A stretch of DNA of 64,000 nucleotides, taken from Euglena gracilis. Lineage: Eukaryota. The notes below the pieces were generated by a model, which had not been told where the DNA came from, did no database searches, and saw only the letters and a list, made by a program, of their open reading frames with translations. Both the position numbers and the translations under genes were made by a program. Shown here piece by piece: positions 1-64,000 of this stretch (within the stretch, counting starts at the first letter, position 1; each line of letters begins with the position of its first letter). Where the stretch lies: the NCBI GenBank assembly GCA_039621445.1, contig CP154954.1:18462642-18526641 (forward strand), written 5' to 3'.

Positions 1-60
1 TGCTCCCCACTGGAGGTCCTGGACAAATGTGTAATACCAACTGGCATTCCAATTCCACGT

Positions 61-200
61 TTAGGGTTAGGGTTTTGGGTTATTGGTGCAGGATTGGGTT
101 AGTGTTCAGGTTAGGAGGGTTGGGGTTAGGATTCATCCTGTTACGACTAAATTTCGATGAAAATTGGGCCTAATTCAGCTAAATTTAGGGCTTGGCCTTA
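61..200 (+). repeat. Degenerate TTAGGG-like tract with GGCCTAA motifs; probable remnant of the telomere-repeat-bearing foldback family
   Basis: ttagggttagggttttgggtt...ggggttagg, then tgggcctaattcagctaaatttaggg; same motif order as the interiors of 17873-18370 and 49511-49990. Confidence 0.45.
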
Positions 201-1301
201 TTTAACGGGGGGGGGGGAGGGATTGGGGCTAGATAAAATTAGAACCGGCAAAATTGGAAGCCGAAAAAATTTGTGCCAAACCTGAAAACAGGCCCGGAAA
301 AAATTGGCAGGATTTTTTATGTGAAAACGTCCAGTTATGGCAAAAGTTCTTTCATGGCAACCAAAAAATTGGGGGGAAATGGGAAAAAATTGGCAGGATT
401 TTCAAAAAAGGGCCAGAAAAAATTGGCAGGATTTCTATACGCCAATTTTTTCGCAAACAATTTTTTGGGCCTCCAATTCCCCCCCCCCCCGGTAACTTTA
501 GCCCTCTTCTGAACGACAATTGCAGCTCTAACCATCGAAAGTCCCGTCAGTTTGCGGAAAGTGGAAAGTACCACGCCAAAGTCCTTGGAGACTAAATCGT
601 TGTGACGGAGTCAGCAGACTGTCTGGGGCTGGTGTGACCAATCTTTGAGGGATGGCAGCGGATTCAGCCTATTTTGCACAACTGCCGCCAGGTTTTGTTG
701 TTAGACCCCTGGCCACAGCAGGGCTGAGCAGGACTCCCAGCATTCCTACGGCCTGGAAACTGGGGTGGGACCCCATCCCCAACAAACGTTTTGAGGGGGT
801 GTGGCCGCATGCCTTCCATCTCAGCCATTTCGGAATCGTGTCACCCCCATCCGTCAATTAAAAGACAGATGTATACCAGGAACGGCAGCTCAAATTGGGT
901 ACCCCAACCATTTACACCGACGTCTTGCTACGTCACTTTCACTTGAAAGCCTGGGGGGAAGTTAGTTTAAATGGGTCAAAATGCTCGTCTGGGGGGGGGG
1001 GGACGAAGCGACCTGCATATGTCCTCTCCCCTGCAGAGATGTCAGAATCTCTCAGTGATGTTCCATCTGTGCATGTTTCGCCAAAAAGTAGACACTGGGG
1101 TGAGCCTGAACGCTCGTCTTGTGTTTTCTACGACCTTCTTGCGCTTTGCTGCGCTTTACCTCGGTGCGCACTGGATGCGGGAGAGGGGTTTTTTCAACCC
1201 CTTTTTCAACCCCTGGGGGGCAGGGGTGGCCTGGGCCGTCTGGCGCTCAGAGGAAGCTGCCGCGGGTTTGCCTCTCTGTTCTGAATGGGCGTAACTGAGG
1301 G

Positions 1302-1352
1302 CACACTTGGGTCGGAAGGAGCTCCCCCCAGGCTCCTTCCGACCCAAGTGTG
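1302..1352. other. Perfect 21-bp stem hairpin; possible orphan end of a GGCA-terminated foldback element
   Basis: CACACTTGGGTCGGAAGGAGC, 9-nt loop, GCTCCTTCCGACCCAAGTGTG; preceded by GG, giving a GGCA start at 1300. Confidence 0.6.
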
Positions 1353-4300
1353 AGTGCTTGTGGGGACGTGTGTTGTCAGTCTGTGTTGCGGTTCCGCCGC
1401 AAGCTGGCAGGTGGGGTATCATCAGGGTCGATGGCCCTGCGACCGTCGTCCCTGATCGATCTTGTCTGTGGTTAGATACGCGCTGTGCTGCACCCTCCCC
1501 CAGGGATGGGGGAGGGGTGGGGCAGAAAAAATGAGCCCAAAAACAAGGCAACCCGGGGAGGAAAAATGTCTCCACTGTGTAGGACTGCGCCCTCCGGGAC
1601 ACCACCCTTTGGGGAAGGCTAACCAAGGCCCTTCCAGTTGCAAAAACTTCGCAATTCAAGGAAACTCCAGGTGAAAAAATGATTTCTAGCATCCTTGGGG
1701 CAATACAGCTGGTCAGTGAAAAAATAGCCACAGGAAGGGGTATATGGTCATTTTTTGGCTGTTTTTGGCCCTTTTTTTTATTTCAACCACTTTGGCAGCT
1801 CCTGACTTAAGCTGGGGGTGGGGGGGATTGTAGTCAACCAGTTAGAAAAGCCAAGTCCACATGCAAGTTGCACCCCCTCTGGCTCGGACCATGTGAACTT
1901 CGACTAATGGCGTAAAGTGGAGCCCCTACAATACCCCACAGTACCCAACAGTACCCCACACCCCCCACACATCCCCCCGCACCCCCCCCCCACTGCCCCA
2001 CACCCCCCACACCCCCCCAGATATTGACAGGCATCTCTGCACATATGGCATAAAGCGGAGCCCCCACACTTATGTGCGGGGTGTGTGGGGGGCGGGCCCA
2101 TCGGCCAGGACTCGCAGAAAACCAGAAACAGCCAGCCTCAAGGGCTGATATCGGGGCCTGCCAAAGGTCCCCAACGGAGGAAAGGACTGAGAGCCGTAGG
2201 GGGACTTGGGGAAACGACGAGGGGGAAGAGGACCCCTCTGTTTGGATGGGTCGGGATTGGGTGCAGTGCTGGGCACGACTGATGCCCTCTGGCAGACTCC
2301 GAACCCAACCCCCTGCCAACAAAGAGCCGTCTGTCGTCTCTAACAGGGCTGTGTGGGGGTCCAGGGTCCAGTCCCTTTGGTTTCATGGAGGGGAAATCCA
2401 CACCAACGAAACAACGGATGATCATTCCGATGGGCGTTCAGCACTGGTCCGAAACATAAAAAAAAATATCGCTGAATTTCTTTTCAAAAAAGCAGTTCAG
2501 ACAAGCACCTAAACACCGAAGTGTTTAGGTATTTTGGAAGGGGGGGGGACACTTGCTTCCGCAACCCCTCACTTTTGGCTGCTGCAGCTGAGCAGAACCA
2601 CCCCACCTCATGCATTTGTTGCCATCAGGTTCAGCGAGCAACCTTCCCAGCCAGCTGAAGGACCCTCGCCTTTTGTCTTGAGGGATCCATAACCGGAAGC
2701 GTGGACGGTACGAGGACCAGGAACGCCCTGGGATAGGTCAAACTTCTTGCACATTTCGCATTTAAAAAGTAAACAAACGTCCTAGCCTAAGGTTTGTGGC
2801 TGCCCAGAGCTGGGCTTTCTCAGTTTATTCGAGCACATTGCAACTGAAACCTCAAAAAAAAGACACTCCAAAATAAGCCTCCCCCCGAAAATAGACCCGG
2901 TGCATTTCAGCAAAAAAAAAACCTATCCTCCTCTCGGGATTTTTGAACCGCCCTCTGAAACGGTGAAAATGCCCCAAAATGGGCATCCATTTTTTTTGAA
3001 ATTTTTCTATTTTCACACATTTTGAATGTGTTAAAATTGGCACTTTTGAGGAAATATTGAAAAAAAACTTGGAAAATTTTGGCTCGTGGCCCAAAATTGT
3101 CCATTTTAGGGCTACCTCCCGCGGGATGGCTTTTTTTAACAGAAATGAAAAAAAATTGGACTCCCAAAAAAAAAAAAGCACACACCCCAGGGATTTACAG
3201 CAACGGACCCAAAAGGAGACCTGGGTTTCATTTGGGGGTGGGGTATTTCCAATTGACTGCACTGGCGCAAAGCGATTCAAATGATTCCCACTGACGGTCG
3301 CGAGCCCACCCTTGCAATTTTGTATGCCAGCAATGCCCCCTCCCACCAGGTGAGTATGATGAGCCTGCAAGACGGAGAGCGGGGGCAGGCCACAGGATAG
3401 CATCCCCAACAGGGGGGGGGGGGGGGGGTCCCGCTCAAGAGGCTGGAAAGGTGGAAAAGCTTCGTCCAGGCTGCTGGATCAACCCCCTGAATGAGGTCTC
3501 CTGGCTGGAACTGGGCCTGACTTGGGGTCCAACTGGGGTCCAACTCCTCAAAAAAAAAATTAATAAAAAGCCTGCAAATCAGCAACTATTCAAAAAAAAA
3601 TCGATCTTTTGATCCCAAGTTTGAGGTACGCAGTCAATTCTTGGCCCAGTTTACCCATGTTTTCACCCACGTTGCACCCTCAAAGGCAAAATACATTCGG
3701 AGGGGCTGGACAAGAATGAAAACTCTTAATGATGGGGCCAAGGGGAGATCGCGAGCTGGAAAAAGGCTGCTGGCGGGGAAAAGGCTGCTGGTTGGCTGGG
3801 GTGGGGTCCCCCTCCGGCTTCATTGACCCCCTGGTGCCAAAACCATGCAACAGTTGCTTGCAAGCATCATCACAAACCCGGCATTCCCCCCCCCTATGCG
3901 CTGGGTGTGGGGACAAATTTGGGGGGCACCTTCAAATGAAAGGACCAAAGGCCAGATGCCAGAGGAGAGGGAGAAAACAGAAGGGAAAAAAAACCATTTC
4001 CCATTTTTGTGTACCTTCCATCACCTACAACTGAATGCATACTGAGGACCTTCTGGAAGACTCTAAGGCACAACTTATAACCTCCCCCCCCGCACAAATG
4101 GCCCTCCTTTTGAGCCGACAAAAAACCGTACAGGTCCTAAAACCAACCAAAGGACGACCCGGGCGGAATTTGGGTTGTGGAGAAAATATCCTGGAAATGG
4201 GGATCCCAAAACCTTCAAAATGAAACCTTTCCTATTTTTTTGGAGTTATTTTTGCCCTCCCACTTGGAATGCTCAAATACCCCAACGGATACATAGGGGA

Positions 4301-4502
4301 CAACAATTGTTGTTGGAACAGGAGTGTTTGTTGGCAAATGGTGTTCATTCAATACAGTGAGGGGACACAAAGGCCACATAGTTCATCAAACCCCACCAGA
4401 GAGGAGATTTCGGACAAGCTGGAATTCTGCTCAAAGAAATCGACTTTTTGCTGAGAACTGGTGGGAGGCGGTTGAGATGAAAAGTCACAGTTTGGGGAGT
4501 AC

Positions 4503-4611
4503 CATAGTCATGTGGCCTGGGTGCGGTTCGGGCAGCTTCGGAGCCCTGCAGCTGCAGCCACAGGTCGGACTTGCCGGGGAGATGCTGCATGAGGCTGAAC
4601 GGCGCCGCCAT
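4503..4611 (-). CDS. Probable first coding exon of an unknown protein (MAAPFSLMQHLPGKSDLWLQLQGSEAARTAPRPHDY), paralog A
   Basis: Paralogous to 38959-39066 with mostly third-position synonymous changes; ctctcttctaacAG acceptor 32 nt upstream of ATG; GT at 4502-4501. Confidence 0.6.
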
Positions 4612-5812
4612 GTGGTTTGGGGGGCACGGAACGCTGGAGAACCCTGTTAGAAGAGAGGTGGGATGGGTGGCGGGAAGGCCAGGGATTAGATTGAGACCTC
4701 TGGACCTTCGGATGATCAGACGTTGGAGGCGGATCGCCTCCAACCGGGTGGACCGCCTCATTTTTGATATCAAAAAAGGTATACGATTCAAGCGTGATCA
4801 AAGAAACAATTCAACAAAAAAAGACACAACGCACACACTGGGACACGCATGTGTGCGAAGGCACAACCACTGCCAAATCGCTCGAGGAGCACATTTTGCC
4901 TCCCACGATACCCCCCAGAGGCCCATGGGATAACTTTCTCGGAATGGGCAGGATGTGTCCTAAGACCTCTCACAACTTGTGCTGCATGCGCACGTTTACA
5001 ACATTTTACAACCCTTTGGGGAAAAGTAGTACTAAAAAGAAAACCCTCTGAACACGTTCATGAATAGGAGAGAATCTCATTCATAATTATTTGTGGTTGT
5101 TTGGGTCATTTGATCATTCGGCGTGACCATTTGGATTTTGAAAAATTCCCAAAATTGTGCTAATTCATGATTCGAAGGAATCCCCGGTACCTAACGAATG
5201 AGCATACACATCTTTCAATTAAGATTTTCCCAACATCTTTCATCTTTTTTTCCTGTCTTTCTCCCCATGCTTCCAAATTTGCACTTTTTCATTATTGCGA
5301 AACAGACAATTTGGTGTTGGACACCAAAAAAAAGATGGGAGCAAGAAAAAACACAGCTGTCCAAACCTTCAAAAATTCAGCTACCAAAAGAAGGTTGGGA
5401 AACCGTGGATTTGGGACCAATACTATTGTTAGTTGGGATTTAAAAGAATGGGCCTTGTGGGGCTGTGCTCCTCCACCAAATCCACTGTTTGCCGTCCACA
5501 TTAACAAAAGAGACTGAAAGTGATCACCTGAATGGCTTCAGTTGTTCGCAAAAAAAATTGTTGTGCAACAGAATTTTTCCCATTTCAGGCCACGTTAGGC
5601 AATTTTAGGCCATTTTAGCTATAAGTGCCTAACCTCCACTGCCCCCCACCCCTGAGGAGTGGGCCCGGAACCAAGGTTGCCTGTGTTTTAAATTTGTTAG
5701 GTTTGGGGAGGTATTGCAAAAACTGGAGCCTTCACTAGACATTTATCCCCACCCCCTTCCACACCCCCCCCACCCCCCACACCCCCCACACCCCCCACAC
5801 CCCCCCCCCCAC

Positions 5813-6171
5813 CATACAATTGCTTACCGCCCCCGGGGGGGGGGGGGGGGGAGGGGGGTCACTCCACTTTTTTAAAAACCAGTCAGTCACTCATTTTCAA
5901 AAAACCAGCCAGTCACTACCCCCCCGGGGGGGGGGGGGGGTCGGCCACTCAGAAAAACGGCCACTTTCCAGTCACTTTAGGCCATTTTAGGCCCAAAAAA
6001 TTTTCCGGCGCCTTCGGCGCCGGGGTCACTCAAGCCACTTTTGCCTACTCCTGGCCGACCCCCCCCGGGGGGGGTCCGGGCCAAAAACCAGTCAGTCACT
6101 CTGAAAAAACCAGTCACCCACCCCCGGGGGGGGGGGGGGGGGGGGTCGGTCAGTGCTTAAGCAATTGCCTG
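5813..6171. mobile_element. hAT-like MITE (CAGGC(A/T)(A/T)TTGCTTAAG TIR group)
   Basis: Left CATACAATTGCTTA, right CTTAAGCAATTGCCTG; 8-bp TSD CCCCCCAC (5805-5812, 6172-6179); central GGCGCC-TTC-GGCGCC hairpin. Confidence 0.75.
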
Positions 6172-7592
6172 CCCCCCACACACACTGGACCACCCCTCAT
6201 CGATGGCCGTATGTATTGCAAAAACGGAGCCCCAGCGATGCCATAAATAGCTATTTTTCCTTTTGGAGTTCGCCATTTTTTGATTTTTCGATTTCATTTT
6301 TGCTCGGATTTCGAAAAATCTTCCGGTGGCCGCATATATTATTATTATACATATATTATATATAATAATATATAAATATATAATATATTATATTATATTA
6401 TTATTACGGAGCCCGCACTGCCCGCCAAGCACCTATAATTGACCCCCAGATTTTCGGCATTTTCGGCCATTTTCGGCCATTTTCGGCCATTTTCGGTCAT
6501 TTTTTTCCTAGAGGTGGGGGGTAAAGCTGCCTTAAAATTCCTTCATACCAACAATGCATTTTGATCATTCAGTCAACATGAAAGCAGTCGTGACAAGCAA
6601 ACGCATCCAAGGAGGTCCGTTTGGAATGGGTGCTCAGGGATTAAAGAGGTCAAAGAGTTTTTTGTTGCAATATGCAAATGCAAGGTTTTGGGAATAGGCT
6701 TCTTATTTACTGCCAGAGAGACTCTTATCCACTTTGGTCTTTTTTTTTGCTGGGGGTTCTTGGGACGCTTCATGAGAGTGGTTGGCACATGACATATTAA
6801 CCACAATGGTGGATGGCAACACCAAAACTGTTGCTTTTCTCTTCAAGCCCCTAGGCATGGATGCTTTTCACAAACAACTTCCCCTCACTTATTCCAACTT
6901 GATACCCCAAGCAACATTGTTTGATGGTGGCACTGTTAGATCCCATCCACTTGTGTGCAATAAACCTAATGCAGGAATCACACCTTCAACGGAGAAAAAA
7001 ACGTTTCACATACTTTGCCTGGTTGCACCTTGTCACCACAATTTTCTGAAATGTCGTCAAAACCATCGGCTTTGGCCCAAATAACCCTTTCGGACGTGGT
7101 TCTTTGAGCAGCATGTGTTGCAGGGCCAGGCATAATTACAAAGAAGAGAGGCTGCACAGAGACAAGAATCAGTCACACTGAAAATTGCCTAGAAAACTGA
7201 AAGGCAAAAAAAAACTCGAAAATTTTGCAAAATTTTTTTCTCATTTTCGGCCATTTTTGGCCGTTTTTGGCCATTTTTGGCCATTTTCGGCCATTTTCGG
7301 GACCCCCAAGGAAAGAGCACAAAATTTCATTTTCGGCCATTTTCCGCCATTTTCGGCCATTTTTGGCCATTTTTACTATAAGTGCTTGCTGCCCGCGCCC
7401 CCCCCCCCGCACCCCCCCCATTATCACTAACCCCCCCACCTCCCTCCCCCCCCTTACCACCAACACCAGGTTTTGAATAGTGCTGAGCTCTTAGCTCTAA
7501 GCGCGCACCCACCCCGTCATTGACCCCCCCCCACATAAACCGGCCCACCCCATGGAACTCTTTTGACTGAGATGCAAGGGTTTTGTGCCTGA

Positions 7593-8020
7593 AACGGGGC
7601 GCTGGGGGGGGGGGTCAAAAAACGCTCGTCTTTGGCTCAAAAAACACCTTTTCTGGGTCCGGGAAGCCAAAAAAAACATCGTTTTGGGCAAAAAAAGTTT
7701 TTTCGATTTTTTTCGACTTTTTTTGACCCAAAAATGACCCTAACTGCTTTGGTTTCGGGCCCAAAACGGGGTGGTGGCAGGTCCAAAAACGCTCATTTTC
7801 GGCTCAAAACCAGTTTTTCAGGGTCCGGGAGGCCAAAAAACATCGTTTTGGGCTAAAAAAATGTTTCGATTTTTTTCGACTTTTTTGATCCGGTTTTGAC
7901 CCAAAGTCAATGGGTTGCCGGCCCAAAACAAGGCGCCGGGTCAAAAAACGCTCATTTTTGGCTCAAAAACAGGCTTTCCAGGTCCGGGAGTCCAAAAAAC
8001 ATCGTCTCGGGCAAAAAAAA
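7593..8020. repeat. Three tandem diverged units of about 160-170 bp
   Basis: GGTC(A/C)AAAAACGCTC...GGCTCAAAA...GGTCCGGGA...AAAACATCGT recurs at about 7613, 7780 and 7939. Confidence 0.75.
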
Positions 8021-8687
8021 AATTGGCCGAAAACGGTGTCGAACAGTGGAAAAAGTGTACAAAATGGCCTAAATTGGCCGAAAAACGGCCGTATCTCAGG
8101 CTGAGCGGGGAGTTGCGGGGAAACCAAAATCCCAGCAGATGGGGCGTTCCAAGGGCTTCAAATTAGGTCTCTGGACATTTCCTTTGATTTTGCTTCATTT
8201 TGGAGATATTTTGAAAATTGACATTTTTTTTGGCCGAAATGGCAGAGTCCAAAGGGGAGGGCTTATCCAGGGGGGGGGGGGGCCTCTCTCTGCACTGTTG
8301 TCAATCCAGTAGCACCACCAAGCTTTGGCATCATCGCCGCATCGCTTTTTTCGACCCCCCCCCAAACCATTTCCCGGTGAGAAATTGCAGTTGGACCAAA
8401 CCCGCAGCAGCTTTTTCCCCAGCCAGGTTGCAGAGCACCCTCCCTCCCACCCTGGAAGTCGACTGAAATATTATCCAACCCGACTGGAATTGCCTGCTTT
8501 TGGGTGCCAACTGAGAGCCAGCAGTACCCTTGGACCCCCCCTCTTCTTAGACGGCCAAAGTGAAAAATAAGGATTTCTCCAAAGAAATCGAAATTGTCCG
8601 CGGAACTTGCAGTGTATGAAAGCACGAGCCCGGAACGACATGCGCACGCCACACGGCACGATTGCGCGCACTTGCGCACGTAGGGAT

Positions 8688-9118
8688 CAGGCTTTTGCTT
8701 AAGGACCCCCCGGGGGGGGGGGGTACTGGCTAGCCAATCGGCTAGACACTGGAAAAAGTGGACTAGCTAGACCCTGGGGGGGGGGGGGGGAGTCCGGGGA
8801 ACCCCCGGACTGGAAAAAAAAAATTTCTTCCGGCGCTGTGCGCCGGAGGAAAAATGAGGTTTTTAACAGGTTTTGGGCTGATTTTGTTCCAAGAATTCCC
8901 AGAAATGGCCAAAAACGGGCATTTTTGGCCATTTTGGGGGGTCCCAAAAAAAATTTCGGCGCTTCGCGCCGGTCACTGGAAAAAAAATTTTCCACTAGCT
9001 AGCCCTGCTAGCAAACCCCCCGGGGGGGGTCTGCTAGAAAACCCACTAGCCAAATTTGGACTAGCTGCAGTCCAGCCCCCCCCCCGGGGGGTACTGCAAT
9101 CCCTTAAGCAAAAGCCTG
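8688..9118. mobile_element. hAT-like MITE, CTAG-rich family
   Basis: TIRs CAGGCTTTTGCTTAAGG / CCTTAAGCAAAAGCCTG; perfect TSD GTAGGGAT (8680-8687, 9119-9126); sister copy 14651-15106; paralogous empty site near 30679. Confidence 0.92.
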
Positions 9119-9508
9119 GTAGGGATGCCCCCCCCCTTCTCGGGCGCAGTTGCGCCCGTTTTGGCCCCACAATCGCGCGCATTTGCGCACGCTTTGACGG
9201 TAAGTTCAGGCGCAACTGAGCGCGATCCGACCCCTCCTGTGTGGCGTGCGCCTCGGCGCTGAGGACCTCAGAACGAGCGGTGACACTGAGGGAACCAATG
9301 GGGACATGCAGTCTTCACCACCAACCCCCCGGGAGCTGCAGAACAACAAGTCGGCCGCCGAAAAACTGCGGAACACACGCCAGGCAACAGGACCTTGAGC
9401 CCTCCACCGCCCGTGTTGGAGACCCCGAACCAGCCGAACCAGAGGGAAAAACACCCAGCACCGAATCGCGCGCACCTGCGCCTGTGGACGTAGACACTCC
9501 GTGCGCAC

Positions 9509-9978
9509 CAGGGGCACGGAGTTTTTTTTTAAAGACCGGGGGGGTCCCCCCACCACCCATCCCCTGGGGGGGGGACCACAAAAAAATGGCCGAAAAATCG
9601 CGAAAAGTGCTAAAAATAACACTTTTTCGGCGCCTTCGGCGCCGAAAAGTGTATCCCACCCCCCCCCCCTCCGGGGGGACCCCCCCCCCTCCGGGGGCGA
9701 CACATAAATAAAAAATGAGTAGTATTGGGCGATGGGGTGGGAGGAGGATAAGCAAAAAAAAAAAAAGATAAGGGCGTTTCTAGGGTGTCGATCGACTGAA
9801 ACGGGGGGACCTACGGGGGTGGCCGGGGGCGGCGAGCGGTGGGGGGGGGCCCCCCCCTCGGGCGGTTGCTCGGCCCAGACCACCCACCCTACCCCGGGGG
9901 GGGGGGGGGGGGGGCTCGGCCGCGATCCCACCCACCCTACCCCCCCCCAGGGGTCCACAACTTAAAACAAAACACCTG
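9509..9978. mobile_element. hAT-like MITE
   Basis: CAGG...TTTTTTTAAAG / CTTAAAACAAAACACCTG; perfect TSD GTGCGCAC (9501-9508, 9979-9986); sister copy 26667-26922. Confidence 0.85.
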
Positions 9979-12900
9979 GTGCGCACTTGCACGCGATTGA
10001 GGGCTGGATGAGGGAAGTTGTGACCCGGATGAAAACCCAGGCAGAGTGGTGATGCTGAATGCAAGTGTTGTGTGCATCTGGGCGCGTTAGTCATCCCCCA
10101 GCTCTTCGTCTTCATGGCCCCTATTTTGAAGCCCCTGCCAGCAAACACTACACAGGACGGTTTGAAAACGTACTAAACGAGGGGGTTAAACCTCATTGAG
10201 CTGCATGGTGAAAACGTCCCGCACGCTTGGTTCTGACACGCACCCAAAACGCCCCGATTCATTGCGACGTCTGACAACTGGTACCGCAATGGGCAGGTCT
10301 GATTCTGAGATCCCGGAAATACCCCCCTCCACAGACCCAGTTTCCGGATTACACGCAACGTCGAAACTAGTCGAAATCGGACTTGCCAAAAAAAAAGAGG
10401 GCATCCTGGACCCAAATTCAAAAAAAAAACGAGGACTCACCAATGTAAGGGTCAACTTGAACAGGCGTACCGCTGCCAAAAACAGTCATCATTTCTCGTA
10501 GTTTTTGACCCGGGAGAAGATGCACCGCGCCCACAAACAGTGCACCTTGAGGCGAGGGTGAGGGTGTCTCCATTCCCTAAACAACAGAGGGCCACTGCAC
10601 ACGGACACAGCTGCGTACGCATGCAGGCGCACCCTGCAGGCGGCCCACCTCTAATACACGTGGCGTCAAAGACCTCTGTGTGCAAGCACACTGAAGATTT
10701 CTGAGGGGGGGGGGGGTCGCGACAGGGTTTTACAGACGAGCCTGTACACAACCATCACATTGGCAAACTTTTGTTCCCAAATCGCTTGGGTTCGAGTGCA
10801 GGTGCGTCCGGGCCGGCGGACCAAACAATATATCGCCTCCGGATATAAGCCCTAGGGTACCACTTCTGGATGTCAACGTCCATTCCCTTGATAATCCTCT
10901 AACGTTCTAAGACCAGAGGTAGTGCCTTCTCCTCCTCTGTCTCCCAGCGAAAGCAAAACCTCTGCCTAGCGCAAACAGCCATTCCCTCTAAAGGTTCTCC
11001 TGCCCGAGCCCGTCACACCGGCAAGCTAAATGGAGGGCACACCCCTCACTTTCTAAACCCAACACCGTCGGGTCTGTGGGCGCATCTGCGCGCGCCTCAT
11101 GTACCAGTGTTATCCACTAACGTTTGGCATCGGGGTCTGGAGAGGCTGCAGGAAGACTTGCACACCTTTCTCACGAAGAACCGCAGCCGTCGCCTCACCT
11201 TGGCCATGCTCGCGGGGCCGGAGGCCGCACCCCCTCTCTGCGGCAAAAGCCCCCAGTTCGTGCGCAGATGCGCGCGCTTGTTGTGTTCAAACGGGCGTGG
11301 ATTGGCCGGTGGTACACACTCTGCTTACCCCACTCCAGACCACTGGCTGGGCATTTCCCCATCTCACATACCGACCGCGTGCAGATGCGCCCGTCGGGAG
11401 GTGAAAGGGACTGTACCACGGCAGGGATCACGCACCTCCTCCCGCCAGGATGTACACACGGCGTCGCCCAACGCTGCAGCACATCACCGCACCCACTACC
11501 ACATGCATGTCCGAATGGCCTCCCTGATGCTCCCAATGCTCCAACCCTGCACCCTGCACAGCACACCCCACGGCTTGCACGGCTTCGGCGGCACCGAAAA
11601 TGGCTGTTTTCGGACGTTAAAGCTTTTTCTCGGATAGTCACCAATGGGGCGCGCATGCGCGCGACCCCGCCACTGAAGACCCCTCTTCTGCCGTTGACGT
11701 CTGGCCCTCTACCGCCGTTTTCAAAGCCGAGACATGAGTGATTGTTCAATTTTTCTTTCGCTGGCCAAGGTTTCAAACCCTAGCCGTGACGACCTCTTTT
11801 CGCGTCAAAAAATGTCAATCAGACGCACTTCTCGGGGTTCACACCGCGAGACACCACAGCCATGCGCTCGCAACACGTCCGAGGGTCACCGCCAGCCGTA
11901 GTTTCAAACACGGCAAACGAAAGGCGACGGACGCGTCGCAAGTTCGCGCGCAGTTGCACCCAAATCGGCAAAGAATCTTAAATGCCACTTTGACCATCTA
12001 ATTCCTTCGGAAGGGAAGGGTCCAACCAGCACGATTTTCATGCCAGCACCTTTTTTGATATTCCAGCCGGCTGGCTGGACCCCGGGGGGACCTTAAAAAA
12101 ACGCAATGAGAGGACACTGCTGCTCGTTGTTTTCCCCTCGAATTATTCGGTTAAAAAAAACACACACTGAGTGCAAAGTCTGGGGCCCTTCCACGCAGAT
12201 GGGTGGAAGTACAGCGGGCTGAGCTGCGCTGATGGGGAACTGGGATGAGGTCGGCCGGGACTTGTGGCACGGCACTTCCAACAGCAAAACTTTGCAGCTT
12301 TTCAAAAAAAATTGATGCAAAGTGCCGTACGAAGAAAAGTGACCTTTCGGGGAGTCCTTGCTCCCTTGGCAGGACGGACACACAACATGAAGGCATGGAG
12401 ACACCCCATCGGTACCTAACTAAAAAAAAAAAAATCCTGTCCCAATACACTTCAACCGAAAAACAAGGATTTTTTACATTCAGGCGTCACTCTCCATCCA
12501 CTCCGCAATGAGAAGTGCCCCCGACTTGTGACCAAGGGTGCAGGATTCCCGCCTTTGATAAAGAGTGGTCCTCAGGACGACAAAAAATAGGCCATGCATG
12601 GGGGATGTATGACCATTTTTTGGCTGGTTTTGACCATTTTTGGCTGTTTTTGGCCATCTGTGGCCCTTTTTGACCATTTTTTGGCTACTTTTCACCATTT
12701 TTGGCCACTTTTGAGCGTTTTGGGACATTTTCGGCCAGTTGGCCTGACTGTTTGTCACTTTTTGGCTACTGTTGGCCATTACTTTTGCCAAGAGTTAACC
12801 GAAATGGCCCAAAATGGACAAAAATTCCGCCAAAGAAGTTTGGCCAATTTTGGCCAACTTTGACAATTCTCCATCTTTTGTTGCAACCTTGCACATCGTT

Positions 12901-14650
12901 TTTGGTAATTGTTTTGGAGTCAAATTTGAGGGGCTTGTGGTTTTTTTGAGCCACTTTGGGCATTTTCAGCCAGGTCAACCCCAGGTCAACCCCAGCTGCA
13001 AAAAAAACAATGTGCAAAAGAAAAAAATTGTTCCTTATGGGCCAACGTCGTTTTTAAAAAAAGATCGCATCTGGGGGATCCTTGGACAAGCCCGGTCGCT
13101 GGACAAGGGGGGAAAGGAAGGTGGGCGGTTTTTTTCGCCCCCCCCCCACCCCCGGAGAGGGGACTCTGGGCCCAAAATCACTCTGAAAAACCAGTCAACC
13201 ACCCCCTCCCTGGAGGAGGGGGTTGGCCAATGACTAAGTGATTGTGTGGGCTGGTTGCCAACTTCCAGGGGAGAGGTATGTATGGTCTTTATTTTTGGAT
13301 TATCAATGGCTTTTTTGCTCTCAAAAAAATTTTTGAGAAAATGTTGAATTTTTGGAGGGTGTTAAAAAAATGGGGTTTTGAGGGGTCCCAAAATGGGTCA
13401 AAAAAACACCTGGCACCGAAGGCGCCGGAAAAATTTTTTTGGGTCCATTTTTTCGGGTTTTTGTGTATTGAGGGGGTCCTTAAGGGGCGGTCCTTAACTA
13501 AAAAAAAAAATCCCGTCCCTTACGGACCGCCCTGCCGAGAGCCAAAATGTGACGCCTTCCTTGTGACAGACCGCGGTGTGGGGTGTGTGTTCCAATAAAC
13601 AAATAATATGGGCAGAACCAGGGAGTGGTGCTTAGACAAGGAGGGCTGACTGGAATCCTCCACGCCGCGCCGAAAGTCGTAATTTTGCTTCATCTTTGGC
13701 ATCTTTCGTAGAGGAAACGTTCTCCCAGGAAGATGACCTGTCAAAAGATGACTGAGAACCAGGGAGTGCTTAAGGCAAGGGTGGAGGGTGGTTCGTTTGG
13801 CGGTTCTTGAGGGTACAGGGACAGTTGGGGGGGAGGGGACTTGAACAGGAGAAATGTGCAGGATATTGTTGTTGGAAATTGTTGTGGGAAAAACTGTGGC
13901 CAAGATTTTGTCCAGGATTTCCCCCGCCGTTTTAAGGATCCGCCATTTTCCTGGCAGATTTGAGAAAAATACAATTTCTTCCAATGAACGCCCAAAAATT
14001 TTCTTTGCGCCAATTCTCGGAATGCATTTTTTGTTCACCTGTTGGAAGGTGCACTGATCATCCAAGGAAAATGTGTTCTTCGCTTTATTTTGCAAAATGG
14101 GTTCGAGAGACTTTTTTGTCCAGAATTTTTTACACCTTCATTTAAGCATTGGTCCAGGATTTTCCCTCACGGTGATTTCCCCAACAGCAGCTGTCCATGT
14201 CAACCTTTTCCCCCTCTGGCACCAGCACCTACAGCCACTACCTATTTTGGTTCTCTAGTCAGCCCTGGTCGGCCCTGGCCGGCAGGTAGTCAGCCATAGG
14301 AGGGAGTGTCAACAATGGGCATATATCAAGACCACATAATGCACTTGTAAGACACTTTTGCCGCCTTTTGGCCGCGTTTAGCTGCGTTTGGGAGGCTTTT
14401 TTTTTGAGGACGTTTGGCCATTTTGGGTTGCTTTCGCCCATATTTAGCTAATTTTTTTTGCGACGAGTTCAGCATTTTTTTTTTGGCTGCTTCAAGTTGC
14501 TCTTTGTCAACTTTTATGCTATCTTAGGTCCTGATCGCTTTTGGCCGCTTTTGGCAACTTTGGCCGCGTTCGGGCAATGTTTGGCAACTTTGCAAACTTT
14601 TGGCTGCTTTTGACTGCTTTTGAGCGCCTTTGGTCAATTTTGGTCACAAG

Positions 14651-15106
14651 CAGGCATTTGCTTAAGGACCCCGGGGGGGGGGGGGGGACTGGCTAGCAAA
14701 TCGGCTAGACACCGGAAAAAGTGGACTAGCTAGGACCCCCCCTCCCCCCCCCGGGGGGGGGGGGGGGGTCCGGGGGTCCCCCCCGACTGGAAAAAAAATT
14801 TTCCTCCAGCGCTGCGCGCCGAGGTGGAAATGAGGGTTTTAATAGGTTTTTGGCTGATTTTGTTCCAAAAAATTCCCAAAAATGTCCAAAAACGGGCATT
14901 TTTGGCCATTTTTGGGGGTCCGAAAAAAATTTGCGGCGCTTCGCGCCGGTCACTGGAATTTTTTTCCCACTAGCTAGCCCTGCTAGCAGACCCCCCCCCC
15001 GGGGGGGTGGTCTGCTAGAAATCCCACTAGCCAGATTTGGACTAGCTGCAGTCCAGCCCCCCCCCCGGGGGGGGGGGGGTACTGCAATCCCTTAAGCAAA
15101 TGCCTG
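14651..15106. mobile_element. hAT-like MITE, CTAG-rich family
   Basis: TIRs CAGGCATTTGCTTAAGG / CCTTAAGCAAATGCCTG; TSD GTCACAAG/GTCAGAAG (7/8); collinear with 8688-9118. Confidence 0.9.
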
Positions 15107-15535
15107 GTCAGAAGCGGTTACGTTCGGCCAATCTCGGCCACTTTTGGTTACTTCTAATTGCGTTTTAGCCAATATTGGCCACCTTTCAGCCACTGCACAC
15201 TTTTTGGCCACAATTTTTGGTGGCTTTTGGCAGCTTATGACAGCCTCTGACTGCTTTTTGCCACTCTTGTCACCCACATCGGTGGACTTTATGCCCTCGG
15301 ACTCCATGTCATATGTGCATGAGCAGCCAACTCTTTACCTGGGTATCCCCCCCCCACTCATACTCATATCTTCCAACCCAGTGCTCAGACCCAGGGAGTT
15401 GAGAATTCTCATTTGCCATTTAAGTTTAGAGAGCAGCATAAAAAATGACGATGTACGCATTTGCAAACATCGACGAAGAAAAGAGCTTAAGTGCGAGATG
15501 CACTGCCCAAGTGGATTGCCCCCCCACCTAAACAG

Positions 15536-17050
15536 GGACGTGGCCAAAATGAACAATTTGAGGTACGGTGCAGAGTGCTGGGCCGAAAAACCCTTTACCC
15601 AAATCGACCCAAGGTGCAACTTTAGCACTTTGGGCGATCGGGTCCCATTGTGAGGGGACCCTGATCAGGACGACAAGCACCGGGGAATATTCCCCTGGGT
15701 TCGTGGGGCTACCGTGTATCAGCGTGTCACCAACTCAGCCTAGCATCCCACCGCCGATGGGGGGGGGGGGACTGGAGCTGGCGGTCCATTTGTTCATTGT
15801 GTTGGGTGCTTCAAAAAACAAAAGGGTGAACCTGCCACCCCACCTCCACAACACCACCTGGGGCTGGCAGTTGTCATACAGGGGATGAGGGGTGGCGGTA
15901 CTGGGGTTTTGGTGGTTTTTTGTCGGTGTTTTTCACTTTGGGGGGATAGGTCCGGGGGGTTGCGAGTCATTCCGACCTCAAAAACAGCAAAAAAAAACAC
16001 GTAATTCCCAAGAGCGGTGCCCAAAACGAGGGACCGCCCGTATTTTGTCCAACCTTGCTTCCCTCTCGCTCTCACCCCTTGTAACGCCGGTGCTCAAATT
16101 GGTTTTTTGTCGGTGTGTGAAAATGCGCACATCGACCAAAAAAAAAGCTTAAGTGCCAGATGCACCGCCTAAGATCCTTCCCAGTTGTCTTGTCCATCTT
16201 TTCTGGTTCTTACACCAGGGGAGGGGGACAAAGGCCACCAGAAGATGCCAAGGGTGGCAGCATCTTGATAAAGAAAAAAAGCCAGTGCCTGCAGATGGCG
16301 TGGTTGCATAGAAATTTCTGTGGCTCCACCTTCCTCCTGGCATCCTGCTAACCAGCACGGGGAAATACTCGCAAGCGCTGGTGGCTGTCTGCTTTACAAG
16401 ATGGCTCTTCCTGAGCAAGATTGTGCCGACGCCACAACATAAAATACTCACCCAGAAATATGCTTGCCCTTCCAGCCACCCCCTGAAGGACCAGGAACTT
16501 CAAAGGGGGGGGCTGTTCAAGGAGGCCGGGAGGGTGGGCCCAACCCCCCCCCCTCCCGGGAGGTGCGTCGCCCCCCCCCACCATAGCAGTTCGCAAGGAA
16601 TGTTTTGACCTAAAACCCCCCAAACACCACCCACAGGGTTGCAGGAATTCCCGCACAGCTCTGGGAACCAACCACAAAAAAGTGCGCAAAAAGACCAACC
16701 ATTTGCCTGCAATGAACCCTTCGGAGTGGCGCAGTCAGGTGTGGGCCAACACGCACACATACAAGCCCGAGCTGTTTCGCAAGCAGCACAGAGGGAACGC
16801 GACGCACGATCCGGAATACGTGCAGAGCCTCCAAGAGCTTTCGAACCAAGAGCACAACAAAAATTGGGGCCCTTGGTTCAGTGAGCAGGGAAATTGACAG
16901 AATGGTCCATAGGCTTGGCGACGCCTGCAAATGCCAGACAGCGTGGAATGCAGACCGAACATTTCTATGCCTGACAGCAAAGGTTTCCTAGATGAGTTCT
17001 TTCTAAATTTGCACCTCGACCACAGAAACTGCGAAAAATGGGGAGGTTGA
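15536..17050 (+). CDS. Candidate multi-exon gene fragment, unknown protein; exons 15536-15562, 16356-16380, 16739-16819 (or longer) and 16979-17050
   Basis: ctaaacAG/GTacgg and ctaaccAG/GTggct micro-exons join in phase to a GC3-rich exon: DVAKMNNLSTGKYSQALVWANTHTYKPELFRKQHRGNATHDPEY...KGFLDEFFLNLHLDHRNCEKWGG*; no family recognised. Confidence 0.38.
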
Positions 17051-17208
17051 AGTATATGCCTTCATAGGGAGAAAATAGAACGCACTACCAGATGGTTTAA
17101 ACCCCCCATGGTGACAAACATATTATCATACAATTGCCACTATGCGCAATCGAAGGATGGAACTAACGCCAAAACATGAAATATAATATATATATATATA
17201 TACATATA

Positions 17209-17248
<40 letters not shown>

Positions 17249-17303
17249 CTATATATATTATATATATATATATATATATTATATATCTATATCTATATAT
17301 ATA

Positions 17304-17344
<41 letters not shown>

Positions 17345-17348
<4 letters not shown>

Positions 17349-17635
17349 GGTGGGAAGTTTAATACCCCCCGGGGGGGGGTATTAAACTTCCCACCAGGTT
17401 GGGCACCCCCGTTATTGAAGGTATAGGGTTAGGTGCGCACATACTGATTTGTGCTCATCGGCTACGTTGCGCTAATCGGCAACGTTGCGCAAACATTGCC
17501 GATTAGCGCAACGTAGCAAATTAGCGCAAATCAGCATGTGCGCACCTAACCCTATACCTTCAATAACGGGGGTGCCCAACCTGTGGGAAGTTTAATACCC
17601 CCCGGGGGGGGGGGGGTACAAACTTCCCACCTGCC
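17345..17635. mobile_element. Near-perfect palindromic foldback MITE with GGCA termini (Merlin-like)
   Basis: GGCAGGTGGGAAGTTT...AAACTTCCCACCTGCC; the 291 bp is self-complementary almost throughout; each end holds its own hairpin; internal TAGGGTTAGG / CCTAACCCTA; flanked by ATATATAT. Confidence 0.88.
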
Positions 17636-17707
17636 ATATATATATATATATGATATATATATATATATATATAATAATTATATATCTATATATATATAAT
17701 ATATATA

Positions 17708-17746
<39 letters not shown>

Positions 17747-17751
17747 ATATA

Positions 17752-18370
<619 letters not shown>

Positions 18371-18984
18371 ATATATATATTTATATATATATATATAATT
18401 ATATATATTATATATATATAAAATATATAATATATATATATTTCATATATCTATATATAAAATATATATATATATAATATATTATATAATATAAATATAT
18501 TTATATATATAGATATATATATATATTATATCTATATATATATATATATACACAACATATATCTATATATGTATATATATATATATATATATAATATGTA
18601 TATACATATATAGATTATGTATGTGTGTATATATATGTATACATATATATATATATATGTATGTGTGTATATATATGTATACATATATATATATATATGT
18701 ATTTATATAAGAAGGGGCCAAAAAGGATCCAGGAGAGGATGGCTCGATCAACAGAAATCTGGTGTGTATTACACAAAAAAAGCATATCAAAGTCATTACA
18801 CAAATCAAAGCACATCAAGAACATGTGGAAAAAAGAGAATATTGGAGAACAGCATCATTTCGACAAATGCTAGAAAGAAAACCTGAAAATTAGAACAGGG
18901 AAAGTGGTGGGGGTGCCACAATAAAAAAAGAACATGCTGTTTAAAACTGTTGTATCCTAAATTCCCCTGGGTGGAAAACGTGAT

Positions 18985-20325
18985 GGGCTCGTTAGTGCGC
19001 ACATTTGCGCAAATAATAATAATAAATAATAATCACAATTACGTTTGTTTGCGCATTTGCGCAAATGCGCAAATAAACGTTTAACAAACCGCTTCAAAAT
19101 GATGTGTTTCAGCGAGCCTTAACACACACAAACAATATTTGTTTATTTGCGCAAATGCGCAAATAAAAAACATGAGTTGTGCGACACCATCTCCTGCTCC
19201 GTGACAGCTGGCGAATGCAATTCCTCACGCCAACCATTGAATTGCACCACGATTACATGCCGATGAAATTTGTGGTGAGAGGTAGTGTGTAATGCTCACT
19301 GGAACACGGCATGTGACGGGCCAAAATTTGCCTGCCTTACGTGTGCACATTTGCACTGCTGTTACCCGGCCCACACGACCTGTTCCTTTGGCGTCATCTG
19401 TTTGGAAGTTAAACGTCATGAACTGATGACGTGCAAACTACCTGTGTCTGTTTGACACCTTTTCTGCAACAGTACTGCGTTGCAAGAAGTCAAAATTTGG
19501 CATCTGAAATACCGGGATGCGTCGGGCCGGAGTCCGTTTCATGGTTTTTCACCACCATTTTCCCCTTGAAAAACGTAAAACACACCAATTTTTGTGCATA
19601 ATTCGGCGGGAGTGATCCCACCGCTTTGAGGCCACCAATCCAGTGGTACACGTTCACCATTTCCTTGCACCCAAAGCAGCGGGTGTTTGAGGGCTGTCTC
19701 TCTCCGGCCGCTGGTTGCCATGCACTGGCACCACGTTGTCCCCCCTATCAAACCCTGAGCCCAGGCCGCAGGTCAGCGGCAGGGCCCTTGGGACCCAAAA
19801 ATTGGTGCCGGTGGAGGTGCACCGTTACTGGGTGGCTGCGCACTCACCTTCAGGAGATCCTCTGTCTCAACCTTCCCTGGGACCTGTCAATGGTCCAAAA
19901 ACGGCCCCATAACACCATATGCCAGAGGAGATGGTGTGGTCACTTGGTTGAACCCATTCAGAAGCCACTAAGGGTAGCTGTAGGAGGGCCAAACGAAATC
20001 GTTTTTACTTCTCCATTGGTTGTTCATTTGCGCATTTGCGCGCATCACGTTGTTTTGGGCGCAAATGCGCAATAAACCAGATGTAAATTGTGCAGTTTCT
20101 TCATGCAGTTTATTTGCGCATTTGCGCCCACAAACAACGTGATGCGCGCAAATGCGCAAATGAACCACATCTGCTGCTGGTGTTTGACGGTTGTGTTTCC
20201 GTCACACCGTCCTTCTTTGTGTTTATTTGCGCATTTGCGCAAATAAACAAAGAACATGTTTGTTTGCGCATTTGCGCAAATGCGCGCATAAACATAATTT
20301 TGTTTGTGCGCGCATTTGCGCCCAT
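18985..20325. mobile_element. Probable non-autonomous DNA element with clustered TTTGCGCAAATGCGCAAA subterminal repeats
   Basis: Motif clusters at 18995-19165 and 20025-20320 around a unique core; exact TIR and TSD not resolved. Confidence 0.5.
19848..19883 (-). CDS. Candidate 36-nt micro-exon (VPGKVETEDLLK)
   Basis: ttgacAG acceptor and consensus GTGAGT donor; open in phase 0. Confidence 0.35.
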
Positions 20326-20453
20326 AAGCTTGTGCCGTCGACAAACAGCGTGACAAACCCACCAACTGGAGGGCCCGTTGGTCTGCGCACTTGCTTGCGC
20401 ACAGCTGCTCCGTCACGCCGTTTATCAATGGCGTCAGTTCATGGGTGCCAAAG

Positions 20454-23400
20454 CCCAATCCTTGAAGGACATGTTTATCCTAGGCGGCGCGAATTGCCCA
20501 ACCAAATTTTGCGTTTTTTGACGTTTTTTGGCTGTTTTGAAACCCCCCTAAAAGGGCACAAAATTCTGGGTTGAGAGGGGTGTGCTGTAGCTTTGGGCTA
20601 AAATTTTCTGGAAGTGGTTTTGCGCGGTAATCCGCTTAAACGATTTGCGATTGTGTGTGAACTGAGTGAGTTTTGGGGGTGCACTAGAAATGTTTGAAAT
20701 GGCTGGGAAAACACCGACTTTGAATGGGTGTGACAAGGGGCTGTGTGTCAGTGGTTTATGTTAATAACGGTATTTGAGAAACAAATGAATATTGCAAGCG
20801 TACGTGGATAACCGTGTATATTGAAGCAAGAGGTGTCAGACGACGGAGTTAAACGTTTAGGCGGATATCCGTGCAGAACAAATTTGTACGCGTATTACCG
20901 CCTAAACGAGAAAGCAACGCATGGTACACGGATTACCGCCTAACATAACACAAACAGTTGATGACTGGTAGGAGGGAATCCGCCTGCTGTATGTGTATAA
21001 GTGGGGAGTGTATGGCGAACTGGTGTAGGCGGGAATCCGTCTGGGAGTAAAGAAGAAACAATGATGGTGTCCTGGTGGTGTTGATCTCACCCCCCCCCCG
21101 TGAGACTGGCATAGGCCAGGTGCTGGGGTCTGCTGGGGTCTCTGGAATGGGGGACAGTAACATCACGGCCAATGGTAGCTGGGGAACTCCCTGACGACGT
21201 GGGCAAGTGCCACCTGACGATATCCTGCCCTCCCCAACGCACTTGGATAGAAAAAGGTTCCTGTCCAAAAACGACCCAAAAACAAAAAAAGAGAAGAAGT
21301 GACTGACTTATGAAACTCTGCACTCGCAGCATCCGGTATGAGCCAAAACCCACAAAATCTTTCCCCCCAACAACAATTTTGTTTTAGGCGGTTAACCGCC
21401 TGACCATTTCCACAATAATTTCAAAACACCATTGAGGAGTTGGCATGGGGTTGGGTGGGGACCAAGAGACGACGTGGGCAGTTATCCGCTAAAAACAAAA
21501 TACAGAGTGCCCGCTCAGGAGGCCAACGGCTGACTTGTCACACTTGAGCACTGAGGCCTGGTCTCCTTTTACGAGTTCGGATGGAAACGGGGTTTGCACA
21601 AACAAAATATATGAGATGGAGGGGGGGGGGGGCATACCAGCTGTGAGGTCAGAGAAGTCAGGCGGGAAACCGCCTGGCCGGGTTAAGGGTGGGTGGGAAG
21701 AAAAAGCAAAGCATTTGTGGACGATGGGGTGGGGGTGGAAGATGGAAACCGCCCTAGAAATGAACTCTGCTGGTTTGTTTGCAAAGTATTGCCAGTCACA
21801 GGCGTGAAACTTTGCAGAGTACACGGACGACAGACTTTGTTGCCAGGCTGCCAGGCAGTTTGCAACTGAATGGTGTCTGGCATGTTGTGGTGAGTTTGAG
21901 GGGCGGAGGTTTATGGAAACCAGGGAGCAGCAGGGTTTGACCAAACGAGGAGAGACGGCCAGCCCTTAAACTTGGGCACTCAGAGCAGGGGTGGTTTCCA
22001 AAAGGACCGGACACACTTGTGCTGAGGCTGATTTCATGGATGGAAGCCAAATGCACCGCGTCAAACATCGACCCAGCGTTGGTTGAGAACGACAACCTTT
22101 TGGTTTACCCCCCTTCCACGTGGTTTCTAACTGTGGAGACCACGGTTGCCTCCTCCGGAGGCACGTTGCCGGACCCGAAGGAGGAAGAGCCAGAAAAAAA
22201 GAGGTGCTTTGGGCATTTTGTCTGAAATTCAGCAAAAACTGCAGCTTTTCAAAGGAAAAATGTTGTAAAGCTCCTTCAAAAAACAATTACAATGGCCTTG
22301 AATTTTTCAGAACTTCGAGGACTCCTTCCAAAAAAAACCCACAAAAAATTTTGATTGCTGCCACCAGCTGCTGAAATAAGCGTTTCTCCGTCCATATCTT
22401 GAATCACTTCTTCGTCAGCCTTCCACAAACCATGATTTTGGACCACAAACGCCGTTGGGTTCCAAGTGGAGGGCCCTGGGAGGGGCTTTTGTTCCTCCTG
22501 AGAAATCAACCTCAACATTTTGGCTGTTTTTGGGGGACAGTAACAAAATATCACCTCCACCGCAGCTCACCTGGCCTGGCAACTGACACATGCGTTCCAC
22601 TGCTCTCCCTGCACACGACACCTTCGCCGCTAGCCAGGGGGAACATTACCGCCTCCTCATTGGAGAGGAGGGTGTCCACCTCCTGCTCAAATGCCAGGCG
22701 GGTTTCCGCCTGCTTGGGTGCTTGCTGTCCCGCCGCAGCAGCCACAGCTCCCATTCAACCTGTCCCGCCCAACTTTCAAACATTGTGCTGCCGACACCGA
22801 CCACCGACGCAGACACTTCGGGACACCAAAACATCACAGACACAACCCATCACGACAGCAACAAGCTCCACGCAGGTTTCCGCCCAAACCTCATCTGGGC
22901 GGAAACCTGCGCAAAATAAAAACGAAGTAGGCGGATAACCGCCCACTGCTACCATTCACCAAAATCTCAAAATCACCTCCCTCTCCCCCAAATTTGTTCA
23001 TTAACAACTTCACGTGATGACCCACTTCTGGAGGTTTCAGCGCGTTCCCACTTGCTGCTCCCATATGTCATCCACAAACTAGAACGCTTCTCATTTCCAA
23101 ACCCTTCTGCGCGGGTTTCCGCCTAAAGATCTCCAACTCACCCATATCAGTCATTTGCCGTGTGTGACACCCCACCCCGACACAGCACCATCCACCACAC
23201 AAAATGAAAATCCAACACGCCCACTCATTCTGGTCAGCTGTGCATGAAGCTTTCTAACGTTTCATGCATTGATGTGCACGGAGATCCGCCTGAAAAGGGT
23301 CTTACAAAAACTTCCCAAAAAAAGTTTTGTTCTGTTTCCGCACCGCCGCAAACAAAATTTTTAAGCAACTCTCCGCAGAGGTTGACAGGTGGGAAAAAAA

Positions 23401-24052
23401 TGTTCAGATTTGCGTGGCACAGCTGCGTCGTCAGCAGGAAACTTGTGCGCTGACAAATTAAGGAAACCACGCACTCAAACCGCATCCCATTTCAGTTCAC
23501 CTTGGCCACAAGTTTCTCAACGTTCTTGAGCTTGTGACGGCCAGAATGGTGTTGAAGCCTTTCCCAACCCCCCCTGTTCCGGATAACAGCACAGGCAACC
23601 ACGCCCCCCTCCCTCCCGTGCCTTCCTGGTCCAACTGTCAGCCCGCGCTGCCAAATGATACATCGTGGTGCACAGCCCAGGAGCAGGGGCATGCTGGGGA
23701 GCTTGTACACCAATCAGGACACCCGGGGCAAGCACACACAGCACACACCTCGTTACGGAATTGTCACTGCTTTAGGCGGTAAACCGCCTAACCTCACTTT
23801 TACCTTTCTTCCCAGGCCAGCCCCCTCCGTAAGAGTAGCATCTCTTCATCACAAAACCCAATTTTGCGCGGTTTACCACCTAACACGTCCCTTCCAGAAA
23901 TTATAGCATCTTTTGGGCAGTGCTGTCTGTTCACCTTCCCCATCACTGGACCTCGGAACTCACGAGAGCTTCAAAAATGGGCGGGTTGCTTAGGCGGTTG
24001 CCTCTTCTTCACCTGCCACACCGTGTCACCGCGCCCGACCTGTGGTCAAACC
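20454..24052. mobile_element. Possible 3.6-kb element carrying many AGGCGG-N4-CCGCCT palindromes and decayed minus-strand coding pieces
   Basis: About 15 palindrome copies concentrated here; bounded by direct repeat GGGTGCCAAAG (20443-20453, 24053-24063); TIRs not convincing. Confidence 0.4.
22276..22754 (-). pseudogene. Decayed coding-like segments (MGAVAAAAGQQAPKQAETRLAFEQEVDTLLSNEEAVMF...; ...NHGLWKADEEVIQDMDGETLISAAG)
   Basis: Protein-like composition in two frames, joined only by a frameshift or short intron; no motif recognised. Confidence 0.3.
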
Positions 24053-24733
24053 GGGTGCCAAAGTAGAAACCACAAAAAATGACCAAAAAACCTGCGAATT
24101 ATGCAAATGATCAATTTTTGACCCCAAATTTGCCCTGGCCAGCCTTTTTCTGACCCATTTTCATCCATTTTTCATTTTTGACCAATTTTTTTGGCCATTT
24201 TTGTGCCTCTGAAACCGTTACCATCCAGCCCATAAATTCACTTGGTAGCCCCTGGGGGGGGACACTTTTTCCCCGGCCCAAACCCACTCACCCAGTTTTT
24301 TCGAAAACCCACCCACCCCCGCCCACAACCCCTCACCCCCCAGGGTCAACCACCCACCCACCCACCCAAACTCCAGCCAAAATCGGCCAAAAACGCTCAA
24401 CTTTTGTTTCTGCCTGGCCTTCGGCCTGGCAGAAACTTGACCCATAGTGTACCCCCCCCCAGGGTGGGGTGCCCCAAAGGTGGAAGCCAGCAGGGAAGGA
24501 GGGGCCCACACGAGGCAGCGGACCGCCCAAACCAACCCCAGACAGGGCACGGAGCGCAGGTACCAGTATGTAAGGGAACCACTGGTACCCAGCAGCACAC
24601 TACCCACCCGCCACCTGCACTAAAGGCCGAGACTTGGAAACCCGGGTTTACCGAAGCCGCAGGACCGTGGACGGGCCACACCGGAACGTTGCAAGTCATG
24701 GCGTTGTGTCTGCGCCATGCATCCCCCATACAG

Positions 24734-25914
24734 AAAAGTGGCAAGAGGGCAAGAGGCCAGAGCAGCACTGAGGCGAAAAGGTGTAGAACAAGGTAAGCCC
24801 CGCCAGGCTCTGGCCACCTCCACGTACACAAACAGAATGGGCCAGAGGCGAAAAACAGCGCCAGGCCAGAAGAAAGGATAAAAGGCACCAAGAAAGAAAC
24901 CCAGCCACAGTGCACACAGGGGGGGGGGGTGCGTTAAAGAAGCACCCTGGTTGGTATATGTCTCATTTACGACACACCTTTCCAGCAGGGTGGGATTTCC
25001 ATTTACCGACATTATTCTTATGTTCTCTGAACACCCCCCTCCCCTGGGCTTCTGTTCGATCATTCTCCGTGTGGTTGACAAAGGATTGTGAACCACAAAA
25101 AAAAATGTCTGTTTACGAAAAAAAAATTTCATTTGTGTTCATTTACATATTCTGCATGTGGTAACATCAACACTTTCTTTTGTTGCTGTTTTTATTTTTA
25201 TCTTTTGGCAAGCTTTGTTGTTTTTGAGCTCTTTTTTTCTGCCTTTTAATTAATTTCTGCTTGGAAAAATGACGCAGTTTTCGTCATTTTTGTCCCTTTG
25301 AAGCTTTTGGCAAAACAAAAATCACAAAAGCATGTTTTTTTTGACCTTTTTGTATGCCTGAACCTGCCCCAATTTATAATGCTGAACTTGGGTTTCGTTT
25401 GGGGTTTTGATTGTTCTTGTTTTACCATTTTTTTTCTGTCACATTCACTCCCCCAAAAGCCGTTGAACTCAACCGGGCCCAAACTCTCATTTTCAAACAG
25501 TTGGGATCAATGAGCAGGTGAGAGTTTTGGGTTGGGTTGAATTTACACACAGTGCACCAGAAAGCTTTTATTCACCCTCAAGTTTTGTGGGTAGGCTCAC
25601 CCCCAAGCCCCAAAGCCTACGTTAGCCCATGGGCTGTGATGTGTGCACACCAGCACAGCCCTGCCCCACACAGAAGACCCCAGCAAGCTCTGCCACAGGG
25701 CTCTGTGCAAATCTAAAAATAGTTGTGTGAGAGTAAACGTTTTTAAGTAAGAGTTTTTCAGTTTGTGAACCTTTTTGCTTTGCCACTCAAAACACAGCCC
25801 GGGAAAGTTGGAGAGGAGGTCAACGCTGGAGTGGGTGTCTTTTAGTTCCAGCTTCAAACAACACATGCTGGTAACCCTGGCAACGCTGGCTGCGGAGGCA
25901 AGAACTTGGTCAAG
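24734..25914 (+). CDS. Two candidate small exons (24734-24792, 25846-25914)
   Basis: atacAG...AG/GTAAGC and ttttAG...AG/GTAAAA; phase-compatible join KSGKRARGQSSTEAKRCRTSSSFKQHMLVTLATLAAEARTWS. Confidence 0.25.
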
Positions 25915-26666
25915 GTAAAAGAAAATGGCCTGAGATCACCCAATTTCTTTTCTCATTTTCTATTGGTTCTTCAAAATGAATTCACGCAGATGTTGCTCAG
26001 CTGTGCATTTCCATTGCATTTCTATCTGCAACCTGATCTTTGCAGTGTGCTGTGTCGATTGGGTGTGTTCTCACACTCGTATCAAAAGGACGTGGAGGTA
26101 CGGCTTCTCATAAAAGGATGACTGATGAATGATGACTGATCAACGTGTATGCAAGCCTCCGGGCCATTCCATCGTTGTTGGGTCGTCACCGTCCCACCAG
26201 ACGGTGACTCTAGCCCCTGCGTGTATGTTAATTGTTTGCGAGCAGTTCAAATGGCAGCTGCGTTTCCCTGCGCGCTGTTTGCAATGCAACTGGCTGGTAT
26301 GTTCGCAGGGCCAGACCCGACTGTCCTGTGGGGTTCGTGGCCACTCCTGGGAAGGCTGGTCCAGCATCGTTTGGAGGGTTGGAGGGCTGCATCTTAAACC
26401 CCCCCACTTATAAACCCCCTGGGGTTTATAGGATCCGGTTTGGTTGGTCGGCCGAAGGGGGTCAGAGGGCTGCGAAGTGCCCGCAAGGCAAGAACCCCGC
26501 GCCGCTTGAACCGAACCAGGGGCCACTGGGCTTCGGCTGCAGAGGATGCACTGAGAGAATTGGGCAGGAAGCTGTTTGAGAAGGGTGTTGGGGAGGGGGG
26601 TTTGGCACAGGGGTGCTGGCAATGTGCACTGGCCAAAGAACCCGGAAGCCACTGGATGGATGTGGC

Positions 26667-26922
26667 TAGGGGTTTTTTTTAAGACCGGGGGAGGGGGGGT
26701 ACCCCCACCCACCCACCCTGGGGGGGACCCACTCAATCTTCCCCGAAAATGGCCAAAAAATAGCGAAAAATGCCAAAAATAGCGCCTTTTTCAAAAATTT
26801 CGGTACTTCGGCACCGAAAAGTGTATATCCTCCCCCCCCCCCTGGGGGACCCCGGGGAGGGGGTTCGGCCGGACCCACCCACCCTATCCCCCCCGGGGTC
26901 CACGACCAAAAAGAAACCCCTG
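26667..26922. mobile_element. hAT-like MITE, shorter sister of 9509-9978
   Basis: TAGGGGTTTTTTTT / AAAAAGAAACCCCTG; TSD GATGTGGC/GATGCGGC (7/8). Confidence 0.85.
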
Positions 26923-28039
26923 GATGCGGCGTCTCGTGTGCTGGCTTTTTGCTATCAGAAGCCACAAAGCTGGACAAGAAAAGTGCGGCAGTGCATTATT
27001 GCTTCGTGTGCCGCACATCGTTGCCAGGAGGCAGAATTCAACCAACCCCGTGGAGGAGAAGGGGGTATTGGGGTTCTGGCTGTGTTTCCAGGCAGGCAAA
27101 ACCCCCAGGGGTCGTACCTACCTCAGAAATCTGCCCAGAACAGGTCCCTTTAGGGACTCCAGAAGGGTTTGCACCTTTGCACTGGTGACTGGACGGACCC
27201 ATCTGGGGGGGGTGAAAAAGATTAATCGAAAAGGTACTCAAACCCCGACTTTTCATCATTTCGACTTTTTTTCTTCAAAATAATCTTTTGGGGTCATTGT
27301 TTTTCAGGTCTGTCTCATAAAGAAAATTTTCGAAACCCCAACCGCCCAAAAGCTTCGGCCAATTTTTTAAAATACGTACTGGTACTTCTGGCTCGACCCA
27401 TGCCCAGGCCCCTCAGCATGAGGCCCACTCTTGTGCACAAAAAGCACAAGTCCAATTGTGAATCCATTTTGAATCCACATGAAGCATCCCTATCCTTACA
27501 ATGAACCTCTTAAATATTTCCCTTGAACCTTGGGCTTTGGGTCTGAGTGACAGCCCAGAGGAACTCCGCATTTGTGGCATAAAAAAATGCGCGGCTTGTG
27601 TCACGCATCAGTATGAACCAAGCTAGTGGGGTGAACAGCCCTGGACCGGAAAAAAAACACCCATGGGAGGGGTCCCAGTCTGGGAATTGAATCAGTCACA
27701 CCAACCAAAACATCGATCAGCCACCTCCATCTCCTGATGTGAAGGAACCAGTCGGTGCAGCAAACTCTGGGGCGGGGCAGCCCGGCAGACAGCCTGAGCC
27801 TAAGCCTCAGCAGGAGCCGTTGGGCTGACCCGGCGGAGGAAGGGGCAGCAGACAAGACTGGAAAGGTCTTGAAATCCCATCCAAATATAAAGCCGGGGGG
27901 CTTTATATTTGGGGGGGGGGTTACTTGCCGCGTTGTATCCCAGCTTTGTTGCAAGCGATTGCACCATTTTTCTAAAACCAAAAAGGCAAGTTTTATGTTT
28001 CTTGTGGTAATACGAATAATTTGGAGTATATTTCCCTAG

Positions 28040-28310
28040 CGTCAGACAGAGTCAGTGTGCGCATTTGCACACACAGGCCATTTGCGCATTTGCGCACACC
28101 TTATTTGTGTTATTTGTCGATGTTCGAAAATGCGCACATAGACCACTTTCATTTTTGTGTGAGTAGTTGGTGTGCACAAATGTGCACATCGACTACTCAC
28201 AAAAATACAAGTGGTCGATGTGCGCAATATGCACACCAACCACTCACACAAGTACACAAATGGTCGGTGTGTGTGTGAATGCACAAATCGACCATCATTT
28301 TACATATTTG
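28040..28310. repeat. Cluster of TG(T/C)GCA(C/T)A and TCGACCA repeats, probable subterminal region of a DNA element
   Basis: tgtgcacaaatgtgcacatcgac-type motifs in both orientations. Confidence 0.5.
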
Positions 28311-30629
28311 TGTCACACGAAGGCTCCATTTGACATATGCACATTTCAGCGCGTTAAAAGTGGAAGTGTTCTGAAAAGGTTCTGTCATACCATAATCATT
28401 GTCTAATAAAGGTTGGGGCAAGGTTTTTGAAAGGGTGCCATTTCCAATGACAACAAAGAACGGTGGTAAATGTACCTTTTTTACCTTTGAATTTGGACGT
28501 CTCTTCGTCCTTAACACTTGGCGTACGCACTTGCGCACACCGACCATTGTGCATGGTGAAGAAATTCTGTTTTCAGGAAATGCGGACTGTTCAGTCGAAC
28601 AAGCTCTACGACAGGACAAAATTTGTCTTCGCTCCATCTGCAGGTTTGTTTGCCTTATCTCCAATCCGAATGCCCATCGTGTTCGCCCATTGGTTTGGAA
28701 GGTGCGCAGGAGGAACTGATGAAATGTAACCCCCCCCCCTGTGACTTTGGGATACTTTTCTGCAAAAAGCAACGAGTTCCAGAATTTCAAAAATGCGCAT
28801 GTGTAATCTACCTGTTATTTCGACCGGGATCGTTTTTCCATTTTCAGCACAATGATGCCTCATTTTCCCCTCAGAAAACAGGGAAAACACCAGGTTTGGT
28901 GCATAGTATCTGTACGTCGAGTTCCAGAACTTTCACACTACCTATCCATTTGAAAAAATTAAGTATTCTCTGTCTCCAAAACACTGAGCTTTGCGGCCAC
29001 ATTTATGATGCGCAATTTTCCATTGTTTCCATGGAGCTGCATGTCCTTCCCACCACGTCCGAGGGCAGCCGCGCGGGCGGCGCGCGGCCTATTATCGGGT
29101 CCAAAAAGTGGTCATTTTTGGCCATTTTTTGGCCATTTTTGCTCAAAAATTCTTTATTCTTGGGTATGCTGGGCACAGTGGGGAGGGGGGGTCGGGGGGA
29201 GCGGCCGCGCGGGCGGCCGCGCGGGGGGGGGGGGGGGGGGGGGGGCCCCCCCCACGCGGCGCGCCTAGCCTCCAATGTATTTTGGCTTCCCGGACCTGTC
29301 CCGGTTGTGGGGGATAACACGGCCACCTCCATGGCTGCTGGTGCACCGGGGGTTAATGACAGCCTTGTAGCGCCATCACCTGTCATCACCCAATGTGACA
29401 GCAAAACGCAAGCCAGGGGGCAAGCGGCGGGGGGGTTTTGGGGCCCAGCCATAATCTGCGCCGTTGTACGTGTACCGCGAGATGCTGCGGCGGGCCACCT
29501 GTAAGAAGGCCACAGCCTCCACATGCACCCAGATCTGTCAATGGGCCAGAACCGTCACCTGAGAACCCCATAATGGAGGTGTGTGGCAGCTGAAGTTGTC
29601 CCCCCAAACGGGCCATTGCAGGTGGTGTTTGGGATCGTGTTTGATGTGTGCTGTGCAAAATTTGGCTATCGTGGTTGAGGTGCACAGGTCGTCATGGTGT
29701 TCACATTTGCGCAAACCGACCTCATGTGCACTTGTGCAAAGGGATGCAATCCATTGCGGCTCACAATCAGGCCTTGCTCCTGAGTCTTTCTAAACAACAG
29801 TGACCGGAAAGGCTTACGACGCAGCCTTTGAAAACAAACAGAACTGCATTGAAAAGACCAGGCGACGCGGATGAGACCTCCTCGAAACCCGCCATCCTTG
29901 TTCCCTAGGATCCGGCAAACACCCAAAAGCACAAGTCCGAGGCCGACAAAACGGAAGGAGCCACTGGAAAAAGCCACTAGCCAGGGGACGGTCTGGAGGT
30001 CCCCCCGACAGGAAAAAAAATTCCTTTGGCGCTGCGCGTCGTGGTGGAAACGTGGTGTTTTATGTGCATTTTGGCTGACTTTGTTCCACAAAAGAAATCC
30101 CAGAAATGGCCCAAAACGGCTATTTGGCAGGTTTTGAGGCTTCATAAAATTCGGTGCCTTGTGCAGGTCGCTGGGGGGAAAATATCCACTTTCTGGCTGC
30201 CGGCAAACCCCTCAGGTGGTCCAGTGGGATTTCCACAACCCAAATCTGGACGGAGCCCACCGGCGAGGGGGGGGAGGAACCCCCTGAACCTGTCTGTGTA
30301 CCTGCAAACAATAATGGAACAAGCCTTCCTGGCAGAGCTATTGTGCACGTGTATTACGAACCTGGAGGCTGTTTATCACTTGTTTACATGTTTGTATCGA
30401 GGAGGACCATCAGAATTCCTGAAGCCTCACTTCCTGGTTTCCTGCAGCGAGCCTGGCTAACACGTGTGATTTTGGGGGGGGGGGGTACGGGTAGTTATGT
30501 CCCATCTGGTGTATGGGCAGTTTTTTCCGGGACTGTACTTAGACAGCCAAATTGGTACTTTAGCCTTTCACCAAAGAAACCCCCGGACCGTTCGCGGTCC
30601 GTGGACTGGCGGTGCTTGAACCACCAACC

Positions 30630-31540
30630 GAGAAAGACCTGTACACGTCGCACAGCACGATCGTGCACACCTGTGCACGTAGAGACACCCCCCTTCTCGC
30701 GCACACTTTCGCACGATTTGAACCCACAATCACGTGCACGTGCACCCGATTGGAGGGTAAATTTCGGCGCGATCCGACCCCCACAGTGTGGCGTGTGCCT
30801 CAGCACCACGGCGACGACACTGAGAGGGCCAACGGTGACATGGAGTCTTCGCCGCTAACTGCAGGGCCACGAGTCAGCCGTGAAAATATGCGGGACACAC
30901 ACTGGATGACAGGAACGCACGCCCTTCACCGCCTGCGTTGGAAATCCCAATCCAGATGGACTCACACCCAGCACCGAAGCACGCACACCTCCGCCTGCGG
31001 ACATACACACTTCGTGTAGGTTGAGGGCTGGTTGAGGGAACCTGTGGCCTCGGTTGAAAACCCAGGCAGAGACGTGATGCTTCACGACGCAAGTGTCGTG
31101 CGCATGTGCGCGCGTTGCTCACCCCTCAGCTCTTCGTCTGCGTGGCCCCTATTTGAGGCCCCTGCCAGCAAGCACGACGCAGGGAGGCAGCCACTGTCCC
31201 CAGGCACAGCACCCGGTGGCTGAGGCCTTTAAAAGTGGCCACAGAAGAGGGTTTTGGTGGCCGGGGTTACGCGACTGTCCGCCCAACGGGGGGTCTCTGA
31301 GAAAAGAATCACATGTCTGAAAACGCACTGAACGGGCGGTTAAACCTCATTGAGCTGCACGGTAGAAACGTCCAACAGGTTCTGAAACACACCCCAAAGC
31401 GCTCTGATTTATTGCGACGGCTGACAGCTGACATTGGTACGGCAGTCGCAAGGCCAGATTTTGAGATACTCCCCAGACAGACCCGGTTTCCAGATTGCAC
31501 ACAACATGAACACTTGCCAAAAATAGAAGGCATCCAAACC
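30630..31540. repeat. Old interspersed repeat, copy 2, lacking both MITEs
   Basis: Collinear with 8620-10440; has an extra ~125-bp block near 31185-31310. Confidence 0.8.
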
Positions 31541-32402
31541 CTAAAAGAAGGACCCAAAGTCAAAAAACAAGGCCTTGCCCACGTTCCCCCCCACTTTGCC
31601 CACCAACTGGGTTCCTGCAACCCCCCCGACCAGGAGGTGGTCGTACGGCCAGGTGCCAAAAACAGCCAAATTTTCAAAGCCACCTACAACCCCGACCAGG
31701 TTGCTGGAAATAATTCCCACAGAAAAAACATCATATCTTCGACCAGATTTTTTCCAAAGGCGCACAGTTTTTGGGGGTGCGGTGCTGCTACTGCCGGGCA
31801 AAAAACTCCAGGAAATGATGACCTTTTTTTTGGCATCCTTACCTTACCCCCCCCCTTTGCCCACCGACCACTCCTAAACAACGGCCACCCCCCAGTTGGG
31901 GGTTGCTGGTAAGGGGTGTGTACGGGCGGAGATCTAAAAGGCCCAGAAATTGCAAATTTTTGACAAATTTTCTAAAATTTGGCAAATTTGCAACAAAATA
32001 ACGAAAAGAACACCAGGGTTCCTTGTACGTTACCGAAACTCATTTTTCCATTTCAGATTTGTACGGAAAAACTGCAGAAAGGGGAAAACTTGCGGGAAAA
32101 AAAATTCGGAAGAATTCGGAAAGTGCGGAAAAATTGCAGATATCAATTTACCCCTGCAGAAATGCAAAAAAAAAAATGGCGCAAATCACTGGAGGGAAAA
32201 TTTTGATCTTTTAAGGGGGTCCCCGGTGCCCCCCTCCCCGCATTCAGTCTGAACCTCCCTTGGAAGATGGGGGGATCTGTACCCCCACTCAAATCCAAGA
32301 GGGGGGGCACCCCCCACCTGAACCCATACACCCTCCTTATATTGCTTATATTGAACCCTACCTTGGGGTGCTCCCAGGGGGGAGGGGTCCGGCGAAACCA
32401 AA

Positions 32403-32930
<528 letters not shown>

Positions 32931-32959
32931 GGTGCAGAAGGAATTGTGCGTGGCTAGCG

Positions 32960-34134
32960 CTAGCGCTGCCACCATTCCATAGACTGCTCCCAGTCAAGTC
33001 TGGCTTCAGGGCAGGAGAGCCCAATGGCGTGCTGGGTTGCCCACCCGCCGTTCTCTGCTCTGCAGGAGAGGATATTGTATAACAAGGCCCACAACAGGAC
33101 TGCCTGTGAAATGAGCCGCGCGTCGGGGGGGGGGTTGGACATATGGCACAGCAACACCCCACTGAGGTGTAAGGAGAGAATCACGCGGCTCTACAACTCT
33201 GTAGGGAGGGGAAGAGGGAACTTTGGGAGGGGGGGGGTCAAAAGAGGGTGTGACCTTCCTGAAAAGCCTGAATTTTTTGTTGACACCCCCAGGCATTTGT
33301 TCATTTGCATTACCACTAATCTCTTAACTGTTCGTTAACAAACACCTCTGCCTGTTTCTGCCTGCCTGTCTGCCTGTTTGTTTGTTTGTTTGTTTGTTTG
33401 TTTGTTTGTTTGTTTGTTTGTTTGTTTGTTTGTTTGTTTGTTTGTTTGTTTGTTTGTTTGTTTGTTTGTTTGTTTGTTTGTTTGTTTGTTTGTTTGTTTT
33501 TTGTTATTGTTGTTTGTTGGGGGTTGGTTGGTTGTTTGGCTGTTGGTTGGTTGAGTTTGGATCTTTGTGGTTGGTTGGTTTCTTGGTTTTGTTGGTTTGG
33601 TTGTTTGACTTGGGTTTGCCTAGGTTTGGATGGTTGTTGGGTTGGTTTTCGGTTGGTTTGTATGGTTGGTTGCGGTTGGTTGGTTGTCGTACACTGGTTG
33701 GTTGGTTGGTTGGTTGGTTGGTTGGTTGGTTGGTTGGTTGGTTGGTTTGTTGTTGGTGGTTGGTTGTTGTTTGTTGGTTGGTTGGTTTTTGTTTTTTTTT
33801 GGTTGGGCTGGTTGGTTGGGGCTGGTTTTGGTTGGTTGGTTGGTTGGTTGGTTGGTTGGTTGGGTGGTTGGTTGGTTGGTTGGTTGGTTGGTTGGTTGGT
33901 TGGTTGGTTGGTTGGTTGGTTGGTTGGTTGGTTGGTGAGTTGGTGGTTGGTTGGTTGGTTGGTTGGTTGGTTGGTTGGTTGGTTGGTTGGTTGGTTGGTT
34001 GGTTGGTTGGTTGGTTGGTTGGTTGGTTGGTTGGTTGGTTGGTTGGTTGGTTGGTTGGTTGGTTGGTTGGTTGGTTGGTTGGTTGGTTGGTTGGTTGGTT
34101 GGTTGGTTGGTTGGATGGTTGGTTGGTTGGTTGT

Positions 34135-34171
<37 letters not shown>

Positions 34172-36926
34172 GGCTGGCTGGCTTGCTGGCTGGCTTGCTT
34201 GCTTGCTTGCTTGCTTGGTTGTTTGGTTGATTGTTTGTTTGTTTGTTTGTTTGTTTGTGTGTTTGTTTGTTTGTTTGTTTGTTTGTTTGTTTGTTTGTTT
34301 GTTTGTTTGTTTGCTTGTATACAGGTTTGTCTGTCTGGGTATCTGTTGGTCAGTATGTCTCCATTCATTGGGCTCATTCACTAGGCTCGTTCGGGGACCA
34401 GTGTTCACTAGCCTATTCACTAAGCTCAAAAAAAAGCACAAGAAGCGGCAAACAAGCACTAAATCCAAAAAAAAACTGGAATATGCCCAAAAAGAAATTT
34501 TCAAAAATATTGGGAAGAAAGTTAATCCCCAGATCTGCGGACCTGACTGTTTCGTTTGGAAAGAGAGAAAAAAGGTGCCAGCTGGCTGGATCCCTCTTCA
34601 GCAGGTGGTCCTGGCTTGAAGGTCAGGGTCAGGGTTAGGGTTCGCATTTTGTTAAGCTTGTCGGCGTACGCCATGTCCAGTCAACTTATTCCATCTGACT
34701 TCACTTTCCTTATCAGAGGTGGGGGAGTTGTTGAAGGGCGGGCAACGCCCCAAAAGCCCTCACTGAGCCCGGGTCGCGGTTGCACACAGTGGGACACTGC
34801 CTCTTCGCCATAGGCACAGCGTGCGTGTGGCGTAGACTCGGTAGCAGCAACCATCCTGTGGCAGCTGTGGCCGACTCCCCCCCCCAAAAAAAGACCCCCC
34901 CCCCGCCGATTTTCAACAAAAATTCAAAACCAACCCCCCCCCAAAAAAAACAATCCGTCGGGATGTTTGGGGGAAATACAAAAATGGACCCCCAAAAACT
35001 GTGAAAATGCCCCCAAAGTGGAGGATTTTTTTGCCATCCCTCCCCCCACCTCTAAACCCACAACTTTGATAGGATTTCCTTGGGGAATTGGAGGTTCAGC
35101 ATTGTTCCTCAAAATCCAGCCCCAAAATCCCCAAATACAGCTGGTGGATGGCATGCTGTTGGCCAAATTCGTCAAAAATGGAATCACATCACATAAAAAT
35201 TGCAACATGTTTGATTTGCCCACTATGCACAAGTTTTTTGAGGTAATTTTTCGCTCACTGGCAAGAGTCACTCTTTTTTGGACATATTTTTGGATTCCAA
35301 AAAATAAACCCCGAAAAAGAGGACCCCTTAAGATTTTCAGCAACTGACCCAAAAAGCAGACCAGGGTTTTATTCTTGGAGGAGGGGATGGTATCGGCATG
35401 CCAGGGTGGGTCACAGCAATGGAAGAGCAAACAAAGGGACAAATGAGGACAGTGGGGACCACATCTGAATGATGGGCTCTTTGACAACATGACTCCTGAC
35501 TTAAGGAGCTTTAAAAACCTTTAAGAGACCAACGCCCTCAGAACCAAATAAGGGACTGCCGTGCACATCAGTGTACACCATGGAGCAAATTTTCATCACA
35601 TCAAATTGTGTGATTGGACCCAACCTCTAATCTCAAATCCTCTGTCAGCGTGAAGGCTGTGGTGATGTTGTATGCACACTGGAATGATCCGGCCTGGCAC
35701 AGCAGCGGTCCAGCTACAGTAGCTGGACTGTAGCTACTGTAGACACAGAACAAAAACACTGGGGTCAGGCAAGTTTTGCGATATTGGACGAACGTGAAAG
35801 TAAAATTCTGCAATTTGCGACCCTCCCAATCCTAGCGTAAAAACCCAACAAAACTGGCAGAGGCTTTGGGCCTGGGCCTTGGGGTTGTGGATGACCTACA
35901 AAACCTGTGATGTATGAAAATCAAATGCGGTGCCTGCTGTGAGGGGCTGAAACATCTATCTGAAACGGAAAAGACAATGAGTCCAATCATCTCCACAGAT
36001 GCTGCCACGGTACATTAGGTGGTGGCTGCCCAAGTGCGCAGGTGCACAAAAAGTGTAGCGAGGGAGGGAGGGAGGGAGAGGAAAGTCTGGATACGGGTTG
36101 TTGGTCTTTAGAGTCGATCACCTGGACCACACTTTGAGGGCCATCGCAAGGGTCCTGGGGCAGGTTCGGAAACGAGGAACAGCTGTTGGCCCTAAACGTT
36201 GGAGGACCAACGAAAATAGTCCGTCTTGAAATGCAGTCCTCAATCTTAACAACTTCCAACTGACAAAAACTGAGAAATGTACGATTCTGGTGGATTTTCA
36301 TGGGACCATACTTGTAGTCAGTGCGCCGCGGCGCTCCTGCCGCGGCGCAAAAAAAGATTCTCCGCGGTGGTCGCGGCGCACAGAAAGATTTTTGCCGCGG
36401 CTGTCGCGGCACAAGCAAAATTTATTGCCGCAGTGGTCGCGGCGCAAGCGGAAAATTTTTCCGCGGTGGTTGCGGCGAAAAAAAAATTTCTGCCCGGAGC
36501 TCAAAAACGTATTGGCAGCAACACAACACCCAACATTTTTTGGTGGAAACAATTACATTGATAGAAGGCGCTCACCCGGGCTTTGGCAAAACAAAGTGTT
36601 GCCAAGGCAGCACCAACCCCACCCGTTGAGGTTTCCAAAAAAAACATTCCGCGGCGGTCGCGGCGCACACATAAACCAGTGCCACGGCATTCGCGGCGCA
36701 CAGAAAAATTTTTGCCGCGGCGCTGCCGGTTACAAAAAAAATTTCCGCGGTGGTCGCGGCGCACGGAAACATTTTTTCCGGTCGCACTAATTAAGTATGC
36801 ATGGGACGTCCAATGAAATGAACAAAACAATGATTGAAATGGTGGATAGCAAAACGAGCGCTTTCCTTCTTCGACTCGCCTCGCTTCCTCTGGGAGTCAG
36901 ATGAAAAGGTGAACACCCCCCTTCAG

Positions 36927-36963
<37 letters not shown>

Positions 36964-37253
36964 TGCACAGCAAACTGAACATTGCCAAAAGGACCTTCAA
37001 AGGAGTACGGATTGTGCACCATGTGGTGGTGGGCTGCCACCTTCCCCGGCGACATGGGGGGAGGCAGGCTGGGACCCATCAGAGGGGGATCAGAGGCAGG
37101 CAGACCCTCACCGCGGCATCAGTTGCCCGTCTGTCAGAGCATCTGCCTGGCCGCCATGTACCTCGGGCCGCAGGAGTGCGTGGGAGGCCGTGCGTGGGAC
37201 GCGGACGTGCCGCGTCCGCGTCACGTCCGCCGCGGCGATGGCAATGCTGAGCT
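32960..37253 (-). CDS. Tentative downstream exon chain for paralog B: 37253-37112, 36191-36122, 35727-35625, 34855-34764, 33103-32960
   Basis: Each island has AG/GT borders and phases chain without stops to TAG at 32960. However, the 38959 donor is phase 0 while 37253 needs phase 1, and 37138-37259 also reads as a plus-strand exon. Confidence 0.22.
33360..34315. repeat. Compound tetranucleotide microsatellite (GTTT)n-(GGTT)n-(GCTT)n-(GTTT)n
   Basis: Directly visible, about 950 bp. Confidence 0.97.
36319..36789. mobile_element. MITE-like element built from ~33-bp CCGCGGTGGTCGCGGCGCA repeats
   Basis: Ends CAGTGCG / CGCACTA; two repeat blocks around a unique spacer; TSD not evident. Confidence 0.55.
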
Positions 37254-38958
37254 CTGCCGGTGAGTCAGTCCCACCCATGCTGTTGCTCAGCTTGAATGAG
37301 TGGCAGGCAAGCACCCAGGGTCATCCAGCCCAGACCCAAGCGTGCCCATCACTCACGTCCATGCCATGCCAGTCATGTCGGTCACTCCCAGTCATTTCAT
37401 AGGTATTTGGTGGCAGGCACTCCTTGAGGAGGTACGATGGACAAGTTTGGGCAAAAATGCAAGCCCCCCCCAAAAAGACAGGAGGAGGCCAAGAATCGCC
37501 TTGCCAAAGGGGGTTGAGGGCTTCCCCAAGTCACCAGAACAAAAAAGCAGTCGGGGGGTGGGGACACACCAGCAACCTTGCATGTCCCCACATCCCATGG
37601 CATGGCGCGGGATGGGCGGGCAAGTGGCGCCGACGGGCCCACCACCCAGTCAGCCCGGGGGCCCCCGGCGGGCCGAACTCCGCTGTGCAGTGGGCCGCAG
37701 TCCAGCAGCCCCGGGGCCGGGGACTCCGGCGCAGGGAGGGAGCTGGCAGCCCTGTCCTCCGAAGTCGCATGCCTGCAGCGCAACGCGATACCTAACCCCC
37801 CCACCCCCTCCCCGGAAGCACAGCCCAACAACGTTCCAGGGATATGCCGTTGATACGGGGGGGGGGGGTCTACAACCCAGTCGGGGAGCTGTTGGAATCG
37901 ACGGGGCAGGTTTGCACCCCAGCAACCTGGGCTCCCTGACGCCAAAAGCAGGCAATGCTCAAGTCAACTTTGGCCGAGAATGCCAGGGAGGGTGGCTTCT
38001 CCGATATTGGGGGGTTCGTTCGCTGGAAGCAGGTGGTTGAACTGCGGGGAGAAGGCTTCCCATATTCGATGCCTTCCAGGGGAAAACTAGTGATGAATTC
38101 TGAACCCCCCACCCCTCGTCCAACAACCATCATTATTCCCCCACTGTCTTTGGCTATTTTCAGCCACTTTGGCCACTTTCTTGGCATTCTTTGGCCACTT
38201 TTGCCATTGTTTAGTCACAGAGTCACCGTTGGCCATTTTGCCCAGCTTTTGGGAGACTTTTGGCCGTTATCACAATCTTCATGCACAACATGTACAAACA
38301 TCCAGAAGGAATAGCAGCTTTTAGAAAAATAAGTCCATTTACGTCAATTTTTACCCATTTTGGGTAAACCGTTTCCGTTTGGGGCATCGGCCTTTTTTCG
38401 ACGTTTTTGGCATTTTCAGCCAGTTCATGATTGCTTTTGCCGTTTTTTGGGAGTGGGGCTGAAAAAAAAATACCGAAACTTATGAAATCAACAACTGGCC
38501 TGAGGGGGTGTTCGTTGGACAAGCGCAGTTGCTGTTGCTGGGGGGGAGAGAGGTAAATGTTTTTGTCAAATGTCATCCACCAGGCAAAATTCCGAACTAT
38601 TCTTACAAAATTGATTCTTCGTCAGGTGTTCAATTGTCCACGTCTGTCAATGACCCAACTTTTTTTAAAAAGGGGGGGCAGAGCATATGGAGAGCCGGCC
38701 ACGTGGGTTGATTTCTCCACCACCTCGACCAAAAATCGATTTTGACCAAATTTTGAGCTAGGCAGTCTTTATCCGACCGATTTTTACCAATTTCCCGTTT
38801 TACCCGTTTCGACCCAGTGTTCACCTTTGAAGGGAAAGAATACACCGCACACGCACACGCACGCACGCGCGCACGCATGCACACACACAGCGCGCGCGCG
38901 CACACACACACACAAGCGGTGGCAGTTGAGGTGGCAGGCAACGATCTTCAGGGTCTAC

Positions 38959-39066
38959 CGTATGATGTGGTCTAGGCGCAGTCCGAGCCGCTTCAGAGCC
39001 GCGCAGCTGCAGCCACAGGTCGGACTTGCCGGGGAGCTGCTGCAAGAGGCTGAACGGCGCGGCCAT
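38959..39066 (-). CDS. Probable first coding exon of an unknown protein (MAAPFSLLQQLPGKSDLWLQLRGSEAARTAPRPHHT), paralog B
   Basis: Synonymous-biased paralog of 4503-4611; ccccctgacAG acceptor 39 nt upstream of ATG; GT at 38958-38957. Confidence 0.6.
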
Positions 39067-39242
39067 GTTTATGTTTGGGGGGGAGCAAAGGCTAGCCAGA
39101 GAATCCTGTCAGGGGGAGAGCAGGGGTGTATCTGTGATTTCTGCAGAAGCCGATGCGCAGGGCACAGCGCCCAAGTCTCACCCCATGCACCGCTTTGCCA
39201 AGTTATGAAGAATTCGGAACACTGTGGGGATGTCCACCCCTG

Positions 39243-39475
39243 CAGTGCTAGTACTGCTTGGCACTGCATGGCACTGCGTGTACAGTCCGTGTGCACTGCG
39301 TGGCACTGCGTGGTACTGTGTGGGCACTGCGTGGCTGCATGGCACCACGTGGCACTGCGTGACACCCCATGGAACTGCGTGCACTGCGTGGCACTGCGTG
39401 ACACCCCATGGAACTGCGTGCACTGCGTGGCACTGCATGACACTCCATGGAACTGCGTGCACTGCGCGGCACTGC
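39243..39475. repeat. Minisatellite of GGCACTGCGT 10-mers with a 39-bp higher-order unit, bounded by CAGTGC/GCACTG
   Basis: gtggcactgc(g/a)tgacac(c/t)ccatggaactgcgtgcactgc three times. Confidence 0.8.
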
Positions 39476-40559
39476 GGGCCGTCAAACCACTTGTTTTTTG
39501 AATCATTGGCTTTTTCGGGGCATTCAAGGGCACTTTTCTTCAACTGAGCAAAAGTGCAAAGTCCCGGCAAAAACAAACCAACTCCGGGAAGAAAAATGAT
39601 TTCTGGCATCGATGGAACGTTGTCCATCTACACATTTTTCGACCTGTTGCGACTTTTTTGATTTTGGGCCCCGTGCAAAATCAAAAACGTTGGTTTGATG
39701 CCGCCTGGGACCGCCCGGGAAAGGGGGTTTGGGGGGGGGGGGGCCTTCTTCTCTATGGGTTCCAAAATGGGTCAAAAAAAAAACACCCCGCGCTGAAGGT
39801 GCCGGGGAAACATTTTGGGGTCCAAAATCTTGTGCCACCAGAACAACGGGAAGAGGTGGGGGGGTCAACCCCCCTACCCACCATGCAGGGGGTGGGGGGT
39901 GGTCGACCCCCCCCCACCCACCACCCTGGCTGTTTGGCCGATTCCCGTTCTACCCTGGGTTTGGGTAAAAGGAAAGGTTAGGGTTCGGGTAAGACTGTTC
40001 GGCTGAAATCAGGTACAAATTAGGTCGAAAATACGACCTGGGGGAGCGCTTGGTGATGAGGTTAGACCGGGATGGGCAAGCTGGCAGGTCATGTAACAAA
40101 TTTCGGCAGGCCAGACGCTAAATAGATCGAAAAGCCCAAAACGGTGATCAGAGTCGATCTTGGAGACACTTTTTGCACGTTGGGGAGGGGGTGAATACCT
40201 GGGGGGGAAATATTTACTCCTGGGGGGGAGGCATTTGAGGGCACAAATACACTGACTACATGCAGCCGCTGTAAATTAAACCCAAACATGGCAGGCATAA
40301 CTGAATCCTTCCCGGGAAAACCGTTTGGGTGTCTGGCTGTGTCATCCTCGCTTTCCTTTGAAGCCAATGAAAAGGTGGCTGGCTGGGATTCTGCCACCGG
40401 ACGGGCACGCCGGTCAATGCCCAATGTGCGCCACCGCTGTGTGTGCGGCATCGCCGAAGCGCACCGGAACTGCACTCCAGTTCCAGCGCAGGAATGCTCG
40501 TCTAACACGTGTGTTCCGGTGCCGGAACACACGTCCACGGCCGGTGGCCGACTCGCCAC

Positions 40560-41875
40560 CAGGCTGTTTTTTTTACCACCCCCGTGGGAGAGGGGGGTCC
40601 GGAGTGCCTTGGCGTGCCTGCCCAGGCACCCGGGGGGGGGGGGATTTCGGCCTGTGCCCAGGCACACTCCTTTGAAAATAGGCCATTTTTGGATCCCCGG
40701 CGCCTGTGGCACCATGGGCAGTTTTGGCCATGTGCCCTACCCCCCCCCCCCCGGCAGGGCAGAACGGGAAGGCCTGGTGGGGAGAGGGGTCGCCCCCCCA
40801 CCGGGGAGGGGGGGGGGTCGACACCCCCCCCACCACCACAGCATTTTCACCAATTTCGGGAAAACGGGGATTTTGGCCAGAAAAAAAATTTGAATCTTTT
40901 TGGAAAAAATGAACCCAAAAAACACATGATTTTTGATGGAAACCCACATTTTTTCACAAAAAAAATCTCAAAAATTTCAGGTTTAAAAATTGGTAGTTTT
41001 CAGGAGGGGGTAAAAAAAAAACGAACGTCAAAGAAGTGGACCAAATTTTGGCATAATCAAATTTTACTGACATTTTTCTCTTATTTTTTTGGACTTTCAA
41101 TGGCACTTTTTGCTTCAAAAACCTCTCAAAATCAAAATTTTGAGAAAATGTTGAATTTTTGGAAGGTGTGAAAAAATGGTCCGCCCAAAAAGTTGCAACC
41201 CAACCAGCCGTGGCAATATGCGATGGCGCCATTCATCTGAATTTGTTCATCATCCAGCGGAAAGACACAACAATCACAATTAGAAATTACCAAGGCACAA
41301 AATACAAACCTGTTTGTAGAACGCCTATTGCTCCTTTGCCAATTTGGCCGATTGGGTTTGAAAAGTGAGTAAACCAACAATAAACAGCCTTTGAACGGAA
41401 ATTTGCACTACACACATCAGTTTCCCAGCAAAAAAAAAAAAACCCCGTAAGTTCTCAATTGCATCAAAAACTGACATTTTCCAAAACAAAATGTCCTGGG
41501 CCATGTGCAATAAATTGCACAACATTGCAAAAAATTGCACATTTCGGGAAAATCGAAAATTGCACAAAATTGCAAAAATTGCACGGTGCAATTCCCCCCC
41601 CCCTGCTCTATGGGTTCCAAAATGGGTCAAAATAACACCTGGCGCCGAAAGCACCGGAAAAAAATTTTCCGGTCGAAAAAATTGGTGCTCCCGGAAGTTT
41701 GGGAAGAGGTGGTGGGGAGGGTCGACCCCCCCACCCTGGCTGTTTGGCCGCTTCCCGTTCTGCCCTGCCCCCCCCCCGGGGGGGGGGTCGGATCAGGAGT
41801 GCCTTGGAGTGCCCGCCCAGGCAGGCACCCCCCCCCCCCCCGGGTGGGGTTGGCACCCGACTAAAATACGGCCTG
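40560..41875. mobile_element. hAT-like MITE (GCCTGCCCAGGCA family) hosting nested insertions
   Basis: CAGGCTGTTTTTTTTA / TAAAATACGGCCTG; perfect TSD CTCGCCAC (40552-40559, 41876-41883); uninterrupted sister 55837-56131. Confidence 0.88.
40755..41767. mobile_element. Nested hAT-like MITE with TIR CAGGGCAGAACGGGAA
   Basis: Perfect 16-bp TIRs; C-run+GG on both flanks; absent from 55837-56131; extra block ~41180-41606 ends in TGCAATTCCCCCCCCCTG. Confidence 0.85.
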
Positions 41876-42195
41876 CTCGCCACGGGGGGGGGGGGGCACA
41901 GGTGGGGCGGGGTGCTGGCAGAGAATACCCTGGGTCTGGGTGGCCGGCATTGGGTGGCAGTGGGTTTGCCAGCCACGTCCTCTTCCACACCAGGCACCCT
42001 CCGGCCATACAGGAAGGGGTCGAAACGCCACCAAAAATCCACTTAGTGACACTCAAAGGGCACTTCTTCCCCAAACCCACCGACCCACCCATACAGTACA
42101 CCGGGGGGGGGGGGGTCGACCCACCAACCCACCAAAAATCCACCAAAAATCCTGGAAAGAACTCTTGTCTGCTGAGCTGGACTGACACACCCACC

Positions 42196-42533
42196 CAGGG
42201 TTTGAAGGGCAGGTGGGGGGGATCGGACCACCCATCCATGGTCCAGCAGGGCAGCGGGTGGGGGGACACTTCGTCCATGGTCCAGGTGGCTGGTTTTCGG
42301 CCCGGTGCAAAGCGGCAGGCAGAAAATTGCCCCAAAGCCGGCCAAAAGTGCCATTTTGGGCACTGTTAGGTAAAAATGCCTAAAATTTACGGCGGAAAGA
42401 AAAATGAAAAAAAATGACCTTTTTAGGGGCCCCAGGAACCCCCCTGAGTCGAGCGGAGCCCCCCTCCAGTCCAGGGAGGGTGGGGGGTACACCCCCACCT
42501 TACGCCGCCAACTCTCATTATATCGAACCCCTG
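42196..42533. mobile_element. Degenerate member of the CAGGGTT(T/C)GATATAAGGA MITE family
   Basis: CAGGGTTTGA / TTATATCGAACCCCTG; interior similar to 43084-43508; TSD poor. Confidence 0.6.
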
Positions 42534-43083
42534 ACCCCAACCCAAATCCACACTCCCAGTCTCAAGAACCAAACGTCAAGGCGGTCCTGAACGTTAAAAA
42601 AAATACACCCCACAACATTCAAAGAAAAGCTACAGAAAGAATGGCAGGAGAAAGCTGGCATTTTGTTTGGCATGAATGGGTCGCTATTGGGGGGGGGGGG
42701 TGATTCCTGGCATCCTTAGACCACCGTCCATCCAACAAAACATCAAAAAAATGTGTTTATCACCTTTTAAATTTCGCCCTTACCGGCCGTTGGCCAGCCC
42801 TTGGGCCTCTGTCCTGAGCAAAATAAAAAAGCACGTCCTGTCCTACCCACTTCAGGGGGACACACCAGGGTTTAATGACTCCATGCACCGACCTGGGAGG
42901 CCGGGGGGGGGGGGGGGTCGGACCTGCACCATACAAGGGAAAATTATCAGGCGTCGAAAGATTTTTTCACGAAAAGGCCGGTCCCCTGAATAAACCCAAC
43001 ATCCGCCACGCATGGCATTCCTGGGGGCTGGCAAATTGCCTTGGGTGGGGGTCTTTCGGTGAGATTAACGGTGGCACCCATCC

Positions 43084-43508
43084 CAGGGTTCGATATAAGG
43101 ACAGGTGGGTGGGTTGGCGCCGGACCCCCCCTGCGTGCCCTGGGGGGGGGGGTGGTGGGGACCCCCCCCCACTTAAACAGTTGCGCGGTCTGGGTGACCG
43201 AATTTCGGCCCGGCGCTTCGCGCCGGGCCGGAAATTTTTGACCCCCCAAAACAACCAAAAGTGCCATTTTGGGCACTCTTTGGGCAAAAATGTGCCAAAA
43301 ATGCAAAAAAAATATTTGGCGCAAAGCGCCGGAGGAAAAAAATGACCCTTTTTTGGGGGGGGGTCCCGGGTGCCCCCCAGGGTCGGTCCGGACCCCCCTG
43401 GCAGGTGGGGGGGGGGGTCCGGACCCCCCCTGCGGGCGGAGGGGGGGGGGGGGGGGGGGGGGACACCCCCCACCTAAACCATGTACGCCCTCCTTATATC
43501 AAACCCTG
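43084..43508. mobile_element. hAT-like MITE
   Basis: TIRs CAGGGTTCGATATAAGGA / TCCTTATATCAAACCCTG; perfect TSD ACCCATCC; sister copy 62502-62968. Confidence 0.92.
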
Positions 43509-44377
43509 ACCCATCCACTCAAACGGGGTACGATCCAAAAAAGTCAACACTGGCTTCCTGCTTGGGCCAAGAAAAAGCGATCGGCAACATTTCTTCCCGC
43601 CACCAAAAGAAAAGCAATGGTAACATTTTTCATATAGGAGCTCACCACAGAGGATCAAATATTTCAGGAGGACAATGGCGAATCCCATACACGACCAGTT
43701 TGGAACGCTTAACTGGCAATCCAACGGAGGGAATCCCAAATCCCTAAATTTACCATTTGTTCGTGCTTATTATTTTGGCAAAGAAGCCTCAAGAATGACA
43801 AAAAATCGAGTGAGACTTGGACCAGAAAAAACATTGGTTCGAAAGTGCAGCAGTTCATTTCATGCAGCTTTTCTCACAAAAAAGCTGCAAAAAGGAGAAA
43901 AAAAGCTGACAAGCACAAAACTACACAAGGAATAAACCCCCCTAATGAGTGCGCAGTGCAAAAATGAAAAAGAGTGGTGGTAAATTATACAATTTGTGTT
44001 TTGCCCAAAGAAGTGCGGGGTCCGAAACTATGCACTTAAAATGAAAGCACCCGTGCACATTTGGGGGAGAGGTTACCATTTGACACAATAGAAATCCGAC
44101 AATTTCATCGTTTGGTGCGATGAGATTAGATTGAATCCAAGGGCAAAAGGTGCAGTAAAGAGTTCTCCTGGCTGTAGATCAAATTTATTCCCGATGGCAC
44201 CCAAGTGGACAGACCCAGATCAAACATATAAAGTTGTTGATATATGGATGAGTGAACGAGGGATGAAGAAACCGCTTTGGATTCGGAGCAGGAAGCCAAC
44301 GCAAAAGAGAAAAACAAGGTGGGGATCTCTGCAGGTATGAAAATTCAAACTCTCCAAACACATCATTCCAATATAAA

Positions 44378-44390
44378 CATATACATATAC

Positions 44391-44423
<33 letters not shown>

Positions 44424-44468
44424 CATATATACATATGTATACAATGTATGTGTGTGTATATATGTGTG

Positions 44469-44516
<48 letters not shown>

Positions 44517-44550
44517 TGCATACATATACATATACATATATATATATATT
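44378..44550. repeat. (TA)/(CA)/(TG) microsatellite
   Basis: Directly visible. Confidence 0.9.
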
Positions 44551-44831
44551 CCGCCACGTTCAATGAGAAATCCACATGGAAAAAAAATGCCTGAAGAAAG
44601 TTTAAAAAAAAGGCTACAAACGGCCAAAGATGGTTAGAAGCGGACAAAGACGGACAAAAAAAAGGCCGAAGGTGGTCAAAAGTGGCCAGGCGTGGTAAAA
44701 ATTTTCAGTTTGACCCAGTTATGCCCAGTCGCGTCCAGTCACGCCCAGTCATTTTGAGGTATTTGATTGGGGGGGGGGCAGAACGGGAAGCACTGGTGGG
44801 GGGGGGGGCGACCCCCACCCTAACCCTGACC

Positions 44832-45282
44832 CAGGGGGGGGGGGGGGAATGCAACTTGGCCCTTCAAATTATGCAAGTCAAAAAAATGCAAAAAATGCAA
44901 AAAAAAATGCAAAAAAAAGCAAAAAAAATGCAACTTGCATGAAAACCCTGAGAAAAAGCTGGAATATAACAGAGCTTTGCTGCCTGAAATCAAAAAAAAA
45001 TTCCAGGGCAAAATATTTTATGCAAAAAAATGCAAAAAAATGCAAAAAAATCCAAACATATGACAACCAACTACAAAAATTTTTTCCAGGGCAAAATATT
45101 TTATGCAAAAAATGCAAGAATATGCAAAAAAATCCAAACATATGGCAACCAACTACAAACAATTTTTCCAGGGCAAAATATTTTATGCAAAAAAATGCAA
45201 AAAAATGCAAAAAATGCAAATTTCGGGAAAAGCCGATTATGCAAAAAAATGCAAATTATGCAAGTTGCATTTCCCCCCCCTG
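44832..45282. mobile_element. P-element-like MITE rich in ATGCAAAAAA repeats, 7-bp TSD
   Basis: CAGGGGG(n)AATGCAACTTG / CAAGTTGCATTTCCCCCCCCTG; perfect TSD CCTGACC (44825-44831, 45283-45289); related pieces at 58420-58460 and 60194-60663 on the opposite strand. Confidence 0.82.
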
Positions 45283-45287
45283 CCTGA

Positions 45288-45359
45288 CCCTAACCCTAAC
45301 CCTAACCCTAACCCTAACCCTAACCCTAACCCTAACCCTAACCCTAACCCTAACCCTAA
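45288..45359 (-). repeat. Interstitial telomeric tract (CCCTAA)12
   Basis: 12 perfect hexamers; the tract starts at 44818, before the nested MITE. Confidence 0.95.
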
Positions 45360-46349
45360 CCCCCCCTCCTGAAAACTGCCAAATTTTAACCCTGAAATTT
45401 TTGAGATTTTTTTTGTGAAAAAATGTGGGTTTCCATCAAAAAAATCATGTATTTTGATTTTTACAAAAAAAAAATCAAAATTTTCCGGCCAAAATCCTCG
45501 TTTTCCCGAAATTGGTGAAAATGCTGTGGTGGGGGGGGTCAACCCACCTGGGTGAAGAAAATGAATGTCAAAAAAAAATTGGACCAAATTTTGGCGCATT
45601 CAAATTTTACTGACATTTTTTTCTCTTTGAAATTCTTTGGACTTTCAGTGGCATGTTTTTCTTCAAAAACCTCTCAAAATAAAAATTTTGAGACAATGTG
45701 ACATTTTTGGAAGGTGTGAAAAAAAAGGGTGTTTTGGGGTTCTTAGGGGGGGGCCCTATACGGGGCCAAAAATGGTTACAAAAAAAAAAACGCCCGCGCC
45801 GAAGGCGCCGGAAAAAAATTTTCGGGTCCAAAAACTGGTGCTCCCGGAAATACGGGAAGAGGTGGTGGGGGGGTCGACCCCCCCCCCACCCACCATGCAG
45901 GGGGTGGGGGGGGGGTGTTCACTCCCCACCACAACCACCCTGTGTGTTTGCCCGATTCCCGTTCTGCCCTGGGGGGGGATGATTTCCGGCATCCGTGGAC
46001 CGTCGACCATTCACAAAGACGGCCAAAAATGCAATTTGTTTCAGTTTTATAATTTTGAACCGCATTCGAACCCCAGACCGGCCGGCCCTGGGCACGGTGG
46101 TCCTTAAAAGAATCCCGTCCCTCATTGGACTGCCAAGGATGAGGATGCCCTTCCACACAGGCTTCCAGCCGGTTTGCCAGACTGTATTATATATTTTGTA
46201 TTCCGAGCACAATGAAAGGGTTTTCAAAAACAACAAAGCCCATGTGTGCAGCAGACGGGTGGACTGCCTGTCCCGAGCCACTGTACAGTGGGAGGGAGGG
46301 CATTTGGCACCAGGCATTGAGCGTACGACGAGGCATCGCCAGCTTCCAA

Positions 46350-46562
46350 GTGACGCGGAAGAGGAAAATCCCGCCGATCTGGCTGGTCGCGAGATACGTC
46401 ACGGCCAAAATTCAGACGGGCACAGGGGGCAGATGGCAAAGGTTCAACAACCTCGTCCGGGATGCAAACAAAACGCACATGGAACGCGGTGTGAAATCTC
46501 ATTGGGACAACAGCCGGAAGTTTCCATACCAGTTCTCGCTGTTCATTCTGGAAAGTCTCTAA
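46350..46562 (+). CDS. Candidate terminal exon or decayed coding island (VTRKRKIPPIWLVARY...FPYQFSLFILESL*)
   Basis: GC3-rich, non-repetitive, open to TAA; upstream boundary unclear. Confidence 0.25.
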   Translation: MTRKRKIPPIWLVARYVTAKIQTGTGGRWQRFNNLVRDANKTHMERGVKSHWDNSRKFPYQFSLFILESL

Positions 46563-47690
46563 AGCAAAACGTCAGTGCTGGACAACAGAAAGAAGGAGAA
46601 AAGAGAACCGGCGGCTGTTGTACGTTCCTTTATGACACCCGCCCCGGCCTGTAAGGGAAGGAATGGTGAGGGGGGGAGGGGGTCGCCCCCCCCCCACCAC
46701 CCATCGGGTTGCAGGGATTCCTGTGCAGCCCTGCAGCCGCCAACCAGGGGGGGGGAGTGGGCCAGGGGGTTTCCTAACCTATGCATGAACGTCCAGTCCA
46801 GAATTCAATGTGTTTTCTGGCCAACCCGGTGTGTATGCCATGGGGGATGGTGGCAGTTCAATAGCAGTTCAGTTGCAGTTCGGTGGCAGTTCAGGAACGT
46901 TTGGGGTTTGGAAAAGGGGAAAGATGAACCAATTTGAATAGGTCCCAGAATTTCCCTGCTGTCCGACCTTCCACGCTACCATAACCCAAATTTTGAGTTT
47001 GCTGAAATTGACAAAAGCACCGAAGGTTAAAAAAAAAAGAAGACGAAGCCCATTTGTACGATTTAATTTAACAACATTGGACATACCTTCACCTCCCAGA
47101 GGGTTAACCCCGAAAAACAAATAGGAAGGTGCAACCGCAACAGCAGGCTCCAAAGAGAAAGCACCCCACCTGAGCGTCCATTATCAGAGCGCCACTCCCT
47201 GGTAAACCAAGCAGCAATGTGGGTGACCATTAAAAGAGGTGCGACACTTCCAGTTGTGATTTACCAAAATAAAAGCAAGGATTCCTCGTTCCAAAAAGGC
47301 CCATTCCACAATTCCAAAAAGGCTTTGTTTCATCACAAATGAAAGAAATGTCCTTCAATATCTGCTACAAGTCCACTATAAGAGCACACAAACAGGGTAC
47401 ACACGTACGGGGGTGGGGGTCAGAAATACTGAGGAAAAATGAACTAACACTTCCCGGGAGCTTCCTCAGAGATGGCAGAAAATCAGCGGGTCGAGGCTCG
47501 CTGATGGGATACTGGGATGAGGTGGGCTGGGATTTGTGGCACTTTGTGTTATAGGAAGGCTGACTGAACCATTGAGCAAGAGGTGCAAAAAAACCACTTT
47601 ATTGTAACCCCATTTCCTGGGACGACCGAGGACAGCACACATGTGCATACATATATACATATGCGTATATGTATATATGTATGCTTATAT

Positions 47691-47967
47691 GGCAGCCTCC
47701 CACTATCCGGCCCCCCCCGTGGGGCCGGATAGTGGGATTAGGGGGCGGCAAAAAAAATTTGCATTAATGATGGATTAGGGTTAGGTGCGCGAGTTCGGCC
47801 TAACTTCAGGCCTAAGTTGCGCACCTAACCCTAATCCATAAGTTAGGCCTAACCCTAACCCTAAGTCTTAACCCTTAACCCTATTCCATCATTAACACAA
47901 AAAAAATTTGCCGCCCCTGATCCACTGTCCGCCCCCCCCCGGGGGGGCCGTTTAGTGGGAGGCTGCC
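47691..47967. mobile_element. Merlin-like foldback MITE with internal telomeric repeats
   Basis: TIRs GGCAGCCTCCCACTA / TAGTGGGAGGCTGCC; TSD GCTTATAT/GCTTACAT; in a TA/CA microsatellite; sister copy 51685-51969. Confidence 0.9.
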
Positions 47968-47970
47968 GCT

Positions 47971-47971
<1 letters not shown>

Positions 47972-48052
<81 letters not shown>

Positions 48053-48210
48053 TATACATATATATACATATATATAGCCTCCCATATACATATATATGTG
48101 TGTGTATAATATATATGTGTGTATGTATATATGTACATATATATGTGTGTATGCAGATATATGCACATATACGCACACACATACATATATATACATACAT
48201 ATGTGCATAT
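47972..48210. repeat. (TA)n/(CA)n microsatellite
   Basis: Directly visible. Confidence 0.92.
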
Positions 48211-48299
48211 AATTTGGGCATGGCGTCTCGCGCACAACTGCGACACGCTTCCTTTCGTCCAGTCAGGCTATACAAAACGGCTGCCAAATATGATCAGTC

Positions 48300-48603
48300 A
48301 AGGGCGGTCCCTAAGCAAAAAAAAATTCCCGTCCCAGCAGATTCAATGAAAAATCCACAGGAAATGGTCCAGAAAATGGCCATGTTTCGACAAAAAAAAA
48401 TGGGTCGATTTCGAAGGGGGGGGGGTGATTTCTGGCATCTTCACACCATTCTCCATCCACCCAACTTGTCAAAAATGCGTTTTTAGCTTTAATAAATTAA
48501 TTTTTGATGGCCCTTGGTTGTCCATTGGTCCCTTGGTCGTCCCTTAAGCCCAAGGGAGGTCCTTAAGAGGCGGGAAACATCCCGTCCCTTATGGACCGCC
48601 CTG
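48300..48603. mobile_element. hAT-like MITE (CAGGGCGGTCC(T/C)TAAG family)
   Basis: AAGGGCGGTCCCTAAG / CTTATGGACCGCCCTG; TSD GATCAGTC/GATCAATC. Confidence 0.82.
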
Positions 48604-48730
48604 GATCAATCTGGAATCGGACGGCCCTGGTTCAATCTGCAATCCGTTCATATCAAAAAAAAAACTCGCCATTGCTAAAAATTCTGCACTGCTGCACATT
48701 CAGAAGCTGAATATGTTTATAAGCTGAATT

Positions 48731-49272
48731 TACGGGGGGGATATGCAACAAGGATCCTCAAAATATGCAATGGAAAAAAATGCCAGCTGCGTGTAAAATT
48801 CCTTCTGGAGCTCTGACGTACCCTTTTCTGCTGGAGGACTGAAAAAATTTAACCAGCTCAAAATGCAACACCAAAGGAAAATGTGGTGCAAACTTGCAAA
48901 GTGACGTGGTTGGTTCACCAAGTTGCATCCACTTTTTTACACTGACGGGTCGGCATGTCAGGGCAATCGGTGTGAAGGGGTCAAGATGCGTGACCGGGGG
49001 GGGGGGGCGGGTAGGGACGAGGAAATTTGTATTCATCCTCTCCCCCATTACGTCGTCCACCCAATAAACAACAGTCCATCTGTTCACATTCTGCCAAAAA
49101 AGTGGAAGCTGGGGTGCGCTTCAATGCTTCTTAATTTGCATTTTTTGCATAATGAAAATTTTTTGGAAAGTCACATTTTTGCATTTTTATTTTGCATATT
49201 TTGTCTCTCTGATTTCTTTTTGGCATCTGCACTGGCAAATGTATCCTATACAACTTGCATATCTCCCCCCTG
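48731..49272. mobile_element. Older P-element-like MITE related to 44832-45282
   Basis: TACGGGGGGGATATGCAA / TTGCATATCTCCCCCCTG; flanks CTGAATT/CTGAAGC (5/7). Confidence 0.6.
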
Positions 49273-49510
49273 CTGAAGCTGCAGCCTTTGAAATAGCTAT
49301 CTGAAAGTATTGATCAGCTTGGGCATTTGTGCAACAATTTACTGCTCACAAAGTTCAAAAACGATTTGGGCACCAAGAATGTTCAATCTGGTGCCCACAA
49401 CCCCCGACACTATGGTGTTGATCCTCTTACGCATCGGCACCACGGTTTGTGTTGACTTGGGGGAAAAAATCTTGGCAGCCTTCAACTGCTGGCCCAGTTG
49501 TTCAACAGGA

Positions 49511-49990
49511 GGCCAGTAGTTTAACGAGGGGGGAGGTTCGGAGCCCCCCCACGTTAAAAAAAAAACCCAATCCACATGTGTTTTCACACTTCCCACCGGA
49601 AACGTCCTGGAAAAATGTGCAGGGCGGAAGTCCGACTCCACATGGAACAGGGGCCAGGGATAAGGTTAGGGTTTAGGGGTAGGGTTAGGGTGAGGGTAAG
49701 GTAGGGAAATTGGGTTAGGGTTGGGATTCAGGGCAAGTTGGGCCGAAAATTAGGCCAAATTTTAGGCCTGAGTTCAGGCCGAATTTCGGCCAAACTCCCT
49801 AACTTCGGCCAAACCCTAACCCGGATGCCCTTTGGAACGGCAACCGTAACCCTAACCCTGTCCCTAAAAATTACTGCCGTTGATACCCCATCAGCTTGCG
49901 TTCAAGAAGGTGGACCTCCCCTCATTTAACTACTGCCGCCTGGGGGAGAGGGGGGGCAGTAGTTAAAGCCTGCAGTAGTTAACTACTGCC
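49511..49990. mobile_element. Degenerate telomere-repeat-bearing foldback element
   Basis: GGCCAGTAGTTTAAC / GTTAACTACTGCC; TTAGGG block 49660-49725 facing CCCTAA block 49795-49866; terminal hairpin; TSD not recoverable. Confidence 0.65.
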
Positions 49991-50959
49991 TTTGAAGAAA
50001 AAAATATGGAATGTGGATATGCTGCCGGTGGTTGCCGAGATGCCAAGACAATTTTGGGAAGGAAGTTGGCGTTGCTACCGTCCCAACACAATTTCGCAGG
50101 CTGCCTTGCTGTTCCCCTTCTCCCTCTCCAACGATCTTGGACATCATCGCTTTGCTTTCCGCTGTGTGTCTGGACATGGGGCTGTCGCCCATTTTCCCCT
50201 CCTGCTTCAGAGTTGAAACAATGGTGCGAGGCTGAAAGCACCAAAAAAAACCTGGTTGTTCCCGGAATGTCAGAGCTCCCAGGCTGATGAGGAGACAGAC
50301 GGGTGGAAACACACTGGGGAACATAGAACGAAGATCCGTTGTGCAGATGGCAAGGGAACTGTCAAGCAGCTCAAAGGCGTGATCGGTGCTTGGCCACGTT
50401 GACAAAAATCCTTTCCTGAAGGACATGCCGCGAACCCTTTGGGGGTGTGGTGTGGTGGTCAGGTCTGGTCTGCAGACATACCAGCCAGCTGTTATGAAAG
50501 CAATGGAGAACAAAAGGCGGCAGACGATTCGAACGTGGTTCATAAATAAGCAAGCACATGGGGGGGGGGGGTCAGTGGACAGTGCAACTGCGACTACCAA
50601 GCAACGATGAGAAGACGTCCAGAAGCTTGCAAAGAAGAACATTCTGGAATCGCCTAAAAATGCTCAATTGCGTAAAATGGCGTTAGGCACTCCCACAGCT
50701 ACCGCCCCCCCCCTGTTTCATGTTTGCCCGCTTGGGACCTGCATCTTGCCTCAATATTTTTTTTAATCTCTCATTTTTGATGGGCAGCCTTTGACTTATG
50801 TCCTCCCGAGGGGGTCCCACAAGAAAAACCAGGGGGTGGGGTCCCACTTCTGTTGTTGTTGTCTTCGCCATTTTCATCCTCAAAGCAGGTATAAAATTTG
50901 GGGCTATTATTTGGGAATAGGTTGGGGATCAGATGAAAAAAACTTATCGAAGTTTGGTC

Positions 50960-51295
50960 CAACGTCAGGCCCAAACTTGAGCCTTAAATTATGTCCAAAG
51001 TTGGGCTCTAAGTCAACCCCACAGTTAGGCCCAAGTAAGCCAAGTTAGACCCAAAGTTTAGCCCAAAGTTAGGCCCAAAGTTAGGTCAAACCATCAGGCC
51101 AGCCAAACCAAAGTAGACCCAAAGTCAGGGCCAAGTTTCCAAAAAAAGAATGGGGTATAAAGTTATGGGATAGGGTTAGGATCAAGGTTGGCCCTCAGAA
51201 TAGGGCTCAAATTTTGGATTCAGGTAAGTTTGGGAATTAGTTTGGGCCTAACTTTGGGCCTAACTTTGGGCCAACCTTTGGGCCTAACCTGGGGT
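50960..51295. repeat. Inverted arrays of a 12-mer, GGCCCAAAGTTA / TAACTTTGGGCC
   Basis: Forward copies at 51020-51130 and reverse copies at 51240-51290, with GGGTTAGG between. Confidence 0.7.
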
Positions 51296-51519
51296 TAACT
51301 TTGTGCCCTGCCTTCCATGATGCCCAACAACACAGCGTGCATGCCTCATTGCAAAAGGCGCCCAACACACCAAGAAGCCTGTGGACCTGAAGGGGGGGTA
51401 AACGGAGCGGGGAGTGAGGTTGCAGCCAGGCTGCTTTTCCTTGAACGAATGGGAACGAGGTGCATCGAGTATCAGCATAGAAACTTCAGACCGGCTAACA
51501 TACCCACACCGCACCCACA

Positions 51520-52135
51520 CCCCCCCCCCTTGTCGTTGGCACGCCAATGTTCCAGGAAAGTGTCGTTGGCACGGGGGGGGGGGTCAAAGACACGCTGTCT
51601 CAACGGCACGGTAGCATTGGAGAGAGAAAAAAAAACAGACCAGACCAGCATCAATCGGCCTCCACACTGTATCATTGACCACTTGGCAGCCTCCAACTAA
51701 AGGGCCCCAGGGGAGGGGGCTTTAGTTGGATTCGGGGGCAGCAAAAAAAAAATTGCGTTAATGATGGAGTAGGGTTAGGGTTACGAATTTGGCCTAGCTT
51801 CAGGCCTAACTTGTGCACCTAACACTAATCTATAAGTTTGGCCTAACCCTAACCCTAAGTCGTAACCCTAACCCTATTCCTTCAATAACGCTAAAAAAAA
51901 TTGCCCCCCCCCCCGACCCAACTAAAGCCCCCCCCCCCCCCCCGGGGGGCCCTTGAGTTGGAGGCTGCCGACCACTAAGACTGCACCAAATCACCAAATT
52001 CATCGGGGAAAGCACTCGAGGCCATGCCTGGGAAGCAGATCCGACACAATTTTGAAGTGGTTTGGCTGAATTTCCTCCTAAACCGAGGCCAGCGCAAATA
52101 AAATTTATGTTCCAGAAAATGCCGTTGACACGGAG
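51520..52135. repeat. Host repeat of MITE 51685-51969; uninterrupted paralog at about 57495-57820
   Basis: Shared cccccccttgtcgtt, aggaaagtg, actgcaccaaatcac, ttggctgaatttcct, ggccagcgcaaa. Confidence 0.75.
51685..51969. mobile_element. Merlin-like foldback MITE with internal telomeric repeats
   Basis: TIRs GGCAGCCTCCAACT / AGTTGGAGGCTGCC; TSD GACCACTT/GACCACTA; paralogous empty site near 57625-57640. Confidence 0.9.
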
Positions 52136-52392
52136 GTGTCAATGGCACCCTGAGTCAACGACACAAGGGGGGAGGTACACAGCTCGGGGGAAAAGCAGTC
52201 GTTTTGCAGTCGCATAAAAATAGGCCCCATGACGGTTCCCGGCGAAGGACGCCACCGGCCCTCAAAGAGAGGCCGCCGCCCATCGCCGAGAACCATCCGT
52301 TGAGGAGTACGGGGGGCCTCTGACGGGTGCGGAGCCCCCTTCGTTGGCGCAATACGAGGGGCTGGGCGCCAGTTGTACCGGCCTCTGTGGCC

Positions 52393-52697
52393 CAGGGCGG
52401 TTCTTAAGCAAATGAAAAACAACTTCGCTGTCCCAGCACACTCAGTAAAAAATGCACAAGAAGAAATTTTGGCATTTTTCGGCGAGAACAGGTCGACATC
52501 GGGAAAAAAATTGATTCCTGGCACCCTTGGACCATCGTCCATCCACCCAAATCATCAAAAACTGTTATTTCCGACTGTTAAATTTCTGCACCTGTTCAAA
52601 TCCCAGTCTGGCCCTTGGCCGGCCCTTTGGCCGAAAGGGGGGGGGGGGCGGCTCTTAAGGAAATAAAAAACTTTCCTGTCCCTTAAAGACTGCCCTG
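52393..52697. mobile_element. hAT-like MITE (CAGGGCGGT family)
   Basis: CAGGGCGGTTCTTAAG / CTTAAAGACTGCCCTG; perfect TSD CTGTGGCC. Confidence 0.9.
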
Positions 52698-53321
52698 CTG
52701 TGGCCTGAAGGGCGGTCGGCCAAAGCAGGCCGCTGGCTGTGGGGGCAAAGAAGCAGGGACCCGAAGGAGGGGGTTGGCCCCCACCCAACCCTCCACCCTT
52801 TGGGGGGCGGGGGACCTGCTCTCGGGGCTCTTAGGGTGTCGATTTTGGGGCCAAAATTTTTCAGTGTTTCGCCGAAAATAGAGAGAGAGGAAACCCTTCA
52901 AAGAATAGGACCACCCACTCCCCCCGCAAAATTTCCATTCAGCACCGAAGGAATTTTCGACGGCAAGGATTCAAAGGTTTTTAAGACATTTTCACTGCTT
53001 TTTATTAGGTTTCTGACAGTTGTTTTTAAGGTTCTGTTTTCAAGGTTTGTCCCAGGGCCCACTCGGCATCAAACGGGGTCGAAAACTTGAAGAAGAAGAA
53101 AAAGCCTCATTTTGGGGGGTTGGGAGGGACAGAAATGTTCCTGCGATGCCAGGAATCGTTTTTTTCTCTGGGGTTGGGCTTTTGTTAACGGAGATTTTTG
53201 CGACGTCATTTTTGCTCGGGTGAATTTCATTTTGCCCGAATAAAGTGATTAGGGTTTCTAGTATTTTAAAGCATTTTGGCCAAAAAAAATGAGGGTTGTC
53301 AAATGATACTATTGAGGCGAC

Positions 53322-55356
53322 CGTCAGGAGTCGGTAAGCAATGGTGTGTGTCCAATAGCTCTGACGAAAACAATGCATTGCCCATCGTGTTGTGGGCGTT
53401 ATCTCGGCAGAATCCCTCCGAGAGATTTCTTTTAAAAGTGTGGGTATCCCTCAAAAATCGCCCCTTCGAAATATGGGAAGGGGTGGGGGTACCCCACTCA
53501 CCATCCACAGGGTTTCGGGGATTCCCGCACAGCCCTGCGGACCAGACATACCTTTGGTGCACCCCCAATTGCATCCCCAACACGTGCATACCGGTGCGTC
53601 CCCACACGGGGACCTCCACCTGTGGTGAGGCCACAGTGGAGTAAAATGAGACTAAGGTCACCAGGGTCGAAAAAAGGAGGACATGGCGGTTTGCGATGAA
53701 CCAGCCCCTGCCCACAAAGTCCCTCCGAGAACTCTTGCGTGCTCGTTTGTAATAACTATCCACTCAAAGAGAGTAAATGGCACAAATGCTTGTCAGGGCC
53801 TGAAGGAAATAAAAAAAAAACCAACTCTGCTGTCCCAACACATGCAGCTAAAAAAAAACACAGGAAAAAAAATGGACAGGCATTTAGCATTTTCGGCGAA
53901 AACAGGTGGACACCATTGGGAAAACATTTTTTAATTGGTCTCTGGCATCTTTAGACCTTTGCCAAACCAGCCAAAACACCAAAAAACGCAATTTTCAACT
54001 TTTTGGTTTTCGACCTCATTCAAGGCCCAGACTGGACCTTGGTCGGCCCTTTAGCCTTTAGAGGAGGGGTGGTCCTTGAGAAATAAAATAAAATTCCCCG
54101 TCCCTTAAAGACTGCCCCGGTGCTTGGAGAGTCAACTTGTGCTGTCCATTATATGGCACCACGATACCATGGTGTATGATGCAGCAGAACTACCATGGGT
54201 CATCAAAGATCAGGATTTTTGATTGGGTTTACAAGGACACCTTGGCTATGTTTGCAAGAGGGCATTGCTGGAGGAATATTGAAATCAGGTTTTCAATACC
54301 AACTCTTAAAAGGAGTCCAGTCACTGGAGCAGGAAAGCATTTAACCATATAAATATTCAGTGTTTTTATGAATCACTGAAAATAAAACAAAGAAAGGCAC
54401 AAAACCTCCAAATACAGACATCAATGGGAAACTGCAGACAAACCATGCGGCAGTGCTGGTGGATTCTGTGCATGCCCACAATACGTAATAAATTCGGGGT
54501 AATCATAGACAACCACAGCAAAAACTTTGGAGGGCTCCAGTTCCGGGAAAAGCCACATTGGAACAATCAAACCAGTCGGCTGGCACTCCTGGTAAAAAAA
54601 ATAAACCCCTCGTGCCTGGTTGCCAGCCTCTCCCCAACCCACACACGCCGTCCCAAATCGGGGTTTCCGTCTCATTGTGGGGGCCATTTCTGCATTCATT
54701 CGCACAGAACGTTGCCGCCGGTGGTCTGGAGGCCTTCTTGGCCAAAATCCCACCGCAATGGGTGGTCAGACGATGGCACCGCCACAAACAGTGGCCAGAA
54801 AGGAAGAGTGCTGGGGGGGAGTGGGTTGGATACCGTCAGGATCAGCATCAACCATCCCCAACAAGAACCGCTTTCACAATTGCGCCTGTGGTTTTTGTGC
54901 TGGCGGAAAATGTGTCTGGGTTCTTATGGGAACGCCACTTCTGTTGGCCCCCATTCATCCCATCAACCACAAACCACTGTCCGGGGTCTCCCATGTTAAA
55001 CAAATCATGAAGAAATTGGGATGCCAACACACGGTGTGTGAGGCACACCGTGCGCAACCATGTGTCTTTCGATGAAAGTTGACTGGAAAAGTAATGGCAT
55101 TGAAAATTTGATTTCCTGCTATTATTTGTCTCTTGCATTGTTTTGTCACCTTTTTTTTTAAAAAAAAGTGACAAAAAAGTCAGGCATTGAAAGAAGGTGT
55201 GATACATATGGTGTGTCGGCATCCCCAATGGATAAACATGGGCCAACGTGCAGGCACCCATGCGCAGGCAGACCCATCCATTGGTCAAAAGTGGGGGGTC
55301 ACCGGGCATGTGGGGGGGTACAATGGGGAGTATAGTCGGTCTGGACCCCTGTGGTC
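53322..55356 (-). CDS. Candidate micro-exon chain 55356-55303, 53619-53592, 53534-53502, 53360-53322 (DHRGPDRLYSPLYPPTCP-VEVPVWGRT-GLCGNPRNPVD-ELLDTHHCLPTPD)
   Basis: Strong sites ccacAG/GTATGC and ccgcAG/GTGAGT around a 57-nt intron; all phases compatible; product unknown. Confidence 0.35.
53794..54119. mobile_element. hAT-like MITE, sister of 52393-52697
   Basis: CAGGGC / CTTAAAGACTGCCCCG; TSD ATGCTTGT/GTGCTTGG (6/8); collinear interior. Confidence 0.72.
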
Positions 55357-55836
55357 CTGATTATGTGGCCAGGAAGGGATGTGAAACCGACAGCTCAGGG
55401 AGAAACCTGGAACCTGTGTCAGGGACAGTGCGTCTGCAAAGCAAGTGGGGCACTTTGGGGCAGCAACTTGGCTCGCCGGCAACACACACAGAAACAGAAA
55501 GACTGCCAGACAGGCACACACAAAATAAAACACACACACACACACACACACGTGTGCGCACAAATAGACAGAAAGGGACACCACAAACACACATAGACAG
55601 AAAGGGACCACCCACCAACCAAACCTTCCCCACCCCCCCCCACAAACTTTGAAAAATCCCCGGTCCGACCATCCCAGCCACCAACAGGACCGCCGACCAC
55701 TAGGCAAAAAGCCAGAGGACAAGACGGCAGGGGCAAAGGTCGGTGGGGCCTCCAGTTACACACCAGCCGACTTTGACAGCCACACGACCCAACAACCAGC
55801 TCCCCCTCCTATCACTTTCCTCCACCACCCCAGGAC

Positions 55837-56131
55837 CAGGCCGTTCTTTACCAACCCCGGGGGGAGGGGGGGGGGGGGTCCGGAGTGCCTATGAGTGCCT
55901 GCCCAGGCAGGCACTACCCCGGGTCGGATGTCGGGGGGGGGGGTCGGATTTCGGCTGTGCCCAGGCACATTCCTTTGAAAATAGGCCATTTTTGGCTCCC
56001 TGGCGCCTTCGGCACCGGGTCTGTGCTAGGGCACTTTTGGACGTGTGCCCTACCCCCCCCCCGGGGGGGTTGATTTTTGTGCCTTGGAGTGCCTGCCCAG
56101 GCAGGCACCCCCCACCTTAAAAAAAAGCCTG
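55837..56131. mobile_element. hAT-like MITE (GCCTGCCCAGGCA family), uninterrupted
   Basis: CAGGCCGTTCTTTA / TAAAAAAAAGCCTG; perfect TSD CCCAGGAC. Confidence 0.88.
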
Positions 56132-56671
56132 CCCAGGACTGATCCTCTTCAGGGGAAAAAAACCAAATATCCAATGGAAAACAGAGAAGAAAATGGCGGG
56201 AATTATCGCAAAACCATCACCACATTTGAGGGGGGGAGTAGGCGGTGGGAAGGGGGGGAGGGGGGGAGAGCTCGACTTTCGGAGGAAGGAAAAGGCGATT
56301 TCTGGCATCCTTGGAGCATCGCAGATGCACCCAAACCTTCAAAAAATGCGCTTTTTGGCTTTGTGATTTTTGATCCCGTTCAAACTCCTTTACCAGCCAT
56401 TGGCCGGCCCTCAGGTCAAAGGGTGGTACTTAGTGAGGAAAAAAATCCTGTCCACAAGAACCCCCTTCCCAGACTGGGATTTTTTAAAGCACCTTATAAG
56501 ACCTTAAATGTCTTAAAACGCCCTAAAAACTTGAACTGGCAGAACTTTCCCGGGGGGGGGGGGGGGATTATTTTTGATTTTTGATTTCTGACATTCTTGG
56601 AACATTGTCCATCCAACCAAAGCTCAAAAAAATTTTACGCTGGAGCAGTCTAACAGCAAAAAGCTGGTCCA

Positions 56672-57055
56672 GTGCCCAAGCCGCTCTCGGGTCGCCCCTG
56701 GATCGTCTTCAAGGAGGCATCGAAGACGGAAGGTTGGCATGACCCTGAGCAGCCAATGGCTCTGAGGCTTCGAAATCGCTTTCCCAAAAAACCTAAGCGG
56801 AGTCAGTCAAACCCACCCCCCCTCCCCGTCTCAAGGTCCTCAGCCAAAATGACTCGGGGGCTGTGTTGGCTCCAACCACCCAGAAGGCCAGCGAGCCAAT
56901 GGGGTGGGGGGGGGGGGGCGTTCTTAAAAACAGCGTCACTCGGCCCAGGGGTGGAGGGGGTTCTCTCTCAGAGTGGTCCTCGGTCCTCAGTGGGGTCCAA
57001 GCCGTCAAGAGAGTTATCGCAGAGTTACCCGGGAGGCATCCCCTTGGGCAGCAGG
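56672..57055 (+). CDS. Two candidate exons (56672-56732, 56972-57055): VPKPLSGRPWIVFKEASKTE-EWSSVLSGVQAVKRVIAELPGRHPLGQQ
   Basis: tccAG and ttctctctcAG acceptors, GT donors, phase-1 join; GC3-rich. Confidence 0.25.
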
Positions 57056-58544
57056 GTCCACACGCCACACGTTCCAAAAATGCTCAAACAACTTCAACAA
57101 CAACAAGTTCAAAAATGCTCAAACAACTTCTGCAGTGTTGGGGATAAATCAAACAGTCGTTTTGAAAGGGTGGGGTTCGTTTGAAATTTGATATCTGTGA
57201 TATTGTGCACACGGGTAGGCCCCTGTCCGACGCAGCTGCACCGCTAGCTCTGCCAAGGCGCACCAGCAAAGAGAACAAACTATTGCATTTCCCCCAAAGG
57301 TGGAAATTGTGTGGTTTTCCGATTTTTTTTGCATGAGGAGTCCATCAAATATATGCAAATATATGAATTCCCAAAAAAGCAGCAGGAAATGTTTTCACGG
57401 TAATTTCTCGGCCAATTGGTGATGACAGGCTGGAGGTTAAGTTCTCAAGAGATGAAATTGCTTGGGGACGGAAGCTACATGGGAAACATTACCTCCCCCC
57501 CCCTTGTCGTTTGACACGCCACTGTTCAAGGAAAGTGCCGTTGATACGGGAAGGGGGGTGTGACGACACAGTACTATGGGGGAAAAAAACTGACAGTGCC
57601 AGCAACGATTGGCCTCCAATTATACCATTAGCCTCTCATACTGCACCAAATCACTGAATTCAAAGGGAAAACTTTGAAATTTGAGGCCAACGGCTGGGAA
57701 GAAGATCTCTTGGCTGAATTTCCTTAGAAACTATGGCCAGCGCAAAAAAAAAATTAGTTTTGTAATATAAATAATGAATAATAAAAATAAATGTTCCAGG
57801 AAAGTTCCATTAACACGGGGGCATGCCAACAGGGGTTTTCTTAGGGACCCCCCAGGGTGGTCCAGCAAAAAGGCTGCTGGCTGGAAATGAGCTGCAGGCT
57901 GGACCCCCCTCCGGGGGATAGGGGGGGGGGGGGCGGGGGCTGGGGGGGGTGGGGGTTGGCTGGGTCGATGACAAAAAATTCTAAAACATTTTTGCCTTCT
58001 CGACATTTTGATGGATGGAGCTAGATCAAGGCTGGGGGGCTGTGATGGAGGAAGGTGTGATGAGGGGGAAAAAATGCAGGGATGACCCCCCCGGGGATGG
58101 GGCACCCTCCGGCTTAAGAAAACCCCTGCATGCCAGCGACACGTGTGCCAACGACGGGGGGGGGGGGGGGATGGAGAGGGGGGGGGGGGGGGGGGGGGGA
58201 CCCCCCACCCGCCATGGACCAGAAGAAAACCAGGCGCTCCAGGCGCTGAAAGAACCTCGAATCGAACTGACCAAACATCGGCACCAGCTGAATACAGGAA
58301 GGCCTGGTGGGGATGGGAAACCCAACCACCGGGATGGGGGGGGGGGGGTCGACCATTCATCATCCATTGGGTTTTGGGGATCCTTATACAGCCCTTGGAA
58401 AATTGGATGTTCTTTAGCACTTGCATAATTTGAAGGGCCAAATTGCATATCCCCCCCCTGCCTGCCGGCCGGGGGCCAGCCGGATGCAGGCTGGCCAGCC
58501 AAGTGGGCTGCCCAGCTCACCTCCAGCCAGCCAGCAGCTCAAAG

Positions 58545-60107
58545 CAGGGGCAGGGAGATATTCTGGTCGGCCGAAGATTTTATTCCGGGGTTTTATTCCG
58601 GTTTATTCCGGAATTTATTCCGGTTTATTCCGGTCAATTTCTGTCTGAATGGACCCAGGATTTTTTTGAAGTGCAATTGGGCCGAGGCGTTCACCCGTCA
58701 CTTAGCACTTGGTGATGCGGGTCTGCACACCACAGCAGACCGCGGCCTTTTTGGGAAAAAAGCCGATGAAAATTGGTGCCAGGGTTTTTCTCTTGAGGCG
58801 GGTCCCTGAGACCGCTGTCTTTTTTCTTCCCAAAAATTGTCTCACCGAATGTCTTGGGCGGCCTAACTCGCACTTAGCTTTGAAAGTGTAAAATTGCGCC
58901 GACGCGCTTTTCGAACACCGAGGCCTGAGGTTCAGGACAATCCAAATTAGTGTCTTCCTACCACCCCCCCCCCAGGGCCTGGGGACAAAAGTAACAACTT
59001 GGAACTGTACGGTGCACGGGCACAGCGCTCCCCGGGCCCAGTGTGCATGACCCCAAAGCACCGGGTAATGAAACGAGGGAACACCATTGCGCAGTTGCGC
59101 CATAGCGCAACAATTTTTTTCATTCCAAAAAAAACACATTGCGCTTTGGCGCGATGTTTTTTTGTAATTCTGAATGTGGGGGATCATTGCGCACTTGCAC
59201 AATAACAACAACATATGCGTCAACATGTGTTTTCATTGCGCATCCGCCGAAGCGGACACCTCAGCAGGCAAACCTTCACGGACAGATCGCAGAGCCTAAA
59301 AAAGCAACAAAACGGGCCAAAAAGTCAACTGGCCTGTGTAGCACCATCTGGGGAACACAGTCAAGGCTTCAAAAATGAGGGAGACACAATGGAGTGTTGG
59401 CCCTTTTTGGGAAAATTCACGTGTCCTGGTGTTCAAACCCAGGGGTTTGAACCTTTTTTAACCTGGTGCACAGGCGGAAAAAACACCAAGGTTGTGGCTG
59501 TTCCCTGGGTCCCAACATCAGCAAATGATGCATGTGCCACCGTGGAGGGTCCCCACAGAACCAGAGGGCCAAAAGGGTGGGTTTCACCACCGGGCTTCAA
59601 AAAGAATGCAACGTTGCCCTTAAGCACAATGTAAAAATCAAAACCTTAAGTGCAAGTTAGGCCGCCTAAGTGTTATTACCCCCTGATTGAAGGACGATTA
59701 GCTTTGGCCAATGGGATCCCTGCCCCCAAAAATCAGCGTTGATATTGTCCTAGTCCATGCCCCTTTGGAAAAAACTCAGGGACAAACATTCACTAAGTGC
59801 AGCCCCACAAGTGGGGATAAAATCCAAACAAAGAATGCATTCAACCAGGGGGAGAAAATAGGCAAAGTAAAGGTGTGCTCCTGATATCAAGTGCCAATTG
59901 TGCTACTTGCGCTCTTTGTTGCTCTTGTGATTTTGAAACCTGAAAATATATCAAACTTCACCTTCATTGCCTTTGTGTCTTGCAGAATTTTCAAGCTATT
60001 GGCTGGCACTTTTATTCCGTTTATTCCGGTTTTTTCTGGCTTATTCCGGTTTTCGCTAGTCCGGTTTATTCCGGTTTATTCCGGACCAGAATATCTCCCT
60101 GCCCCTG
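58545..60107. mobile_element. 1.56-kb P-element-like non-autonomous transposon
   Basis: Perfect 24-bp TIR CAGGGGCAGGGAGATATTCTGGTC; subterminal TTTATTCCGG arrays at both ends; TSD CTCAAAG/CTCAAAT (6/7); no transposase ORF seen. Confidence 0.85.
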
Positions 60108-62501
60108 CTCAAATCCAGCCAGCAGCCCAAATTCGGGCTGGGAGCCTCCCCCCCCAGCGGGTCAAGTGAAATAAAGTTGGGTCCAGCCCGGCCGCAGGGG
60201 TGGGGGGAATATGCAACTGGCATACTTTGCATTTTTTTGCATAATCAGATTTTTTTGAAATTTGCATTTTTTTGCATTTTTTGCTTAATTTTTTTTGCCC
60301 TGGAAAAATGTTATGCAAAAAAAAGGACTTTTGTGCTGCATTCCTAGCATCAGGTATGCTCTCCATTTTCGTAAATGTCCTAAATGTCCGCTTTATTGAT
60401 GTTCAATGGTGACCTGGAGGGACGATTTGCTTAGAATGAACGTGCAGGTGCCATTCAGGTTGATTTTCAAAGCTTCAGTGCTTCCGTTGTCTTCCAGGAG
60501 GTCTTCTTTGTGAATCATTGACAGGTGCACCGGCATTGTCACATGTTTACGGATTTTAGGCAGCAAAACTCTGCTACATTCCAGCCTTTTCTCAGGGGTA
60601 TATGCAAGTTGCATTTTTTCTTTTTTTCTTTTTTTTTTTTGCATTTTTTGCATTTTTTTTTTTGAGCAAAAGAAGAGAGGACCCACCGAACATCCATGAT
60701 CGACCACCCTTTTGTCTCCCGATCCCGTCCACATCGCCCGCCATCAGCCTCAATGGTGTTTGAGGGCCTCAATGGTCCTTTCAGCTTTTGTCCCATTTTT
60801 TTGGCCAGTTTTGTTTGCGTTTAGGCTGCCTTTGGCTGCTTTTGGGCTGCCTTTGGCTGCTTCTGTGCGAATTTGACACTCTGAGCCCAATCTTGGCTTC
60901 TTTGGGAGGCAAGCCTATCAAACGCTGCTAAAAAAAAATGGCAAAATATGACCAAAAGTGACCAAAAAAAATTACCAAAAAAGAGCATAAAAAAAGCAGT
61001 CAAAAGCAGCCAAAAGCAGCCAAACTGGTCAAAGCTGGGCAACAATGGCCCAAAATGACAGAAAAAAAAAACAGCCAAAAATGACCAAAATTCGTCAAAA
61101 GTGGCTAAAAGCAGCCAAAATGGCCAAAAAATTGCTAAGTCAAAATATCAAAGAAAATGTCCAAAAATGTGCCGAAGGGGGGGAAAGCGACCAAAGCAGC
61201 CAAACCTGGCAAAGAAATAGGAAGAATGGCCAATAATGACCAAAAGTGTGAAAATATTTAACAATAGAAGCCTATCTATGGCCTCCATAAATCCTGCAAC
61301 GCCCTGTATCGCCTTCTGCAGCATCGAAGGTGCTTGGAACCCACCCCTAACAAGAGCACGACGGAGACTGGATGGATGTCAGCCCCACAGGAGGCTCAGG
61401 CTGGGTGCAGCGAGTCGGAGCACAGAGGCTTATGGGTGGCCCGCAAACCATTCTCCAGGAGGGACAGGGATGGCGTTAGACAGTGCCAGGGCTGCACAGG
61501 AAAGTCTGGTGGGGGGGATCTCCACCCAGGAGGTAGGGGGATCAACCCCCCCCAGCCACCACACAGCACCCGCTCAAGGAAAATTTTGACCAGAAAATCG
61601 GCGCTCCCGGAAATTGGGGGGGGGGGGGGTCAGACCCCCGACCAGGGGGAGGGTCGACCCCCCACCGCCACCCATAACCCCCACAAAAAATGAGACCCCC
61701 CCCAAATAAGACCCCCCCCCCGCCGACGCCAAAAAGTCTACCCAGGGTCTTATTTTTGGGGGGGGTTGGGGGTTTGGGCATTCCGGTACAACCCTGGTCG
61801 TCGCCCATAGCCCCGGGGCCCCCCGCAGCGGACAGGATGTGTGGTGCCAGACAGACAGGATTTGTGGTCCCATGTGTGGCAGGCAAATGGATGAGTGAAC
61901 GCGTTTGTCCTGGGCTGAGGACGCAAGTGCGACGTGTGGGCATGCAGCAGCACACTCGCGTGCAGCGTTCGAATGGTGCAATCAGCTCCAACGGTTGTGC
62001 AGTTCAAGCGCATCCCCTAATGGAAGCCCCATGCCCAGGCACATGCCCATATTGCAGGTATGTGTTTCCACCAACGACCATTAAGTACATGATGTTCACT
62101 TTTCGAGGCTTTCGCCGCCGCATCTCCACGTGGGCTTGCCGCACACCGGCCCCCCCTCCCCCGCCTCCAATCGAACCCAAGCACCCTCACCTCACCTCAC
62201 CTCACCCTCCAAGCGGTCCCAAATATGCACATTTGTACTATTACTCGTTAGCCGATGAGAAATCCACAGGGTCCTCACACCACCTACCTCTGGCATACCA
62301 TTCCAGACCGCCAACCATGCTTTTTTCAACAACAAAAAAACCTGAGGTGCCTTGTGCTATGGGATGCCTGCCCACAGCAGGCATCCCCCCACAGGATCCC
62401 AATGCTTGCTGACCAAGCCAGATTTCCTTTTGGGCCTTTTGGGGGCCCAGTGCCGAAGGCGGGCGGTGTGCCATCGCGCTGCCCAAGGCCCACCTCACAA
62501 C

Positions 62502-62968
62502 CAGGGTTTGATATGAGGACAGGTGGGGGGGGGGTCCGGACCCCCCTGCGGGCCGGGAGGGGGGGGGGGGGGGGGGGGTGGGGGGGACACCCCCCCACCT
62601 AAACAGTGGCGCGGTCCGGGTGACCGCGCCACTGACCGAATTTCGGACCAGGGACCGAATTTCGGCCCGGCGCTTTGCGCCGGGCCGGAAATTTTTGACC
62701 CCCCCAAAACGACACAAAGTGCAATTTTGGGCACTTTTTGGTGCTAAAATTTGCCAAAATGAAAAAAAAAATTCGGCGCAAAGCGCCGGAGGAAAAAAAT
62801 GACCCTTTTGGGGGGGGGCCGGTCCCCCCCCCCCCAGGGTTCAACCCGACCCCCCTGGGAAGGGGGGGGGGGTGGGCCGGGCCCCCCCCCCGCAGGCCAG
62901 GAGGGGGGGGGGGGTGGGGGGTACACCCCCCACCTAAACCATGTACGCCCTCCTTTTATCAAACCCTG
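62502..62968. mobile_element. hAT-like MITE, sister of 43084-43508
   Basis: CAGGGTTTGATATGAGGA / TCCTTTTATCAAACCCTG; perfect TSD CTCACAAC. Confidence 0.92.
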
Positions 62969-64000
62969 CTCACAACCCCACCCCACAACCCAACCCAACC
63001 CCCCCCCGGGGGTCAAAAGTGCCCCCCCCCTGGCCTGCCCACATCACCCCCCGGGGGAGGGTCGGGCGAACTTCCCTTTGCCTGGCCCTGACTCCCCCCG
63101 GGAGGGAGAAAAAGCCTACCTGCAAGGAGGGGGAAACTGTCCAGCATTCGGTTGCCAGGCATTTAAATTTTCGCAGTTTTGGATTTGTCTCGTTTCCTAT
63201 GCATTCTTTTGAAGTGCTGGTTTTTCGTACCCGTTTTTATGCAGTTTGCTCCTTCTGCTGCCAGTTCAGGAAACCTCTCCCCCCCCCTGCCAAAAACAGC
63301 CTGCCTGGGAGGCCTTAATCGCGGAGGTGGAAGGGGGCAGCTCAGGGAAAGCAGGCTTCTTTAAAAGAGTGCATCATGAGTGTGCTATGGACAGGTAGGC
63401 AGGAGAAGGACCATCGGATGCGCTATGGACGGGCTCGCATTTTCGGTGTCATATTTTCCGCCATAGCATTCTCATCAAAACAACAATGTCCCCGGCCCCA
63501 TCGGCTCATGCCCCGGAATGGCTTGGCTGCAGAATGGGGAACTGTTGGACCTTGACCAGCCCAAAAATTACTCAAAAGGTTGCACAACATTGCGAAGGAA
63601 AAGACATATCCCAGCCCCCCCCCCACCTCCCCCCAACGAACTGCAGTGGCACACTGATAGTCGTTGTTACTGTCCCATTGAGGCATGCTACGCCAGGGGG
63701 GGGGGGGCAATACAATGCAGTGTCAGGCCCTTGGCCTCGGTCAAGAGGTCAGCCAGACCCAGGGATGTGTGAGAAGCCCAGAGGAGGGGGGGGGGGTCAG
63801 ACCAACCTTCAAACGCAGGAAGGGGGCGGGGGGGGGGGGGGGCCTCCCCATTCGACAAGGAAATTGTTTCGGCTGGCTTGTCCGACTGCTTTGAGTTCCT
63901 GAAAACAACCGCTCATTCCAATGCTTTCCACACCACATTTTCCATTGAAATATCAATATCCCCAATCAGGGTGTTCCTTAACGACCTTGGGGGGGGGGGT

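Follow-up and report, generated by a model that had tools for sequence, protein, structure and literature searches.

A gene-poor, repeat-rich locus

The window, by which we mean the whole 64-kb stretch of DNA analysed here, holds no gene that could be recognised, and it carries short elements bounded by inverted ends and flank repeats. Pfam matched no family among the 540 window ORFs of at least 55 aa, a window scan found no 3-base (codon) periodicity outside a microsatellite, and neither a tRNA nor any Rfam match at gathering score was found; the 82 Rfam matches obtained all fell below that score, most of them being microRNA-hairpin models that fall on microsatellites or on palindromes of the MITEs. 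Three long ORFs were considered as genes and rejected, their sequence resembling random translation. No remnant of a reverse transcriptase or a transposase was found in the 64 kb.

The window has a GC content of ~50.6%, tandem repeats make up 6.0% of it, and a TTAGGG-type interstitial array is present. Together, the GC content, the lack of reverse-transcriptase or transposase remnants, the tandem repeats and the TTAGGG-type array are unusual for plants, animals and fungi and match published Euglena gracilis figures, none of them being diagnostic. The draft E. gracilis genome paper gives <1% coding sequence, with CDS on only 3.6% of contigs >10 kb, and the paper on the chromosome-level assembly puts homology-detectable transposons at ~2% and tandem repeats at 9.85% of 2.37 Gb.

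Short elements with CAG...CTG ends and 8-bp target-site duplications

A strict scan of the window, requiring a CAG head, an inverted end with at most 3 mismatches over 14 nt, an 8-bp flank repeat with at most 1 mismatch and a length of 100-2000, returned eight CAG...CTG elements whose ends pair and which are flanked by 8-bp target-site duplications (TSDs). These occupy the first eight lines of the list below; a ninth element, with TAG...CTG ends, follows them, and then the other elements discussed in the text.

8688-9118: family A MITE, 431 bp, ends CAGGCTTTTGCTTAAG, 16/16 inverted; perfect TSD GTAGGGAT at 8680-8687 and 9119-9126
14651-15106: family A MITE, 456 bp, ends CAGGCATTTGCTTAAG, 16/16 inverted; TSD GTCACAAG/GTCAGAAG
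40560-41875: family C MITE, ~300 bp without its nested insert, ends CAGGC...GCCTG; perfect TSD CTCGCCAC
43084-43508: family B MITE, 425 bp, ends CAGGGTTCGATATAAG, 15/16 inverted; perfect TSD ACCCATCC
52393-52697: single-copy MITE, 305 bp, ends CAGGGCGGTTCTTAAG, 13/16 inverted; perfect TSD CTGTGGCC
55837-56131: family C MITE, 295 bp, ends CAGGCC...GCCTG, 11/16 inverted; perfect TSD CCCAGGAC
57830-58128: MITE, 299 bp, ends CAGGGGTTTTCTTA, 15/16 inverted; TSD CATGCCAA/CATGCCAG
62502-62968: family B MITE, 467 bp, ends CAGGGTTTGATAT, 14/16 inverted; perfect TSD CTCACAAC
26667-26922: MITE with TAG...CTG ends, 256 bp, 12/16 inverted; TSD GATGTGGC/GATGCGGC
6426-7388: hAT-like element, 963 bp, ends CAAGCAC...GTGCTTG; perfect 8-bp TSD CTGCCCGC
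40755-41767: nested element, 1013 bp, ends CAGGGCAGAACGGGAAG...CTTCCCGTTCTGCCCTG; possible further member
44776-45971: relative of the nested element, ~1.2 kb, GGGCAGAACGGGAAGC...CCGTTCTGCCCTG; possible further member
45169-45394: possible further member
47691-47967: GG-ended element, 277 bp, GGCAGCCTCC...GGAGGCTGCC; flank repeat GCTTATAT/GCTTACAT
51685-51969: GG-ended element, 285 bp, GGCAGCCTCC...GGAGGCTGCC; flank repeat GACCACTT/GACCACTA

Chance produces next to none of these: across 100 first-order Markov simulations the strict scan returned a mean of 0.01 elements and a maximum of 1. When the flank repeat was not required, 131 CAG...CTG inverted-end pairs were found in the window, and a flank repeat accompanied 8 of them at offset 0 versus 0-2 at offsets 1, 2, 3, 5 and 9. 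The signal is likewise specific to the head, since among all 64 3-nt heads CAG gave 8 separate elements and any other head at most 2 separate loci, the matches for AAA, ATG and TAT being multiple pairings within repeats. It is specific to the repeat length as well: the eight CAG elements show 7-8 of 8 matches at k=8 and no more than 4 at k=6, 7, 9 or 10. Inverted-end pairs counted by head with the TSD not required showed no clear excess for CAG.

An earlier sequence-only reading had named six elements of this kind and counted 12 in all. Each of the six lies where that reading placed it and has CAGG...CCTG, inverted ends and 8-bp direct repeats; its count holds for nine firm elements, the other three (40755-41767, 44776-45971 and 45169-45394) being possible extras with ambiguous or poor TSDs. 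One of the duplications it had listed, GATGT|GGC, belongs to the TAG...CTG element at 26667-26922.

Families A, B and C are each present twice (at least three such families), beside single copies, and the MITEs are 256-467 bp long. The two members agree in 393/421 aligned columns for family A, in 373/416 for family B, and in 220/240 for family C, where 55837-56131 was compared with the host part of 40560-41875. That host copy is interrupted by the nested element, which sits within its C-run/G-run and whose own TSD is ambiguous because the flanks are of low complexity; the relative at 44776-45971 has its left end within a G-run and likewise a low-complexity TSD. The identities between copies, along with the nested insertion, point to multiple insertions. 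Element interiors consist of G-run/C-run palindromes and a common GC hairpin. Families A and B also appear to differ by a permuted order of modules, an impression that may be an artefact of the palindromes and the low complexity.

Probable hAT-type and possible Merlin-type elements

The nine copies begin with CAGG(G/C), or with TAGGG on one arm, and 11-16 of their first 16 nt are inverted; all nine have an 8-bp TSD, perfect in six and with one mismatch in three. The defining features of hAT elements are an 8-bp TSD and inverted ends of 10-25 bp, a length range given in PMC8961557, and the Ac/Hermes group prefers nTnnnnAn targets (PMC8961557; PMC10368747). Position 2 of the TSD is T in 5/9 copies (p 0.039) and position 7 is A in 6/9 (p 0.012), so that both positions fit an Ac-type target, on a small number of copies. 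The terminal consensus of hAT elements is YARNG; the four of nine copies that start with CAGGC agree with it at 4/5 positions, and the fifth base fits only in the CAGGG copies. The larger element at 6426-7388 is hAT-like too, with CAA/TTG where the others have CAG/CTG. We conclude that the CAG...CTG elements are very probably non-autonomous MITEs of the hAT superfamily of DNA transposons, lying in gene-poor, repeat-rich DNA.

An 8-bp TSD is shared with other superfamilies. P elements likewise make 8-bp TSDs. So does Merlin, which PMC8101967 defines by terminal 5'-GG and an 8-9-bp TSD. At both 47691-47967 and 51685-51969 the termini are GG...CC and each 8-bp flank repeat contains one mismatch; by their termini and flank repeats, these GGCAG...CTGCC elements fit the Merlin type. 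The sequence-only reading had set GGCA-ended families aside as controls beside a 7-bp-TSD class; their flank repeats are 8 bp as well, and they fit Merlin rather than the 7-bp class.

No hAT transposase or fragment of one was found by Pfam on the window ORFs, so a transposase partner is something we infer. Under the mechanism we propose, a hAT transposase encoded elsewhere would bind the MITE ends and excise the element, the excised MITE would be pasted across an 8-bp staggered cut, and repair of that cut would produce the target duplication. Searches for relatives returned little: a MITE-internal ORF compared with a protein collection gave 308 word-sharing candidates, none at E ≤0.001; pattern scans of metagenomes and viral contigs for further copies gave 0 matches; and the element end strings occurred in literature text only as 3 chance matches, in primer lists.

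Fit of the elements to the nonconventional-intron code

[quoted passage not shown] The intron features on which the sequence-only reading had drawn (CAG at +4..+6, CTG at -8..-6, a terminal stem and Y|R junctions) are all found in the literature. Its central arithmetic, 3+5=8, is right: when the cuts fall 3 nt upstream of CAG and 5 nt downstream of CTG, what is lost is the element and exactly one TSD copy. For the GGCAG-ended elements the sum differs, and 3-4 extra bases would stay behind. The end geometry of the CAG...CTG elements coincides with the experimentally defined Euglena code. hAT elements in general have CAG...CTG ends and an 8-bp TSD, however, and the match is therefore not special to this window.

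We cut hypothetical introns at TSD position 5|6 from the eight CAG elements on both strands, giving 16 readings. Minimum-energy folds had terminal helices of 5-18 bp, and CAG (+4..+6) paired with CTG (-8..-6) in 14/16. The 3-nt and 5-6-nt spacers follow by construction for the eight intact CAG/CTG copies if the cut is made there; the copy at 26667 fails because of its TAG, and this mutation of the CAG makes 26667-26922 a natural negative control for the code. A purine would start the acceptor exon in 11/16 readings over the two strands, which is near chance. As the sequence-only reading had observed, several TSDs have Y|R at 5|6: we counted 3/9 on the + strand and 6/9 on the - strand, that is 9/18 against ~4.5 expected (nominal p 0.019, with small n and strands that are not independent). 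Position 8 of the TSD is C in 6/9 copies (p 0.0099).

If the host is a Euglena, a copy inserted in an exon would be excised exactly from the mRNA, provided that its CAG and CTG are intact and that TSD position 6 is a purine. Along the extended stem, the offset of 3/5 would amount to a 2-nt 3' overhang. Such an overhang is the cut geometry of RNase III-type enzymes, and would point to cleavage and ligation rather than to the spliceosome.

No link between euglenid nonconventional introns and hAT or an 8-bp TSD was found in the literature, where supplements may hold tables of junction-repeat lengths; the '8 bp' in PMC12501133 refers to the -8 position. How these introns originate and how they are removed has been a question since the 1990s. 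The sequence-only reading had stated that a transposon origin was proposed only in general terms, and the literature agrees, speaking only of 'MITE-like' sources. If true, a hAT link through 3+5=8 would account for why the spacers are fixed, why Y|R occurs at both junctions, why boundaries are 'slidable' and why a newly gained intron has 8-nt repeats. The MITE finding is solid; an origin of introns from such elements is an attractive hypothesis.

Competing readings of the fit

One reading, a serious possibility and not yet a probable one, is that the host is a euglenid that has living donors of nonconventional introns in these hAT-type MITE families, or in close relatives of theirs; splicing would then undo an 8-bp-TSD insertion at the RNA level. 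The knock-in-defined code and the splicing of synthetic introns built on it argue for this, as do the published introns of E. agilis: direct repeats occur at the junctions of 84.4% of its introns, and 69.1% of its annotated nonconventional introns are slidable, the junction direct repeats making the exact boundary ambiguous. High-confidence intron junctions of this species number 649,158 in PMC12501133. A newly gained gapC intron of the same species has eight-nucleotide direct repeats (PMC4770533). On the donor reading, the Y|R consensus common to the two junctions, the many repeats at junctions and the eight-nucleotide repeats in the youngest known intron might all go back to the target site of the transposon. 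The C at TSD position 8 and the Y|R at 5|6 in the window copies point the same way, although these TSD statistics come from just 9 copies. As for the host, a 64-kb stretch free of genes and transposon proteins, its tandem repeats and its TTAGGG-type array fit E. gracilis. The GG-ended, 8-bp-TSD elements resemble Merlin families, two of which are reported from E. gracilis; Merlin also occurs in Symbiodinium and others, so this hint is not specific to Euglena. Against the donor reading, the same geometry occurs in hAT elements of any host, the window carries no gene or RNA diagnostic of the host, and no copy lies in recognisable coding sequence of the window.

The elements could instead be ordinary hAT (and Merlin-like) MITEs of a non-euglenid host, in which case the fit to the code is generic hAT geometry without bearing on splicing. 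We regard this as possible, if somewhat doubtful. CAG-type ends and 8-bp TSDs are superfamily-wide in hAT, and the copies sit in apparently non-coding DNA. A non-euglenid host is harder to reconcile with the base composition, the missing reverse-transcriptase and transposase remnants, the tandem-repeat content and the TTAGGG-type array, all of which match E. gracilis.

It is very improbable that the window has unannotated genes and that the elements are nonconventional introns of these. The ends of the elements do satisfy the code, and Euglena exons are short enough (the draft genome paper gives a median of 112 bp) to be missed, perhaps, when ORFs and Pfam are screened. But the ORFs yielded no Pfam family and the DNA no codon periodicity, and intact 8-bp TSDs with 90-93% identical copies are how recent transposon insertions look anywhere in a genome. 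Reading frames through the restored empty sites argue against it too, the best ORF per site measuring 32-89 aa, compared with 41 aa (median), 85 aa (90th percentile) and 100 aa (95th percentile) at random positions. Frames through restored sites are thus no longer than elsewhere, and no copy in the window can be called exonic.

Comparison with known systems

Described hAT MITEs of the Ac/hobo/Hermes group, for example those of plants, share with the window elements the 8-bp TSD, short CAG/TAG inverted ends, an nTnnnnAn-like target, small size without coding capacity, and an organisation into families of similar copies. The window elements differ from them in having no autonomous partner or transposase in the window and in their G-run/C-run palindrome interiors. 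The Merlin superfamily shares GG termini and 8-bp flank repeats with the elements at 47691-47967 and 51685-51969, which come with no IS1595-type transposase in the window.

The euglenid nonconventional introns (Milanowski 2014, 2016; the PNAS 2025 code) resemble the window elements in placing CAG and CTG 3 nt and 5 nt from the would-be junctions, in the terminal stem, and in direct repeats at the would-be junctions; an acceptor exon that starts with a purine is seen in the 11/16 readings above, a share near chance. Transcripts define the published introns, whose junction repeats are mostly shorter and decayed, whereas the window copies are known from DNA alone. Finally, the introners of Micromonas, Aureococcus and dinoflagellates share with our proposal the principle that the insertion of a MITE-like transposon gives rise to an intron, removed together with one TSD copy (PMC11282704). 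Introners rely on the spliceosome and on GT/GC-AG sites derived partly from a 3-bp TSD, whereas the proposal made here would combine a non-spliceosomal CAG/CTG rule with an 8-bp TSD.

Elements with CAG...CTG ends are hAT-type MITEs

The sequence-only reading had described short elements with CAG...CTG ends and 8-bp target-site duplications (TSDs) and had likened their layout to that of euglenid nonconventional introns. The six elements that it named are correctly placed and have CAGG...CCTG inverted ends bordered by 8-bp direct repeats. A strict scan (CAG head, 14 nt of inverted end with at most 3 mismatches, no more than one mismatch in the 8-bp flank repeat, 100-2000 bp) returned eight elements from the window; when the window was simulated 100 times with a first-order Markov model, the mean was 0.01 and the maximum 1. 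A ninth copy, with TAG on one arm, accounts for a target site, GATGT|GGC, that the earlier reading had listed. The nine copies add up to 4250 bp and so make up 6.6% of the window.

Table. CAG...CTG elements and further candidates in the window, with GC hairpins (CGGCGC-NNN-GCGCCG)
8688-9118: strict scan; family A; hairpins 8831-8845, 8957-8971
14651-15106: strict scan; family A; hairpins 14807-14821, 14934-14948
26667-26922: ninth copy, TAG on one arm; TSD GATGTGGC/GATGCGGC
40560-41875: strict scan; family C, with a nested element inside
43084-43508: strict scan; family B; hairpins 43211-43225, 43317-43331
52393-52697: strict scan
55837-56131: strict scan; family C
57830-58128: strict scan
62502-62968: strict scan; family B; hairpins 62668-62682, 62774-62788
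40755-41767: further candidate; flank repeat ambiguous or poor
44776-45971: further candidate; flank repeat ambiguous or poor
45169-45394: further candidate; flank repeat ambiguous or poor

The flank repeat is tied to the element ends in both position and length. When it was not required, 131 CAG...CTG inverted-end pairs were found, 8 of which had a repeat at offset 0, against only 0-2 at offsets 1, 2, 3, 5 or 9. Its length is exactly 8 bp (7-8 of 8 matches; at most 4 matches at lengths of 6, 7, 9 or 10), and among all 64 three-letter heads CAG gave eight separate elements, with every other head giving at most two separate loci. Many spurious inverted-end/TSD pairings come from a palindrome-rich block of TTGCGCAAATGCGCAAAT-like units at 19004-20321. 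About eight short AGGCGG-NNNN-CCGCCT hairpins also cluster within 2.8 kb at 21031-23790; two of them, CAGGCGG-GAAA-CCGCCTG, form mini-palindromes of 18 nt that have CAG...CTG ends but lack a flank repeat.

An 8-bp TSD and inverted ends of 10-25 bp define the hAT superfamily, whose Ac/Hermes group prefers the target nTnnnnAn (PMC8961557, PMC10368747). Among the nine copies, TSD position 2 is T in five (p 0.039) and position 7 is A in six (p 0.012). The element ends start CAGGG or CAGGC; the hAT terminal consensus is YARNG. These are real hAT-type MITEs in non-coding DNA, a known kind of transposon. The window holds no transposase (no Pfam family in 540 stop-to-stop ORFs of at least 55 aa), so the nine copies are non-autonomous and would have been mobilised in trans.

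At least three families are present twice: A (8688 and 14651, 393 of 421 aligned columns in common), B (43084 and 62502, 373 of 416) and C (55837 and 40560-41875, 220 of 240; the latter copy, compared by its host part, contains a nested element of 1013 bp with ends CAGGGCAGAACGG). Families A and B differ at their ends and have in common a central GC-hairpin module, with exactly two hairpins per copy, 106-127 bp apart, in all four copies (8 matches versus 0.07 expected); the module may serve as a subterminal binding site or have some other function. At position 6 of the inverted end, one family A copy has T where the other has A, mirrored on both arms (8688-8703/9103-9118 versus 14651-14666/15091-15106), so that each keeps a perfect 16-bp inverted repeat. 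This single paired change would be compatible with pairing being under selection or with a founder of a subfamily.

Fit to the nonconventional intron code

The intron features invoked by the sequence-only reading agree with the literature: nonconventional introns carry CAG at +4..+6 and CTG at -8..-6, their ends form a terminal stem, both junctions read Y|R and repeats at the junctions are frequent, and a MITE origin has been proposed for them in general terms only (PMC3935182, PMC11282704, PMC6221363, PMC12621601). Its arithmetic also holds: cuts placed 3 nt ahead of CAG and 5 nt past CTG take out the element together with one copy of the TSD. The code has been defined by knock-ins in E. gracilis: every base of CAG and CTG is required, no change is tolerated in the 3-nt spacer that precedes CAG, the one that follows CTG is 5-6 nt long and the acceptor exon begins with a purine; wholly synthetic introns of 50 bp that had these features, together with complementary arms of 12 bp, were spliced (PMC12501133). 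By construction, a transposon with CAG...CTG ends and an 8-bp TSD conforms to every rule except the purine. The match is one of general hAT geometry, not special to this window.

We considered hypothetical introns consisting of each of the eight CAG elements plus one TSD copy, cut between TSD positions 5 and 6, on both strands. CAG pairs with CTG in 14 of the 16 minimum-energy folds, with terminal helices of 5-18 bp, and a purine opens the would-be acceptor exon in 11 of 16 strand readings, close to chance. Y|R falls at the cut in 3/9 copies on the plus strand and 6/9 on the minus strand, a mild excess in a small set of readings that are not independent. At TSD position 8, six of nine copies have C (p 0.0099), which with nine sites is a lead rather than a result. 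More speculatively, offsets of 3 and 5 nt on the two sides of an extended stem would amount to a 2-nt 3' overhang, which is RNase III-type geometry.

An intron of E. agilis gapC is present in only one strain and is therefore new; its junctions carry eight-nucleotide direct repeats, longer than in other introns studied, and its authors interpret them as a sign that a double-strand break was repaired (PMC4770533). Repeats of just this kind are what an intact hAT-type TSD predicts, and a Y|R consensus shared by both junctions would likewise follow from duplication of a single target site. Neither the gapC intron nor the knock-in code was cited by the sequence-only reading; both strengthen the intron link, and an origin of nonconventional introns from such MITEs is a coherent candidate reading. 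We found no link between these introns and hAT or an 8-bp TSD in the literature, whose supplements may hold relevant junction-repeat tables; searches for such a link led to the papers that propose a MITE origin in general terms and to one on Merlin elements, and neither "hAT" nor "8 bp" occurs in a 2024 review by the group that put forward the MITE origin.

No gene was found in the 64-kb window: there was no tRNA, no Rfam match at gathering score and no rise in three-base periodicity except on a single microsatellite region. Frames through the restored empty sites span 32-89 aa (random positions: median 41, 95th percentile 100). No copy in the window can therefore be called exonic.

Other elements and genomic surroundings

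Table. Other elements in the window
6426-7388: CAAGCAC...GTGCTTG element; perfect 8-bp TSD
47691-47967: GGCAG...CTGCC element; 8-bp flank repeat, one mismatch
51685-51969: GGCAG...CTGCC element; 8-bp flank repeat, one mismatch

The GGCA-ended elements were put forward earlier as negative controls; the two GGCAG...CTGCC elements among them have 8-bp flank repeats. Merlin elements are defined by GG termini and 8-9-bp TSDs, and two Merlin families have been reported in E. gracilis (PMC8101967); given their GG termini and 8-bp repeats, these controls are probably a second, Merlin-like superfamily rather than a 7-bp-TSD class. Long (AT)n arrays (17181-18709; 47640-48200) contain or adjoin GGCA-ended elements (17345-17635, 17873-18370, 47691-47967), which suggests that these elements target AT repeats or that the arrays expanded from AT-rich target duplications. 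Telomere-like arrays lie at 45283-45362, 47768-47891 and 49655-49860; an interstitial (CCTAAC)13 array is of TTAGGG type, and degenerate arrays in inverted orientation also occur inside GGCAG/CAGTAG-ended elements.

At 32403-34318, arrays of (TG)n (514 bp) and (TGTT)n (944 bp) account for a GC/AT skew spike at 32-36 kb and for the window's only three-base periodicity signal. Across the window, A runs of at least 8 outnumber T runs (86 versus 21), AT skew is positive in 14 of 16 4-kb bins, and CpG observed/expected is 0.61 (GpC 0.95). Of the words sampled from 52000-61999, fourteen DNA-like sequencing runs contain 0.74-0.78, and six small runs that may be RNA contain 0.11-0.14.

Less than 1% of the E. 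gracilis draft genome is coding, and 3.6% of its contigs longer than 10 kb carry CDS (PMC6366073); the 2.37-Gb assembly has 9.85% tandem repeats and about 2% transposons recognisable by homology (PMC11252322). A euglenid host is somewhat more likely than not, and the window fits such a genome in features none of which is diagnostic: its GC content (50.6%), the lack of any gene or transposon-protein remnant seen across 64 kb, its tandem repeats (6.0%), TTAGGG-type array and Merlin-like elements, and its long AT and TG arrays, which resemble those described in Euglena introns (PMC11170887).
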